Virus record (IMG/VR): IMGVR_UViG_3300031772_000048
Location: 1 to 52,738 of that record
Length of the DNA stretch: 52,738 bases
Source of the DNA: a virus
Taxonomy: Duplodnaviria; Caudoviricetes
Strand: one strand, 5' to 3'
Positions within the stretch are counted from its first letter, which is position 1. Every line of letters begins with the position of its first letter. A program made the translations under genes and the position numbers. This document shows, one piece after another, positions 1-52,738 of the stretch. The notes under the pieces were generated by a model. The model searched no databases, was not told the origin of the DNA, and saw nothing but the letters and a program-made list of their open reading frames with translations.

Positions 1-260
1 GGCCTAAAAGAAACGCATATAAACAAAAACTAATGAGAGAAGTTCAAGGAGAACTTCATGCTCATTGGGACGCGGTAACGGTAGTGTCTCATGCACTTTT
101 TCGTCATCGTCGACTTAGTTTTGAAGACTTGCGTGAATTGCTTACCAAACGTTCTGTGAATAAAAAGTTTTGGAAAGATCAATTCAAGAAGATTAGTTAT
201 TTTTACGATAATAACAAAAACCTTGACGAAAAAGATTTAAAATCTATATTGTCAAGATGA
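1..260 (+). CDS. 5'-truncated protein; C-terminus resembles small peptidase M41 (FtsH-like) proteins
   Basis: The frame is open from the window start (PKRNAYKQKLMREV...). HWDAVTVVSHALFRHRRLSFEDL resembles the W..V..LA.AL.....L C-terminal helix of M41-like proteins. No HExxH motif lies within the window. Confidence 0.4.
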   Translation, partial: PKRNAYKQKLMREVQGELHAHWDAVTVVSHALFRHRRLSFEDLRELLTKRSVNKKFWKDQFKKISYFYDNNKNLDEKDLKSILSR

Positions 261-405
261 CGTGTATTGGTAAACATAAATTACCGCCATTTATTTAACA
301 CCGTATTCCCTGGCATAGCACACGCAGCCTATCCTTAGACTGAGATACCTCCAATGTGAGGCGATGTGCATTTGTTACAATACACCACCATATTAGGAGG
401 TCTGT

Positions 406-3400
406 ATGACCGACTTCGTTTCATTGCACAATCAAACTCAATTTTCTATTCTTGATTCCATCATCTCGCCTAAGGGGCTTTTCAAAAGAGCTAAAGAATT
501 GGGCCAGTCAGCTGTTGCCCTTACTGACCATGGTACGTTAGCCGGAACATGGGATGCTTGGAAAGCATCTAAAGATACTGACGTCAAACTCATTATTGGA
601 TGCGAATGTTATTTTCAAGATGATGCGGCTAATGTTAATGAAAAATTTCGACATGTTATTTTGATAGCCAAAAATGCTACTGGCTATCGTAATTTACTTA
701 CACTCAATAAAAAGGGTTTTGATCAAAGTTCTTTTGTAGGTAAGCGCGTTTATTCAGTTTTGGATTGGAAATTATTGGCAGAATATTCAGAAGGATTAAT
801 TTGCTTAACCGCTTGTGGTAATGGCATCATTAACCAACTTCTTATGAAGGGGAGACTAGATGATGCAGAAAAAACTTTGCTGCGACTCAAAGATTTGTTT
901 GGTGATAATTTAGGACTCGAAGTCCAGCCCAACAATATGAAACGTGGTTCGAATATCTTTAATGATGAAATTGATCAGCAGTTCTTAAATAAGCAGCTTG
1001 TTAGTTTAGGCAAGAAGCACAATGTTAGAGTGGTGGCCGCCTGCAACGCTCACTATTTAACCAAAGAAGAATCGGGTATACATGACGCATTCTTGGCCAT
1101 CGGAGCGCATCAGCCTATTCATTCTAATTATCGTTTGCGATATCCAGAATCAGATTTTTATTTGAAATCTGGTGATGAGGTTAAGGCTTTCTTTTCCAGA
1201 AATTATGGAGAAGAAGTTGCGCAACAGTTGTGTGATAATAGTTTGTATTTTGCCAATCTGTGTGAAAAACCAGAGTGGATTGATCCAAAGTTTTCTAATC
1301 CAACTGGAAAAGAGCTTCCTGTTTTCCCGGTCAAAGACGAGCCAGATTATGCAGAATTTCGTAGCTGGGTTGAAACGCAGCCAGCAGATATCCAGAAACT
1401 TGAAGAGGATAAACTCTTTTTGCGCTATCTTTGTATTATACGTTTTGATTCTCGTGTTAAAAATCTAAGTGATACTCAAAGAGATCAATACAGCAAGCGC
1501 ATTGATGAAGAACTAGGCGTTCTAGAATTCCACGGCTTCTCTAGCTACATGCTCATCGTAGCAGATTTTATAGAATGGGCTAGAAGGCATGAAATTGCTG
1601 TAGGGGAGGGGCGAGGATCAGTCGGAGGCTCATTGATAGCTTATTTATTAGGTATTCACCAAGCAGATCCTATCAAATACAATTTGATTTTTGCCAGATT
1701 CCATAATATGGAAAAGTCTAGCTTCCCTGATATTGATACGGATTTTGCTCCGTCAGGACGTGAAAAAGTCCAAAACTATCTTCGAAAGAAATATGGCGAA
1801 GAACATGTCGCTCACGTAAGCAACGTCAATACTATTACGCCCAAAGTGTATGTTAAAGACATTGCACGTGTTTGTGAATTAGGTGGATCCAAAGAAAATG
1901 CAGTTAAGATCGGCAATGAAGTAGCTAACTGTATTCCGGCAGAAATTCATTCCATTGATGATGCGCTAATAAAGGTTCCTCTATTTGCGGAATACGCAAA
2001 GAAATATCCAGAGTTTGAAAAGTACAAAGATATCTGTGGAAAATATCGTGCTTGGTCTACTCATGCCGGCGGTATCATCATCTCTGCCCGCCCCCTTACT
2101 GGACTTGTGCCACTGAGAAAAGATAAAGATGGAGCGTTGGCAATTGAGTATGATAAAGACAAGGCCGAAGAAAATGGCTTAGTCAAGATGGATACTTTGG
2201 GGCTTTCGACTTTGGATATTATTGGCCAAACCATGCAGCTTATTAAAGCCTCTGGTAAAACATTGCCGACAGTTATTGATTACGATAATTATGATAAAGA
2301 GGCGTATGATACCATTTCTACTGGAGATACCTTCTGCGTATTTCAGCTAGGTACATCTGGCGGCACAATTGATTTGTGTCGTCGTATCAAACCACAATCC
2401 ATCAATGATATTAGTTACATCAACTCATTAGCCCGCCCCTCAGCCCGTGATATGCGCAATGACTTTATTTTAACTAAAGATGGTAAGAAGCCATTTGCTT
2501 TATTGCACCCAAATCTAGGAAGAGCGTTTAATAATACATTCGGGTTTGGTTTGTATGAAGAAAGTTTGATGTATTTGGCTCAAGACGTGGCTGGTTGGAG
2601 TTTACATTCGGCCGACCGTTTACGCAAACTTACCAAAGAAAAAGGTAAGAACCCAAAGAAGGCGCAAGAGTGGAGGGCGGAATTTATTAAAGATGCCGTC
2701 AAAAATGAAGTTAATGAAGCTATTGCTAAAAGAATCTGGGACGAAGTAGTAGATAAGTTCCAAGGTTACGGCTTCAATATGTCTCACTCTATTTTGTATT
2801 CTATGACTAGTTACAAGACTGCTTATCTCAAAGCTCATTATCCAATTGAGTTTTTGATGGCTAATTTAATGGCAGAAGTCAAATCCAATGCTCCCGATTC
2901 TAAAGCCAATATTGCTAAAATCAAAAAAGAAATACGTAAACGACGTGTGAAGATTGTGCCTCCTGACATTAACAAATCTCAATTAGTTTATACAATTGAA
3001 GATGGCAACCATTTAATTACTGGGTTAGATGCTATCAAATTTGTGGGAGAGGACGCCATTAAAGACATAATTGAAAAGAGACCATTCAGTGGCTTTTTTG
3101 ATTTTATGACGCGAATTAGCTCTAAAGCTGTGAGAGCTAATAGTATTCAAGCTTTGGCCGCATGTGGAGTTTTAGATTCTTTTGGGCACTCTCGTAAATC
3201 GATGTTTTTGTATTGTTCTGATTATCGCAAGAAGTTGCAAGTGTGGCTTAAAAAACATGATCCGACTCAAGAACAATTTGTATATCCATGGCCTGAAGAT
3301 CCGGAATGGTCTATGCCAGAATTGTATGCTTTGGAGCAATATTATTTAGGCGAATCATTTATTTGTACGCCAGCAATAGCTTATGGTCAGTTTTTTAAAG

Positions 3401-3921
3401 ATGAACATTTTATGGTACAACACATAAAGCGATCTAAAGATAAAACTACTTTAGGATCTATTAAGGGCGTGGTGCGAGATTTCTTCGAATTTCGAGTTAA
3501 GAAGGAAGGCAAGTATTATGGCCAACCAATGATTAAAGCAGTCATTGAGGATAAGATGGGCGACCAATGTACTTTAACAATTTTCCCGGATCGATGGAAG
3601 ACTATGCAAAGCAGAATTCAAGAAATTAATAAAAAAGCGGAGTTTGGTATAGGTATAGCTTTACACTTCTCTGGAAATACAAATAATTATGAAGATGATA
3701 TGGGGATCATATTAGATCAATTATACAATATTGCTTTGCCACCGGATTTACCATTAGACCTGAAAGCCAAGAAAATCAATCTTAAAGTAGCAAAAGCAAA
3801 GCTATTTGATAAGGAAGAGGTCGAAAAACCTAAGAATCCTCAGGAGATACTAGATCAAATCGAAGATACTTTGTATGATGAGGGCCTCATTGATTTGGAT
3901 GAAGAATCTGAAGATGATTGA
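406..3921 (+). CDS. dnaE: DNA polymerase III alpha subunit (family C)
   Basis: N-terminal PHP domain (SLHNQTQFS, TDHG), GRGSVGGSL, catalytic FPDIDTDF, THAGG, KMDTLGL, YGFNMSHS, and a C-terminal OB fold; SD AGGAGG upstream. Confidence 0.97.
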   Translation: MTDFVSLHNQTQFSILDSIISPKGLFKRAKELGQSAVALTDHGTLAGTWDAWKASKDTDVKLIIGCECYFQDDAANVNEKFRHVILIAKNATGYRNLLTLNKKGFDQSSFVGKRVYSVLDWKLLAEYSEGLICLTACGNGIINQLLMKGRLDDAEKTLLRLKDLFGDNLGLEVQPNNMKRGSNIFNDEIDQQFLNKQLVSLGKKHNVRVVAACNAHYLTKEESGIHDAFLAIGAHQPIHSNYRLRYPESDFYLKSGDEVKAFFSRNYGEEVAQQLCDNSLYFANLCEKPEWIDPKFSNPTGKELPVFPVKDEPDYAEFRSWVETQPADIQKLEEDKLFLRYLCIIRFDSRVKNLSDTQRDQYSKRIDEELGVLEFHGFSSYMLIVADFIEWARRHEIAVGEGRGSVGGSLIAYLLGIHQADPIKYNLIFARFHNMEKSSFPDIDTDFAPSGREKVQNYLRKKYGEEHVAHVSNVNTITPKVYVKDIARVCELGGSKENAVKIGNEVANCIPAEIHSIDDALIKVPLFAEYAKKYPEFEKYKDICGKYRAWSTHAGGIIISARPLTGLVPLRKDKDGALAIEYDKDKAEENGLVKMDTLGLSTLDIIGQTMQLIKASGKTLPTVIDYDNYDKEAYDTISTGDTFCVFQLGTSGGTIDLCRRIKPQSINDISYINSLARPSARDMRNDFILTKDGKKPFALLHPNLGRAFNNTFGFGLYEESLMYLAQDVAGWSLHSADRLRKLTKEKGKNPKKAQEWRAEFIKDAVKNEVNEAIAKRIWDEVVDKFQGYGFNMSHSILYSMTSYKTAYLKAHYPIEFLMANLMAEVKSNAPDSKANIAKIKKEIRKRRVKIVPPDINKSQLVYTIEDGNHLITGLDAIKFVGEDAIKDIIEKRPFSGFFDFMTRISSKAVRANSIQALAACGVLDSFGHSRKSMFLYCSDYRKKLQVWLKKHDPTQEQFVYPWPEDPEWSMPELYALEQYYLGESFICTPAIAYGQFFKDEHFMVQHIKRSKDKTTLGSIKGVVRDFFEFRVKKEGKYYGQPMIKAVIEDKMGDQCTLTIFPDRWKTMQSRIQEINKKAEFGIGIALHFSGNTNNYEDDMGIILDQLYNIALPPDLPLDLKAKKINLKVAKAKLFDKEEVEKPKNPQEILDQIEDTLYDEGLIDLDEESEDD

Positions 3922-4023
3922 TATATACGATACGAACGATATTGAATAATAACAAAATCGACGTCTAAATCGAAAAATGATACAAAAGATATCGCTTGTA
4001 TACTAATAATAAGGAAAGTAGTC

Positions 4024-4944
4024 ATGACTAAAATAAAACTCAAGGAATGGGCCGACCGTCATAACCTGTCATATCTAACTGCAAACAGACATTTTCATGC
4101 AGGTATGATTCCAGGTGCCAGTCAGCTTGATTCGGGCACAATCCTTGTAGAAGATGATTCCTTGGAGCAAAACATGGCTACTACCGGCACTAATGATGCA
4201 ATGTCCCTCTTCTTAAAGAAGACGGTCGAGTTTAGTAAAAATAATTCAACTGTAGAAGATTTTGCAGCTTATGTAATCTCTAATTTTCAACTAAAATTAA
4301 ATGGCGTAATAGAATCTCCTAGATATTCTAAACATAGGCCAAAATCAGAAGAAGTTCAAAAACATTTCCAACAATTTTTACCGGATAAAGAAAAGACAGA
4401 ACAGCTTAAAGCTATCTCAAACCTTATTAAACAACAAGGTCACAATGGAGAAAGAGCATTTTCTGCTGAAACTATAAGTGAAACATTTACAGAGGAATCC
4501 GAGCCATTTAACCGCGTAGTCGATACGGTAACAAATGGAATGGACGCAGAGTGGGATAGCATTGGTGCCATCCTATCTTCTACGGGTCCTCAAACTTCGG
4601 ACGTGCGAAAGTATGGTCCGGAGATTGCTGCTGAAGGTCTGGTTACACGAAGTGTTGATTTTAACACAACTCCACAACAGATCAACTATACCGGCTCTAC
4701 AAGCCAGACCTTCAGTAGCCCTCTTTCTGCTAGCAGCTCATTATATGCTTGCGCAGCTGCAGCATCTCCTGCAGCCCTTAATTTTTCTGATTCTCATGTT
4801 TCGGGGGCCTACTACAACTCTGTGTCTTCGGGTCCATTCCAACCAACTCAAAAAGAATTATTATCAGCTACTGAAGTTATAGAAATAGCTGAGACTGAAG
4901 ACATGCCACGTAAACGTGGCAGAAAACCATCTAAGAAGAGATAA
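4024..4944 (+). CDS. Putative DNA-binding protein: IS607/MerR-like N-terminal HTH plus C-terminal AT-hook-like motif
   Basis: KLKEWADRHNLSYLTANRHFHAGMIPGASQLDSGTILVE resembles IS607 resolvase HTHs; the protein ends PRKRGRKPSKKR. Confidence 0.6.
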   Translation: MTKIKLKEWADRHNLSYLTANRHFHAGMIPGASQLDSGTILVEDDSLEQNMATTGTNDAMSLFLKKTVEFSKNNSTVEDFAAYVISNFQLKLNGVIESPRYSKHRPKSEEVQKHFQQFLPDKEKTEQLKAISNLIKQQGHNGERAFSAETISETFTEESEPFNRVVDTVTNGMDAEWDSIGAILSSTGPQTSDVRKYGPEIAAEGLVTRSVDFNTTPQQINYTGSTSQTFSSPLSASSSLYACAAAASPAALNFSDSHVSGAYYNSVSSGPFQPTQKELLSATEVIEIAETEDMPRKRGRKPSKKR

Positions 4945-4946
4945 TC

Positions 4947-6062
4947 ATGCAATTACATAATTTATTACGTCCACTTCAAAAAGAAGCCAATAGACTCGTG
5001 AAATCTTTTCTGGATGAAAACCCAGAACTTATGAAGAAATATGTTGGTAGTGGAGTTACTGCTATTAGTTTGGCACTAGCACCACTCAATGTATTTATGA
5101 GACACCTCGTAGTTGTTCAAGGATTAGATCCAGATACGTTACCTGGCGAAAAAGAAAGGTCTGCCTTATTAGAGGCCTTAGAAAATTTCTTCGAAAAAAG
5201 ACATGAAAAGTCTTTTGATGCCGATTATGATTTCTCGTGGATCGAGAAAAGATTCGAAGAAACTAGAAAAACTCTAAATAGACTAGAAATGACTAAAGAA
5301 GAGTTTATGAAATTAACTGATCTTGCTAAAATGCCAAGTATTGGAGACAAATATACTGTTAATGGTGATGAGGCAGTAATGAATGACCTGCCCGCCGAAA
5401 CACTTAAAAAAGAAATGAGTTTAACTCCACTAGAAGATAAAATAGAAGTTGGTGCAGACGCCATTGAGGCCCTAAGGAAAGCCGTTCAAAATATTGAAGA
5501 TTTGAGTGAAGATTCAAGAAGGGCTGTCAAAATTGAAAAGCTAAAGAAAATTTCTAAGAAGTTAAAAGAAGATTTTCACGCAAGCACAAAACAAGGAATC
5601 AAAACCCATAAAAAAAAGTTGAATAAGGGCGACAAAAGTGGCTCTGGACCAAAAGTAAATAGAATAATTAGCGCGGAACCAATAAAAGAAGGTCTAACTA
5701 CTTTAAGAGTTGAATCTGATCGTAAGGTCCGCCCTCCTGCAAGGCGTGCTTCCGGTCGTGATTTAGCCGCATTAGTTCAAGATAAAAAAGCTCAAAACAA
5801 AGCAATACTAGAATCTACTCCTGAATTCAAAGCGCAACTAAAAGCTAAATTAGAGAAAGCAACAAAATTGACTCAATTGATGGTAGAAAAAGGTCTTTGC
5901 GAAGTAAGTGACCAGGCCCGTCAAGATCAAATCAATTCTATGTTATCTTGGGGTGACAATAATTTTGAGGCTCTAGAAAGAGTAATCAATAAGTATGGTC
6001 CAACTAAAGATGCTATCGCGGAAAACAAATTCAAAGGCTCTTTTAGAAGAGTCATTAAATAA
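4947..6062 (+). CDS. Hypothetical protein whose C-terminal domain is paralogous to the scaffold C-terminus
   Basis: 371-aa ORF; residues encoded at 5847-5996 align without gaps to 37925-38074. Confidence 0.75.
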   Translation: MQLHNLLRPLQKEANRLVKSFLDENPELMKKYVGSGVTAISLALAPLNVFMRHLVVVQGLDPDTLPGEKERSALLEALENFFEKRHEKSFDADYDFSWIEKRFEETRKTLNRLEMTKEEFMKLTDLAKMPSIGDKYTVNGDEAVMNDLPAETLKKEMSLTPLEDKIEVGADAIEALRKAVQNIEDLSEDSRRAVKIEKLKKISKKLKEDFHASTKQGIKTHKKKLNKGDKSGSGPKVNRIISAEPIKEGLTTLRVESDRKVRPPARRASGRDLAALVQDKKAQNKAILESTPEFKAQLKAKLEKATKLTQLMVEKGLCEVSDQARQDQINSMLSWGDNNFEALERVINKYGPTKDAIAENKFKGSFRRVIK

Positions 6063-6070
6063 GGTTCTAG

Positions 6071-6526
6071 ATGCCAATTAGACAAGTGAGACAACAATCA
6101 GATCGAGGAAGCATTAAAGACATTCAAAATGGCGATGATGAAAAATGTCCTCCGACCCCTTATGAATTAAGGATGAAGGGCTTGTATGAGCATGCCCTAA
6201 TGACTAGAGATCAAGTGTTGCTTGATTCACTTGGTTTAGTTGCTATAAATGGGACTCCTAAAGATCCAATTTCTATTTTTAGACATCGAGAATATGTTAC
6301 TTTTTTGAGTAACAAATTGGCAGACAAAATTAAAAAAACTACAGAAGAATTGGCCGGTTGTTTTTCCAGTGACTACTCGAACGCGCCACAAGAAATGAAA
6401 TGGTCTAGGTATAAACAACAAAGAGCTACCGAGATAATCTTAGCCGATCAAGATATGATGAAGGTTGCAGATGCTGATGGTAACTCGTATGCCAGAGTTC
6501 TTAGAAGTTTTAGAAGGGTAAGCTAA
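6071..6526 (+). CDS. Hypothetical protein
   Basis: 151-aa ORF, tightly packed in the operon, SD AAGG. Confidence 0.7.
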   Translation: MPIRQVRQQSDRGSIKDIQNGDDEKCPPTPYELRMKGLYEHALMTRDQVLLDSLGLVAINGTPKDPISIFRHREYVTFLSNKLADKIKKTTEELAGCFSSDYSNAPQEMKWSRYKQQRATEIILADQDMMKVADADGNSYARVLRSFRRVS

Positions 6527-7365
6527 TGAAGTGTATATCTTGCGAAACAGAAATCAATCCAAAATGGGCTCACGCCATAGACATTAATGTCTGTCCATTT
6601 TGCGGCAAACATATTATGGAAGAACACCTCAAAAATTGCATTGTGGGTTTAGCTGCCGCCATGGAAGATATGCAGAAATACCCGGATCAACTTGATGACT
6701 GGTTACTTTCAAATCATAATTATATAAAAACTAATTCTCCTAATCTCAAAAACTTTTTACCCAAAGATGTTATCAAAGAAATGCGTAAAGAAATTGATGA
6801 TGAAGAATTCCAAGAGAAAAAGAAAACCATTGAGAAAATCAAAGTGTCTGATGGCATGGGTGGTTTCACAGAAGAAGAAGTAATAGTAGAGAAAGTCCAA
6901 TCCGATAACAAGACTAAATCTTTCCATGACCGTGCCAATAATATGCTAAAGCAAGAGAAAGCCGTGGAAGGAGAGCCCAAAAGTGTCACCGAAAAAACTA
7001 GACATTATAAAGCAATGGCAGACAAAATTAAACAAGAAGCCGCCATCAACGCGAAAGAAGGTGGTATGGCATCTATGACTAGTCCCGAAATGATGAGTCA
7101 GGCCGACCCTGAGGCGGTAGCCGATTTTCGTTCCATGATTAGCACAGGCGATATAGTCTCTTCGGGTTTACCAGAAACGTCCACGGGCGATGACGATGAA
7201 ATTCCATCTGTTGTATTGGCAATGGCTTCTATGAAAAAGAATGGTGGCGGGGGTGGCGATGGTGCTAATGAAAAAGATTTGGCAGCCCTTCGTAACATGC
7301 AAGCTAAAGTACAAGGCGGGGCCAAACGACTGAATTCTGGTAAAGGTAGTTTCTCTAGAGGGTAA
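6526..7365 (+). CDS. Zinc-ribbon protein
   Basis: N-terminal CISC...CPFCG; overlapping TAATG stop/start. Confidence 0.7.
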   Translation: MKCISCETEINPKWAHAIDINVCPFCGKHIMEEHLKNCIVGLAAAMEDMQKYPDQLDDWLLSNHNYIKTNSPNLKNFLPKDVIKEMRKEIDDEEFQEKKKTIEKIKVSDGMGGFTEEEVIVEKVQSDNKTKSFHDRANNMLKQEKAVEGEPKSVTEKTRHYKAMADKIKQEAAINAKEGGMASMTSPEMMSQADPEAVADFRSMISTGDIVSSGLPETSTGDDDEIPSVVLAMASMKKNGGGGGDGANEKDLAALRNMQAKVQGGAKRLNSGKGSFSRG

Positions 7366-7368
7366 GTT

Positions 7369-7674
7369 ATGACAATCAGAATCGTTGACAATAAAAGAGT
7401 GGAAATGACAGACGATGAATGGGGAATGTATAACCAAATTGTCAAATCATATACTGATATTACCGGCAAAGGTGAGGACCTTTTCATTGATCTTTTTGAA
7501 GCTAATGATGAGGGAATTCTTGTTTTCCTCAAACCTCCTACCAAAAGACGTACTAGTTTAGAAGTATTTTTATTTTTAATGGCTCTTATGCAACATCAAC
7601 ATTTGCGCCTAATGCATCAGCAAATAGACCAAATTGTGGCCGAGTTAAAAAATAAAAATAAAGAAGACAAATAA
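7369..7674 (+). CDS. Hypothetical protein
   Basis: 101-aa ORF in the operon. Confidence 0.7.
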   Translation: MTIRIVDNKRVEMTDDEWGMYNQIVKSYTDITGKGEDLFIDLFEANDEGILVFLKPPTKRRTSLEVFLFLMALMQHQHLRLMHQQIDQIVAELKNKNKEDK

Positions 7675-7727
7675 TCATTTGTCGAGAAAAAGTTCATTTA
7701 ATTCAATATTACAGAAGGAAGACAGAC

Positions 7728-8237
7728 ATGAGCCAACAGGTAAGACTCGGCGATTTATTAGGTTCTAACCCTGAGGAAGATTTCAGGAATTTTGATCTAA
7801 CCGAGGTGCAGCAAGTGTTAGAGCATCTTCGAGAAACGGATGCAATAGATTTGGCTCATGCCGAATTTTTACAACAACAATCATTAAGAGGAGCAGATAT
7901 CTTGGTTGAATATATGGCCAAGATGGTAAAGACAATAGGTTATCTAGAGAGTAAATTAAACAGCACAAAAAATAAAGTGTCTTTAGAATATGCAGCGCCT
8001 GATGGCGTGCGAACGACAGTAGACATGAAAAAATGGGCAGCCGAGTGTTCGCCCGAAGTAAGTGCAGCCGCCGAAAAATTAGCAGATGCCAAAGGGGGCA
8101 AGATGGCCCTTGAGCGAAAGTTCGATATTATCGTCAAAGCCCACCATCATTATAAAGATATTGCGACGGGCTTACGTAAGACGATCCTCGGATATAGTTC
8201 AGGGACCAACAACGCGCCCGCTGAAGGCTACGAATGA
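7728..8237 (+). CDS. Helical protein, possible UvsY-like recombination mediator
   Basis: Coiled-coil-like 169-aa ORF directly upstream of recA; the function is inferred from size and context. Confidence 0.4.
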   Translation: MSQQVRLGDLLGSNPEEDFRNFDLTEVQQVLEHLRETDAIDLAHAEFLQQQSLRGADILVEYMAKMVKTIGYLESKLNSTKNKVSLEYAAPDGVRTTVDMKKWAAECSPEVSAAAEKLADAKGGKMALERKFDIIVKAHHHYKDIATGLRKTILGYSSGTNNAPAEGYE

Positions 8238-8248
8238 TGGGAGATAAA

Positions 8249-9445
8249 ATGTCAGATGATAAAAAGAAGTCAGATAAATTAAACGCGTTTTTTAGAAGTT
8301 TTGCCGATGCCGACGCTCAATTAGACGTTAGACTTGCACACGAAACTATTGGAGAAAAGCTACCAGTTATTTCATCTGGTTCGTTACGCCTTGATGATGC
8401 ATTATCATCCGGCGGATTACCCAAAGGTAGATTGATTCAGTTTTATGGTGCTCCTGGTAGTGGTAAGACCTTAATGGCTATGTTAGCTATCAAAGAGGCG
8501 CAGATACAAGACCCAACTTCTCAGCAAATGTTTATTGACGCTGAAGGTACTTTCGATGCCAAATGGGCAGAGATCCTGGGCTTAGATGTTACCCGAATCA
8601 TTGTTGTAGATGGCGAAACGGCAGTTATTGGCCGCAGCTGTTTTGAAATGATTTTAGGCGTTCCTAAAGAAGATAAAAGAACACATGAATTGATTGGTAA
8701 ATCTAAAAATGGTTTACTTGATATGATTATGGCGGGAGAGTTTAATATCAATATGATTGTATTGGATTCCCTCGGCGCACTTATTCCTCCAGGCGAAGAT
8801 ATTTCGGTTGTAGGAAAGATGAATATGGCCTTATTAGCAAGGTTCTTAACTACTACTTTCCGTAAGCTTTCTCTTGATGCGAATAAATCTCAAGTACCAT
8901 TTATTTTCATCAATCATAAGAAGGCTAATATGGATCCTTATGGAGTAGATCACTCGTTTTCCGGTGGAAATTCTTACGCTCACTTCTTGAGTGCCAACGT
9001 TTATTTTGAAGCGGTGGCTCGTGCAGATGCACAAATCTTGGATGAAAAAGAGCAAAAGATCGGACATACGATGCGAGCTACGATTGAAAAATCAAAGTTT
9101 GGCCCTTACCCTCGTAAGTGCGAATTCAAAGTAAACTTTGGTATCGGTATTGTGGACAAGCACGAGGAAGTTGCACAGCTTTCTGTAGATTACAACGTGG
9201 TTGTCAAAACTTCTAGCGTATCACATGAATATGGTGATAAAAAGTGGGTTGGTTTTCCAAAGTTCTGTGAAGCCATTAAAGATGATCCTGCTTTGCAGGC
9301 CGAACTAACTCAAAAGATTGGTGAAGCTCGTGACGCTAAATGGGAAAATGCTCGTAAAGAACAAGAAGCCAAAAGAGCCGGACTTACCGCCTCTGATGAT
9401 CTTGGTCTTGAAGCAGACGTTAAAAAAAGTAAGAAAGGTAAGTGA
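8249..9445 (+). CDS. recA: RecA recombinase
   Basis: SSGSLRLDDAL, Walker A GAPGSGKT, FIDAEG, IVLDSLGAL, FIFINH, SGGN, KSKFGPY. Start placed at 8249 after SD GGGAG (the ORF track begins at 8234). Confidence 0.95.
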   Translation: MSDDKKKSDKLNAFFRSFADADAQLDVRLAHETIGEKLPVISSGSLRLDDALSSGGLPKGRLIQFYGAPGSGKTLMAMLAIKEAQIQDPTSQQMFIDAEGTFDAKWAEILGLDVTRIIVVDGETAVIGRSCFEMILGVPKEDKRTHELIGKSKNGLLDMIMAGEFNINMIVLDSLGALIPPGEDISVVGKMNMALLARFLTTTFRKLSLDANKSQVPFIFINHKKANMDPYGVDHSFSGGNSYAHFLSANVYFEAVARADAQILDEKEQKIGHTMRATIEKSKFGPYPRKCEFKVNFGIGIVDKHEEVAQLSVDYNVVVKTSSVSHEYGDKKWVGFPKFCEAIKDDPALQAELTQKIGEARDAKWENARKEQEAKRAGLTASDDLGLEADVKKSKKGK

Positions 9446-9448
9446 TTC

Positions 9449-9799
9449 ATGCCAATTGATTTAGGACCAAATAGTCTTACCGGATCTACGGCTCCCACTC
9501 TAAAGAAGCCGCCATATCTAATTACATTAGATAATGGAGTATCTGGTAAGACACATCTTTTTCAAAGATTTATTTCTTTAGATAAGCCCGAATCAATTAA
9601 TGGGTTTATTCAAGTCAAGGGAATTTTCTGTGATAAAGAAGAAGACGAAATAATCAAAACTTTTAGCGACATCTTGACTTCTTCTCCCAAAGAGTTAACT
9701 TTAGAGATGATGTTTCCGCTCCACAGAATTCATAGCATTAGAAGTTTAGTATTTAATGCTGTTAAAAGTGTAACTAATGTTACCGCAGGTAAAGCATAA
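9449..9799 (+). CDS. Hypothetical protein
   Basis: 116-aa ORF in the operon. Confidence 0.65.
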   Translation: MPIDLGPNSLTGSTAPTLKKPPYLITLDNGVSGKTHLFQRFISLDKPESINGFIQVKGIFCDKEEDEIIKTFSDILTSSPKELTLEMMFPLHRIHSIRSLVFNAVKSVTNVTAGKA

Positions 9800-9816
9800 A
9801 CAAGAAAGAAAATAAT

Positions 9817-10146
9817 ATGAGTAAGAGAAATTCAAGACCAAGAAAGGTATATCTTGGCACAATATGGCCAGAATCAACAAATGTAAATGAAATAGTTTTT
9901 GATAAAATTATTACAGTTTTAGATAGCCAATCTGGTAGCAACTGGACTGGAACGATGACAAATTTGAAGACTGCTCTTAACAGAGTTTCGAGCAAGAATC
10001 AAAGGACTCTTCTACCCGGCTCCCCAGGTGCTCTCAGAGTGGTAATAAATAGGGTAGCTAACAGGCTACGCAACAGGGGCATCGGAGTAAGATTTGGCCG
10101 TACCACTGACCACGCACGTACTCGTTTTGTAAAGTTCATACACTAA
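9817..10146 (+). CDS. Small basic winged-helix-like DNA-binding protein
   Basis: WTGTMTNL...LPGSPGALRVVINRVANRLRNRGIGVRF resembles C-terminal wHTH domains of phage/plasmid primase-helicases. Confidence 0.5.
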   Translation: MSKRNSRPRKVYLGTIWPESTNVNEIVFDKIITVLDSQSGSNWTGTMTNLKTALNRVSSKNQRTLLPGSPGALRVVINRVANRLRNRGIGVRFGRTTDHARTRFVKFIH

Positions 10147-10225
10147 TGTGTGAATTACGATCGATGTTTTGTTAAATAGAAATGTACCTGAAGGGTACGA
10201 TAGAGAATAACAGTAGGAGATCAAT

Positions 10226-10960
10226 ATGACTACATTCGGAGAAATAAACTGGAATGACGATGTGTTTCCAGATGATAACAGAAAGCAAACAAACAGTAAA
10301 GACCTGTTCCTTCGTTTAGATGAAGGGGCCAATGAGATTAGACTTCTAACTCAGCCTCACCAGTACTTGGTTCACAAGTATAAGAAAAATGGTGATACTG
10401 GTTTCGGGCAGAAGGTTCAGTGTTCCGCAATTCATGGAAGCTGCCCACTCTGCGCACAGGGTGACAAAGCCAAGCCACGTTGGTTGCTTGGCGTGATTAG
10501 CCGCAAGACTGGTACTTATAAGATTTTGGATATTTCTTATATGGTATTTACGGCAATCAGGAAGTTGAATAAGAACGTAAAGTTTGGAGATCCAACTAAA
10601 TATGATATCAACGTTGAAGTTGATAAAAACGGTGGAGCCACTGGTTATTATTCAGTGCAAGCCTATTCTAAGGAACCACTATCTGCTGCTGACCAAGACA
10701 TTAAAGACAAGATCGATTTTGACGACCTAAAGCGTAGGGTCACTCCCCCAACTCCTGAAAATGTTCAGAAGAGAATGGACAAGATTGATGGCGTAACAAC
10801 CACAGGTGCATCAAACACTTCCGCATCAGCTCCAGCTTCGACTGACGCTGCTGCCAAGAAAAGCACCAAGGCTGCCGCTCCAGCCGTTAGCATGACTGAT
10901 GATGAGGAACTAGAGAACTCTTTCCCTTCTTACGAAGGTACTGAGGCTCCACAGTCCTAA
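10226..10960 (+). CDS. Single-stranded DNA-binding protein, T4 gp32-like
   Basis: FLRLDEGANEIRLL, H...C...CPLC Zn ligands, DPTKYDI, acidic C-terminal tail; SD AGGAG. Confidence 0.8.
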   Translation: MTTFGEINWNDDVFPDDNRKQTNSKDLFLRLDEGANEIRLLTQPHQYLVHKYKKNGDTGFGQKVQCSAIHGSCPLCAQGDKAKPRWLLGVISRKTGTYKILDISYMVFTAIRKLNKNVKFGDPTKYDINVEVDKNGGATGYYSVQAYSKEPLSAADQDIKDKIDFDDLKRRVTPPTPENVQKRMDKIDGVTTTGASNTSASAPASTDAAAKKSTKAAAPAVSMTDDEELENSFPSYEGTEAPQS

Positions 10961-10985
10961 TCAAACAGTTCAGATATTGATATCA

Positions 10986-11024
10986 AAGAGGCTCACAATT
11001 CACGTTGTGAGCCTCTTCTATTTT
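10986..11024 (+). terminator. Intrinsic terminator
   Basis: 13-bp stem AAGAGGCTCACAA / TTGTGAGCCTCTT followed by CTATTTT. Confidence 0.85.
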
Positions 11025-11042
11025 CATTGATATATTACAAGT

Positions 11043-11603
11043 ATGGCAAAAACTATACTTGGGTTTGATGTGTCTAGTACAACTATAGGGTGGTGCACAT
11101 TAAATTGGAACGATACTACTAATGATATTATTCTTATGCAAATGGGTTATTTGAAACCCATTAAGAAGGGCTCTATTATAGAAAGAATAGTAGATACTAG
11201 AAATAAGATACAGAAAATTATTGTGGATGCTAAGCCAGATTATATTGCCATTGAAGACATTATTCAATTTATGCAAGGTAAGAGTACGGCCAAGACTATT
11301 ATAATGTTGACAACTTTTAATCGAATGATTAGCCTTACCTCTTATGACTATCTAGGAAAAGAGCCTACCCTTTATAGTGTAATGACTATTCGTCATGGCC
11401 TAAAGGAAGGCAAGGTTTTTCCAAAAAAAGAAGATATGCCGTCCCTTGTCGCAAAACATTTAGGAATTACATTTCCTTACGAGTACAATAAAAAGGGCGG
11501 CATTAAAGTCGAAAGTTATGATAAAGCTGACGGTGTAGCTGTCGCCCTCTATCACGCTCGCGTTTTGGCGGGTAAGGTGAAGCCTAAGGGTAAGAAGAAA
11601 TGA
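11043..11603 (+). CDS. RuvC-like Holliday junction resolvase
   Basis: ILGFDVSSTTIGW, IAIED and DKADGVAVA acidic motifs. Confidence 0.85.
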   Translation: MAKTILGFDVSSTTIGWCTLNWNDTTNDIILMQMGYLKPIKKGSIIERIVDTRNKIQKIIVDAKPDYIAIEDIIQFMQGKSTAKTIIMLTTFNRMISLTSYDYLGKEPTLYSVMTIRHGLKEGKVFPKKEDMPSLVAKHLGITFPYEYNKKGGIKVESYDKADGVAVALYHARVLAGKVKPKGKKK

Positions 11604-12538
11604 ATCTTAATGAAGCCTACACAACTCTAGAATTATCTCCGGGCGCCTCGCCAGAGGAAGCCAAGAAGAAGTACCGAGAACTTACTAAAAAGTTCCATCC
11701 AGATGTTAATAAAGAAAAAAGTGCCGAAGATAAATTCAAGAAAATTAATGAAGCGTATCAATGCATTAAAAATGGCAAGGGTAATGATCGTGAAACTATG
11801 CCTCAAAGCGGCAACCCTTGGAATGGTCATTTTACTAAACAGCAAGTTGTACAGCTAGAGCATGTTGCGGTTCATACAACTATCTCTTTTAAAGAGTCTG
11901 TATTGGGCTGCAAGAAAGAACTTAAATATTCTCGTCAGGGAAAATGTCAAAACTGCTCTGGCACTGGCGAAATACGCCTACATAATGGCTGCAAGAAGTG
12001 CGGCGGTAAAGGGCAAGTTATTGTTAATCAGGGACAAATGGTAATGGTTTCGACTTGTCCAGATTGTTTTGGTCGAGCAAAAATTGAACCATGCACAGTT
12101 TGTAGTAGCAACGGTACTTTACATACGGACGTGTCTGTACACGTATCTGTACCTGCGGGAATTATTAATGGCGCCGTTTTACGTCTCCAGGGCATGGGTA
12201 ATTACGCAGGCTCTTTTATGGGCCTAGCTGATCAGCATACAGACGCATTTTGTCATGTTGCCGTTACACCAGAGGACGGCCTGATGATAGAAGGTAATAG
12301 TGTGGTAAGTCATTTATCTATTCCATTAATAGATGCTTTGCGAGGATGTACTAGTAAAGTAAAAACTATTCATGGGGATAAAGAAATTAGCATTAAACCA
12401 CAATCTAGAAATCGTGATGAAGTACTTATTCCTCATTGTGGCGTAAGTGGTGCGGGAGACCAAAAAGTTATTCTAGACGTTCAATATCCCAAGAACACCG
12501 ATAAACTAATTGGTGTTTTGCTTGATGAGGTAATTTAA
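11600..12538 (+). CDS. dnaJ: DnaJ chaperone
   Basis: J-domain with HPD, CxxCxGxG-type repeats, C-terminal DnaJ_C domain (LRLQGMG). Confidence 0.93.
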   Translation: MNLNEAYTTLELSPGASPEEAKKKYRELTKKFHPDVNKEKSAEDKFKKINEAYQCIKNGKGNDRETMPQSGNPWNGHFTKQQVVQLEHVAVHTTISFKESVLGCKKELKYSRQGKCQNCSGTGEIRLHNGCKKCGGKGQVIVNQGQMVMVSTCPDCFGRAKIEPCTVCSSNGTLHTDVSVHVSVPAGIINGAVLRLQGMGNYAGSFMGLADQHTDAFCHVAVTPEDGLMIEGNSVVSHLSIPLIDALRGCTSKVKTIHGDKEISIKPQSRNRDEVLIPHCGVSGAGDQKVILDVQYPKNTDKLIGVLLDEVI

Positions 12539-12539
12539 T

Positions 12540-12902
12540 ATGCCATTAGCTTTATTTTGTAATAATACTTATACTGATAAATTTGGTAAGGAAAAGAAGT
12601 GTGGACAGATGGAACCATATATGGATCCTAAAACTGAGATAGTTTATTGTTCACTTTGTAATACTGAGATACCTAATATTACACACTTCACAAAAGTAAC
12701 ATTAAAGAATTTGAAACAATTTAGACAAAAGGTAGCCGTTCCTTTCGGCGTAAAATGTCAAAATTGTGGAAAAGAAGGCCAACCGAAGATTTCGGGAGAC
12801 GATATAGTTTGTCCAGGATGTGGAAAGCCACATGAACATCTAAGTGAGCCTTTCAAAATGATGTTGAAAGATAAGCTTAAAACAACGAATAAAGACGTGT
12901 AA
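12540..12902 (+). CDS. Double zinc-ribbon protein
   Basis: C..C pairs: C/C, CSLC, CQNC, CPGC. Confidence 0.7.
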   Translation: MPLALFCNNTYTDKFGKEKKCGQMEPYMDPKTEIVYCSLCNTEIPNITHFTKVTLKNLKQFRQKVAVPFGVKCQNCGKEGQPKISGDDIVCPGCGKPHEHLSEPFKMMLKDKLKTTNKDV

Positions 12903-12903
12903 C

Positions 12904-13674
12904 ATGCTAGATAAGATAGTAGAATCCTGTCAATTCTTACTAAATAACTACCCAGGCGCACTCTCCAGTAAAGCCTATCTCGACTCTCGTTTGAAAACCA
13001 TCAGTCAAGAAACTTTTGGGTTTGGATATTTTCCGGGTGTTGGGAACATGTCTGTTTTATCAGACTTAGTAGGTGAAGAGTCTCTTAGAAAAGAAAAACT
13101 TCTTTTTACTAGAGATATTGAGGACTCCCTTTTCCCCCGTAAAGTGCAATCTAGTTATTTTGAGGACTATCCTTTAATCATGCCATTTAGAGATACATAT
13201 GGCAAAGTGGTGGGATTAGTAGGGCGATCTCTTTTAAGCGATGAAGAGCGCAGTAAAACTAAATTATCTAAATATAAGAATACATCAGAGTCTTCAGTAT
13301 TTAGGAAGGGTAATCTTCTTTTTGGACTTCATGAAAATAAACAACATATATTAGATCGGAAGTTTGTTTATATCGTAGAAGGTCAGTTTGATGTTATTAA
13401 GGCTTATGAGATAGGTCTTAGAAATATTGTAGCATTAGGTACAAATAGTATGAATGCATATCAATTTTCTGTCATTAGCAGATACTCGAATAACATATTT
13501 TTGTTATTGGATAATGACAAACCGGGACATGAGGGGAGAAAACGGATCATTAGTAAGTTCGGGCAGTTGGCCCATATTCGTAATTTTTACCTACCAGACG
13601 ACTACAAAGATATAGATGAATACATCACTAAGAGTGGCATTAGTGATTATGCAGACCTGTCTTTTCACGGTTAA
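12904..13674 (+). CDS. dnaG: DnaG-type primase catalytic core lacking the Zn-binding and helicase-binding domains
   Basis: VGLVGR, KYKNT, F.KGNLLFGL, TOPRIM IVEGQFDV, LDND, KDIDE. Confidence 0.9.
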   Translation: MLDKIVESCQFLLNNYPGALSSKAYLDSRLKTISQETFGFGYFPGVGNMSVLSDLVGEESLRKEKLLFTRDIEDSLFPRKVQSSYFEDYPLIMPFRDTYGKVVGLVGRSLLSDEERSKTKLSKYKNTSESSVFRKGNLLFGLHENKQHILDRKFVYIVEGQFDVIKAYEIGLRNIVALGTNSMNAYQFSVISRYSNNIFLLLDNDKPGHEGRKRIISKFGQLAHIRNFYLPDDYKDIDEYITKSGISDYADLSFHG

Positions 13675-13802
13675 ACTATGAAAAGTGAAAGATATTATCT
13701 ACTTCAATAATTGTAAGTTAAATTGTGGTTATAATGATACGCCTGGTGATAGAAGAAGCTGAGAGCAATATAGAAACTAGGTTTAACTTTGAAGGAGGTT
13801 TT

Positions 13803-14246
13803 ATGGGCGACAAAAGACAAAATCGTTCGGATCGTTACCAATGGGTATTACTCGAAACAGTTTGTTCGAATGATATGATGGAGGCTTTTTGTAACGAGGA
13901 TAGTATCTCTGCAAGGCTTAACCCATTTCAATATGATGAGAGTTTAATGGATTTAGAAGATCAGTTAAAGAAAGAGTTTTGGAGAGTTGTAGATACACTA
14001 TTGACCCCAAGACAACGAGAAGTAATTCGACTTTATGCTGACGGCTATACTCAGATGGAGATAGCTAAGATGCTGAATGTCAACCAAAGTTCAATAACCA
14101 AATCATTAAACGGTAACGTTGATTATAAAAACGGCAAGAAGATTTATGGTGGTGCTCGCAAGAAGATTAGAAAGATTATCGAAAATGATGACAAGATCAA
14201 GGATATTCTATCTAAGATGGCGGATGCCAGAGAAGAAAAATGGTAA
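13803..14246 (+). CDS. Sigma-70 region 4-like HTH protein
   Basis: LTPRQREVIRLYADGYTQMEIAKMLNVNQSSITKSL; ATG at 13803 after SD GGAGG. Confidence 0.8.
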   Translation: MGDKRQNRSDRYQWVLLETVCSNDMMEAFCNEDSISARLNPFQYDESLMDLEDQLKKEFWRVVDTLLTPRQREVIRLYADGYTQMEIAKMLNVNQSSITKSLNGNVDYKNGKKIYGGARKKIRKIIENDDKIKDILSKMADAREEKW

Positions 14247-14371
14247 TTCGGATGAATAAGCAGGTAATATTCTGAAATCTACCTAGTAGGTTCACCTAAT
14301 CAATAAAGTACAGAATATTATCAATATTTCTCTATCTATGATAGGGTATATTCTGTTCAATGGGAGACACG

Positions 14372-14836
14372 ATGCCAAAATTTTCAGTTGATTACTCAGG
14401 TTTAGTCAGTTCTATTACTAAGAAGGCTTATCGCCTTTCTGATGTAAAAGACCAGCTAGAAACGGTAGCTTTTGACGTAGTTAGATTTAAAGATGCCGAT
14501 AAAGGTGCTGACCTGTGGCAAGTTCAAAGTGCAGATGATGGCGATTACATCGTAGCCCTGTATGATGATGAAGATGAAGTTGAGAAAACTGCTTCTAATC
14601 CTTGGGGAGTCTTTGTAACTAAGAACGGTCACGACTTACAAGTCTCTTATAAAGGAGACCCTCTTGTAAGATTGGCGGCCTCTAAACTTGGTATACCAAG
14701 CGCTGAATTGCATAAAGCTGAGCAATATCTGCCAGAAAAATTAGCCACTAACAAGAAACTCGTCAAGGCTTTGTTGAGTGAGCTAAGCGAAACTGCTAGA
14801 CATGAGGTATCCAAGCGATACCCGGAGCTGGTATAA
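14372..14836 (+). CDS. Hypothetical head-region protein
   Basis: SD GGGAG before ATG 14372; contains VEKTA. Confidence 0.75.
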   Translation: MPKFSVDYSGLVSSITKKAYRLSDVKDQLETVAFDVVRFKDADKGADLWQVQSADDGDYIVALYDDEDEVEKTASNPWGVFVTKNGHDLQVSYKGDPLVRLAASKLGIPSAELHKAEQYLPEKLATNKKLVKALLSELSETARHEVSKRYPELV

Positions 14837-14851
14837 CGGAATAGGTGTTCA

Positions 14852-16453
14852 ATGAGCTTGGATAAAATACATCAATTAGTAGGGTCTCTAGCAAAAGCGG
14901 TAGATGACAATCAAAAAATTGCCACCCCGATTCTAGCAGCCAAATTAGCGAGATATGCCGAAGCCTATCCACATGATCAGACTATTGGGATTATGTCCCG
15001 AGTTATTGATAAAATGGTTAGCAATAACACAACGTTTATTCGTAAGGCTGAACTTAAATCGCTCTACAATAAATTTTATAATCGTAACTCTAAGTTTGCA
15101 GATTTGTTTACCGCTGAAATGGGCGAAGAAGCACCAGAGTCAGAAGTGACAACTTACCAACGTGATGAGTCTGTTAAAACTGATCCTTATCATGTAGGAG
15201 ATCAAGTTTTGGCTAATGCTTTGGCAAGCGCTTTTGATAATCAATTGCCTCTAAAAATGTACTCTCAACCAGTTGCTGAGAGGGCTGCCAGATCTGTTGG
15301 TACCACTCTAGATGCTTGGAGCCTTAAACCTTCCAAGTTAACTGTTGCCGATGGTAATGATAAATTCATTATAATCAAGGCTGATTATGAAACTCCTAAA
15401 GGAGTTACCAGCTTCTACGTACCAGTAGAAGTAAAAAAGAATGATGTAGTTGACCCAGAAGTTTTTATGGGCAATACCGGTCCTGAAGATCTTAATCACA
15501 CTACTATTAAAGCCTATTTAAGACAACAAGCTGGCACTAAAACTAAGGTCGGTGCTACTGATATTTTGACCGCACTTACTGCCGCCGCCAGCGATAAACG
15601 TGAAGTAACTGCAGCTGAACTAGCTGTCACTCGTCTTAATGCAACTCGTCAGGGAAAATCTGAATTCTTCCAGAATCAGGTTGTCGGACTCAAAGTAGAA
15701 GCCGCCGCTAAAAAAGATGTTGAACTTCCTAAGTCAGACGAGTTTTTCTCTTTCGAAGAAAAATTCACTACTCCACAAGGTTTGGCCTCCTGGAGATTTG
15801 GTCCAGAAAAAGTTAGCAGCGCTAAGAACCACGTTTCTCGCGAGCTGCAGTCCATGGGATTTTCTAATCACCAGGTAGTAATTGCCGGTAATGATGATCA
15901 CACCATTCATTGTGGCGTATCTTTGGAAACTGGTAAACTAGCTTTTATGGTTCCAATTAGAGTAATTGATAACAAACTACAGAAGCCAACCGTTATGTTA
16001 TGTAATGGTTCTGTTACCAGTTTTGATAAAGCCGGAATTAATAGTCTTGTTTCTACGAATAAAACCGATGTTAAGATGGCTGCCGTTGCCTCTACTATGT
16101 CCGCCCTTAAGCCAAGTGAGATTGTTAGCAATCTGCGCCAGGCCCTTTCTGAAGATAATTATGCTAAGGCAGAAGATGCCCTTAATGTATTAGCCAATGC
16201 TGGAGATCAAAAAGCCTATGCCATTGCATTTGAACTTTATATGAACGGATTAGCCGGACAAAAAGTGGCCGAAACAAAATGTTCTAAAATGATAAAGAGC
16301 GCTAATAGCGAGTATCCAGTTTGTTCACACACGGGTTTGCCAGTTAACAAGGTGTACCAAGATAAGAGTGGATTCTGCCGACCATTATACCGTCAGGGTA
16401 TGGATGAAACCTATGAAGGAGCATCCTTCATTAATTCAAAGATTTTCGGGTAA
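14852..16453 (+). CDS. Hypothetical structural protein with an internal domain duplication
   Basis: 533 aa; two copies of a ...F.VP(V/I).V......P.V... domain. Confidence 0.75.
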   Translation: MSLDKIHQLVGSLAKAVDDNQKIATPILAAKLARYAEAYPHDQTIGIMSRVIDKMVSNNTTFIRKAELKSLYNKFYNRNSKFADLFTAEMGEEAPESEVTTYQRDESVKTDPYHVGDQVLANALASAFDNQLPLKMYSQPVAERAARSVGTTLDAWSLKPSKLTVADGNDKFIIIKADYETPKGVTSFYVPVEVKKNDVVDPEVFMGNTGPEDLNHTTIKAYLRQQAGTKTKVGATDILTALTAAASDKREVTAAELAVTRLNATRQGKSEFFQNQVVGLKVEAAAKKDVELPKSDEFFSFEEKFTTPQGLASWRFGPEKVSSAKNHVSRELQSMGFSNHQVVIAGNDDHTIHCGVSLETGKLAFMVPIRVIDNKLQKPTVMLCNGSVTSFDKAGINSLVSTNKTDVKMAAVASTMSALKPSEIVSNLRQALSEDNYAKAEDALNVLANAGDQKAYAIAFELYMNGLAGQKVAETKCSKMIKSANSEYPVCSHTGLPVNKVYQDKSGFCRPLYRQGMDETYEGASFINSKIFG

Positions 16454-16456
16454 TCC

Positions 16457-17479
16457 ATGAGAATAGTTAGATTGGCAGATTTATTTGAGTCAAAATATGA
16501 TCTCAAATCTGAAGCTGCCACCCCCAGAGAAATTTATAGTGATATCAAAAGGGAACTAACAGACGCCTATAATAATTACATTAATCAGAGAACTGCAGTA
16601 AAAGCTTACAACATAGTTCCATTATTGGGTAACGCAGGAGAAATTAATTGTAGGCGCATAATATCTTTAATGAAGGATGTTCATGAAAACATTAATGATA
16701 AAACACCATCTACCCTTCTGAGAGAAGTAAATAGTGTTTTAGCCGTTATTAGCGAGCTGCAAGAAGACAATCACAAAAAAGTTAGAAATAGCATTCGTCA
16801 ACATTGGATAGATGTTAATAGAAGAGTTCCTACCGACAATGAAATGGGGATGGCTTTATCCAAGTGGGAACAAGTAGTTAATAAAAAGCTAGCTAGTATT
16901 TTAAGTAAAGAAGCTGAAAAGCTAAAGAAAATATCCAGAAGTGATGAAACTATCATGGGCCGCCCCACCGAACCTATGGTTAGAGAGCCAACTAAACAAG
17001 AACAATTTATGTTTAGACAGACTCCATTAGCCTCACATCATCATGTAGATGATGGAGATATGTTTTTTAAGATTTGGGATAATCCAGAATTAAAACCCAA
17101 CCTAATTCGCCTTATCAATAAAAGTAGATATAGACACGCTCCCCTAGAAACAGATCATAAAATTATGAGAGAAGTTTTGTCTATACTAAAAGCACAACGA
17201 AGTAAAGTAACTAATGAAAATTTGTTTAATGTTCCCGAAGAAGAGGCTAAACGTCAATTAAGTGTTCTGCCACCAGAAGAAGTTTGGAATCGTCAAATGC
17301 AAGAGGCAAAAAGATTAAAACAAGAAGAGCCAGATCCAGAAGATCTTTTAAATAGAGATGATGCCCATAGACGTAGGCTTGAGCAAGAGAGGCTGAAGCA
17401 AATCGAGGAAGATCGCGAGAGACTTGTTAAAAGCGAAGGCAGCTCTCGACTTGAAAAAATATTAAAGAGGTACCAATGA
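16457..17479 (+). CDS. Hypothetical protein
   Basis: 340-aa ORF overlapping the next gene (ATGA). Confidence 0.7.
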   Translation: MRIVRLADLFESKYDLKSEAATPREIYSDIKRELTDAYNNYINQRTAVKAYNIVPLLGNAGEINCRRIISLMKDVHENINDKTPSTLLREVNSVLAVISELQEDNHKKVRNSIRQHWIDVNRRVPTDNEMGMALSKWEQVVNKKLASILSKEAEKLKKISRSDETIMGRPTEPMVREPTKQEQFMFRQTPLASHHHVDDGDMFFKIWDNPELKPNLIRLINKSRYRHAPLETDHKIMREVLSILKAQRSKVTNENLFNVPEEEAKRQLSVLPPEEVWNRQMQEAKRLKQEEPDPEDLLNRDDAHRRRLEQERLKQIEEDRERLVKSEGSSRLEKILKRYQ

Positions 17480-18189
17480 GAATTGCTGAACTATTAAATG
17501 CTATGGCCTCTTGGCTAGAGAGTCCAAACAACGAAGCCCTATTACTTGCTGAAGCTGATGAAAAATGCATGCGAGTAGTCGCAGAATCTTGTGTGCTTGC
17601 CGCTGAGCTACTCAAGAAGGCTGCCGATGAAGTGGATGTTCTTGAGTCTCCATCTGAGTCTATCATCACCTCAGAATCTATTGAAGAGACTGCCGCCCTC
17701 GCAAATGCACTTGATGCATCTGGAGATCCGCAACTTAAGAGAATGGCTTCCGTTTTAGACGAGCTATTGCTAACTGTTGCCGCTCCCCCAAACGCTTATG
17801 CTGAGCGCAAAGACTTACAAGATCAAAGAGCCGAAGAAATAAAAAAGAAATATGAAGGTCCTCGTAAGGATTTGCACAAGTATAATCATATTGAAAAATC
17901 TGAAAAAGCTATTGAAGAAAGTGGATTCACTAAAACTTACAAAATTTTAGAGGCCCCATTAAGCTCTCGTTATTGTCCTGATCACCCAGGTGCCCAAATT
18001 GCACGCGTGGGCGAGCACATGTGGCAATGTGATTTAGACAAAAAAACCTATAATTTTGAAACGGGTTTTGAGCTTGCTAACGGATCTAAAGTGCCTGGTG
18101 GAGATGTAGCGCAACAGACACAAGGTTTAGATACGCCATTCCATGCTATTTTTGACACGCGTGAAGGTAGATTAGGGTATAACAAATGA
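17476..18189 (+). CDS. Putative head-cargo protein with targeting-like helix and C-terminal Zn-ribbon-like motif
   Basis: ALANALDASG...ASVLDELL; RYCPDHPG...WQC. Confidence 0.7.
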   Translation: MRIAELLNAMASWLESPNNEALLLAEADEKCMRVVAESCVLAAELLKKAADEVDVLESPSESIITSESIEETAALANALDASGDPQLKRMASVLDELLLTVAAPPNAYAERKDLQDQRAEEIKKKYEGPRKDLHKYNHIEKSEKAIEESGFTKTYKILEAPLSSRYCPDHPGAQIARVGEHMWQCDLDKKTYNFETGFELANGSKVPGGDVAQQTQGLDTPFHAIFDTREGRLGYNK

Positions 18190-18437
18190 GTCAAAAAATA
18201 CTTAAAAAACTTGCTAGTATATTTTCTAATCAACAAAAAATTCTACAGAAGTTGGCGCTAGGTGACGATAAAGCAGAGTCTGTTTTTTTATCTGAGATGG
18301 AAAAAATTAAACAGACACCAGAATGGCAAAACGCCTCTCATGAGAAAAAGTTAGATTTTGAATCTGATTTAAGAGAAGCTGTAAGAGCTTTAGTATCAGA
18401 AGATGTGACAATGGGCGATCCTAATGACCTTGGATAA
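18186..18437 (+). CDS. Small hypothetical protein
   Basis: 83 aa, ATGA overlap, LQKLA motif. Confidence 0.6.
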   Translation: MSQKILKKLASIFSNQQKILQKLALGDDKAESVFLSEMEKIKQTPEWQNASHEKKLDFESDLREAVRALVSEDVTMGDPNDLG

Positions 18438-18579
18438 GCACATCGAGAATTTTCACAAAACAATTAGCGAGATACTGTCATCAATGGATTCTGAGGCGGC
18501 TTGCCAATTTGTGAAGTCATTCGAGGAAAAATTAGATGAACAAAAATGCACTCAAGAAAATTCTGGATCATCCAGATAA
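18424..18579 (+). CDS. Possible 51-aa protein not in the ORF track
   Basis: MTLDKHIENFHKTISEILSSMDSEAACQFVKSFEEKLDEQKCTQENSGSSR fills an otherwise empty gap and overlaps both neighbours. Confidence 0.4.
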   Translation: MTLDKHIENFHKTISEILSSMDSEAACQFVKSFEEKLDEQKCTQENSGSSR

Positions 18580-19291
18580 AGATGAAATCATTGCAAAATT
18601 AGTATTAGACTATCCTGCTAAGGATATTCATGATTGGCTTGCCGCTAAATATACAAATGTTAGTGAAGCTAAATTTGTAATTGCTGAAAAGTCAATTAAA
18701 GTATTCAAAGAAAATTATTTAGATGTCTATTCCATGATCCGTGAAGACATGATGAAGACTAAGCAAGCTCTAGCTACCAGTACAGAAGACCAATTAGAAT
18801 TGGCTGTAAAGAGCAACCCAACGTACAAGAGTAAAATGTTGGAATTAGCTGGTAAAGAAATAGATGTGCGTCAAATGGTTGCACATATGTGTATTGCTAT
18901 AGAAACACGTTTAGGTCAAGTTTTTGATGAAATTCAAGAAGACCCCCGTAATATCAATTCTAGGATAGACCGCGTTTTAATTGAATACGGCGAACTCCTC
19001 GGCGGTTTATTGGAAAAATATTATAAATTCACAGAAAACCCCGCCGACCTAGTAATCCAGCATAACGTAACTTTGCAGGTAGTGGATCAGCATATTTCGG
19101 TATTTCATGATGTAATCCGAGATGTTTTGTCACAATTGGATTTGGAAAGCTCCATGTTATTTATGGAACTTTTCAATGAAAAAATGTCTAAGCTAAAGCC
19201 ACCAGCTTCAGAACAGGCCATGAATACTGACACGAAGCTAGCTGAAGCAAAACTAATCAACGAAACCATTAACAAAAAGTTGAATAACTAA
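18536..19291 (+). CDS. HTH plus helical protein, candidate terminase small subunit
   Basis: KILDHPDKDEIIAKL...IHDWL N-terminal HTH-like segment followed by long helices; located in the packaging region. Confidence 0.4.
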   Translation: MNKNALKKILDHPDKDEIIAKLVLDYPAKDIHDWLAAKYTNVSEAKFVIAEKSIKVFKENYLDVYSMIREDMMKTKQALATSTEDQLELAVKSNPTYKSKMLELAGKEIDVRQMVAHMCIAIETRLGQVFDEIQEDPRNINSRIDRVLIEYGELLGGLLEKYYKFTENPADLVIQHNVTLQVVDQHISVFHDVIRDVLSQLDLESSMLFMELFNEKMSKLKPPASEQAMNTDTKLAEAKLINETINKKLNN

Positions 19292-19293
19292 TA

Positions 19294-21282
19294 ATGCCAG
19301 CTCCTAAGTCTTCTAAAAAACCCACTGTAGAAATGCCTTCCAAAAAACAATTGGATGAGCTTATTCGTCCATATTCGGATGAAGAATTATCTACTGTTGA
19401 TTTAGAAGATAAAATCAAAAATTTGATGGATTTTTTTGGTCAAAAAGCTGTTAATCATAAAAAAGAACTTCAAGAAGAATACTTATCTTCTCTGACTGAA
19501 AAAAAAGCATATCCTAATTATGACCAGTATCAAAACATGCCAGGCCAACATGATATGAAAAAATGGATGTATGCAGTTAAGGACGTTCAGTATAAACAAA
19601 AAGCTGGCTTTCCATATAAAGAGGCTATTAAACATGCCACCTCTGGTTGGCCTAAAATGGAAATCTATGACTTCTTAAACTGGCTCAGATTCCACGAAGA
19701 AGGATCTCATATGAAATACAAGTTTGCACAAGTCTGGTATGAAAATGGACAGCCAGGTTATTTTCTACATGTTAAGAAAGATCCTCCCGTAGAACCAGAA
19801 CCAAAATCTGATGGTGAAACCATTGATAACTCTCGTGAAGAAGATGAGCGTAATGAAGAGAAAAGAAATATTATTGAGAAGCAGCGCTCTAAAATTATTG
19901 GACGTTTAGATTCTGCTGAAAAACTTTTGCGCTCTCCAGATGGTCAACAGTTTGCCGGTGTTGAATTAGAAAACTTAATGGAAGCAATCTATAGTCTTAA
20001 AAAGAAAGTTCAGCTTGTTAACAAGTTGAGTATTTCTACTCGTTTATATGAAGATATGATTGTTCGTGAAGCTAATGTTCTTAGACGCCATGGTTTTGTT
20101 AAAGCTGCCGCTATGTTGTATTCAGTGGCGCAAACCCCAGGACAAGCCGGTCAAGGCGCTACTGGAACTACAGATGCTGGCGCCATGCCTCCCGCTACTC
20201 CTCCAGCCGATCCATCTGGCGCTGGAAATCCAGGGGCTCCAGGCGGTTTACCTGCCACAGCTCCGGGTGTACCTGATATCAATACTCCAGTAGGGCAAGA
20301 CCAAAATAAAAGTCAGCCTCCAGCTGTCGCAATTATGGAGGGAGGAAATGCACCAACTGGTACCGCACAATCTACTCCAGCAATTGTTCCACAAGAGCCG
20401 CCTCAACCTAAAGGAATTAAAGAGTTCATTCAAAATATGAACGAGGGAAACAAGACTGATAATACTGAAGCGGATGACGATTTAGAAGTAATTGATGAAT
20501 TAAATGTAGAAGACCCTGAAGAGATGTTGATGGTAACAGAAGCTCAAACACTTCCTATTGCACCACCTGGTCCCCCTGCAGCTGCTTTAGAAGATGTCCC
20601 AATGACAGACTCTCCGGCTCCCGAAAGAAATCCGCCAGCTTTCATTCCTACTGTCGAAGATAAGCCAAAAAAACCAAAAGGTGCAGTCGAAGACGAGCCA
20701 CTAGAAGTAACAGAAGATGATATCCCAACTCCTGGTGGCGATCAAGCGACCTCAACTCCATCAAATTTTGATGCTCAAGTAGATAACGCATTTAAGAATG
20801 CTACTATAGCTGATGTTGTAGCGGAGCTAGAAGACATTTCTAAAGATTATAAAACTAGAAAACAACCAAGAAGACTTAATAAAGTTGACATGATGTTGGA
20901 TAGTTTGGGCCTCGCCTCTATGTTTCCATCACTTGCTGAAGCTCAAAACAAAGCATTAGAATCTAATAACTATATTTCTTCTCGTGTTGATGATATTTTG
21001 TCTAAGTTACGAGGCGCTATGGCTAGTCAAGAAAAAATAGAGGCGCCGTCTCCTGAAAGGCCCGAAGTTACTGGTATTAAAAACAAGCTTCAAGATGATC
21101 AAGAAAAAGAACTCAAGCGTAAGCAAATGAGAAAAGAACAAGAAGCTTCTGAACTAGAAGGAGGCGCAGGCAAAGAAACCCCAGAAGTAGAAATGGGAGA
21201 GTTGGGTGCTCCAGCCGCCCCAGCACCTCCAGCTCCTCCAGCCGCCCCAGCTAGAGCGCCTGTTCCAAAACCATTGGGCTAA
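19294..21282 (+). CDS. Large Pro/acidic-rich putative internal head protein
   Basis: 662 aa with EKKA, YKFA and LEV motifs, a targeting-like helix and Pro-Ala linkers. Confidence 0.7.
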   Translation: MPAPKSSKKPTVEMPSKKQLDELIRPYSDEELSTVDLEDKIKNLMDFFGQKAVNHKKELQEEYLSSLTEKKAYPNYDQYQNMPGQHDMKKWMYAVKDVQYKQKAGFPYKEAIKHATSGWPKMEIYDFLNWLRFHEEGSHMKYKFAQVWYENGQPGYFLHVKKDPPVEPEPKSDGETIDNSREEDERNEEKRNIIEKQRSKIIGRLDSAEKLLRSPDGQQFAGVELENLMEAIYSLKKKVQLVNKLSISTRLYEDMIVREANVLRRHGFVKAAAMLYSVAQTPGQAGQGATGTTDAGAMPPATPPADPSGAGNPGAPGGLPATAPGVPDINTPVGQDQNKSQPPAVAIMEGGNAPTGTAQSTPAIVPQEPPQPKGIKEFIQNMNEGNKTDNTEADDDLEVIDELNVEDPEEMLMVTEAQTLPIAPPGPPAAALEDVPMTDSPAPERNPPAFIPTVEDKPKKPKGAVEDEPLEVTEDDIPTPGGDQATSTPSNFDAQVDNAFKNATIADVVAELEDISKDYKTRKQPRRLNKVDMMLDSLGLASMFPSLAEAQNKALESNNYISSRVDDILSKLRGAMASQEKIEAPSPERPEVTGIKNKLQDDQEKELKRKQMRKEQEASELEGGAGKETPEVEMGELGAPAAPAPPAPPAAPARAPVPKPLG

Positions 21283-21294
21283 CAAAGAAGATGA

Positions 21295-22068
21295 ATGAAA
21301 CTCCGACAACTGCTTCTAGAAATGAAGAAAGTACAAGAAGAAATAGGCGCCTCGCAGCCCTATATTTGTGGAGGCACGCCTAGAGACAAGTACATGGGCA
21401 AATTAGAAAATATAGCTGATTTAGATATTACTACCGGTGATAAAACAGTAGATTATCTTTCGCAAGAATTCTATTTGGAATTTCGCAAGAAATATAATGT
21501 CACCAGAAAAACTATGGAAGATGGACACAGCTCTATCTTTGTTGGTACTTTAAAAGTAGATTTTTCTTCTAATTTTATGGTTAACAATATTGATCGCATT
21601 CTGCAACAAATGGGCATGGCAAATCCTAATAACATGCAAAGAGAAATGTTCAGTAGAGATTTTACCTGCAACTCTCTATTACTAACTGTAGACCTTAAAA
21701 AGATATTAGATCCAACCAAACATGGATTTCAAGATATTAAAGATCGCAAAATTAAAACTTGTCTATCTCCTGAAATTACATTAACATCAAATAGAAATAG
21801 AGTTGTTAGGGCCATTTATTTAGCTTGCAAATTAGATTTTGATGTAGACCATGCAATTATTGATTATGTAAGTAAGAATCCTCAAACTGTTAAAATTTCA
21901 ACAGAAAAATCTATGACAGAAAAGCTAAATGACGCTTTCACTAGAGATGCCGATAGAGCGGCCAGCCTTGTCACTAGGATGAATTTATGGAATTATATTC
22001 CGGTTACTGAAAAAGTGTATCCATATTATATGCGACATACTAAGGGGAAAGCAAATGTCATTAAATAA
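21295..22068 (+). CDS. CCA-adding / poly(A) polymerase family nucleotidyltransferase
   Basis: GGTPRD, DLDITT, RDFTCNSL, DPTKHGFQDI; motif D reads SNRNR instead of EDxxR. Confidence 0.85.
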   Translation: MKLRQLLLEMKKVQEEIGASQPYICGGTPRDKYMGKLENIADLDITTGDKTVDYLSQEFYLEFRKKYNVTRKTMEDGHSSIFVGTLKVDFSSNFMVNNIDRILQQMGMANPNNMQREMFSRDFTCNSLLLTVDLKKILDPTKHGFQDIKDRKIKTCLSPEITLTSNRNRVVRAIYLACKLDFDVDHAIIDYVSKNPQTVKISTEKSMTEKLNDAFTRDADRAASLVTRMNLWNYIPVTEKVYPYYMRHTKGKANVIK

Positions 22069-23158
22069 AAAAGGATATTTCCAAGGTGGAGGCGGCGTCA
22101 ATGAACCAACACCCGGTGAAAAGAAATACAAATCTGACCCGGCCTTGGTTGTTCAGCCTCGTTTCAAAGAACCATTTTATCGCAACTACGATTTGTATAC
22201 AATTCCGGGCATGGAAGACATCGGCCCCGGCACGGGATACCACGGCCTACAAGGTTATAATTCAGTCTCGGAATTTCTAGAAGCGCGCAGAGAGAGACTG
22301 AAGCCTCGCTACGTGGCCGACGATTCATGGCAGCTCGATAGCGGTAAGCGTACCAAGGAAAATCCTGGGATTAAAGCACGAGCAGCTATTTTTGAAAGAA
22401 TAATCAAGACGGCCAGAATGCCTGGTATGGGTTTGTATCACTCTTTGCAAAGAAAATTTGGCCCCATAAATAGATGCGGCTTTTGTGGAAAATCGAAAAT
22501 TGATGTTACTTTTGATTGTGAACACTGCGGTAAAGGCGGCCCCGTCGTTAGAAAAAAAGCTGGCCCAAACTACGATTTGGGTAAAGGGCTATACCAAGAG
22601 ATGAGTGATGGCAAAGTTAATAGTGTAGAAGAATTTAGGGAAGAAGGCAACCATGGCCCTAGCGCCTTAATGAATGTTAAAAAGAAAGACGTTAATCATA
22701 TTGATTTCCCAATTGATGATGAAATTAATCATGATAGTATGATCTATCCTATAGAAGATGAATATGAAATAAGAAGAGAAAAAGGAGATAGATATCAGTT
22801 TCCGTCAGATGGCTCTTCTTTAGACCCGGAAGATTTGAATATTTCAATGACTAGCCCACAAATTGCTGGAGAGCACTCAAATTTACCAGAGCCAGATTTT
22901 GCAGGGCGTTCAGATGAAGCTCTTAATTTTGGAAGAGATTATGACGACGAGCCAGGTCCGGGTCGCCAGACTGCCGATGAAGTTCTCCAAAATCTTTTTA
23001 ATAAGTACTTATCCCCAAATGAGAGTGGACTATTTGGGCTTCCAGATGGCGTAGACCCAGAAGGCCATGACGCAGATCAAACTGAACAGGTTGAGCAGCC
23101 ATTTACTGGTAAATCCGACATAGGTACGGATATGTATGATGATAAATGGAATATCTAA
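22055..23158 (+). CDS. Putative internal head polyprotein
   Basis: Begins NKKG-YFQGGGGVNEPTPG (shared with the protease/scaffold); CGFC..CEHC Zn ribbon; acidic C-terminus. Confidence 0.7.
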   Translation: MSLNKKGYFQGGGGVNEPTPGEKKYKSDPALVVQPRFKEPFYRNYDLYTIPGMEDIGPGTGYHGLQGYNSVSEFLEARRERLKPRYVADDSWQLDSGKRTKENPGIKARAAIFERIIKTARMPGMGLYHSLQRKFGPINRCGFCGKSKIDVTFDCEHCGKGGPVVRKKAGPNYDLGKGLYQEMSDGKVNSVEEFREEGNHGPSALMNVKKKDVNHIDFPIDDEINHDSMIYPIEDEYEIRREKGDRYQFPSDGSSLDPEDLNISMTSPQIAGEHSNLPEPDFAGRSDEALNFGRDYDDEPGPGRQTADEVLQNLFNKYLSPNESGLFGLPDGVDPEGHDADQTEQVEQPFTGKSDIGTDMYDDKWNI

Positions 23159-23166
23159 AACTAACT

Positions 23167-23200
23167 ATTATCATTGCATACAACCGCATATAATCATATA
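23167..23200 (+). promoter_or_regulatory. Tandem late-promoter-like boxes with 10-bp period
   Basis: ATTA-N6-CATA-N6-CATA-N6-TATA. Confidence 0.55.
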
Positions 23201-23227
23201 AAGAAAGCACTCCCAGAGGTACCTTAA

Positions 23228-24169
23228 ATGACTTTACAATCCAGAGCACAAGAGCTATTTGTCATAGACCCAATCTCTCCGGCCTCCCAATTGCCGGCCA
23301 GCGACGAGAATTTTGTGTCCGCAATACCTCCACACCACGAGTATGAAGGCGAAGAGCAATTGATGAGTACAGGCCCAATTGAAGTAAATGAAGATGTTGA
23401 CATCGAATTGGTAGTAGATGAGCTTCCCGGTGCCCCGCCAGGCACTAAAGACCCAGAACTTGAGGTCCATGAAGAACCACTTCATGTTGAAGAAAAAGAA
23501 GATGCCAATGATGCTAAGAAAAGCAAAGATAGTGGCAAGAATGAAAAATGGGATTGGTCAAAACATGGCCCTCATGGATTTGCAGCTTGGATTAAAGTTA
23601 GGTTAGAGGACGTTCCAAAGCACTCTGGTTATGATTCAGCCGGCCTCGAACGCGCCATGGCTTACATGGAAAAACTAGATAGTGAAATTTCCAAGGCTAT
23701 GAGAATGGATTTGGATGGCGAATTAGATGCCAATCAAATTGAAAAAGTTCGCTCAGAATTAGATGAAGGCCTTTCTAGATTACAATCTCGTCTTGAAAAA
23801 GTTAAAGACTCTAAAAAATCTTCTCGTAAAAAGAAGAAGGCAGAATATGTTGTGGATGAAGATGGGTTCGTCAAAGAAGCTCAAAAAATTATGGGCGTAC
23901 AAGGCGTTTACATTACAGTCCCATTACTTATTGCTAGACTTGCTCGTATTTGTGTAAATGGTACAGTTTCTGCTGGCCATGATATTGAAGATCTATATGG
24001 TCGTCAAGTAAAGAAATTTGCTCTTAATGATCGTGAGCAAGCCGAATTAATGCAGCTTTTATTTGATATGGGCTACCCACTACGTCAAGATCGTGGCTTC
24101 ATGCCAGATGATGACCTCGAAGTATCTGATAGTGATAATATGGATTGGGCAGCTAACTATAGGGCGTAA
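23228..24169 (+). CDS. Putative internal head protein
   Basis: 313 aa; FVKEA, DANDAKK and LEV motifs; SD GAGG. Confidence 0.75.
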   Translation: MTLQSRAQELFVIDPISPASQLPASDENFVSAIPPHHEYEGEEQLMSTGPIEVNEDVDIELVVDELPGAPPGTKDPELEVHEEPLHVEEKEDANDAKKSKDSGKNEKWDWSKHGPHGFAAWIKVRLEDVPKHSGYDSAGLERAMAYMEKLDSEISKAMRMDLDGELDANQIEKVRSELDEGLSRLQSRLEKVKDSKKSSRKKKKAEYVVDEDGFVKEAQKIMGVQGVYITVPLLIARLARICVNGTVSAGHDIEDLYGRQVKKFALNDREQAELMQLLFDMGYPLRQDRGFMPDDDLEVSDSDNMDWAANYRA

Positions 24170-24171
24170 TA

Positions 24172-24807
24172 ATGAGCAAACCATCACGACATCAATCGGT
24201 AATCAATCGACAATCTGATGAAGGTTATAGCGAAGATCATTGGTTGAGACAATTTGAAGATAAGCTACAAAAGACTAGTGTTCAACCACGTGGTCAAAAT
24301 TTGTACGATCAAATTTCTACTATTATGAATAGTAAATCTAAATATCCTTCAGTGCAAGCTGCCGTGGATGATATGATGCACCGTAGTGGTCTCACTGATT
24401 ATTTACAACATGTTAAAATCTCTTCCGATGAAGAGGTTCCCGCCAAATCTAGAAAAACTGCACAACTAAAAGTAGATAGTAAAACTCCAGAGGTTATTAA
24501 GAATAAGCCCAGCATTTTGAATACCCTAGAAAATATTATCAAAGAGTCTAAGGGTAATTTATCAGTACCAACTATTATTAGTCGTTTACGCGCATTACAT
24601 GCTGCCGATATTTCTAATGAGGGAGCTTGGGAAGATGATAAATTGATTCGTTTGGTTAGCAGACTAAACCTACAAGCTAAGACTAGTAACCCTAGCAGCT
24701 ATGATAACTTCAATGATCTAGGCAAAGGCGATCATTCTACCGCTGAACGCGATATTGATCCATCTAATACGGATGCATTTAACGCTTTAATGCCCGCTAG
24801 AATTTAA
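24172..24807 (+). CDS. Putative internal head protein
   Basis: 211 aa; SRKTA and LQKTS motifs. Confidence 0.7.
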   Translation: MSKPSRHQSVINRQSDEGYSEDHWLRQFEDKLQKTSVQPRGQNLYDQISTIMNSKSKYPSVQAAVDDMMHRSGLTDYLQHVKISSDEEVPAKSRKTAQLKVDSKTPEVIKNKPSILNTLENIIKESKGNLSVPTIISRLRALHAADISNEGAWEDDKLIRLVSRLNLQAKTSNPSSYDNFNDLGKGDHSTAERDIDPSNTDAFNALMPARI

Positions 24808-24818
24808 CTCCTTTGCAC

Positions 24819-25370
24819 TTACCCAGCTTGTTTTTCAAGTTCTGGAGGATATTTGAGTGCAAATATTTTGCTGTATTTACAATTGTAACATAGCAACCGT
24901 TGTTTGTCATCTAAAGTTAGAACTATAATACGTTCTTCTTGACATTCTTTACAACAACCACCATGGGTTTTAACCATTTCTGTTTTGTATTTTAACATGT
25001 ACTTACTTTTATATAGTTTATTTCTGTTACAGTTATGACAAACAATTTGGTGCCCAGTCTTTTGTATAATAGTATTGTAAAGATAATTGATATCGCCATT
25101 AATGGTTAATTTGGAGTAATCATCTTCTCCACAAATAATACAAGCATTACCATAAGCCAAGATAACCGCACTTCGTCTCATACGATAGCGGTTATTTTGT
25201 TTTTTAGCGTATTCTGAATCATTCTGATGATGCTTCTTGTCATTTAATTTTCGGCATGGTTTGCAGATATAATAACCTTTATTTTGGTCGTAATTGGCCC
25301 AATTTTTAATGGTTAATGAAATGCCACATTTAGTGCATGCCTTTTTTCTGCGTTTTTTCGTGGAAACCAT
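24819..25370 (-). CDS. Degenerate HNH / Zn-finger homing-endonuclease-like protein
   Basis: CTKC..CKPC, then two YG..C..C.E...L....C.NC repeats lacking the catalytic DH; the only convincing minus-strand gene. Confidence 0.65.
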   Translation of the reverse strand: MVSTKKRRKKACTKCGISLTIKNWANYDQNKGYYICKPCRKLNDKKHHQNDSEYAKKQNNRYRMRRSAVILAYGNACIICGEDDYSKLTINGDINYLYNTIIQKTGHQIVCHNCNRNKLYKSKYMLKYKTEMVKTHGGCCKECQEERIIVLTLDDKQRLLCYNCKYSKIFALKYPPELEKQAG

Positions 25371-25396
25371 TATACTGAATATGCAATCATTTTAGT

Positions 25397-27280
25397 ATGA
25401 GCGCAATAAATGATGATAAAGATTTGTTCATCAAATTAAAAAAACAACTTATGATGTATGACCCTGTGGTTTTTTGTCAGGAATATTTAACACTTGAAGG
25501 AAAGGATTTCACTCTAAGTGGCAATGGATATAAACCGTTTGGTGATATCTATAGATATATTGGCGTCAAAGCTTTAGAGCCAGATTCAAAGCCAGTTATT
25601 ATAGTTAAAGGTCGTCAGGTTGGTGCTACCACCATGGCTAGCGCTTTAGAGATGTATTTCATGGGCTCTGGATTATTTGGAGATGGATTTAGGCCACCCA
25701 TTCGTGTTATTCATGCTTTTCCTCAATTAGAATTAGCTGCAGCCTATTCTAAAACTAAACTCAATCAAATGATTTCTCAGGCCAAAGTTCCTGAAGGCGC
25801 TAAAGAAAGTAAGTCAGGCGCCCGCCCTAAGTCTTACATGCAGCAATTACTTGATCAAACGACCGCGACTAATGATTCTCTTCACTTCAAACAATTTCAA
25901 GGAGGAAACCATTTGTGGGTTGAGTCTACTGGAGTTGACGCTGACCGTATCATGGGCCGTACTGCTGACGTTATCTTTTTTGACGAAGTTCAGAAGACAA
26001 CTGGCCAGGCCATCGGAAATGCTCTTAAAATTTTAACTACCGCCAAATATGGCAGACCAACTCAAGGAGTTCAAGTATATTTTGGAACACCAAGACGCAA
26101 GGGCTCTGATTTCCATAGAATGTGGCAGAAGTCCTCACAACAGTATTATCATTTAGGATGTGAAAATTGTAAAGAACATTTCCCATTATATACGCCCGGT
26201 TCTGATGATTGGCAGAAAATTTGGATTCGTGATAAAATTGTTAAGTGTCCTAAATGTAATTTTGAACAAGATAAGCTGGCGGCTCAAGAACGCGGCAAAT
26301 GGGTAGCCCTCAAAGATAGTCATGATCAAGACTGTGATATGATTGGATTTCATATTAACCAACTTTACATGCCAATGTTTACCAGAGAAGACATTGATAA
26401 AGAGCAGCCAGGTAGACATCCAATTAATACGGAACGCGTTTTTATGAACGAAGTTCTAGGAGAATTTTTTCAGGGTGACTCTAGCCCAATTTCTCCAGAT
26501 GAAATTCGTGATTTGTGTGCTGATAGAGAAAGAAAATTCAGCCCTCGTATTATGCCACCTAAAGGTTTAATTCAGCAGTTTGCTATACTTGGAATCGACT
26601 ATGGCGCCCGATCTGATTTAGAACAGCTAGCAGATCCTGATAGAGTTAAGCCAGCAGGCCAGTCTTATAGTACCGCCGTAGTTTTATTAACAAAAGGGCC
26701 AGGATTGTTGTCTATTGAATTTGCAACTAAATTCAAACGTAATGATATTGAAAGTAAAAAAGGAATTATCGATCAATTAATGAGACAATATAGTATTCAG
26801 TTGGCTGTAGGTGACATTGGATATTCTAATGACTTTTCAGCCATGTTACATAATACTTATGGAGATAGATATCTAGTTTCTCGCGCTCACAATAAGGTTA
26901 ATGATAAAGTAAAATTTAATGTAGATGCTTTTCCTAAAGAATTAGTTTTTGAAAGAGACTATTATATTTCAGAGATGTTTGAACAAATGAAAAAGGGAAT
27001 GATTAGATTTCCTTATGGCGATTATGAAAAAGTGGCTTGGTTAGTTGATCATTGTTCAAGTATGGAGCTAAAACCTTCTATTTCTAAATATGGCGATCAT
27101 ACTATTCATTATGTTAAAGGCGGAACTCCAAACGACGGATTTATGGCCTTGCTAAATGCTTATTTGGCTTATAAGTTTCTAATTACTCGTGGATTTACAA
27201 ATAATAATCCACAAGCACAAACTACCAGAAACATCAACAAACCTATGGTACTTGGTGGATACATGCCGAGGAAGTTTTAA
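25397..27280 (+). CDS. Terminase large subunit (lambda gpA-like)
   Basis: KGRQVGATT Walker A, FFDEVQ Walker B, GTP, CENC..CPKC Zn finger, GIDYG nuclease motif, PNDGFMAL. Confidence 0.92.
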   Translation: MSAINDDKDLFIKLKKQLMMYDPVVFCQEYLTLEGKDFTLSGNGYKPFGDIYRYIGVKALEPDSKPVIIVKGRQVGATTMASALEMYFMGSGLFGDGFRPPIRVIHAFPQLELAAAYSKTKLNQMISQAKVPEGAKESKSGARPKSYMQQLLDQTTATNDSLHFKQFQGGNHLWVESTGVDADRIMGRTADVIFFDEVQKTTGQAIGNALKILTTAKYGRPTQGVQVYFGTPRRKGSDFHRMWQKSSQQYYHLGCENCKEHFPLYTPGSDDWQKIWIRDKIVKCPKCNFEQDKLAAQERGKWVALKDSHDQDCDMIGFHINQLYMPMFTREDIDKEQPGRHPINTERVFMNEVLGEFFQGDSSPISPDEIRDLCADRERKFSPRIMPPKGLIQQFAILGIDYGARSDLEQLADPDRVKPAGQSYSTAVVLLTKGPGLLSIEFATKFKRNDIESKKGIIDQLMRQYSIQLAVGDIGYSNDFSAMLHNTYGDRYLVSRAHNKVNDKVKFNVDAFPKELVFERDYYISEMFEQMKKGMIRFPYGDYEKVAWLVDHCSSMELKPSISKYGDHTIHYVKGGTPNDGFMALLNAYLAYKFLITRGFTNNNPQAQTTRNINKPMVLGGYMPRKF

Positions 27281-27363
27281 GAAAGCATTATAAATACCGA
27301 GCTTTGGACTGATATATCATATTTAGTGTATTAGTGTAGAGGGTATAGTGGAACAGAGGTTAA

Positions 27364-29241
27364 ATGGCTGGCATTAAAAAATCAGGTTTGGGGGATCACC
27401 CATCCTTCTCAGCAAAATTCCTAACGGGCAGATCCACTACTCCGCAAGTTAGTGCTATTATGGCAAATGGTATTTCACAAGAAAGAAGGATTATTCTTTC
27501 TGATGAAGTTGATCAGGGTTATTTTAGAGATGGCACTGGTCCCAATTATAATAAGCTAGCAATGGAAAATTCCGAGACAGCCAATTCTCGTGTAGTATCT
27601 TCCCTTGGAATGAAGAAATTTGGACAGGCAGTTAGCAGCTCAGGCGGTATGTTTCGAGGCATCCATGGAGATTCTGTTAAACAAACTCCTGAAGTTTATT
27701 CCCCACTTTGGCTAAATAGTAATCTTAATCTACCTCGTGACCGTGCTACTATTAACGCGTGGTGCCGTAGTTTTTTTGCATTAAATCCATTCGTACATAA
27801 TGCTGTCAGTTTACATAGCACGTATCCAATTAGTAAGTTATCAATTAAATGTCCAAACAAAGATATCGAAAAATTCTTTGATGATATGATTGAAGAAATT
27901 GATTTAATGAATATTTGTGTACAGATTGCTCAAGAGTATTGGCTTTTGGGAGAAGCATTCGTGTATGCAGAGCTAGATGAAGGTAAAGGTAAGTGGAGCC
28001 GTTTACACATTCAGAATCCAGATTTTATGATTGTAAAACGTACTGTGGTAGCTAGCGAACCTATCATTATGTTACGTCCTGATGAAAATCTTAAGAAAAT
28101 AATTTTCTCTAATCGACCAACTGATATTGAGCAGCGTAAACAATTGAATCAGCACATCATTGATTCTGTTAGACGTGGAGAAAATATTCCACTTGATAAC
28201 TTCCATGTATCTCATTTGGCACGTAGAATTAGCCCTTACGAAATAAGAGGCACTGGTCTTCCAGTCTGTATTTTCCGTCAGTTAATGCTTTTTGATAAAT
28301 TAAGAGAGTCTAAATACGCTCAGTCTGATAATATGATTAATCCTTTGACTTTGGTTAAGATCGGTTCAGCCGATTACAAGCCAACCTTTGCTGATCTAGA
28401 AGCTTGGAGAGGTGTATTCGAAGAAGCTCAATATGATAAGGACTTTAAGATTTTCACTCATGAAGGTGTTGCTGTTGAAAGAGTTGGATGGGGCCAAGGT
28501 ATCTATGATATCTCTGGTGACATTACTCAGCTCATCAAGGAAATCTTCATTGGTTTATTTGTGCCACCAGTTATGATGGATGGCGGCTCTGACACTACTT
28601 ATGCTAATGGTGGCGTTGCTCTTGACGTTCTTCGTCAAAGATATATGCAGTTTCGTAATATGATGTCTACTTGGTTGAAGACTAAAATTTTCGCCCCAAT
28701 TTCTAAGATTCAAGGTTTCTACGATTACTCTGGCGGTGAGAAGCAGCTTATTGTTCCTGAAATTGATTGGAATCATATGAGTTTGTTTGATGCAGGCGAC
28801 TATATTAATAGTTTAGTTACCCTATCTCAAGGACAAGCTGATCAAAAAAGAGTTTCTATTCACACTTTGTATCGTTCTTTGGGACTTGAATATGAAGATG
28901 AAGTACGCAAGATGCGTGAAGAAAATATTCAAAATGCTATTGGTAAGAAAGAAATGGCAGCTTTAGAAGCAATGGATCTTAATTCTCTTCGTGCTTTGGA
29001 TAAAGAAGACGAAATTCCAGAGCCACAAACAGTTCCAGGACAGCCTGAACAACCATTGCCGGGCGAGTCTCCTGGTGGGGCTCCAGGCGGCCTACCAGAC
29101 CTTGGATTGCCGGGCGGTCCTCCTCCAGGGCCTCCAGGCGGCGGTCTTGGCGGACCTCCTCCTCCACCACCACCTTCGGGTGGACCTCCAGGGGGCGGGC
29201 CACCAAGTGGCGCACCTCTACCTCCACCACCAGCCGGATAA
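27364..29241 (+). CDS. Portal protein with Pro/Gly-rich tail
   Basis: Directly after the terminase; NPFVHNAV, EYWLLGEAFVY, H.ARR.SPYE.RG portal-like motifs. Confidence 0.85.
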   Translation: MAGIKKSGLGDHPSFSAKFLTGRSTTPQVSAIMANGISQERRIILSDEVDQGYFRDGTGPNYNKLAMENSETANSRVVSSLGMKKFGQAVSSSGGMFRGIHGDSVKQTPEVYSPLWLNSNLNLPRDRATINAWCRSFFALNPFVHNAVSLHSTYPISKLSIKCPNKDIEKFFDDMIEEIDLMNICVQIAQEYWLLGEAFVYAELDEGKGKWSRLHIQNPDFMIVKRTVVASEPIIMLRPDENLKKIIFSNRPTDIEQRKQLNQHIIDSVRRGENIPLDNFHVSHLARRISPYEIRGTGLPVCIFRQLMLFDKLRESKYAQSDNMINPLTLVKIGSADYKPTFADLEAWRGVFEEAQYDKDFKIFTHEGVAVERVGWGQGIYDISGDITQLIKEIFIGLFVPPVMMDGGSDTTYANGGVALDVLRQRYMQFRNMMSTWLKTKIFAPISKIQGFYDYSGGEKQLIVPEIDWNHMSLFDAGDYINSLVTLSQGQADQKRVSIHTLYRSLGLEYEDEVRKMREENIQNAIGKKEMAALEAMDLNSLRALDKEDEIPEPQTVPGQPEQPLPGESPGGAPGGLPDLGLPGGPPPGPPGGGLGGPPPPPPPSGGPPGGGPPSGAPLPPPPAG

Positions 29242-29322
29242 TGTTTTAAATCCGCCGAATTAGCTCTACTTGTGAATAATTCCACATAGTTTTAGCTATT
29301 ACATTCAGGTAGAGGGTTTTCT

Positions 29323-30570
29323 ATGGACAAATTTGCTCAAAGTAAAAGAGAAACGGGCCGAGGGGTAACGAACTGGTTAAGAGAAAAAGTTAATATGCCA
29401 GGCTCTTATATAGAAGGTTTTTTTAAACCGGAACTAGATAGAGTCATGAAAGCATTAATAGCTTTAGATGACCGAGTTCGTTCTGAATTAACAGGTAAGC
29501 AGATCGGTACTGCTGATACGCCAGCTATTGCTCATTCCGCCAAAGATCTTTTGAGTCAGGCTCGTAAGAACTTTAATCGTCGAGAGTATATTTCTGGAGT
29601 CTCTGATCTTGGTATGTTCCACAAGAAAATGGCCACTATTATAGCGGATATTGAGAAGTGGAAAGTAGATGTTAATAAGATTCATCACAAATTTTTATTT
29701 GAAGGTGTAAAAGACGACAAGATTCAACAGCTCAGAGATTATATGGAAAAGAGACAAGCTCAAGAGTTGAGAAATCAACTTATTAAAGAAGCTGGTATTA
29801 TGGACTTTTTCTATAATCTTGTTAACAAACGCGGTCGTTCTTTAGCAGCTTGGGAGAAGAAATACCCTAAGGAAACAAAAGATTTACGTGAAGGTGGCTC
29901 TAAACTATTAGATGTTGCTGACAGCTTATTGGCTAACACCATTTTTTACATGAAAGAAATGGCAACTGCACGCGCCACTCGTAGACCAGATGATTATATG
30001 GATGCTGCCAATAAAATCAAGGGAGACTTTGATAAATTTGATGCCGGCGATAAAGGATTCAAATCTTATTATGCTAATGCCATTTTACCATTCATGAAGA
30101 TCAAAGATCAGATTGAGAAGGATATGGCCGAGGCCGAAGCAAAAGCCAAAGCACAACAAGCTGCCAGTACAACTCCTTCAGCACCAGCTCCGGGTTCTGT
30201 TAGAACGGAACTTGGTACGCCTCCAACTTCTTCACAGTCAACAACCACTGCGCCTTTGCCAGCTACTCCTGGTATGGGTGGCGGTTATGTGTCAGTTGGT
30301 CCAAGCCCTTGGGCAGCACCACCACCAGCCGCATCTACAGAACAATTAGTGTCAGAAGAAGACATAGAGGGACCTTTGGGAGAAGAGCACCCTACAGACA
30401 AAACCCCGCCACCAAAGCACGCTCATTTCTTTAGTTCTCTAAAAACTATGAGTAATGAAGATCCTCGTATTTTATCTGGCTATATTTCTAAGTATGCCAA
30501 ATCTATTCAAGAAAGTGATTTGGAAACGGCTATTAAATTATTTGCCATTGTTAAAAGATTGAGAGGATAA
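29323..30570 (+). CDS. Putative internal head protein
   Basis: MDKFA-Q and LIKEA-G motifs; Pro/Thr linker. Confidence 0.7.
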   Translation: MDKFAQSKRETGRGVTNWLREKVNMPGSYIEGFFKPELDRVMKALIALDDRVRSELTGKQIGTADTPAIAHSAKDLLSQARKNFNRREYISGVSDLGMFHKKMATIIADIEKWKVDVNKIHHKFLFEGVKDDKIQQLRDYMEKRQAQELRNQLIKEAGIMDFFYNLVNKRGRSLAAWEKKYPKETKDLREGGSKLLDVADSLLANTIFYMKEMATARATRRPDDYMDAANKIKGDFDKFDAGDKGFKSYYANAILPFMKIKDQIEKDMAEAEAKAKAQQAASTTPSAPAPGSVRTELGTPPTSSQSTTTAPLPATPGMGGGYVSVGPSPWAAPPPAASTEQLVSEEDIEGPLGEEHPTDKTPPPKHAHFFSSLKTMSNEDPRILSGYISKYAKSIQESDLETAIKLFAIVKRLRG

Positions 30571-30571
30571 A

Positions 30572-31699
30572 ATGGCGGTCGGGGGTAAAGCTAACCTTGG
30601 ACCAAATTTTTATTCGAAATTGGTTCAAATATGTGAAGATTTGGGAATGAAGCCAGAAGACCTTCTGGCTGTCATGATCTCAGAGTCTGGCTTGAACCCA
30701 TCGGCATATGAAGAAAAGTATAAAGGATCTGGATTAATTGGATTTATGCCAGCAACTTTAAGAGGATTAGGTTACCAAGGCACCTGGCGAGATTTTATAA
30801 AACTTACTGGAGAAGAGCAATTAGATTGGGTTAAGAAGTTTATTCAAGGTAAACAAGGACTTATGGGTAATCGTAAGTTTACATCTGCTGGACTTTATTA
30901 TACTGGCAATCTTTGGCCAATAGCCCTAAAATTACCAGGAGTTATTAAGGAAGATCCTAATACACGCATTTTAGAATCTAATCCACAAACAGATTCAAGC
31001 GGTAAATATAGTAAAAAGTATTTTGATCTAGGTTTTAAAGTAAGCGCTAATTTTGAGAAGAAAGCATATGAAGCTAATCCACTTTTTGATCGTGATAAAA
31101 AGGGATACATCACTTATGGTGATATGATTAAGCAAACAGAGATCAATAGAAAGAGTTCCATATATCAACATGCAGTAGCTGATATGGCTAAAAATACCGG
31201 ATATCAACCAGGAAAAGCGCCACCCTCTATGGTAGCTCAAAAACAACCACTCGCACCGCTGGAGGAAATTTTGCAAAAATACATGGGAATGGCAGCCGCC
31301 GCCTCTCCAGATTTATCACTAAAGAGATTGTATAAAAAAGCTTTAGCCAGTAATGATATACTAATTCAAATCTCAGCACCCGATCATACAAGTGCTATTG
31401 AGTTCTCTCGTATTCTATGTGCTGCATTGGATGAAGATTTATTATCCTCTTCTTATCCACATACTGATGGACATTTAGTCGAAATAGAGTGTTCCATTTC
31501 TGGTCCACCCAAAGAATGTTTTGAGGCCGTTACGCAAATGACATGGGCCGTTACAGATACTTTTGAAGATGCGACCACCAAAATAGGCGGAATCAAAATC
31601 AAAACACATCAAATTATGAATAAAAAGTCATCTTATCAACCAATCAGCCCTAAAACTGCTGACACTAACTACAGGAAGTTCCTGCTAAAATTTATCTAA
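30572..31699 (+). CDS. Lytic transglycosylase (SLT-like) domain protein
   Basis: LLAVMISESGLNPSA (catalytic Glu) and GLIGFMPAT; a second domain follows LYKKA. Confidence 0.8.
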   Translation: MAVGGKANLGPNFYSKLVQICEDLGMKPEDLLAVMISESGLNPSAYEEKYKGSGLIGFMPATLRGLGYQGTWRDFIKLTGEEQLDWVKKFIQGKQGLMGNRKFTSAGLYYTGNLWPIALKLPGVIKEDPNTRILESNPQTDSSGKYSKKYFDLGFKVSANFEKKAYEANPLFDRDKKGYITYGDMIKQTEINRKSSIYQHAVADMAKNTGYQPGKAPPSMVAQKQPLAPLEEILQKYMGMAAAASPDLSLKRLYKKALASNDILIQISAPDHTSAIEFSRILCAALDEDLLSSSYPHTDGHLVEIECSISGPPKECFEAVTQMTWAVTDTFEDATTKIGGIKIKTHQIMNKKSSYQPISPKTADTNYRKFLLKFI

Positions 31700-31708
31700 G
31701 GAAATACG

Positions 31709-32122
31709 ATGCCATCGGAAAAACAACTTTTAGACACAATTCAGCAACTTCAAGGTTCTGGTAAAACGTTTGCTGAATTCATTTCAGAAGTTTTCAAAGA
31801 TAAATTCATTGAAGTATATGTCGGTGATTCTTATGAAGATGTAAGCACTGAACAAATATCAACCACTTACCCCGCTGTATTTTGTGGAAAGGTAGTGGGA
31901 GCTTATCGAGAATGTTTGATTATGAATTGCGCTTTTGTCGGCGGCAATCGTCATCTACAACTTGGTAATATGATGTTTGTTAGTGAAAGAGCAATTAGAG
32001 CTTTAAATGAAGTAGATGGCAGAGGAACTTTAGAAGATATGATGCTTCGCAGTAAAGAGACTTTAGATGTTAAAGAAGCTTTTGCTCATTTACAGAAACC
32101 AGATGAAACAACAAAGAAATGA
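31709..32122 (+). CDS. Hypothetical protein, possibly Sm/LSm-like beta fold
   Basis: IEVYVG...FCGKVVGAYRECLIM...MFVSERAIRAL pattern; the fold is an inference. Confidence 0.5.
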   Translation: MPSEKQLLDTIQQLQGSGKTFAEFISEVFKDKFIEVYVGDSYEDVSTEQISTTYPAVFCGKVVGAYRECLIMNCAFVGGNRHLQLGNMMFVSERAIRALNEVDGRGTLEDMMLRSKETLDVKEAFAHLQKPDETTKK

Positions 32123-32862
32123 ACAACACTGATGCCCTACTACAACTTGCTAGCACTTATGAAGCTAAGTGCATCCAGGTGCTGGTAAAGATTGCGAAAG
32201 TTCGCAAACTTCCAGACGGTAGGTATCGTGTACTCTCTCAAAAGGGCAAAGACCTTGGGACTTACAAGTCTCAAAAGGCTGCCGAAAAAAGACTTCGACA
32301 AGTTGAGTTTTTCAAACATTTAGATAAATCCAAGGCCGATGATAGCGGTAAAGTTATTGATTTAACCGGAGCTGATGAATTTAGTTATTCAGCATTAATG
32401 CGCAAGCTTCGTCAAGAAGCTACACCAGAACAAGTTAAACAATTTTTGAAACTATTCAAATTGCAATTTGATAAAGCTGTTAAAGGCAAAATGAATAAGC
32501 CAGAAAGAATAGCTTTACAAAATTCTATTATTAGATTCCATAAGATACATCCAGTTAAACTTGATAAGAAAATGGTTAAATGTGCGGCCGTTGCCGAATT
32601 AGGTAATGCAGATCAAGTTGGACAATATTTATCTGGTATCGTTTCATTTATTCTAAATAGACTTCCTCCAGAGAAGCGCTCGCATGCAACTCAAATTCTT
32701 AAACAGAAATTTGCCGTTATGAGTGAGAATGAAATTGCCGGAAAACACATGCCAAACGCTGCTGTTTATGGTCAAGCGATTACATTCGTTAAGCACGTTT
32801 TGTTTAATCAAGATGCTAATTATATTAGAAATGTTCTAAATAGCTTATCGAGAAGTCTATGA
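32119..32862 (+). CDS. Putative head protein
   Basis: LVKIA followed by the small module VRKLPDGRYRVLSQKGKDLGTY...A.KRLRQVEFFKH; also MVKCA. Confidence 0.7.
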   Translation: MNNTDALLQLASTYEAKCIQVLVKIAKVRKLPDGRYRVLSQKGKDLGTYKSQKAAEKRLRQVEFFKHLDKSKADDSGKVIDLTGADEFSYSALMRKLRQEATPEQVKQFLKLFKLQFDKAVKGKMNKPERIALQNSIIRFHKIHPVKLDKKMVKCAAVAELGNADQVGQYLSGIVSFILNRLPPEKRSHATQILKQKFAVMSENEIAGKHMPNAAVYGQAITFVKHVLFNQDANYIRNVLNSLSRSL

Positions 32863-33629
32863 TTAGAAAGTTTCGCCAAGTAATTCCTCAAGTATTATAT
32901 CGTGGTTCTGCACCTTCTCCTAAAGATGTTATGGAGCTTAAAGATAAATTGGGTATTAAAAAGATTGTTTCTTTGGATAAAGACACTGGCGATAGAATTG
33001 ATCGTTCTTGTAAAATGTTAGGAGTTGATCATGTTAAAATGTATATTGATCATACTCGTAAAAGTTTATATCATTTTTTATCACAAGATCTTAAAAAACT
33101 ATTTCTAGATGGTGGCCCGACTTTTATTCATTGTCATGAGGGCAAAGATCGTACTGGTTTAGCTATCGCTTTAGTCAAGTGTAAATTTCTGGGTATGGAT
33201 CCTGAAAAAGCTATACAAGAAGCCAAGTCATTCGGTTTTGGTATTGGTATTCCCCCACAGATGACTCATCTATATGAGAAACTTATTCGTTCTTGCAAAC
33301 CCGTTAAAGATACAAATAGTGCTGATATAGTTTCAAATGAAAGAGAGTATAAGGGTGACGGCCGAGATAGTTTTCTCGATGAAGGTCATCAAGGATCTTT
33401 TGCTCCGCACCTCGATCAAACTAAGCAAGACCCAATGGATTCATTATACCCCTCTACATTAGACCAATATCCTACACGTCAAAATTATCAAAGCCCACCA
33501 TTATTTCGGCATGATCCTAGCAACAGTGTTGCCATTCCCAATGTTGGCGAATATGACAATGACGCGGGACAACGTGGTTTTGGCCCGGTAGAACGTATGG
33601 ATGGATTTTTTTCAGAGGTAGGCCATTAA
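32859..33629 (+). CDS. Protein-tyrosine / dual-specificity phosphatase family
   Basis: LYRGSAP, IVSL and the CX5R loop HCHEGKDRTG. Confidence 0.88.
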   Translation: MIRKFRQVIPQVLYRGSAPSPKDVMELKDKLGIKKIVSLDKDTGDRIDRSCKMLGVDHVKMYIDHTRKSLYHFLSQDLKKLFLDGGPTFIHCHEGKDRTGLAIALVKCKFLGMDPEKAIQEAKSFGFGIGIPPQMTHLYEKLIRSCKPVKDTNSADIVSNEREYKGDGRDSFLDEGHQGSFAPHLDQTKQDPMDSLYPSTLDQYPTRQNYQSPPLFRHDPSNSVAIPNVGEYDNDAGQRGFGPVERMDGFFSEVGH

Positions 33630-33630
33630 A

Positions 33631-34281
33631 ATGATCAAGAAGTCTTATTCTGTACAAATGAGTTATGATGTGTCTGATACTGAAAAGCAGCAGGCAGAGA
33701 AAGCGCTATTGTATTTTAAGGCCGCTGACAAATATCTAGCACAAGCTGCCGATCATCTTAATATCATGAAGACTCCTTTTAAAGATAATCCAGATATGAC
33801 AAGCGAAGATATCATGAAAGCTCGCGCCACCATTCGTCAGTTTAGAAATAAAGCCATTGATAATTTTGATAAGTTTAAAAGAGTATCTTTTGATTGCGTC
33901 AATCTTATGCAAACATTTTCTACTGACACTCAAACTCTTAAATTAATAAAATCATTTATTACCTCTATTGATGAGTTAGAAGTGAAAGTTAATGGATTTG
34001 CCGATCTATTTGGCGATTTGCAATCTAAAGAATTCACTAAAAATGTAGTTGCCGCCATTGAAGATATTCAAAAGCAGTGCGATGATATTGATGAAATTAT
34101 TGATGAAAGAATAGTTTCTCATATTCAAACTAATATCTTGGCAACTAGTTGGGTAGATTCTATTAGTAATGACTTGCAAATGAAAATAGAGAAGAAGACT
34201 CCGCTTATTGTGGATCTTTTTAATAAAAGGCAAGAGCAGTTAAATGATGCAGTAGAGGAGAAATCCACAACAGGAAACTGA
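33631..34281 (+). CDS. Helical hypothetical protein
   Basis: 216 aa; begins MIKKS. Confidence 0.7.
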   Translation: MIKKSYSVQMSYDVSDTEKQQAEKALLYFKAADKYLAQAADHLNIMKTPFKDNPDMTSEDIMKARATIRQFRNKAIDNFDKFKRVSFDCVNLMQTFSTDTQTLKLIKSFITSIDELEVKVNGFADLFGDLQSKEFTKNVVAAIEDIQKQCDDIDEIIDERIVSHIQTNILATSWVDSISNDLQMKIEKKTPLIVDLFNKRQEQLNDAVEEKSTTGN

Positions 34282-34385
34282 AATTAAATGGTAATATCGT
34301 CATATAATATATGAACTTTCTGTCTTAGACTGAAATTTGTAGCAATATTACATTATAATTGTGTGGTCTCCCATTTGGAGAGTTT

Positions 34386-34541
34386 ATGTTTATTAAACAC
34401 GGTGATGGAAAAATATTAAACGTTGTTGATGGTGAAGAGCTAACTGAAGATCAGAAAAAAGCCGTCAAGAAAGTTTCTAAAGAGTTCGTCAAACAATCTG
34501 ACGAATCAACTGATTCTTCTAAGAAGAAGTCGGAGAGCTAA
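34386..34541 (+). CDS. Small protein upstream of the protease
   Basis: SD GGAG then ATG 34386 (MFIKHGDG...). Confidence 0.6.
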   Translation: MFIKHGDGKILNVVDGEELTEDQKKAVKKVSKEFVKQSDESTDSSKKKSES

Positions 34542-34546
34542 TACGC

Positions 34547-37500
34547 ATGCCCATTATTAAATTAGGTGAAGCACATGAAATTAAACTTGAGAACATGGAA
34601 TCATGTCTTCCCGAGGTTAGTGCTGAGGTCTTAGATAACTTTAGGAAATTTGCGAATAATCTGAAAAAGGTTGCCCCTAAAGCAGAAGACTTCCTATATT
34701 TTTCCGCCGTAATGATGCATGCTGCTGAAGCTGCCGCTTTGAATGAAGACGGCACTCCCAAACTAACAATTAAAGGCGAAGCAGTTGAAGTAGGCTGGGA
34801 TACATCGGGTAATACATGGAAGTGGACTTCTAATGACCCAAGTATAAAACCATATAAAAATTCTAATGGTGACATTTTTCCAGAAGCCGAATTAACCAAA
34901 GCTTACAAAAAATGGAAACATAAGCCTCTATGCGTAGATCATAAATCGAGTTCGGTTGATCATGTAAGAGGCTTTATTGTTGATACCTATTATGATCGTA
35001 GTCTCAAGCGAGTAATTGCTTTATGCGCCTTAGATAAGGCCGGATTTCCACAATTAGCTAGACAAATTTCTACTGGCGTTTCTAACTGCGTATCTATGGG
35101 TACTGCTGTTGGAAGAGCCATTTGCTATGATTGCGGTAGAGTCGCTCGTGCAGAGCCAGACTTCTGTAATCATATGAAAAACAAGACGTGCTACGGTGAA
35201 ATCAACGTAGATCTCAATCCAATTGAGCTATCTATTGTTGTGAATGGTGCTGATCCTAGAGCCAATATCAAACACATCATTGCCGCAGCCAACACTATGA
35301 ACACTTATCTCGAAAATAGAGCTAAGGAGTTAGAAAAAGTAGCATCTACATATTCTGCTACTATTATCAGAAGTAATGAATCTAATGGTTCAGAAGTTTC
35401 TGATATGAATACTATCTCGGTTCGTGGCGAATCTTTAGAGTCTTTTAAACAAGACTTCGAAAGAGGACTTGAGGAATTAGAGTCTCTTAATTCAAAAATT
35501 TCTGAAAAAGATACTAATTCTTCTGCATCTAATCAGTCGTCGGGTTCGATCGCTATGGATGAAGGTGCCCCGACGGATTCTGGATTGGCTCTCCAAACTC
35601 CGCCAATAAGATTGGCATCTGCTGATGTAGAAGCAGAATCACTAGCCGAACTTCAACAAGTTACAGCCGCTATTGAGGCCACGCTAAATCAAATGAAGAC
35701 GAGCTTGGATAAGTTAGCTAAAACTTCTACTATGAAAAAACAAGAGGAAAACATGTCTGGATCAAAAGAAATCAATAAGCAAGCTTATTTCCAGGGCGGC
35801 GGTGGCGTTAATGAGCCAACTCCAGGTCAAGTCAAATATCCAAAAGACGGGTTAAATGAGCAACTTCGTGAACACGAAGATAAGCACATGACCGGTCAAC
35901 CACCTTTCCCTGAGGTTGGTCCTGTGGATGGAATGCACCCTTCACCAGCTTCGGCTGATCCTTCTGGCGAATTAGAGCGTAAGAAAATGCTCGCTCGCGC
36001 TGAAGCAGAAGATAGGGCATTAAAACGTAATGCAATTGTTAACCTGGCAAAAGACGCTCTCCGAAACAGAGAAGCTTATTTTCAAGGTGCTGGTGGTGTA
36101 AACGAGCCAACTCCAGGTAAAGTTAAGTATCCAAAGGATAAACTTAACGAAGAACTTCGTGATTATGAAGATAAGCACATGGTTGGTCAACCGCCTTTCC
36201 CAGGTGTTGGTCCAGTTGATGGAATGCATCCTTCTCCAAGTTCTGCTGATACAAAAGATGAACTAAAGCGTAAGCAAATGTTAGCTAGAGCAGCCCTCCG
36301 TGCAAGATTTGTTAAGGCCGCTAATCGTAATGGTACTCAGAATAAAGCTAAGAGTGCTTGGGAAGTTTTCCTTGGTGATAGACTATTGTTAACAGCCTCT
36401 GTTGAAGATTTGTCTGGCGGAAATACTGACGTACTATATGATTCAATTGCTACTAAGGCTTTCGGCGCCAGCTTGATCGAAAAGGTCAAAGTTAATGGTG
36501 CGGATGCAGTTAGTAGACTAATTAAGAGAGCCGCTGAACCAGGCGCTCCTCCAGCCCCTCCAGGCGATCCAGCCGCAGCACCACCAGGTGGTGAGATGGG
36601 TGCCGCACCAGAAGCTGGTCCTCCAGCCGAAGATGAAGGTAAATCTGGCGATCCTAAGCAACATGCTCTACAATTATCTGAAAAGGTAATGAATCTCAGC
36701 TCCGATCTTCACGAAGCAGTTCGTGCTTTGGCCGGCGAACAAGCTGAAATGGGTGGCGCAGAAGCCGCTCCAGCAGGTGGTGTTGGTGGTCCAGCAGGTG
36801 GCCCAATGGCCGCTGATGATCAAGATGCTCGCAAGAAGAAGATGGATTCTTCCAAAGAAGCTTCTGATAGTTTTAGCACTTCCACTCTCAATACTTTGAG
36901 AAGAGAATTAAATGGCGCATTAACTCATGCAATGAAAGAAGCTGTTGCTGACCTTAATGAACACCAGCAAGAACTAGACATGATTGTTGGTATGTACGAC
37001 AAGGGAGCTGTCAACGACACTAATCAAGATTTTGTTGGCACTATTGTAGAAGACGCATTAAATGAAGCTAAGACCTCAGTGGCCGATGGTTTCAAGTTGA
37101 TGACCGCCTTTGTTAAGTATGCTCGTGGTACCAAAGCCATTGTCAAACGTGCTGAGATTGAATCAGAACTTGAAGCACTAGCCGAAGGAGATACGATGAG
37201 CGATAAGAACGATAGTCACTCCGCAGACGGCGGTGACTTAATGGGACTAATTAACGACACCAATGCCGATTTGGATGCGGTTCATGATATGATGAACCAT
37301 GAAGGAATGGACGATTTAGGTGACCTAGGTATTGATGGTCTTCTTGAAGAAGGCCATGAAGACCACGAAGATCACGAAGATCCTCTTCTAGAAGGTTTGG
37401 CAGATGATAATGATGTCGAAATTAAACCAGAAGAATTGAAGATGCTAACTCAAGCTTCGTTTGATAACAGAGCTGGCCGCGCATCACTCAGAGCCAAATT

Positions 37501-38224
37501 AGCAGCCGATGCTCTTGGTAAAGAAGAAGACGGAGAACTACAGGATATGTCCAAGCAAAAGTTTAGCGATATGCTAGATGCTTCTCAGAAGCACACTGAT
37601 GGACAAACTGATTTGGATGTCAAGCCATCCGATAGTCTTGGATTGGTTGAGACCATTCAAGAAACAAACAAGGCCATGATGGATGTCGCCAAAGCTCCAC
37701 CAAAGGTTCGCAAAGAAGCAGAAGCTATTCAGAGACTCGTTTCTGAAGGTAAATTGGATCCAAGAGATGTTGACGCTCTAGTGGCAGAAGGTCTTGACAA
37801 GGATGCAGTTGCTTACTGGAAGAAGTACTTCGGTGAGGTTGATGGTGGTGGTGAATTTGCTAGTGAATTAGTAAAGGAACACGTCAAGTCGGCCATGGAA
37901 GAGGAACTTAATAAATTCCGCGTCAAGTTAGCTCGTGCTTATGAACTAACCTATGACATGGTTGATCGTGGTCTCTGTCGTCATGATAGGGCAACTATCT
38001 CTGATCAAGTTGATCAAGTTATGAAGTTTAATGATGATGCCTTTGAGTCTCTCAAGAAAGTAGTTGCACGTCATGAACCAGGCGCCCTTCGCAAAGAAGC
38101 GGGCCGTATTCCACAAGTTGGACTCAGAGGTGATGGTGAATTCTCTCCAGTAACCGCCGCAGTCGAAGAAGATTCATATGCCCAATTGTCTTCTATGTTC
38201 GGAACTAAAAAGGGTGTGTTCTAA
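34547..38224 (+). CDS. Prohead protease / scaffold polyprotein
   Basis: NSNGDIF, VDH (His), VSMG (Ser), CYDC..C.H, ELSIVVNGADP (HK97/assemblin-type protease), followed by about 950 aa of repeats and coiled coil. Confidence 0.85.
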   Translation: MPIIKLGEAHEIKLENMESCLPEVSAEVLDNFRKFANNLKKVAPKAEDFLYFSAVMMHAAEAAALNEDGTPKLTIKGEAVEVGWDTSGNTWKWTSNDPSIKPYKNSNGDIFPEAELTKAYKKWKHKPLCVDHKSSSVDHVRGFIVDTYYDRSLKRVIALCALDKAGFPQLARQISTGVSNCVSMGTAVGRAICYDCGRVARAEPDFCNHMKNKTCYGEINVDLNPIELSIVVNGADPRANIKHIIAAANTMNTYLENRAKELEKVASTYSATIIRSNESNGSEVSDMNTISVRGESLESFKQDFERGLEELESLNSKISEKDTNSSASNQSSGSIAMDEGAPTDSGLALQTPPIRLASADVEAESLAELQQVTAAIEATLNQMKTSLDKLAKTSTMKKQEENMSGSKEINKQAYFQGGGGVNEPTPGQVKYPKDGLNEQLREHEDKHMTGQPPFPEVGPVDGMHPSPASADPSGELERKKMLARAEAEDRALKRNAIVNLAKDALRNREAYFQGAGGVNEPTPGKVKYPKDKLNEELRDYEDKHMVGQPPFPGVGPVDGMHPSPSSADTKDELKRKQMLARAALRARFVKAANRNGTQNKAKSAWEVFLGDRLLLTASVEDLSGGNTDVLYDSIATKAFGASLIEKVKVNGADAVSRLIKRAAEPGAPPAPPGDPAAAPPGGEMGAAPEAGPPAEDEGKSGDPKQHALQLSEKVMNLSSDLHEAVRALAGEQAEMGGAEAAPAGGVGGPAGGPMAADDQDARKKKMDSSKEASDSFSTSTLNTLRRELNGALTHAMKEAVADLNEHQQELDMIVGMYDKGAVNDTNQDFVGTIVEDALNEAKTSVADGFKLMTAFVKYARGTKAIVKRAEIESELEALAEGDTMSDKNDSHSADGGDLMGLINDTNADLDAVHDMMNHEGMDDLGDLGIDGLLEEGHEDHEDHEDPLLEGLADDNDVEIKPEELKMLTQASFDNRAGRASLRAKLAADALGKEEDGELQDMSKQKFSDMLDASQKHTDGQTDLDVKPSDSLGLVETIQETNKAMMDVAKAPPKVRKEAEAIQRLVSEGKLDPRDVDALVAEGLDKDAVAYWKKYFGEVDGGGEFASELVKEHVKSAMEEELNKFRVKLARAYELTYDMVDRGLCRHDRATISDQVDQVMKFNDDAFESLKKVVARHEPGALRKEAGRIPQVGLRGDGEFSPVTAAVEEDSYAQLSSMFGTKKGVF
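35783..36292 (+). repeat. Tandem duplication of about 73 aa (291-bp period) in the protease/scaffold
   Basis: AYFQG.GGVNEPTPG.VKYPKD.LNE.LR..EDKHM.GQPPFP.VGPVDGMHPSP.SAD...EL.RK.MLARA occurs twice. Confidence 0.95.
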
Positions 38225-38249
38225 AGCTTAACCTAGAACGAGGATACAA

Positions 38250-39020
38250 ATGAAAAACCAAAGCGTATCAGATTTTGTAGCTGCAACTATGGATGCAGTT
38301 CTAAACAGCAAAGAGCACAAGTCTTTGTTTGCAACACAATATAAGAAGGCGGGCGAATCTATGTGTGCTAAACACAGTAAGATGGATAGCTGCGCTGCCG
38401 ATGACGAGAATGATGCTCGCAAAAAGAGGGATACCGATGAGGATTCTTCTAGTGCTTGGGACGATAATGATGCTCGCAAAAAGAGAGATACCGATGAGGA
38501 CTCTAGCGATGCTGATGATAATGATGCTCGCAAAAAGAGAGATACTGATGAAGACTCTAGCGATGCAGACGACGATGATGACAACGATGCTGAGGATCCT
38601 AAGAAGCCAGTCAAATTTGATCCTAACTTTGGTGGCCGTGATGTTGGCGGGCCTTCCGTCAGTAAAGCTGATGATATGGAAGCCTCTGCCGCATTCGATG
38701 TAGCTATTGATAGCTTATTGACCGCATCTGCCGCTTTAGACTCAGTTGGTCTAGGTCGTGGTTCTGCTCTTACTTTGAAGATCGCTTCTTTGGTTGTTGA
38801 AGCCAAGAAGAAGGACTCAAAAGATAAGAAGGATGAGAAAAAGAAGAAGGACGATAAGAAAAAGAAGGACAAAGATACTCAGTCTGCTAAAGACAAGAAA
38901 TCTAATCCTTTTGCCAAGAAGAAGGATGATAAGAAAGATGATAAAAAGAAACCATCATCTTCGAAACCATCATCTTCTAAGCCATCTAGCTCTTCATCTT
39001 CCTCTCCAAAGAAAAAGTAA
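38250..39020 (+). CDS. Highly charged (Asp/Lys) low-complexity protein, putative internal DNA-associated protein
   Basis: NDARKKRDTDEDSS repeats and a K/D/S-rich tail; SD GAGG. Confidence 0.75.
   Translation: MKNQSVSDFVAATMDAVLNSKEHKSLFATQYKKAGESMCAKHSKMDSCAADDENDARKKRDTDEDSSSAWDDNDARKKRDTDEDSSDADDNDARKKRDTDEDSSDADDDDDNDAEDPKKPVKFDPNFGGRDVGGPSVSKADDMEASAAFDVAIDSLLTASAALDSVGLGRGSALTLKIASLVVEAKKKDSKDKKDEKKKKDDKKKKDKDTQSAKDKKSNPFAKKKDDKKDDKKKPSSSKPSSSKPSSSSSSSPKKK
38409..38591 (+). repeat. Coding tandem repeat, 54-57-bp unit, about 3.3 copies
   Basis: aatgatgctcgcaaaaagag.gatac.gatga at 38409, 38466 and 38520. Confidence 0.9.
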
Positions 39021-39036
39021 CACTTAGTAGGTGAAC

Positions 39037-39522
39037 ATGTTTAAAAAAGCTAATTTTGAGGATGAGATCTATCGTTCGATGGAAACAACTCTGGTTAAAA
39101 CCCAGACTGAAAATAAACACGGATTCAATAAATTAGCCAAAGCTACTGACCTATTAAATACTGCCGCCAATATTTTTGATCAGGCCGGCATGTATAATCA
39201 ATCTAAAGAAGTTACAAAAGTCTTGCAATCATTGGCTGTTGATCAGTTAATGAGCGAGGCTTTTTCTTTGGCTGATTTGACAGATAAAATTGATGTTTTA
39301 GGCATTTCTGAAAATGATTTGCATAATATGTTAGATATGTCACCAATCTCCCAACTGATTCATTTGGCCAAAAAACTTGGTAGTGTTCTCAAAGGAGATA
39401 GTACTTTATCAGAAGAGGCGCACAAATTAGCAGAAGAGCATGATATTACTGATCCTGATGTTAAGGATAAACTAGTTAGTCATATTCTAACGGCTCTTAA
39501 AGTAGCTAAGTTTTTCGTATAA
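39037..39522 (+). CDS. Putative head-cargo protein
   Basis: MFKKA; N-terminal leader paralogous to the next gene. Confidence 0.7.
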   Translation: MFKKANFEDEIYRSMETTLVKTQTENKHGFNKLAKATDLLNTAANIFDQAGMYNQSKEVTKVLQSLAVDQLMSEAFSLADLTDKIDVLGISENDLHNMLDMSPISQLIHLAKKLGSVLKGDSTLSEEAHKLAEEHDITDPDVKDKLVSHILTALKVAKFFV

Positions 39523-39529
39523 GGGTATC

Positions 39530-40363
39530 ATGCTAAAATCACTTTTTGAAAATGAACTAATTTCTGGTATGCAACAAGAGTTGCGCAAACAAGCTTCAGA
39601 TGAAACGCCAAATCTTTCTAAGGCGGCCGAATGTTTACATACAGCTTTAGAAATTTTTGAAGAACAAGGCATGACGGCTAGAGCCGATCAAGTTTTGCAG
39701 CTATTGGAAAATATCAATCGAGATCCCGCGCCTACAGTAAAAAAAGCTGCTAAAATACATTCTTTACAACAATTAATGGAGGCGGGCGTTACTCAACGCG
39801 ACCTTCGTGAATTTGCTAAAGATAATCCAATGGCAGTTGCCAAACTTAATTTGACTTTGCGTCGATTGGGACTCTCAGATCATGAAGTTGCTAAATTTCT
39901 TGGCCCTAATCGCGTTATGTCGGAAGAGAAGGCCCACAAAACTTTAAATCCTAACAGCCCCAGCTCTTTCTTAGAATTTGAAAGCCTAGCTCCTGTGACG
40001 GAACCAAGTGATAAAGGCGGAGAACTTTTAGAGTTCAAGAGCAGCCTTGCTGCTTCTAAAAAAAAAGTATTAAGTGACCGTCACACTAAGGGATTAACTC
40101 CTGACAAGGCAGTTTCTAATTATAAAAAGCATGGCACGCCATTTAATATGGCTGATGATAATTGCGCCATTGATTTGCCCCCGCCATCCGATCATCTAAA
40201 TGTAGATGATTGGGATGTTGATTTTGCGGACATATTAAATTCACCAACTTTTGATATTGATGCATCCGATGATGAATTGATGTTAATGGAAGTTAAAGAA
40301 GACTCTCTGGAAGTTTTGGAAGCAGATGTTCCAATGGAAGACTTCGAAGATGAAAGAGATTAA
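39530..40363 (+). CDS. Putative head-cargo protein
   Basis: LRKQA, targeting-like helix, acidic tail with LEV. Confidence 0.7.
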   Translation: MLKSLFENELISGMQQELRKQASDETPNLSKAAECLHTALEIFEEQGMTARADQVLQLLENINRDPAPTVKKAAKIHSLQQLMEAGVTQRDLREFAKDNPMAVAKLNLTLRRLGLSDHEVAKFLGPNRVMSEEKAHKTLNPNSPSSFLEFESLAPVTEPSDKGGELLEFKSSLAASKKKVLSDRHTKGLTPDKAVSNYKKHGTPFNMADDNCAIDLPPPSDHLNVDDWDVDFADILNSPTFDIDASDDELMLMEVKEDSLEVLEADVPMEDFEDERD

Positions 40364-40417
40364 ATTCAAACGGTTATATAGGTACTAGAGAGCCATATAG
40401 GTGATTAAAGGATATTC

Positions 40418-41107
40418 ATGCTCAGATTAGTACAAACCGGTAATACTTTACCCGTCAGTTTTATTTGCGATCCATCGGCCGAATTTCAGCCGGGCCAGAT
40501 GGCAGAATTAACCGTTATTGGTAACCAAGTAATGGCTACGGTCAGTAATGGTACCGCACCTATTGGCGTTATTGATGATATTAAAACTAAAGCTTTTACT
40601 AACGTTTCTTGGAATGAAACAGTAATTGTTCCAGCAGTCGCGGCTGCCGGTCCTGGTGGTATTTTTGTTACCCCAGTTGATATTAAAGCAGAATTAAGAA
40701 AACCAAACATTATAGCATCTAGCTTCAATTCTACTGTTAATGTAGTTTTGAATCCAGTAAATGGTATTATTACTTTTGTAGCAGGAACTCCGCTTAATAT
40801 AGATTTATCGGGAACAGGCCAGCCAAATGGCATTAAAGCTATTGTAAATTATACTTATCAAGTAGCTAATATTCCAGGTGATGATAGCACTTCTGGTTCT
40901 GGTAGAATGACAGTTTGGTATGAAAGAATGTTTTTTCAAACTGATCAATATGAGACCAACCAACAATATCCTGTTAGGGCTAATTTATATGTTAGTGAGA
41001 CGGGCTTTTTGACTACTCGTAGGCCCAGTCCGATTCATCCAGCTGTTGGTATGGTTACTGCTCCACCGACTCCAATGAATCCCATGATAGAGGTACTTTT
41101 TTTCTAA
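40418..41107 (+). CDS. Beta-rich virion protein, head decoration/cement-like (paralog of 48107)
   Basis: MLRLVQTG...F...AEFQPGQ, IDD, GSGRMTVW parallel MSLKLLQPG...F...FKGGE, SDD, GSGKMTCW. Confidence 0.6.
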   Translation: MLRLVQTGNTLPVSFICDPSAEFQPGQMAELTVIGNQVMATVSNGTAPIGVIDDIKTKAFTNVSWNETVIVPAVAAAGPGGIFVTPVDIKAELRKPNIIASSFNSTVNVVLNPVNGIITFVAGTPLNIDLSGTGQPNGIKAIVNYTYQVANIPGDDSTSGSGRMTVWYERMFFQTDQYETNQQYPVRANLYVSETGFLTTRRPSPIHPAVGMVTAPPTPMNPMIEVLFF

Positions 41108-41121
41108 AAATTCCGTTTTGC

Positions 41122-41538
41122 TTGATATATCTTTCGCCTGAAGAAAGGGCGGTAATTAGTAAGAAACAGTCTGAATCCTTCACTAAATATATTAAAGAAA
41201 ATGGACATATAGCATTAGGAACTAAACGAAGCCCAGAAATTTTGCAAAAGATGAGTCAGTTACGTTTGGTAAATCCAGTTGATTATACTCTTGAAAAACG
41301 ACAACATATGTCAGAGGCCCACATTGGCATTAAAGATTCTGAGGAGACTAAGCAAAACAAATCGATAAGCGCCAAAGAAGCCTGGGAGAAACGAATTGAT
41401 TATTCTCGTAAATGTTCGGCTCCTGGATGCGAAGTATCTGGCAAAGCGAAATACAAAATCATTAACGGGAGCCGATACTGTAATAAGCACGGTCTGCGAC
41501 TATTACGCTATAATAGATTAGATTCTTTAAGCGACTAA
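41122..41538 (+). pseudogene. NUMOD3-repeat homing-endonuclease remnant
   Basis: KRSPEILQKMS, KRQHMSEAHIG, SEETKQNKS and a C-terminal CSAPGC..YCNKH; TTG start with no SD and no nuclease domain. Confidence 0.55.
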
Positions 41539-41580
41539 TATCGCAGTATATTATAGACAATCTAATCTATCGAGGCTAAT

Positions 41581-42804
41581 ATGACTTTTAAACATGTGAA
41601 ATTTGAGGATTCTCCAACCATGCGAGCCTTAGAAAAGGTCGCTAAAGAAAAGGGTTTGGTTAAGCCAGAGTCTCTTCAAAAAAGAGCCTCCATTCCTAAG
41701 AAGGCTGATTACACGCCATCTTCTGATTTCATGGAGAACATTTTTAAACTATGTGCCGGTCTTAGAACTCAAGGATTAGAGAGCGAAGCTTCTGAGTTAG
41801 AAGTAAACTATCTTAACTACAAGCGCGCCCAAACTCTTTATGAAACTTCCAAAGAGACGGGTGAAGACTTAGTTCAATCCGCGCATCCAAAGGGCAGTCA
41901 TAAACTTGAGGGAGTAGATAGTGATGAAGCTACTGTTGAAGATATTCTTGAACAACACATGAAGATGATTCAGGTGATTGAAAAGAAACCTCATGGTAAA
42001 CTTTCGACAGCTCGTGCAATCAATGAAGTCAAAAAAGTTTTGGGTCAAGGCGCTGCACCACAAGAATCTGAATCGGAACTTAATAAAAAAATTGATGCCA
42101 CTTTAGCATCAATGCCAAGACAATTTGGTGGAATTGTATTTAATGTCAATACATATGGAGACAGTGAGTGGGCCACAATCGATAAGGATAATTCTAAGAC
42201 TAAGGCAGCTGAAGTTACCAATAGTTTAAGTCAAAGACCATTTAACAGAGCAAATTACAATGCTCTCAGCAAAGCGTTTTCCGATTTTACTTCTTGGGCA
42301 TCAGACACGGGCTCTTTTGAAGATAGCATATGGCATAGCGGGGTCCATAATGAACAAAGCAAAAAACTTTGGGCAGAGCATGTGGCACCATCTGTTGGTC
42401 AATTTAAAGCCTTAATGACTCAGCTAAATGATTTGCTCGTTAAAAGAGATAATGTTAGAGTCTCAACAGAACAAGGCAATTATGATTCTCCAGATCAGCC
42501 AGCAAAAGTAATAACTCTTCCGACACAAACTATAGTATCAGATCCATTAATTGTGAAACTAGAAGGACTAGTCAGTAGACTTAAATCATTTTTAGGAGTT
42601 CTTTCTATTGCACGTGATCCGGAAGCCAAGAAATGGATCGAAGATGAGATTAAAGAAATAAGTGCTATGGAAGATCGTATTGATGATGTCGCTGAAAATC
42701 AGCCGGCCCAAAGAAAATCAATGGACGCTCGTTATCAACAAGATGCTTCAACTTTTGAAAATGAAGTCAACCAATTCCAAAAAGATTGGGTTGATGCTCA
42801 ATAA
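41581..42804 (+). CDS. Putative head-cargo protein; leader paralogous to 46653
   Basis: A.EKGL, targeting-like helix, AHP...VE...K.P.G block. Confidence 0.7.
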   Translation: MTFKHVKFEDSPTMRALEKVAKEKGLVKPESLQKRASIPKKADYTPSSDFMENIFKLCAGLRTQGLESEASELEVNYLNYKRAQTLYETSKETGEDLVQSAHPKGSHKLEGVDSDEATVEDILEQHMKMIQVIEKKPHGKLSTARAINEVKKVLGQGAAPQESESELNKKIDATLASMPRQFGGIVFNVNTYGDSEWATIDKDNSKTKAAEVTNSLSQRPFNRANYNALSKAFSDFTSWASDTGSFEDSIWHSGVHNEQSKKLWAEHVAPSVGQFKALMTQLNDLLVKRDNVRVSTEQGNYDSPDQPAKVITLPTQTIVSDPLIVKLEGLVSRLKSFLGVLSIARDPEAKKWIEDEIKEISAMEDRIDDVAENQPAQRKSMDARYQQDASTFENEVNQFQKDWVDAQ

Positions 42805-42815
42805 GGAATAATTAG

Positions 42816-43979
42816 ATGACCAATAAAAATCTGAAAGATCTAGTTGAGCAAATTTATAAGATAGCTAACCCGCCCCCTCCAAAGAAGCCGGGTTATGTAT
42901 CTACTGGATTGCCGAAACCTAAACCAGCTGGTACGCCTACGACTAATCCAGCTGGTGCGCCTGCGACTAGTCCGGGCGGAGGTGCACGTACACTACCAGG
43001 CCACGGCGGTACTGCTCCTGGAGGTCGTACATTACCAGGACATGGTGGAAGATCGGGCCAGCCAGGCGCGAGACCTGGGGGCGGCGGTGCAGTTAGTAAT
43101 ATAGATATTATGACGCTGCAACATGCTCTTCAAGATTTAGCACAAGCAGTTACTGCACAAATTAATTTGCAAGATGCCAATAGCGGAGATCCAAATAAAG
43201 AAAAAGATGCTAAGGCACGTGATGCTTTTGGTGTATTTTTGACCAAAAACTACATGCGTAATTCTAAAGTACCAGGAGTTGAGTTTGACCCCAATCCCGA
43301 TGTTACTAAGTTAGAAGAAAAAAGACCAGACGATCCAACCCGTTTAAGTGTAGTTATGGATACTATGAATCGTGTAGGTAATCCTAAGAAGGGTGAAAAG
43401 TGGGTTGATGGTAACTGGGGTCCTCGCACCAATGCCGCTATTCGTAATTCATTTGCATTTGCTTCTGGGTTATTTGATTTTGTTGATGACATTAATCGTT
43501 TTGATCCTCAAAAATTAAAGATTCAATCATATAGCAAAGATCGTCTAAAAGAGTTAGAAGCATTTGCTCAAGTAGATCCTAATGCATTGAAGCCGGCCGA
43601 TAAAGCGCGAGTATCTCCTACAGTAACTCAACATGTTAAATCTATTAAGGCCATGTATGACGAAGTAAAGAAAAATATCTTACAACATCCAGCTTACTCA
43701 CGATTTATAGAAGGACAAGACTCATTTAAAAATTATGATGCAAAAATTACTCAACAACAAATAGCTGCACTTAAAGATTCTTTCAAAGAAGGATTTAATG
43801 TCAAATTGAATCAAGATGGTAGTAGCTCAGCTAGAATACTAGTAGACGATCTTGTTAGTTTAGATGCTTTAAATAAATGGATGTCTCAAGTTTCAAAAGA
43901 TAAGCTTGATCCAAATAATATAATACAGCAAATTTGGGCACAACAAAAACAATTACTAGGCTCGGACCCGGGGTATTAA
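42816..43979 (+). CDS. Virion protein with a split peptidoglycan-binding-like motif
   Basis: IYKIA; LQHALQDL ... VDGNWGPRTNAAI. Confidence 0.6.
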   Translation: MTNKNLKDLVEQIYKIANPPPPKKPGYVSTGLPKPKPAGTPTTNPAGAPATSPGGGARTLPGHGGTAPGGRTLPGHGGRSGQPGARPGGGGAVSNIDIMTLQHALQDLAQAVTAQINLQDANSGDPNKEKDAKARDAFGVFLTKNYMRNSKVPGVEFDPNPDVTKLEEKRPDDPTRLSVVMDTMNRVGNPKKGEKWVDGNWGPRTNAAIRNSFAFASGLFDFVDDINRFDPQKLKIQSYSKDRLKELEAFAQVDPNALKPADKARVSPTVTQHVKSIKAMYDEVKKNILQHPAYSRFIEGQDSFKNYDAKITQQQIAALKDSFKEGFNVKLNQDGSSSARILVDDLVSLDALNKWMSQVSKDKLDPNNIIQQIWAQQKQLLGSDPGY

Positions 43980-43982
43980 AAC

Positions 43983-45476
43983 ATGACCTTTATTTATGAA
44001 GATGAAAAGCTTATTGAGCGTCTCTTACAAGCAGGCGAAGAATTTGAAAAGAAATTTTCGAAGAAAGGCCAAGCTGCGCCCGTCCCAGCTACACCTCCAA
44101 CCGCACCACAACAACCTGGTAAACTACCGGCCACATTGCAAGATTTTGATGCTGACGAAGCAAACGAACAAAAAAAAATTAATCTTAGAGCACTTCTTTT
44201 TAATCTAAGAGATCAGTTGCCCAATGCTCCAGGCAGTGGTTCTGGAAAGAGTGGATATAGCGCTAACACTTCTTTAAATAGTCATAATATGGATAGTATG
44301 GGCGATTTTGTAGAGTGGCTTGATGTCACTCATAGAGTAGACATAGCTACTAAAGTAAACGCTGATCGCTCTAATCGTCCTAAACCAGATAATGCTTGGT
44401 GGTTCTGTAAAATTGAGCCTGGTACTGAAATTGTAACACCGCTTGCTGTACCAGATCGATCACCAGTGGCCTATTGGATTAATCCCACTACACTAAAACA
44501 ATATTTAGTTTCTTTACAGAGCGATAAAGATCTAAAAACTAATGTTGTATTTCAGGTTCAATTGCTCAAATTAATTCAAGATGCTAACAGTCAATTACGA
44601 CTAGGCGTCAGCGAAGAATATAAAGAGCCAGAAGTTGTTCTGCCAGATGATATAGAATTAGATAAAGTCGCAAAAGAATTAGATCCAAAGCAGTGGGGAC
44701 AGGCCGGAACTATTCCGCTTCTAGTTAGGGATGTAAAATCGGTTGCAGCTTTTGAAGCTTGGACAAAGGCAAACGGTATTGGATTTAAGGGCAAAGATGG
44801 CAAGGTAGTTTCTTCAGATGACCTGCAGAATTTTGATTTGTGTGGCGTTGTTAATATTCTAAATCAAAGAGCACAGGGTCTAGCCCAGCGTCAGCGTGCG
44901 AATTCCAAAGCTTACATTTCTTATATGGCAAAGATTATTACTGAAACAAAATGTAGTACTACGCAGCCAGGTCAGCAGCCTGGTCAACAACCAGGACAAT
45001 CCGGTAAAATTAGTCCGCAAGCTATTCAACAATTGGCGACTTTGAAGCCATTCAATAGACAGTATATTGATTTTGGACAGATTACTACGTTCTTAGATAA
45101 ATATAATGAACTTGCTAATAAGCCAGCCATTGATAATTTAGTCAATCAGGTTAAAGCCTCTATTGAGGCAGCTAATCAGAATTCAAATTCTCCAGGCGCC
45201 CCAATACAAATGAGTAACATAACTCCTGGACAAATGAAATTACAGTCTAAATTACCATTAGTACTTATGAATGCTTTATATACTATCATATCGGTAAGTG
45301 GTAGAGTGTATCAAGAATTTTATAATGATTGTAGAAATGTTTTGGAAGACCGCGCCCCTAATCTAGTTGCTTCTGTAGCGGAACAGATTACTGCAGGTGG
45401 TCCACAACAATCAAACATTGGAAATATCTTACGTGTTAGAGAAGGTTTAATGAGCGAAGCTAGGAGCGGTCAGTGA
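43983..45476 (+). CDS. Putative internal virion / ejection protein
   Basis: FSKKG-Q; QPGQ repeats. Confidence 0.65.
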   Translation: MTFIYEDEKLIERLLQAGEEFEKKFSKKGQAAPVPATPPTAPQQPGKLPATLQDFDADEANEQKKINLRALLFNLRDQLPNAPGSGSGKSGYSANTSLNSHNMDSMGDFVEWLDVTHRVDIATKVNADRSNRPKPDNAWWFCKIEPGTEIVTPLAVPDRSPVAYWINPTTLKQYLVSLQSDKDLKTNVVFQVQLLKLIQDANSQLRLGVSEEYKEPEVVLPDDIELDKVAKELDPKQWGQAGTIPLLVRDVKSVAAFEAWTKANGIGFKGKDGKVVSSDDLQNFDLCGVVNILNQRAQGLAQRQRANSKAYISYMAKIITETKCSTTQPGQQPGQQPGQSGKISPQAIQQLATLKPFNRQYIDFGQITTFLDKYNELANKPAIDNLVNQVKASIEAANQNSNSPGAPIQMSNITPGQMKLQSKLPLVLMNALYTIISVSGRVYQEFYNDCRNVLEDRAPNLVASVAEQITAGGPQQSNIGNILRVREGLMSEARSGQ

Positions 45477-46597
45477 TTAGTAATAGTGAAGTCAGTTTTT
45501 GTGTTGACACACTTCTTGTAGAAACAATTTTGGCAGAGCCAAAATTATACAAGACGGCTGGCTTCGTGTCTGATTTGCTTGAGAAAGTTAAAGAGTATTT
45601 CAGTGCTCAAATGACTCCTGGTGAACCAGTCTCTAGTGTTTTAAGAATAATAGCACCCGGTGCTTTGTGGTTATTTTTATCAAGTATCGGGCTTGGTAAA
45701 TGGGGATTTCTACTTGGCCTTTTGATGGATGTATTTCATATAGATGCCCCTGGTCTATTAAAATCTTTGTTTGAAAAAGTCAAAGGTATGATTAGCGGCG
45801 GCCAGAAAGTTTCTTCAGAGCAAATTGATTCTGCTGCAGAATCTGCTGCACAAGAATTTGCTACACCAGGAACACAACAAGAAGCTCAACAAGGATATGA
45901 AGCTTTACAACAGAAGAAGCAACAACAGCCGCAACAAGAAGAGGGCGCTAAAGCAAATGATCACGTAACATATAGTTCATTGGAACTAATGCATGATGCT
46001 AAAATGATTAGACTGGCCCTTATCAATTATGAAAACCAAAAAATGAGGTTAACTAAGGAAGCTGATATTTCAGATTTTTTTAAGGGATATGGGAGAAGCA
46101 AATCTAGGGGAACTACTTTGCTATCTAAAATTTTTGGTTGGGTAATTAAGATTGCTTTATATTCTGCCGGACTAATGGTAATAGGAGATGTAATTAATGC
46201 GGTTCTTGGTCGTCCAAGTGCATTAACACATACTTATCAAGCCGGCAAAGAATCACCTTCAGAAGCTCCGACAGCTCCCCCTCCAACCACGGTATCTACA
46301 CAAACTAAATTTCCGAAAAAGGGAGATGCCCCATTGCCAGCATCTTGGCCGCTGATTAATAATCCTTCTAATATTGAAAATATGCTTATACAATTTACTA
46401 AAGATGTATATTCGGGATTAGATGGTAAAGAAGATATTATTCGCAATACACCATCTTTTGATGCAGTTAAAGACAATATCAACTGGTTTAATGTTCATAA
46501 TCCTGGTAGTGCAGTCATTTTCCTTCCAAAAACCTTCACTTCCAAAAAACAATTGGTAGATTACTATATTGATGATGTTGCCGAGAGTGTCAAATGA
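45473..46597 (+). CDS. Putative membrane-inserting virion protein
   Basis: LYKTA and LTKEA, each followed by hydrophobic segments; SD AGGAG before GTG. Confidence 0.65.
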   Translation: MISNSEVSFCVDTLLVETILAEPKLYKTAGFVSDLLEKVKEYFSAQMTPGEPVSSVLRIIAPGALWLFLSSIGLGKWGFLLGLLMDVFHIDAPGLLKSLFEKVKGMISGGQKVSSEQIDSAAESAAQEFATPGTQQEAQQGYEALQQKKQQQPQQEEGAKANDHVTYSSLELMHDAKMIRLALINYENQKMRLTKEADISDFFKGYGRSKSRGTTLLSKIFGWVIKIALYSAGLMVIGDVINAVLGRPSALTHTYQAGKESPSEAPTAPPPTTVSTQTKFPKKGDAPLPASWPLINNPSNIENMLIQFTKDVYSGLDGKEDIIRNTPSFDAVKDNINWFNVHNPGSAVIFLPKTFTSKKQLVDYYIDDVAESVK

Positions 46598-46652
46598 ATT
46601 CGGGCATATCAATGCATATCGTTAACAATTTCCTTTTAGGTGAGAAATCAAT

Positions 46653-47957
46653 ATGAGACGCTCTGAAATTTTTGAAAGCTTTGTTAAAATTGCCCAAGAG
46701 AAAGGATTACTTTCCGAAGCTGAGCACGCTGAGCACACGGAAAAGAGTTTTTCGGAAACAAATCCGAGACACGATTCCTTGACTATTGAGCAAATCAGTA
46801 AGCTATATAATACTAAGTCTGAACGCCCAAAGGATATGGATTACGAGCGCAATATTATCGAAGATGCTCATCCAGATTCAGTTGTCGTTTCTCCATCTTA
46901 TGATAAATTAAATGGTCTCGTAGAAAATGAAAACGAAGGCCAAAATATTAGAATTCGTATGGTAATGAAGCAACCTGATGGCCATCTAGTTCAACGCAAG
47001 TACGCTGAGAAGAATCTTATTCTATCTTTAGTTCGAGTTGCCAATGAATTAGATAATCGTGATAACGATGAGCTTCGCAAGTTAGCAGACGTTTGCTTAT
47101 TGCAGGTTTCTAAAAAAAAAATTGAAAAAACTGCTTTCCCGTGGGTGATTGCTGCAATTGTTGCCGCTGTAGGTGTTCTTTGGCTTCAGCAACATTTACC
47201 AAAACATGCTGAAGGGTGGGCTTTAGATTATCAAAATGCTCAAAAAGAAGTCAATGATTTGTTAACCGCAAATACTAATTTTGGTGTTGGATATGAATAT
47301 TCTCCAGAGTTTTTACAAACAGTTGCACAATTATCAAGCATTCTTGCCGAACTAGATGGTGTAGTTAAAAAAGTAATACCTATTTTAGATGAAGTTCAAA
47401 AGCCAAGAACTGGCCCAGCCCTTTCACAAGAGTTAGCTAAAATTTCACAACAACCCGCAACACAAAGTGCCAGCGCAGCTGTTAGCGAATTAAGATCAGT
47501 AATGGTAAAAAATCTACCCTTCATTAGAAAAGTCCTATCTGATTTTAGTAGCTCTACTTATAAGCAAAGAGTTATTGTTCAAAAAGGAGCTTTAACGTCT
47601 GTAGTTGATAAGGTGGAATTTTTACATGGTGGATGGGGTTTGATATCTGATGATTTTGATGATGTTGCTCAGGCTATTCAAGCTTTAAGAAAAGATTTAA
47701 TCAATATTATAAAAGATTTAAAAGGTGCCCAAAACATTCAACAACAGTTGCAGGCAGATTTACAGGCAGGGCAAACCGAAACTGATTTGATGTTTGAAGA
47801 TAAACCAGCCGCAACTCCTGCATCACCTCCTGCATCACCAACTCCTGCATCATCAGCCGCTCCTGCTCCCCAATCAGAAAAAGGCACTTGGCAATCTTTA
47901 GAAGATAGTGCTAAAAGCATATTAGGCGGTGGTTTAAGTGGTCTTTTTGGAAACTGA
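46653..47957 (+). CDS. Putative membrane-inserting virion protein
   Basis: IEKTA-FPWVIAAIVAAVGVLWL transmembrane-like segment. Confidence 0.7.
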   Translation: MRRSEIFESFVKIAQEKGLLSEAEHAEHTEKSFSETNPRHDSLTIEQISKLYNTKSERPKDMDYERNIIEDAHPDSVVVSPSYDKLNGLVENENEGQNIRIRMVMKQPDGHLVQRKYAEKNLILSLVRVANELDNRDNDELRKLADVCLLQVSKKKIEKTAFPWVIAAIVAAVGVLWLQQHLPKHAEGWALDYQNAQKEVNDLLTANTNFGVGYEYSPEFLQTVAQLSSILAELDGVVKKVIPILDEVQKPRTGPALSQELAKISQQPATQSASAAVSELRSVMVKNLPFIRKVLSDFSSSTYKQRVIVQKGALTSVVDKVEFLHGGWGLISDDFDDVAQAIQALRKDLINIIKDLKGAQNIQQQLQADLQAGQTETDLMFEDKPAATPASPPASPTPASSAAPAPQSEKGTWQSLEDSAKSILGGGLSGLFGN

Positions 47958-48106
47958 TCTAGGCATAGCCCTGTATCTTAGTGAATAAAGTGATTAATTT
48001 TTGTTGAAAACATATCAATAAAGAAGTATGCTTTACAGATTTTGTAAGTTTAGGTGTAAGTTATCATGCCTGTAAAAGGCATTTCAAGATTAAATAGGAA
48101 AAAACA

Positions 48107-48835
48107 ATGTCTCTCAAACTATTACAACCAGGCACTCAGCCTCTAGGTCAATTTGATTGTGCTGACGCAGAACTAACTTCCTTTAAAGGCGGAGAAGTTT
48201 GCACCTTTAAATACGTTACTACTTCTGGTCAACCAGGCGTCACTCAGGCTGGTACTGATCAAGCCGCATATGATGTATTCGATGGATACATTAACGCATC
48301 TGGTACGTTCAAGCGCCCAGCTGTTACCAAGACTTTTGCTGCAACCAGCATGACCGCTCGTCCATTGATGCTATCAGATGATGGTATTACTGGATACGGC
48401 ACACTCTTCGGCTCTGTCGTTGGTGGCGCTGTTGGTCAATCTGTCACTAGTGCAGGCCTTGGCCCACACACTGCAGTCGGTTCCGGCAAGATGACTTGCT
48501 GGGACAAGCCAGGTCTCTATGCCGTCTCCTTAGACGCAGTAGATACCACTCCTTCCACCGGTTTATTGCCAGGTAATACTTCCTTAGTTGGTGGTGATGC
48601 TCTAGGCTTTACAACCGCTGGTTTACTAACTCCAACTGCTACAGGCGCCCCAGTAACTAATGGTGGTCTTGCAGTCGTAGTCGCTCGCTTAGTTGAGTTC
48701 AACACTAACCAGTCTTTGGTAACCACTCCAAACTATTTGGTCGCTGCCCTCAACAGCCCATCTGGAAACGTATCCTCGGTTCAACCAAGAGCCTTCCAGT
48801 TCGCAACTATCTACTTTGCTCCACAAAGCAACTAA
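48107..48835 (+). CDS. Head decoration / cement protein
   Basis: Gly/Thr-rich beta protein directly upstream of the MCP; biased codon usage. Confidence 0.65.
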   Translation: MSLKLLQPGTQPLGQFDCADAELTSFKGGEVCTFKYVTTSGQPGVTQAGTDQAAYDVFDGYINASGTFKRPAVTKTFAATSMTARPLMLSDDGITGYGTLFGSVVGGAVGQSVTSAGLGPHTAVGSGKMTCWDKPGLYAVSLDAVDTTPSTGLLPGNTSLVGGDALGFTTAGLLTPTATGAPVTNGGLAVVVARLVEFNTNQSLVTTPNYLVAALNSPSGNVSSVQPRAFQFATIYFAPQSN

Positions 48836-48860
48836 TTAAGTTGAACAAACTTCTCTGGCC

Positions 48861-48914
48861 GGGAGGCTGGGGGAGACGCAAGTCTCGAAGTCCTTACTGG
48901 ACTCCTCCTATCCT
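48861..48914 (+). promoter_or_regulatory. Structured RNA element in the MCP leader
   Basis: GAGAC-GCAA-GTCTC and AGTCC-TTACT-GGACT hairpins enclosed by G-rich / CCTCCTATCC arms. Confidence 0.55.
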
Positions 48915-48967
48915 TTATACGTAAGTTTTTAAGCTGGTTAAACTGGCAAATTTTTCTAGGAGTCATA

Positions 48968-49981
48968 ATGAATATGTTCAGCAGCAAAGGCGAAGTAAAC
49001 GCCTCATCTTTTAAAGATGCACTACAGGCATTGGTTAAGTATGCCGCCATTCTCGAAGAGAATGTCCCATCCAATCAAGGTCTAGCTGGTCAAGCAGCAT
49101 TGAGTGATGAAAAGCGTGATGAATTGATTACTCGCGCTATCATGACTCAAGACGGAAAGATTGCACTTGCACAAGCAATGGCAAACCCAATCCGTAGAAA
49201 CTTGGATTACCATGGTATCGCACGTCGTGCCTTGGTTGTTGATCCACTTCCACAAGGTGCAATTCCAACTTACGATAGAGATATCGATGTTGCCGCAGTT
49301 GTTATCTCCTCCAACGGTACTGGCCCAGAGTCCAGAGTCTTTGGTGACAGAGTAGTTGTTCCAGAGTTCGAAATCTACGCGAACCCAACAGTTCGTATCG
49401 CAGAAGTCAAGCGTCGTAGATTTAATGTCATTGACAGAGCTGTTCAAAAGGCACGTCAGGAAATCATGGCTCAAGAAGATGCAAACATCTTTGCCGCCTT
49501 GGATGCCGCTGCCTCAGTTGAGAACACTCTCACTGATATCGCCGATGCAGGTTTGCTCAAGAGAGACCTCGTCGAAATCAAGCAACAAATTGACCGTTGG
49601 GACTTAGTAACCACTAAGTACTTCATGAACATCAACGAGTTCACTGACATCCTCAAGTGGGGATCTGGTGGTGGACAAGGCGTAGGCGGCGGTGATTTCG
49701 ATCCCGTAACCATGCGTGAAGTTCTACAGACCGGCTTGTATGCCCACATCTGGGGTACTGACATTATGGTCAGCAAGATCGTTCCACCAGGAACCATCTA
49801 CGGTGTAGCCGATCCTGAGTTCGTTGGTGTAATGCCAATCCGTCAGGACATCGAAGTTCTACCAGCAGACGAACCAAAGCAGCTTAAGTTGGGCTGGGTT
49901 GTTTCCGAAATCATCGGAATCGCCATTGTCAACCCACGTGGTTGTGCAGCAGGTCGTAAGTCAGTCGTCATCGGCGCCTAA
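48968..49981 (+). CDS. Major capsid protein (HK97 fold)
   Basis: 337 aa; RVVVPEFEIYANP, I.AQEDANIF..L, G.IWGTDI.VS..VP.GT.Y; SD AGGAG; strong codon bias; followed by a terminator. Confidence 0.85.
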   Translation: MNMFSSKGEVNASSFKDALQALVKYAAILEENVPSNQGLAGQAALSDEKRDELITRAIMTQDGKIALAQAMANPIRRNLDYHGIARRALVVDPLPQGAIPTYDRDIDVAAVVISSNGTGPESRVFGDRVVVPEFEIYANPTVRIAEVKRRRFNVIDRAVQKARQEIMAQEDANIFAALDAAASVENTLTDIADAGLLKRDLVEIKQQIDRWDLVTTKYFMNINEFTDILKWGSGGGQGVGGGDFDPVTMREVLQTGLYAHIWGTDIMVSKIVPPGTIYGVADPEFVGVMPIRQDIEVLPADEPKQLKLGWVVSEIIGIAIVNPRGCAAGRKSVVIGA

Positions 49982-50003
49982 TAAGCCTGATTGAGTAAGT
50001 TCC

Positions 50004-50043
50004 GAAATGGCCACTAGAGAAATCTAGTGGCCATTTCATTTTC
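50004..50043 (+). terminator. Intrinsic terminator after the MCP
   Basis: 15-bp stem GAAATGGCCACTAGA-GAAA-TCTAGTGGCCATTTC followed by ATTTT. Confidence 0.9.
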
Positions 50044-50055
50044 TGGCATACTAAT

Positions 50056-50604
50056 ATGGATACTAAAAAACTTCGTAAAGCTTACATGCAGATTATGCCT
50101 CATTTGAACAAGGCGTTAAAACACGTGCAATCCAAATTATCGGATGTGCCGCCATCAGATTTTGTGTTAGAAACAAATATGAAGCCTTATTCTAGCGTCA
50201 AACGCAAAATGTTGAATAATCATATTCACGATCCTATACAGCTACCCGATTTAGTAAGGGGTAGGCTCTTTTTTTCTAAAGACTATAATCCAAAAGAAGT
50301 TGTAAGTTTACTTAAAAAGATATTCGGGAAGAATATTACTAAAGCAAACAAAAAAGACACCAATGATTGTGGATTAAAATATCCAGGTGTTACTGATGTT
50401 AATTTAGATTGTGATGGTATCCAATTTGAATTACAGCTAATGCCTTTAGAATTCCAGCCACACCAAGAATTATCTCATCAAATTCATGATAAACTGCGTA
50501 GTGATAATGGGAAATTAACCGATAAGCAAAAAGAATTTTTGCGACATATGCACAATAAATTCTTCAAAGTTTTGGATGCTAAATCTAAGGCTTCCGACGA
50601 TTAA
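50056..50604 (+). CDS. RelA/SpoT-like nucleotidyltransferase (small alarmone synthetase-like), divergent
   Basis: K..SS..RK, DLVRGR, FELQL and ELSH motifs in RelA/SpoT order. Confidence 0.7.
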   Translation: MDTKKLRKAYMQIMPHLNKALKHVQSKLSDVPPSDFVLETNMKPYSSVKRKMLNNHIHDPIQLPDLVRGRLFFSKDYNPKEVVSLLKKIFGKNITKANKKDTNDCGLKYPGVTDVNLDCDGIQFELQLMPLEFQPHQELSHQIHDKLRSDNGKLTDKQKEFLRHMHNKFFKVLDAKSKASDD

Positions 50605-50814
50605 TGTCAATGTGCGCTCATCCTCAATTTCCTACCACCCATACTAATTGTATAAATTATCGAAAGGACGAGTCCTCCCCAGGGTCAGAATTTTTAGAGG
50701 GAGCTGTAAGATTCTTATAAGATGAAATGCCTTAAACTGAAAATAACGTGTCAAAATCGTAACCCGTGTAATAAAAAGGTATAATACTAGAAATCTATTC
50801 AAAGACAGAGGCAA

Positions 50815-51522
50815 ATGAGTTTGTTAGAAGTTACCGAGCTTTACAATTTGATTTCCAGGGGCTCTCAAAATGTGGGCGCCAGGAAACAGTCTATGCTACT
50901 TCGAAAAGAAGCTTTAGCGTCTGTGGAGTCAGGTCAAGGTTTCAATAAAATTGCTTTTGATACTCGTCTTATGGATCAAGAAACAGAATATAATCCACGC
51001 AGAGGTTTGCAAAACTACAATCGTAGTGAGGCTTTTCTTAGTGAGGCGCTTTCAAATAAAGTAAAAAGTTTTGCAAAACTTCGTAAAGTATTAAATCAAC
51101 TTAAAGATGTTTATGGTAAAGAGCACGAATGGCAAGACAGTAATGCTCGCGTTCTTTTAACTACGATAGATAGCGGTTTACGAACTATTGCACAAGATGA
51201 AAATTTTTCTGTTAATCAACCAGGTACCGGTAGCTTTGATTATATTGAAGAGCTATTGAATGTTAGATATCGTTTGACTGTTGATAACCTTACTAGTATG
51301 GGTGACGCCCAACTTAAGAATATCATTTTATCTAAAGATGAAGAATTAATTCGTAAAGATATGAAGCAGGCATTAGAAATTACTAAACAAGATGTAGCTA
51401 AACAAGGATACGATACGTTAATGGAAAAATTGTTTGATGGTTGTCGAGCTAGTGCGGAGAATCCAGATATTGAAAGAACTATTACTATTACCATCAGAGA
51501 CAGATTCAATAAAGAAGGCTAA
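50815..51522 (+). CDS. Hypothetical protein
   Basis: 235 aa; LRKEA and FNKIA motifs; SD GAGG. Confidence 0.7.
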   Translation: MSLLEVTELYNLISRGSQNVGARKQSMLLRKEALASVESGQGFNKIAFDTRLMDQETEYNPRRGLQNYNRSEAFLSEALSNKVKSFAKLRKVLNQLKDVYGKEHEWQDSNARVLLTTIDSGLRTIAQDENFSVNQPGTGSFDYIEELLNVRYRLTVDNLTSMGDAQLKNIILSKDEELIRKDMKQALEITKQDVAKQGYDTLMEKLFDGCRASAENPDIERTITITIRDRFNKEG

Positions 51523-51525
51523 GCC

Positions 51526-52269
51526 ATGAGTAGCGAGAGCGAATTTGGATATTCATTAAAATATAGTACCCATTTTATTGTCAAGAATATTACCGGGACT
51601 CCTGCCTCTACACTTCATTTAGTGGGAGATAATCCAGCCATCCCGCCTCCATATAGAAAAGCTCCATTTTATGTGTCTCCCAAGAAAACTATTAGCATTT
51701 TTCATTATCCGATTAATGCTGGACAAACTAGAGACTTAATGCAAATTCCAGGAGTACAAGAAGGAGATATTAGGTCTTCTCTTCTTAAAGGTGAAATTAG
51801 GCACAAATTTTTATGTGGAGATATTGAATTAGTATATAGTGATATTAATTTACTTCAGTTTAGTGATGAACAAAGAGCCTGGTTATACAGTTTTGGTTTT
51901 ACAGAAGGTGTTGCTATTGGATGCGATGAAATAGGAGATGATGCGATGGCTTGTATTGATGGCTATATCACTTCTCATCATCCTCCTGGCAGTTTGAATT
52001 ATGCTTGGAGAGAAAAAATTCCTCTTATTGGTTTAAAAAATGGTATTAATAGAACATTCTTTACACCTGATAAATTCATTAATGGATTGTATTTTGGAAA
52101 CCTTTTTCATCTTACGATTGAGCATAATGGAAAAGAACTATATGAAAATATAGACTATACTATTGGAGAGTCAGCGGGACCAGGTACCGGATATGATATG
52201 ATCAATCTAATATCATTTAGTCCAATTAGTGCAAGTTTACTTTATGCAACATATGTTGTTAAAATATAA
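51526..52269 (+). CDS. Putative virion structural protein
   Basis: C-terminal G.KNG.NR.F....NG.....DY...ES.G.GTG beta module. Confidence 0.6.
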   Translation: MSSESEFGYSLKYSTHFIVKNITGTPASTLHLVGDNPAIPPPYRKAPFYVSPKKTISIFHYPINAGQTRDLMQIPGVQEGDIRSSLLKGEIRHKFLCGDIELVYSDINLLQFSDEQRAWLYSFGFTEGVAIGCDEIGDDAMACIDGYITSHHPPGSLNYAWREKIPLIGLKNGINRTFFTPDKFINGLYFGNLFHLTIEHNGKELYENIDYTIGESAGPGTGYDMINLISFSPISASLLYATYVVKI

Positions 52270-52319
52270 TAATAAAGTCACATACTACTTAAGTACAACT
52301 TTATCGATAGGAACTTAAA

Positions 52320-52738
52320 ATGGGATTTTCTAGAAAAAATGCACTAAATCAGGCCTTAGATATAGCCGGCTCATTTACGCAAACTCAAACGTTAACTGAA
52401 GCTGAAGAATTCTCTGGTTACGGTGCCCCACTTACGGGCCAAACTGGTACAGGCGCTGCAATTACTACGGTACTTGCTGGCATTGCTACAGTTACAACTT
52501 TAACTGGTATGACACTGCAAAGTGTTGGTAATATGTTAACCATCTCCAACGCTGTCAACGCGGCTAACAATGGAACTTGGCTTATCGTTACTTTCAACTC
52601 TGCCACCTCGGTTGATATTTCTAATACCGCCGCTGTAGCCAGCGATCCTGGTCTTGCAGGCGGACTTTCTTGGACTGAAAGACAGCCTTACTGTTTAGAA
52701 GATGATATCAACTATACTCGTACGGATCGTAAAAAGAT
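52320..52738 (+). CDS. 3'-truncated Thr/Gly/Ala-rich virion protein
   Basis: SD AGGA, ATG 52320, MGFSRKNALNQALDIAGS... open to the window end. Confidence 0.75.
   Translation, partial: MGFSRKNALNQALDIAGSFTQTQTLTEAEEFSGYGAPLTGQTGTGAAITTVLAGIATVTTLTGMTLQSVGNMLTISNAVNAANNGTWLIVTFNSATSVDISNTAAVASDPGLAGGLSWTERQPYCLEDDINYTRTDRKK

Follow-up and report, generated by a model that had tools for sequence, protein, structure and literature searches.

A hydrophobic-x-Lys-x-Ala signal recurs across the head proteins of a phage-G-like giant phage

A short signal, hydrophobic-x-Lys-x-Ala, recurs across the head proteins encoded in the window, that is, the whole 52.7-kb stretch of DNA analyzed here, which is a piece of a huge phage resembling phage G. 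The signal is restricted to the head module, is selectively conserved at its three defining positions, and is found together with a protein that has the fold of a prohead protease. We consider it most probable, with a probability of about two in three, that the phage's own prohead protease recognizes the motif and cleaves there. The P1 residue would then be Ala, in line with herpesviruses, whereas T4 and phiKZ use Glu in this position. The first-pass annotation, which had proposed that a protease cutting after K-x-A matures a cohort of packaged polyproteins, is partly supported.

Motif frequency and position in head-region proteins

The strict motif [LIVMF]-x-K-x-A was observed 56 times in the 35 head-region proteins (gene starts from 14360 to 50815; 11,876 aa), compared to 20.1 ± 4.4 expected from whole-protein shuffles (z about 8), and none of 300 shuffles reached 56. 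In the 16 replication proteins encoded between 0.4 and 14.3 kb (4,467 aa), 8 copies were observed and 7.7–8.0 expected, that is, there was no enrichment; the predicted excess over the replication proteins was thus borne out with composition-matched controls. Shuffling within blocks of 10, 15 or 25 residues still yielded about 21 copies (the highest count in 500 was 37) and, therefore, local composition does not explain the enrichment. Among 400 patterns of the type hydrophobic-x-a-x-b, hydrophobic-x-K-x-A ranked first (z 7.9). In the same proteins, neither the reverse pattern A-x-K-x-hydrophobic (21 vs. 20.4 expected), nor the register-shifted hydrophobic-x-x-K-A (19 vs. 20.4), nor the version with Glu replacing Lys (15 vs. 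17.1) was enriched. The same was true when the last residue was Gly (17 vs. 15.3) or Ser (13 vs. 18.2), and the looser [LIVMF]-x-K-x-[AGS] reached 86 vs. 53.2 expected. The last position, previously given as Ala, Gly or Ser, is thus mainly Ala in the window, but orthologues do have Gly and, less often, Ser in its place where a site is conserved (A > G > S). The codons at the motif positions vary (Lys is encoded 30 times by AAA and 25 times by AAG, Ala by four codons), indicating that the signal lies at the protein level. The runner-up pattern, hydrophobic-x-S-x-L, was observed 42 times vs. 18.2 expected; hydrophobic-x-[SN]-x-L sites were conserved in 12 of 69 cases, and 11% of them were N-terminal.

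The motif occurred within the first 50 residues of 15 of 36 head-region proteins, including the major capsid protein, vs. 2.9 ± 1.6 in shuffles (maximum 9 in 1000), in agreement with the earlier claim that it ends N-terminal leaders. The corresponding value for the replication proteins was 2 of 16, with 1.2 expected. The density of sites in the head region was 12.8 per 1000 aa in the first 50 residues and 3.2 per 1000 aa elsewhere. A description of the motif was not found in the accessible literature.

Conservation of the sites in orthologues

The orthologues stem from IMG/VR contigs that are close relatives (their capsid proteins are 90–99% identical), so that the numbers of sequences given below are not numbers of independent events. 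Where orthologues had diverged, many conserved sites still had their hydrophobic residue, Lys and Ala/Gly, whereas the x positions and flanking residues had drifted. In families with a mean identity of at most 0.7, the full pattern was kept in at least 75% of the orthologues at 23 of the 47 motif sites, compared to 1/16, 2/10, 1/22, 2/14, 2/11, 1/10 and 1/11 for seven control patterns under the same criterion; sites in well-conserved proteins are indistinguishable from structural residues. Sites conserved despite drifting flanks were present in 13 proteins from the portal gene onward, the genes starting at 22055 and 23228 add two, and about six further carriers, less well tested for conservation, lie in the block from 14 to 21 kb. 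The number of about 20 motif proteins in the first-pass annotation was thus reasonable, and the pentapeptides listed there are present (TEKKA, SRKTA, FSKKG, MKKFG and VEKTA were verified one by one, the others in the site listing). Many of these sites are conserved, but several are not kept by the orthologues and are likely to be chance occurrences: residues 161 and 253 of g30572, 70 of g39530, 226 of g43983, and 141, 182 and 309 of g46653 (genes are denoted by their start positions).

Table 1. Positions of motif carriers, selected sites and the protease domain (a slash marks the putative bond)
Feature	Position	Strand	Gene or source
Upstream gene block: 14360, 14852, 16457, 17476, 18186, 18536, 19294, 22055, 23228	14360..24169	+	
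LNKKG/YFQGGGG, 7-residue leader before separately encoded third YFQGG module	22061..22075	+	gene 22055-23158
Portal MKKFG/Q, aa 83-87, upstream of conserved portal core	27610..27624	+	gene 27364-29241
415-aa protein: MDKFA/Q aa 1-5, LIKEA/G aa 153-157, ISKYA/K aa 388-392	29323..30570	+	
247-aa protein: LVKIA/K aa 22-26, MVKCA/A aa 152-156	32119..32862	+	
1225-aa polyprotein	34547..38224	+	13 strict motif copies, from site listing
Protease domain, aa 1-266	34547..35344	+	assemblin / T4 gp21 fold, predicted structure
LEKVA/S putative release site, aa 262-266	35330..35344	+	C-terminal end of protease domain
INKQA/YFQGGGG, directly before first YFQGG module	35771..35785	+	polyprotein sequence
RNREA/YFQGAG, directly before second YFQGG module	36062-36076	+	polyprotein sequence
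Small leader proteins g39031 and g39530	39031..40363	+	genes 39031-39522, 39530-40363
407-aa protein: LEKVA/K aa 17-21, LQKRA/S aa 32-36	41581..42804	+	
Two poorly conserved leader proteins, g42816 and g43983	42816..45476	+	genes 42816-43979, 43983-45476
Two proteins, g45473 and g46653	45473..47957	+	genes 45473-46597, 46653-47957
Major capsid protein LVKYA/A, aa 22-26	49031..49045	+	gene 48968-49981
235-aa protein: LRKEA/L aa 29-33, FNKIA/F aa 43-47	50815..51522	+	

The major capsid protein, identified by its match to phrog_2522 (major head protein, E 1.8e-81), kept the full LVKYA pattern in 0.98 of 59 orthologues; if cut, this site would end a 26-residue leader, and homology to phage G gp27 starts only at residue 43. 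Similarly, homology of the portal to the phage G portal begins at residue 108, downstream of MKKFG, for which 44 orthologues had Lys in 42 cases, Ala, Gly or Ser in the last position (33, 7 and 2, respectively), and Gln as the next residue in 42. The three sites of the 415-aa protein retained the full pattern in 0.83–0.91 of 53 orthologues at a flank identity of 0.33–0.47 and a background conservation of 0.34 for Lys and 0.27 for Ala in that protein. For the 247-aa protein, the values were 0.61 (LVKIA) and 0.98 (MVKCA) of 57 orthologues, and for the 407-aa protein, with a mean identity of 0.34, they were 0.93 (LEKVA) and 1.00 (LQKRA) of 15. In the 235-aa protein, the FNKIA site was conserved at 1.00 in 48 orthologues, its x positions at 0.17 and 0.04, and the last position of LRKEA alternated between Ala (23) and Gly (20) in 49 alignment rows.

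MNMFKKA/N (motif at aa 3-7), which g39031 carries along with FNKLA/K (aa 32-36), ended in Gly in 7 and in Ala in 2 of 11 alignment rows, and for LRKQA/S of g39530 (aa 18-22) a strict motif lay no more than 12 alignment columns away in 0.85 of 27 orthologues. At IYKIA/N of g42816 (aa 13-17), 41 orthologues retained the hydrophobic residue at 0.98, Lys at 0.88 and Ala at 0.85, with x positions at 0.00 and 0.17 and the flank at 0.25. At FSKKG/Q of g43983 (aa 25-29), 22 of 26 orthologues had Lys, 19 Gly and 4 Ala in the last position, and 24 Gln thereafter. With mean identities of 0.40–0.42, g45473 kept LYKTA/G (aa 25-29) in 0.86 of 50 orthologues, and g46653 kept FVKIA/Q (aa 10-14) in 0.94 and IEKTA/F (aa 157-161) in 0.81 of 53.

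The upstream block contained 15 strict sites vs. 6.0 expected. Orthologues of its genes are fewer (9–21) and mostly closer, so that conservation is less informative there: at FVKEA/Q of g23228 (aa 214), hydrophobic-x-[KR]-x-[AGS] was present in 0.82 of 17 orthologues, with Lys and Ala in 17 of 17, and ITKKA/Y of g14360 (aa 19) was kept in 13 of 13.

The polyprotein and its protease domain

The 1225-aa polyprotein starts with a prohead protease domain. A linker separates it from a tandem pair of modules, each about 90 aa long and beginning with YFQGG; after these come a second linker, rich in Pro and Ala, and a C-terminal region that is probably scaffold-like. The protease supposed earlier thus exists: an AlphaFold2 model of residues 1-266 (pLDDT 88.5), compared using VIA-align, had its best structural matches among herpesvirus assemblins (pUL26), namely the VZV protease (Z 11.3, rmsd 2.4 Å over 115 residues) and PRV assemblin (Z 10.6), and also matched T4 gp21 (Z 10.4, rmsd 2.8 Å over 132 residues). 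The profile phrog_18299 'head maturation protease' was matched with an E of 9.4e-12, and a Pfam search of the polyprotein returned no protease family at E ≤ 0.01. For prohead proteases of the HK97 gp4 type (S78), the Pfam S78 model did not match the window protein. His132 and Ser183 were invariant in 77 sequences. Cys193, Cys196 and Cys207 form an invariant cluster, for which we know of no counterpart.

Most of the 13 strict motif copies fall beyond residues 1-266, and for 11 of the 13, 62% or more of the 64 orthologues had hydrophobic-x-K-x-A at the site. At the LEKVA site on the edge of the domain, these orthologues retained the hydrophobic residue at 1.00, Lys at 0.92 and Ala at 0.84 (the rest was mostly Ser), in the presence of drifting x positions (0.28 and 0.08) and flanks (identity 0.33). 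Across 138 diverse homologous polyproteins, the motif was found 1314 times vs. 420 expected, a count in which conserved sites are inherited and hence counted repeatedly, and 127 of the 138 exceeded twice their own expectation. Two conserved copies (aa 32-36 and 39-43) lie inside the N-terminal helix of the protease itself; directly behind the second there is an invariant Pro, a residue that does not usually follow a cleaved bond, and this counts against the cleavage reading.

The YFQGG module occurs in three copies, and each of them starts directly after a motif-type site. The third copy is encoded separately: residues 3-90 of g22055 are 36% identical to residues 409-489 of the polyprotein (blastp, E 7e-10). 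Its LNKKG site, in 9 orthologues, had Lys in 9, Ala or Gly last (6 and 3), and Tyr next in 9. In the 138 homologues, [KR]-x-[AGS] directly preceded 121 of 137 YFQG-like starts. Apart from this module, paralogy among the carriers was detectable in two weak pairs only. We place the putative bond after the motif because of the domain-edge LEKVA, the three modules starting right behind it, and leaders as short as MDKFA. The polyprotein cohort suggested earlier holds clearly for this one gene, but most carriers are single proteins with a leader of 5–45 residues, some with one or two internal sites.

Relatives, alternative explanations and the proposed cleavage scheme

Phage G (Bacillus/Lysinibacillus) is the closest cultured relative found (capsid protein 53% identical; protease 34–35%, tblastn to gp19). 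Its protease is a standalone protein of 300 aa, whereas that of the window is fused to about 960 further residues; nevertheless, gp19 carries LEKVA followed by Ser at residues 246-250 in its C-terminal tail, at the end of the region matched to the window protease. In the 490 of 497.5 kb of phage G that were scanned, the motif was found 31 times vs. 12.9 expected in the head-module bin (0–35 kb) and 161 times vs. 145 beyond 45 kb, so that the enrichment is limited to its head module; one non-head 35-kb bin was mildly enriched (24 vs. 13.6), which counts against this. The capsid protein of phage G as annotated has no such leader, and the accessible literature on this phage does not describe a cleavage motif. 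A 2020 J Mol Biol paper on its structure and proteomics reportedly names a candidate prohead protease processing gp27. Homologous protease domains are present in Mycobacterium phage Alice gp90 and Rhodococcus phage E3 gp77 (tblastn E 1e-6 to 3e-11), fused, as in the window polyprotein, to long C-terminal regions (1511 and 895 aa). Capsid-protein leaders of like form occur in Alice and E3 (LGRFA/K, with Arg replacing Lys at P3), Tunturi_5 (LLKSA/A) and PaBG (VLKDG/S). In the 13 kb examined of Tunturi_5, neither the standalone protease nor the next gene has a single [LIVMF]-x-[KR]-x-[AG], which weighs against the cleavage reading.

According to PMC5694885 and PMC10052503, T4, phiKZ and SPN3US cut many head proteins at one short motif, and proteases of the T4/phiKZ type cleave after Glu (L/I-x-E; A/S/G-x-E). 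As in these phages (gp21, gp175 and gp245, respectively), the phage encodes a single protease with this fold, a short consensus is shared by capsid protein, portal, protease and many internal head proteins, and the sites mostly end N-terminal propeptides of variable length, with cleavage being predicted in the present case. However, the window protease, unlike those enzymes, is part of a long fusion protein, has no detectable sequence similarity to T4/phiKZ-type proteases and no Pfam match, and conservation centres on P3 (Lys) and P1 (Ala). Assemblin, according to PMC4498786, is a self-releasing fusion of protease and scaffold that leaves a C-terminal Ala (in vivo, the last residue of PrV assemblin is Ala225); thus, the specificity claimed previously does differ from Glu at P1, but a precedent exists. 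Like assemblin, the polyprotein combines an N-terminal protease with a long C-terminal assembly region and has a putative Ala/Ser release site. Unlike in herpesviruses, with two to few sites in one protein family, there are about 25 sites in 15–20 proteins. The herpesvirus consensus is Ala/Ser with a hydrophobic residue at P3 and requires neither Lys at P3 nor a hydrophobic P5.

Alternatively, the motif could serve in docking or capsid targeting, as the end of an amphipathic helix with affinity for scaffold, shell interior or protease, with cleavage elsewhere or absent. Most well-supported N-terminal sites indeed have extra hydrophobic residues at P8/P9, at amphipathic-helix spacing, and the two copies in the N-terminal helix of the protease, one before the invariant Pro, would fit such a role, as would the leaders of T4, which combine targeting with cleavage. 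Still, this explanation is rather unlikely, as a helix that docks by itself would not fit into leaders of 5–7 residues (MDKFA, MNMFKKA, MSLNKKG), copies sit exactly at module and domain boundaries within one polyprotein, and a small residue at P1 (Ala > Gly > Ser) is what a protease S1 pocket typically accepts and agrees with assemblin (PMC4498786).

Cleavage by another enzyme, be it a host protease or a further protease of the phage such as ClpP/ClpX, is quite improbable. In Staphylococcus phage 80alpha, the host protease Prp reportedly processes the leaders of capsid protein and scaffold, and phage G encodes ClpP and ClpX, both detected in particles according to a preprint (bioRxiv 10.1101/2024.12.16.628780). 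However, the motif is densest in the prohead-protease protein itself (13 copies; median 9 in the 138 homologues) and lies at the C-terminal boundary of this domain and in the tail of gp19; moreover, like leaders in relatives infecting hosts as different as Mycobacterium, Rhodococcus, Tunturiibacter and Pseudomonas fit a phage-borne enzyme better than a host enzyme. It is highly improbable that the motif lacks a specific function and reflects the helical, Lys/Ala/Leu-rich make-up of structural proteins, multiplied by paralogy in the head module; the controls already speak against this. Helices are indeed predicted or likely in many carriers, and the second-ranked hydrophobic-x-S-x-L is a generic feature of such proteins, but composition-preserving block shuffles, reverse and shifted registers, conservation specific to the three motif positions, and the limited paralogy all argue against it.

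Under the preferred reading, cleavage by the prohead protease, the site would consist of a hydrophobic P5, Lys (sometimes Arg) at P3 and Ala (occasionally Gly or Ser) at P1, and the enzyme would be the serine protease with the assemblin/gp21 fold at the N-terminus of the polyprotein. In the assembled prohead, it would free itself at LEKVA/S (aa 266/267), dice the remaining polyprotein at about ten more sites, trim leaders of 5–45 residues off the major capsid protein, the portal and at least a dozen further proteins presumed to reside in the head, and cut a few leader-bearing proteins internally. The leaders may also help to bring their carriers into the prohead, like the capsid-targeting sequences of T4.

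Gene order and enrichment of the motif

The + strand holds 51 of the 52 long ORFs in the window. The first 14 kb of the window contain replication-type genes, among them one for a DnaE-type DNA polymerase III alpha subunit with PHP, NTPase, finger, and HhH domains. A PHROGs scan of 30 window proteins from 14.3 kb on yielded a clear head function only for the terminase, the portal, the protease, and the capsid protein, and two more proteins had non-head matches (one is tRNA nucleotidyltransferase-like, the other has a lytic transglycosylase domain). The protease gene follows that of the portal and precedes that of the major capsid protein, as is the case for assemblin-fold prohead proteases. 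In IMG/VR, hundreds of relatives were found, with capsid proteins 90–99% identical to that of the window, and many of their contigs are 200–480 kb long; the window is therefore a piece of a huge phage genome. Among cultured phages, the nearest relative found was the Bacillus/Lysinibacillus phage G, whose capsid protein shares 53% identity over residues 43–327; a search of GenBank phages for near-identical DNA with the 25.4–50 kb region gave zero matches.

Head genes of the window
Feature	Coordinates	Remarks
Large terminase	25397-27280	
Portal	27364-29241	
Protease polyprotein	34547-38224	1225 aa, protease match
Major capsid protein	48968-49981	phrog_2522, E 1.8e-81

The first-pass annotation had reported a hydrophobic-x-K-x-(A/G/S) motif in about 20 head-region proteins and had proposed that it is the cleavage signal of the prohead protease. 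In its strict form, [LIVMF]-x-K-x-A, the motif has 56 copies among the 35 proteins whose genes start between 14360 and 50815, compared with 20.1 ± 4.4 in whole-protein shuffles (none of 300 reached 56), whereas the 16 upstream proteins of the replication part contain 8 copies, with 8.0 expected. The proposed enrichment in head-region relative to replication proteins thus held against composition-matched controls, although for the last position this was true for Ala, but neither for Gly (17 vs. 15.3 expected) nor for Ser (13 vs. 18.2 expected). When expectations were derived from the composition of each protein itself, the strict motif ranked first among all 400 hydrophobic-x-a-x-b patterns (z 7.9). 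In the same proteins, the numbers were close to expectation for the reversed pattern (21 vs. 20.4), a shifted register (19 vs. 20.4), and the form with Lys exchanged for Glu (15 vs. 17.1), and the top twelve of the 400 patterns include no Glu-based one. Shuffling within blocks of 10, 15, or 25 residues, which keeps the local composition, yielded about 21 copies, with a maximum of 37 in 500. With the polyprotein left out, there were still 43 copies vs. 17.8 expected. By sub-region, the observed and expected numbers were 15 and 6.0 from 14.3 to 24.9 kb, 7 and 4.8 from 24.9 to 34.5 kb, 13 and 3.2 for the polyprotein plus the next gene, and 21 and 6.3 from 38.3 kb to the end. The original observation thus holds, in the narrower form hydrophobic-x-Lys-x-Ala.

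Next in enrichment, in the proteins from 14360 to 52269, came hydrophobic-x-S-x-L (42 vs. 18.2) and hydrophobic-x-N-x-L (28 vs. 12.5). The first of these, second in the overall ranking, was rejected as a signal: hydrophobic-x-[SN]-x-L is unconserved (12 of 69 sites) and not N-terminal, and its enrichment is probably a general feature of helices. A motif at the DNA level was ruled out, because the codons at the Lys and Ala positions are variable.

Position and conservation of the sites

Within the first 50 residues, the strict motif is present in 15 of 36 head-region proteins, compared with 2.9 ± 1.6 in shuffles (maximum 9 in 1000), and in 2 of 16 replication proteins, with 1.2 expected. Short leaders include MNMFKKA/N and MDKFA/Q (the slash marks the putative cut site); further leader sites are FVKIA/Q (aa 10–14), IYKIA/N (aa 13–17), and LYKTA/G (aa 25–29), and one leader contains LEKVA/K together with LQKRA/S. 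The site of the capsid protein is ...ALQALVKYA/AILEEN (aa 22–26), and that of the portal, MKKFG/Q (aa 83–87), precedes the region that can be aligned with the phage G portal (from aa 108). At the level of the sequence, the motif positions in the capsid protein, the portal, and the protease (aa 262–266) are those expected of propeptide ends. A reading of the leaders as signal peptidase substrates was rejected, since by inspection they are charged and amphipathic, without a hydrophobic core.

Conservation was assessed by calling ORFs in related loci, assigning orthologues by best BLAST hit, and aligning them; for the 14–24 kb block, orthologues were few and mostly close. Against their surroundings, the three motif positions are conspicuous in proteins of low conservation. 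At site 13 of g42816 (proteins are named by the start coordinates of their genes), the hydrophobic residue, Lys, and Ala are conserved at 0.98, 0.88, and 0.85, compared with 0.00 and 0.17 for the x positions, a flank identity of 0.25 around the site, and a background Lys/Ala conservation of 0.20/0.25. The three positions reach 1.00 each at site 32 of g41581 (x positions 0.40 and 0.00) and at site 43 of g50815 (x positions 0.17 and 0.04), and three sites of g29323 are kept at 0.83–0.91. Where orthologues deviate, Ala is replaced by Gly, less often by Ser, and Lys occasionally by Arg. In families with a mean identity of at most 0.7, the full pattern was kept in at least 75% of the orthologues at 23 of 47 sites, compared with 1/16, 2/10, 1/22, 2/14, 2/11, 1/10, and 1/11 sites for seven control patterns in the same test; as the orthologues are mutually related, these counts do not represent independent events. 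The expected conservation of the motif in homologues was thereby confirmed. Seven strict sites were clearly unconserved and chance-like, which fits an excess of about 36 copies over about 20 expected ones. A relaxed pattern, [LIVMFYWTAC]-x-[KR]-x-[AGS], combined with the conservation filter alone, was discarded: 71 of 207 sites passed, many of them in well-conserved folds, for example LYRGS of a phosphatase, and the filter is therefore not discriminating without the flank contrast.

Several further genes were noted along the window. The phosphatase (32859-33629, within the head module, between the portal and protease genes) belongs to the tyrosine/dual-specificity family (PF13350 E 1.2e-8, PF03162 E 3.6e-7), and its near-N-terminal LYRGS seems to belong to the fold rather than to be a motif site. 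The product of 30572-31699 has an N-terminal lytic transglycosylase (SLT) domain, like baseplate-hub/ejection proteins, and both of its strict motif copies are unconserved. The tRNA nucleotidyltransferase-like gene (21295-22068; phrog_2244, E 1e-12) lies among motif-bearing genes upstream of the terminase and is itself without a motif copy; tRNA genes were not found in the window. The only long minus-strand gene (24819-25370), directly before the terminase, encodes a Lys/Cys-rich protein of 183 aa with CxxC pairs and without a Pfam match. The G + C content is 0.469 at 48001-50000, around the capsid gene, and 0.453 at 36001-38000, in the second half of the polyprotein, compared with 0.36–0.42 in the remainder of the window. 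In the replication part, the product of 4947-6062 begins with MQLHNLLRPLQKEA/N, with the motif at aa 10–14, and its aa 172–352 resemble aa 986–1178 of the polyprotein (25% identity, E 2e-7). This protein may be a head or scaffold paralogue encoded outside the region to which the motif had originally been assigned; a search for relatives in which conservation of its N-terminal LQKEA could be followed found none.

The protease domain and its C-terminal fusion

Residues 34–260 of the polyprotein, which fall within its protease domain (aa 1–266), match gp19, the protease of phage G, and actinophage proteins in tblastn searches; some matches are annotated as prohead or capsid maturation proteases, including those of Rhodococcus phage E3 and Gordonia phage Stormageddon. 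In PHROGs, aa 105–213 match phrog_18299, 'head maturation protease' (E 9.4e-12), whereas Pfam yielded no family at E ≤ 0.01 for the protease of the polyprotein, and a sequence search of solved structures with the domain yielded chance matches only (E ≥ 0.15). A profile search of 1.84 billion representative proteins retrieved 208 homologues at E ≤ 1e-30, and the best 150 of these are nearly all fusions of 1050–1670 residues. An AlphaFold2 model of the domain from a 77-row alignment reached a pLDDT of 88.5 and was used instead of one from 26 close orthologues (pLDDT 45, unusable). In VIA-align, this model matched the VZV protease (1vzv; Z 11.3, rmsd 2.4 Å, 115 aligned), the PRV protease (4v08; Z 10.6), and T4 gp21 (5jbl_A; Z 10.4, rmsd 2.8 Å, 132 aligned), with the next unrelated family, MlaD/MCE, at Z ≤ 7.2; Foldseek by itself gave a weak match (best E 4.5e-3, probability 0.98). 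The predicted fold of the protease domain is thus the beta-barrel of the assemblin/T4 gp21/HK97 gp4 lineage.

His132 and Ser183, in that order the candidate catalytic pair, are invariant in the 77 sequences, and their spacing of 51 residues resembles that in HK97 and T4. Cys193, Cys196, and Cys207 are also invariant, and His209 nearly so (35123-35173, aa 193–209 of the polyprotein, within the protease domain). The spacing of this cluster would be that of a small zinc-binding insert; phage G gp19 contains a similar C-x2-C ... C-x-H stretch, and a counterpart is not known to us from T4 gp21 or assemblin. When the protease domain was modelled in complex with residues 1–45 of g46653, the score was 0.01 relative to a mark of 0.32, a result that carries no weight either way. 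Among the relatives of 34547-35347, some homologous proteases contain Hint/intein-type Pfam domains, and in about 25 of the top 150 representatives the profile match is split in two by about 150–380 additional residues near profile position 105, which points to intein-containing protease genes in some relatives. Two close homologues came from metagenome bins under the names Cytophagaceae and Flammeovirgaceae, which weakly points to Bacteroidota, and not Bacillota as for phage G, as the hosts of this clade, although a binning artefact could also account for it.

The polyprotein contains 13 strict copies of the motif. One of them, LEKVA/S (aa 262–266), ends the protease domain and is conserved while the flank identity is 0.33; the same LEKVA, followed by Ser, is found in phage G gp19 (aa 246–250), where the matched region of that protein ends. 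Two modules of about 90 residues lie in tandem and open with YFQGGGGVNEPT and YFQGAGGVNEPT, immediately after INKQA and RNREA, and a third copy is a separate gene, 22055, beginning MSLNKKG/YFQGGGGVNEPT. We infer a cut after Ala, because homology starts right after the small residue in the three module copies and because leaders are as short as five residues. In 138 homologous polyproteins, [KR]-x-[AGS] directly precedes 121 of 137 such module starts, and there are 1314 strict copies vs. 420 expected, with 127 of the 138 proteins above twice their own expectation; these counts include inherited sites repeatedly. A test for a release site at a fixed distance was less clear: the anchor pattern missed 50 of the 138 polyproteins, and the first strict motif lay 28–42 residues on in 22 of the remaining 88. 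Either the release site of distant relatives is at no fixed distance or the anchor pattern is poor.

Relatives, known processing systems, and implications

In phage G, for which ORFs were called over 490 of 497.5 kb, the 0–35 kb bin (terminase, portal, gp19, and capsid protein) contains 31 strict motifs vs. 12.9 expected, whereas 161 were counted beyond 45 kb, with 145 expected; a mild excess is also seen in one other bin (24 vs. 13.6). Short leaders were found in gp13, gp20, gp38, gp56, and gp65, and in genes scattered along the genome, and the portal gp14 contains MAKQA/A. Of the 22 phage G ORFs with an M-[KS]-R start, eight have the motif immediately after it, within near-identical leaders of the MKRLxKxA or MSRLxKxA type; starts of leader-type ORFs are, for example, 28218, 255160, 255911, 258975, 382868, 435497, and 482110. 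The products of these scattered ORFs may be virion cargo tagged by a leader. Among the residues that follow hydrophobic-x-K-x in the first 12 positions of phage G ORFs, Ala shows the strongest over-representation relative to its frequency in that stretch. The capsid proteins of Mycobacterium phage Alice and Rhodococcus phage E3 (LGRFA/K), Tunturi_5 (LLKSA/A), and PaBG (VLKDG/S) also have leaders of this form, and the virion proteins of PaBG, including the capsid protein, are reported to be processed, with no cleavage sites given (PMC7412058). Two observations argue against generality, however: the annotated phage G capsid protein is without a leader, and [LIVMF]-x-[KR]-x-[AG] is absent from the Tunturi_5 protease and its downstream gene.

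The proteases of T4, phiKZ, 201phi2-1, and SPN3US cut many head proteins after Glu (L/I-x-E or A/S/G-x-E), mostly removing N-terminal propeptides, and also cleave themselves (PMC5694885, PMC10052503, PMC12991175). As in T4 and phiKZ, one motif would end the N-terminal propeptides of many head proteins here, a likeness drawn from sequence; unlike in those phages, the conserved positions are Lys and Ala, and the Glu pattern is not in excess (15 vs. 17.1), in agreement with the earlier proposal of a specificity different from the Glu rule. The window system would work as T4/phiKZ processing does, but is not a member of that group by specificity. The herpesvirus protease consensus is Ala/Ser. Herpesvirus pUL26 is described as a protease-scaffold fusion the self-release of which leaves a C-terminal Ala (PMC4498786). 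The polyprotein resembles pUL26 in its N-terminal protease, its long fused C-terminal region, and the putative release site LEKVA/S with Ala at P1, but differs in the required Lys at P3, the hydrophobic P5, and the many substrates. In phage 80alpha, a leader cut by the host protease Prp mimics the extension of ribosomal protein L27 and ends Phe-Ala/Ser; a leader of this type was rejected here, where P2 is variable (V, I, K, E, Q, T, Y, F) and the conserved residue is Lys at P3. No Lys-x-Ala motif turned up in literature searches or in the consulted passages of PMC5694885, PMC10052503, PMC8570332, PMC13282480, PMC7412058, PMC12991175, and bioRxiv 10.1101/2024.12.16.628780; the J Mol Biol 2020 paper on phage G and supplementary tables lie beyond this scope and may bear on novelty.

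The best-supported reading of these sequence data, with a probability of roughly 0.7, is that the motif would be the cleavage code of the prohead protease. Trimming of multiple head proteins at one short motif is known, always after Glu, from T4 and the phiKZ group; here, the logic is the same and the code is different. More tentatively, and with somewhat less than even odds, hydrophobic-x-Lys/Arg-x-Ala/ may be the specificity, and hence an address label, of a phage-G/megaphage protease lineage that perhaps includes PaBG-like jumbo phages and cluster-C actinophages. Phage G can be cultivated and already has particle LC-MS/MS data, and thus allows a direct test of the cleavage-code reading. This reading would link the P1-Ala preference of a phage enzyme to herpesvirus assemblin, and bear on the evolution of specificity within an ancient protease fold. 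It would also provide a target list for host sensors detecting phage protease activity; CBASS activation loops are reportedly tuned to the T4 motif (PMC12991175). A second code would lie in the clade with the largest cultured phage and many uncultivated megaphages, and would allow the prediction of virion-internal or ejected proteins where nearly all head-module genes lack an assigned function. If the address-label reading is correct, any protein with a short, motif-ended leader in these largely uncultivated genomes of 200–500 kb would be prohead-resident and probably ejected cargo, including products of genes far from the head module, such as those at 255–259, 383, 435, and 482 kb of phage G, and the virion cargo of megaphages would be predictable from sequence alone.

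Follow-up and report, generated by a model that had tools for sequence, protein, structure and literature searches.

A conserved bipartite peptide shared by a protease-scaffold fusion and a small protein of huge phages: a candidate prohead assembly signal

Introduction

Why do two genes of one phage carry the same short peptide? The question is raised by a stretch of phage DNA of 52,738 bases (the window), for which an initial annotation had reported the peptide at three positions, always after a K/R-x-A/G site, and had read it as a cleavage site exposing a conserved new N-terminus. We conclude that the peptide is most likely a shared assembly or processing signal of megaphage heads that was undescribed before; we found no paper mentioning it in the literature searched. 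Our best explanation as a whole is a shared prohead assembly signal that combines docking, a nested scaffold gene and cleavage, and we rate it just short of an even chance. Taken on their own, putative docking is probable, and for putative cleavage between [AGS] and Y in K/R-x-[AGS]-Y we lean somewhat against.

Results

The translations MSLNKKG-YFQGGGGVNEPTPGEKKY at 22076, NKQA-YFQGGGGVNEPTPGQVKY at 35786 and NREA-YFQGAGGVNEPTPGKVKY at 36077 are exactly those that had been quoted. A six-frame scan of the whole window for YFQG[GA]GGVNEPTPG returned these three copies and no others, one beginning at residue 8 of P0004 and two at residues 414 and 511 of P0005 (Table 1). The match between the two proteins in the motif region (BLASTP, E = 9e-10) is not due to chance, and it is confined to the motif, as hhalign gave the flanking domains a probability below 2%. 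The tandem duplication within P0005 has a period of 291 nt; its DNA is 76% identical over 220 nt and 63 of 97 residues are identical.

Table 1. Coordinates of the features discussed in the text.
Feature	Position	Strand	Basis or description
P0009, CCA-adding/poly(A)-polymerase-type nucleotidyltransferase, 257 aa	21295..22068	+	Pfam, PHROG
Shine-Dalgarno-like AAGGGG	22042..22047	+	7 nt upstream of P0004 ATG, read from sequence
P0004, 367 aa	22055..23158	+	no known family
Motif copy in P0004	22064..22138 (14-residue core 22076-22117)	+	residues 4-28: NKKG-YFQGGGGVNEPTPGEKKYKSD
Large terminase	25397-27280	+	PHROG terminase large subunit, E = 3.8e-57; Pfam GpA_ATPase
Portal	27364-29241	+	PHROG portal, E = 1.5e-49; 33% identical to phage G gp14
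P0005, prohead protease-scaffold fusion ORF, 1225 aa	34547..38224	+	PHROG, phage G gp19 homology
Protease domain of P0005, residues ~30-250	34634..35296	+	pLDDT, invariant H132 and S183
Internal Shine-Dalgarno AGAGGA and in-frame ATG	35743-35748; 35753-35755 (codon 403)	+	
Predicted nested scaffold protein, 823 aa	35753-38224	+	starts MSGSKEINKQA-YFQGGGG
Motif copy 1 in P0005	35774..35848 (core 35786-35827)	+	residues 410-434: NKQA-YFQGGGGVNEPTPGQVKYPKD
Two tandem 97-aa repeat units in P0005	35774..36355	+	residues 410-506 and 507-603; motif heads each
Motif copy 2 in P0005	36065..36139 (core 36077-36118)	+	residues 507-531: NREA-YFQGAGGVNEPTPGKVKYPKD
Major capsid protein P0006, 337 aa	48968..49981	+	phage G gp27: 53% identity, E = 3e-100

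Pairwise comparison of the 42-nt core of the three copies gave 8, 10 and 8 differences, with 8, 8 and 6 of them in codons whose residue is unchanged. All the loci fetched, some of them with a pattern in which the peptide was obligatory, contain between them 49 distinct DNA versions of the identical 14-mer, with 2-4 synonymous codons at every codon position. The initial annotation had claimed synonymous divergence under protein-level selection, and the peptide has indeed been kept by purifying selection while synonymous change reached saturation. To the idea of a functionless leftover of a duplicated segment, or of a nucleotide-level signal, already disfavoured, we give next to no credence: the two scaffold copies do stem from a tandem duplication, but a single peptide persists beneath all these DNA versions, it was kept while its flanks diverged beyond recognition, and its conservation extends over hundreds of database clusters, with 963 proteins at E <= 0.001.

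The relatives of the window are huge uncultured phages with contigs of up to 481 kb, and their closest cultured relative is Bacillus phage G. In these relatives the full element is bipartite and reads (N)-K/R-x-[AGS]-[YFW]-[FYW]-Q-G, a loop of 1-12 residues, and E-P-T-P-G-x-x-K-Y-x-x-D/E; two conserved anchors are thus joined by a linker of variable length. We collected 207 unique DNA instances from the window and its relatives, after dropping one extra regex hit with a stop codon; the upstream residues formed part of no search pattern. K or R occupies position -3 in 201 of the 207, and A, G or S occupies position -1 in every one, so that the reported rule on the preceding residues holds with S added. 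At +1, directly behind the proposed bond, all 207 instances have Y, F or W.

Scaffold relatives were fetched through the protease domain, with the motif unused, which gave 80 loci and 59 ORFs of sufficient length (15 of the 80 loci, missed by the anchor regex, lay outside the evaluation). A loose motif regex matched 43 of the 59; among the other 16, 14 and locus L116 are loop variants and L133 lay outside the inspection, so the motif is present in 58 of 58 ORFs that were long enough and inspected. It also occurs in 57 of 58 loci of the small P0004 family, which were fetched through the downstream domain, again with the motif unused. The initial annotation had taken absence from homologues as telling against its reading. 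Such absence is limited to three P0004 homologues (in two complete genomes and locus L223), whose scaffolds retain two copies; judged by these sequences, the small protein can do without the motif, as expected of a tag. In five genomes that are 97-100% complete (433-481 kb) the motif profile matches these two genes only.

Residues 414-427 of P0005 have a mean identity of 0.93 over 29 full-length relatives, the third-highest 14-residue window of the protein, in a set that was fetched through the motif. Copy 2 is more variable than copy 1 in the relatives, with Q replaced by L, N or H and loops of up to 12 residues. Within a genome the loop type of P0004 equals that of scaffold copy 1 in 21 of 25 cases, which amount to only 2-4 independent contrasts; the agreement follows from shared ancestry and is no evidence of co-adaptation.

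We then turn to the carriers. Residues 105-213 of P0005 match PHROG 18299, head maturation protease, with E = 9.4e-12; the protein is 34% identical to Bacillus phage G gp19 (tblastn), and annotated actinophage capsid maturation proteases were also matched. No Pfam family was found for the protease domain at E <= 0.01. By sequence, the N-terminal domain belongs to a curated/clustered protease family. H132 and S183 are invariant in 36 protease sequences and are the candidate catalytic residues. The C-terminal part is long and helical or of low complexity.

In the structure model, ten-residue blocks of the protease domain have pLDDT values mostly between 65 and 88, with dips to 43-52. A Foldseek search of this model against the PDB placed herpesvirus assemblins in nine of the first ten ranks and T4 gp21 at rank 16, at E-values of 0.05-0.15, which are not significant, and with low TM scores, as the 622-residue model of P0005 that was used is half disordered. 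The motif copies of P0005 have pLDDT below 50 over most of their length (392-424, 509-521, 523-525), with ten-residue block means of 35-49 (AlphaFold2). For P0004 the AlphaFold2 model is mostly of low confidence (mean pLDDT 53.9), and the first 30 residues, including the motif, score 45-55. The motif is thus modelled as disordered in both proteins. In cis with the protease domain its copies were still modelled mostly at low confidence, so that self-docking onto this domain is not indicated.

Both motif genes lie within the head-morphogenesis region, near the terminase and portal genes. The major capsid protein P0006, encoded further downstream, is 87-99% identical across the best 120 database clusters. 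Its residues 1-42 (48968-49093) form an N-terminal extension that is absent from phage G gp27 and conserved in 79 related loci.

In addition to its N-terminal motif, P0004 has a basic region of ~100 aa that is conserved, a middle part that varies and contains a CxxC...CxxC insert, an acidic tail and the conserved C-terminus ...YEDKWNI; we found neither a Pfam nor a PHROG family for it. The gene of the upstream protein P0009 overlaps its start by 14 nt. P0009 matches the Pfam PolyA_pol head domain PF01743 with 48.9 bits (cut-off 23) and the PHROG tRNA nucleotidyltransferase with E = 1e-12. In 12 relatives the homologues of P0009 and P0004 are fused into a single ORF, and the motif sits where they meet. 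The split pairs show an identical +1-frame overlap in 20 of 20 classifiable cases: the stop of the nucleotidyltransferase lies within the N-K codons in 19 of them and 55 nt upstream in the remaining one, and the distance from stop to Tyr codon is 10 nt in 16 pairs and 13 nt in 3. The motif marks a point of gene fusion or fission with the upstream nucleotidyltransferase.

A second boundary is found inside P0005. An ATG stands 5-13 codons upstream of the Tyr in 83 of 85 unique copy-1 contexts of the relatives, and a Shine-Dalgarno-like site precedes 81 of these 83 ATGs; as a control, such sites stand before 37 of 400 internal in-frame ATGs and 31 of 50 ORF starts. The Glu codon within the site is GAG in 82 of 83 cases, compared with 26% among the Glu codons of the window's ORFs. 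Judged by these signals, an internal start with its own initiation signal is conserved at the nucleotide level, which implies a nested scaffold gene within the P0005 ORF. With the conserved signal and ATG so close to copy 1, the motif would be N-proximal in the scaffold and P0004 alike. The two N-termini are otherwise unrelated and have the peptide in common, at residues 4-28 of P0004 and 8-32 of the predicted nested scaffold. The proposal that the motif opens a module gains strength from all three boundaries, the fusion point, the start of P0004 and the internal scaffold start.

The fusion also opens a reading in which the motif is unrelated to the capsid and recruits a chaperone, a Clp-type protease or a modifying enzyme of host or phage, or serves the nucleotidyltransferase partner. 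P0004 is tied by fusion to an enzyme with no known head role and may be no head protein, which also weighs against the reading that we prefer. The Rosetta-stone fusion with a PolyA_pol-type enzyme would fit this reading, as would the two ClpP paralogues encoded in all five complete relatives and the Y, F or W that comes first after the proposed bond in all instances. We nevertheless strongly doubt it: the scaffold itself is one carrier, both genes map to the head region next to terminase and portal, no phage ClpS was detected in the five complete relatives, and in a genome collection of 185,579 species the motif occurs on a single contig, which has a phage scaffold gene.

Is the bond before the first aromatic residue cut? 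Cleavage between [AGS] and Y appears plausible from the sequence, as the candidate site has a short consensus with a restricted P1. However, apart from the three motif copies, [KR]-x-[AGS]-[YFW]-[FYW] is absent from the 50 ORFs of the window (16,324 aa), where 2.4 occurrences were expected by chance, and in particular the candidate site does not recur in the capsid protein, the portal or the scaffold body. In the scaffold alignment, the only conserved sites with an aromatic residue next are positions 413 and 510. The pattern can therefore not be the general specificity of the protease, most of whose work needs other sites. A small P1 residue would, by analogy, suit an assemblin-like protease: the available parts of the sources describe herpesvirus R and M sites that are cut after Ala (PMC4498786), with YLQA-T and VQA-S in pseudorabies virus (PMC4498786), and A-X-E as the site of the SPN3US prohead protease (PMC10052503). 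The sites given there are 3-4 residues long (PMC10052503, PMC4498786), and the at least 20 conserved residues on the P' side of the motif far exceed the needs of known prohead-protease sites.

That length makes it improbable that the whole element is only an extended recognition sequence of a prohead or host protease, with P' residues that are functionless later. The strict P3 and P1 pattern, the junctional position of the motif and the precedents for small P1 residues in assemblin-like enzymes are what such a site should show; against this, the P' residues are nearly invariant, anchors 1-12 loop residues apart fit poorly into a single active-site cleft, and neither the scaffold nor the other ORFs of the window hold further sites.

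A binding epitope could just as well include the upstream K and the small residue. In that case the peptide would only dock: nothing would be cut at the motif, the short leaders would stay on the proteins, and K/R-x-[AGS] would form part of what is bound; it might, for instance, pair with x-K-Y-x-x-D/E as strands one and two of a hairpin. We regard this as rather unlikely, though it sits well with ~25 conserved residues that flank the proposed bond on both sides, with two anchors on a linker of variable length in a disordered segment, with a tag that is optional on the small protein, and with the absence of the pattern from other head proteins. It leaves unexplained why a leader, and not the initiator Met alone, always precedes the first conserved residue. 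Moreover, the nucleotidyltransferase would remain tethered in the fused relatives, although close relatives make separate proteins, and for the docking partner there are candidates only.

Tyr, Phe and Trp N-termini are never exposed by methionine aminopeptidase and are bacterial N-end-rule degrons. We note the combination of Y, F or W at +1 in 207 of 207 instances, two ClpP genes in 5 of 5 complete relatives and ClpS in 0 of 5. The peptide might act as a timer, docking the scaffold and P0004 in the procapsid and, once cut between K/R-x-[AGS] and [YFW], marking the released pieces for destruction by Clp. We judge this highly unlikely; if true, it would link capsid maturation to regulated proteolysis.

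Discussion

The combined reading that we prefer, docking with a nested scaffold and cleavage, would work as follows. The peptide would be a short linear motif in a disordered segment, placed at the N-terminal edge of two proteins and acting as their common signal for prohead assembly. The 1225-aa ORF would be read twice, as the full-length protease-scaffold fusion and, from the ribosome-binding site at codon 403, as scaffold only. The scaffold (MSGSKEINKQA-YFQG...) and P0004 (MSLNKKG-YFQG...) would each have a short variable leader followed by the common peptide, which would dock both at a single, highly conserved site on the procapsid during its assembly; the duplicated copy would make the scaffold bivalent. 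The candidate partner is the major capsid protein, given its conservation and its clade-specific N-terminal extension, and we consider the portal and the protease domain weaker candidates. The assemblin-like protease would then cut K/R-x-[AGS] from Y and remove the leader or the upstream domain, that is, the protease and linker in the fusion and the nucleotidyltransferase in the fused relatives.

The capsids of phages with 400-500 kb genomes are very large, and to our knowledge almost nothing is known about the organisation of their cores. Bacillus phage G resembles the window in its homologous protease (34%), portal (33%) and major capsid protein (53%). However, its gp19 is a stand-alone protease of 300 aa and not a fusion like P0005, and its genome gave no match to the P0005 repeat unit at E <= 10; phage G is the only cultured phage among these, and it is without the motif element. 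Kept almost constant in hundreds of genomes and common to the scaffold and a second protein, the 25-residue peptide offers a concrete way into megaphage core organisation. It predicts a conserved receptor site on the procapsid and a processing bond, and might serve as a portable tag for loading proteins into capsids.

Cargo-loading peptides of encapsulins are short, conserved, disordered and terminal and guide a variety of proteins to a common site on an HK97-fold shell. The motif described here has the same traits, its binding being putative. In Staphylococcus phage 80alpha the capsid and scaffold proteins share an N-terminal peptide that is cleaved by Prp and marks both for one protease. The encapsulin and 80alpha peptides are unrelated to the motif in sequence, and the motif, whose binding and cleavage are putative, is bipartite with a variable loop.

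In T4 the conserved targeting peptide, which suffices for packaging foreign proteins, is the part that is removed, with cleavage after Glu. The T4 capsid targeting sequence and the propeptides of T4 and phiKZ/SPN3US are, like the motif, short N-terminal elements common to unrelated proteins. Targeting roles of head-protein propeptides are described in the available part of PMC10052503. The carriers in T4 and phiKZ/SPN3US enter the prohead core and are processed by gp21 or a protease of the assemblin fold; packaging of P0004 is putative. Unlike in T4, it is the leader that varies here; the conserved part comes after the candidate bond and would stay, and P1 would be A, G or S.

The C/Nu3 genes of phage lambda have a parallel protease/scaffold arrangement, and the predicted nested scaffold gene would extend this expression strategy, that of the herpesviruses, to the present phage clade. 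As far as the available part of PMC4498786 describes it, herpesvirus UL26/UL26.5 resembles P0005 in three respects: an N-terminal assemblin-like protease (of putative fold in P0005) and a long scaffold in one ORF, an in-frame internal start giving a scaffold-only protein (predicted from sequence signals in P0005), and a small P1 residue at the processing site (here a candidate). In the herpesviruses the nested gene has a separate transcript and the site lies upstream of the nested start, whereas P0005 combines a bacterial Shine-Dalgarno sequence with an ATG and has its candidate site 5-13 residues downstream of the start. A C-terminal site like the herpesvirus M site was not identified in P0005. 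Unlike the herpesvirus site, the candidate site of P0005 precedes a conserved peptide of ~20 residues that is duplicated and common to a second gene.

Genes of the window

The window spans 52.7 kb at 39% G+C and encodes a large terminase and a portal protein. Its major capsid protein shows 53% identity to gp27 of Bacillus phage G, the closest cultured relative. Two early candidates for the capsid protein (41581-42804 and 42816-43979) were dropped because a local tblastn comparison with phage G placed it at the locus listed in the table below. The protein P0005 begins with a head-maturation protease domain (PHROG E = 9.4e-12) that shares 34% identity with gp19 of phage G and is followed by a long helical and low-complexity, scaffold-like part; no Pfam family was found for it. 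AlphaFold2, run on residues 1-622, gave the protease domain block-mean pLDDT values of mostly 65-88. In Foldseek most of the top rows for this domain were herpesvirus assemblins and T4 gp21, with E values of 0.05-0.15 that are not significant. The small protein P0004 gave no Pfam or PHROGs family and no usable match in the ESM Atlas, and its AlphaFold2 model predicts that it is largely disordered. Comparing the protease domain and two nearby ORFs with PDB sequences yielded nothing meaningful, and positions 19000-39000 had no megablast match in the phage collection.

The middle part of P0004 varies strongly in size among relatives, and its zinc-ribbon-like insert (residues 141-160) is also present in a few relatives and absent from most. 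The ORF directly after the scaffold gene has no family match and carries three tandem repeats of 18-19 residues in which Asp, Lys and Arg are abundant.

Coordinates of features in the window
Feature	Position	Remarks
DNA polymerase III alpha-type gene	406-3921	complete, left end of window; PHP, NTPase, finger and HHH domains
662-aa ORF	19294-21282	Ala/Pro-rich repeat DNA (GCxCCA units) at 21208-21259
PolyA_pol-head nucleotidyltransferase gene	21295-22068	directly upstream of P0004
P0004	22055-23158	367 aa
Gene overlap	22055-22068	nucleotidyltransferase stop TAA inside AAT-AAA (Asn-Lys) of the next gene; A-rich run AAATAAAAAAGG
Insert in P0004	22475-22534	CxxC...CxxC, zinc-ribbon-like
Portal gene, 3' end	29055-29232	Gly/Pro-rich direct repeats (PGESPGGAPGG..., GGPPPPPPP)
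P0005	34547-38224	1225 aa, protease-scaffold fusion
In-frame ATG before copy 1	35753-35755	codon 403; AGAGGA five bases upstream
Repeat DNA in scaffold gene	36530-36635	similar to that of the 662-aa ORF
ORF after scaffold gene	38250-39020	DNA repeats at 38402-38581; Lys/Asp-rich run at 38805-38869
Major capsid protein	48968-49981
Capsid residues 1-42	48968-49093	conserved N-terminal extension, MNMF...LVKYAAILEEN...GLAGQ

Anatomy and conservation of the motif

The initial annotation had claimed that two genes share a peptide, at 22076, 35786 and 36077, and all three translations matched the quoted peptides exactly. The 14-residue core YFQG[GA]GGVNEPTPG starts at residue 8 of P0004 and at residues 414 (copy 1) and 511 (copy 2) of P0005; a six-frame scan detected no fourth copy in the window. 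In P0005 each copy heads one of two tandem 97-aa units with a period of 291 nt, which share 76% of their DNA and 63 of 97 residues, and the repeat unit had no match in phage G. The DNA had also been described as diverged at synonymous sites. We indeed counted 8-10 differences over the 42-nt core, 6-8 of them in synonymous codons, and across the window and its relatives the identical 14-mer is encoded by 49 different DNA sequences. We regard a motif without function as very improbable.

The K/R-x-A/G context said to precede the peptide held up with one extension, Ser being added at -1. Among 207 unique DNA instances, K or R occupied position -3 relative to the first aromatic residue in 201 and A, G or S position -1 in all 207; each of the six exceptions still had a Lys within the six residues upstream, four of them at -2 and two at -5. 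For 140-208 unique variants the upstream half of the motif reads (N)-K/R-x-[AGS]-[YFW]-[FYW(H,I)]-[Q(L,N,H)]-[G(N)] and the downstream half [E/T]-P-x-P-[G/K]-x-x-[K/Q]-Y-x-x-[D/E]. The loop between them is GGGVN in the window and elsewhere ranges from one T to as many as 12 residues, one example being GEGPNNPNT. As it varies in both sequence and size, the 'GGGG' part is a linker between two anchors. In 29 full-length relatives, a set ascertained through the motif, the mean identity of the motif window was 0.93, equal to that of the protease core, and that of the 150 preceding residues only 0.2-0.5. A profile-profile comparison found no homology between the P0004 and P0005 families outside the motif (hhalign probability <2%), and for this reason we rejected a BLASTP extension suggestive of homology reaching past it.

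Three other leads were set aside. The loop types of the small protein and of copy 1 agree in 21 of 25 pairs, which is not evidence of co-variation as there are only 2-4 independent contrasts (sign test p = 1). Prolyl-hydroxylase and sortase-like readings of E-P-T-P-G were dropped, since members of the small family often have Lys in place of the Gly. YFQG is the core of the TEV protease site, which we treated as coincidence; judging by titles and abstracts, the literature containing 'YFQGGGG' appears, among the matches listed, to consist of engineered-protein studies, consistent with a TEV site followed by a Gly linker.

Distribution among relatives

A degenerate DNA pattern for the 14-mer matched 74 loci in IMG/VR, in many cases with contigs of 200-481 kb, and all 99 motif instances in these loci lie in homologues of the P0004 or P0005 genes. 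Retrieval of the first two locus sets relied on the motif or on its conserved neighbours, and counts over relatives include close kin and are therefore not independent events. Retrieval through the protease domain, independent of the motif, confirmed 198 relatives, of which 80 were kept and 59 had ORFs long enough to judge. A loose regular expression matched 43 of the 59; of the other 16, the 15 that were inspected (14 and locus L116, all but L133) carried a variant motif with a shorter or longer loop. These scaffold counts leave out fifteen of the 80 loci, which the anchor regular expression missed. When loci were fetched via the downstream domain of the small protein, without using the motif, it was found directly upstream in 57 of 58.

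A profile search of a protein database returned 963 clusters at E <= 0.001, the best 120 of which are scaffold proteins only. For five relative genomes rated 97-100% complete by CheckV, the motif profile matched two copies per scaffold and, in three of the genomes, also the small protein, with no carriers beyond these two; the remaining two genomes have a small-protein homologue without the motif. Each of these genomes (433-481 kb) also has two adjacent ClpP paralogues, and no ClpS was found in any of the five. ClpP and ClpX are reported from phage G virion proteomics in an excerpt of a multi-omics preprint (10.1101/2024.12.16.628780).

Over 185,579 species genomes the motif pattern had a single occurrence, on contig L310 (26,768 bases) of a metagenome-assembled genome labelled Candidatus Berkiella. 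This contig carries a full scaffold-protease gene of this phage clade and therefore probably belongs to a phage, having been binned together with bacterial sequence. In some relatives the protease domain contains inteins (L048:3700-8445 (-) and L055:1276-5328 (-); protein P0209). That of L048 has Hint and LAGLIDADG domains and sits in the conserved segment KPYKN|SNGDIFPE, corresponding to P0005 residues 104/105; that of L055 has Hint/Intein_splicing domains only.

Junction with the nucleotidyltransferase gene

Of 42 unique small-family ORFs, 12 join the small protein in frame to the nucleotidyltransferase that precedes it, and in these the motif comes 4-9 residues past the conserved ...PYY(M/L)K end of the enzyme. 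For split pairs the small gene lay in the +1 frame in 20/20 classifiable cases, a count that leaves out 13 loci without a detected enzyme-end signature and two missed by the motif regular expression. In 19 of the 20 the motif's Asn-Lys codons contain the stop of the enzyme, placed 10 nt before the Tyr codon in 16 and 13 nt before it in 3; in the remaining one the stop is 55 nt upstream. Loci L174 and L220 have other sequences upstream of the small protein. Taken together, fusion, overlap and exchange of the upstream sequence identify the motif as the N-terminal edge of a module that is able to follow almost anything. It is conceivable that low-level +1 frameshifting gives a fused product even in split genomes.

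A predicted nested start in the scaffold gene

In relatives an ATG occurs 5-13 codons before the Tyr of copy 1 in 83 of 85 unique contexts, compared to only 23 of 78 for copy 2. A Shine-Dalgarno-like site lies upstream of the conserved copy-1 ATG in 81/83 and is kept despite changes in the encoded residues (E-E, E-D, K-E, R-E). The Glu codon inside it is GAG in 82/83, a codon that makes up only 26% of the Glu codons of the window. Within the window, such a site precedes 37 of 400 internal in-frame ATGs versus 31 of 50 ORF starts. At the sequence level, the conserved ATG with its site is the signature of a putative internal translation start, which would yield a scaffold-only protein. The predicted N-termini are MSGSKEINKQA-YFQGGGG for this scaffold and MSLNKKG-YFQGGGG for P0004, and the motif would thus be N-proximal in both proteins.

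Proposed docking and possible cleavage

The motif is disordered, bipartite and strongly selected, it occurs in two unrelated proteins and it is optional on one of them; in these respects it acts as a short linear motif would that a single shared partner recognises. As the scaffold itself carries the motif and the two genes are located in the head region, the partner is most likely a procapsid component, and a role outside the capsid is improbable. We infer the capsid protein as partner. It is the most conserved candidate: the best 120 clusters show 87-99% identity, and the 80 retained loci show 90-100%. The 42-residue extension at its N-terminus, which phage G gp27 and many capsid homologues of 30-45% identity lack, may serve as an arm that binds the scaffold or may be a small propeptide. 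A complex prediction for the capsid protein with the protease domain (P0005 residues 20-255) and the motif segment (residues 404-470), run without controls, scored 0.00 against a mark of 0.32, which speaks neither for nor against binding.

The initial annotation had proposed a cleavage site. Three features make cleavage between [AGS] and Y plausible: the strict K/R-x-[AGS] before two aromatic residues, the location of the motif at a junction, and an enzyme of assemblin-like type. That the motif serves cleavage recognition only is nevertheless unlikely: the conserved P' side is long, the spacing of the two anchors is variable and the pattern is absent from all other ORFs of the window. Docking without cleavage at the motif, which would rest on the same linear-motif features, is a possible though doubtful alternative. 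Our tentative preference is a docking signal that is probably trimmed at the [AGS]-Y bond.

Comparison with known systems

Excerpts of PMC4498786 describe herpesvirus R and M sites as cut after Ala, and those of PMC10052503 describe SPN3US and T4-type enzymes as cutting after Glu within 3-residue motifs; the excerpt of the phage G preprint (10.1101/2024.12.16.628780) gives no cleavage specificity. In the literature searched, which did not extend to subscription journals or supplementary files, 'GVNEPTPG' occurs in no paper, and we found no description of this element, of its bipartite form or clade, or of its occurrence in both the scaffold and a nucleotidyltransferase-linked protein. A scaffold-only protein from a nested start, as predicted here, is likewise made by herpesvirus UL26/UL26.5 (PMC4498786, in excerpt), and an in-frame scaffold ORF is reported for a malacoherpesvirus (excerpt of PMC11565193). 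Each kind of element involved is already known: fusions of protease and scaffold that contain nested starts, signals for targeting or in propeptides, and docking peptides.
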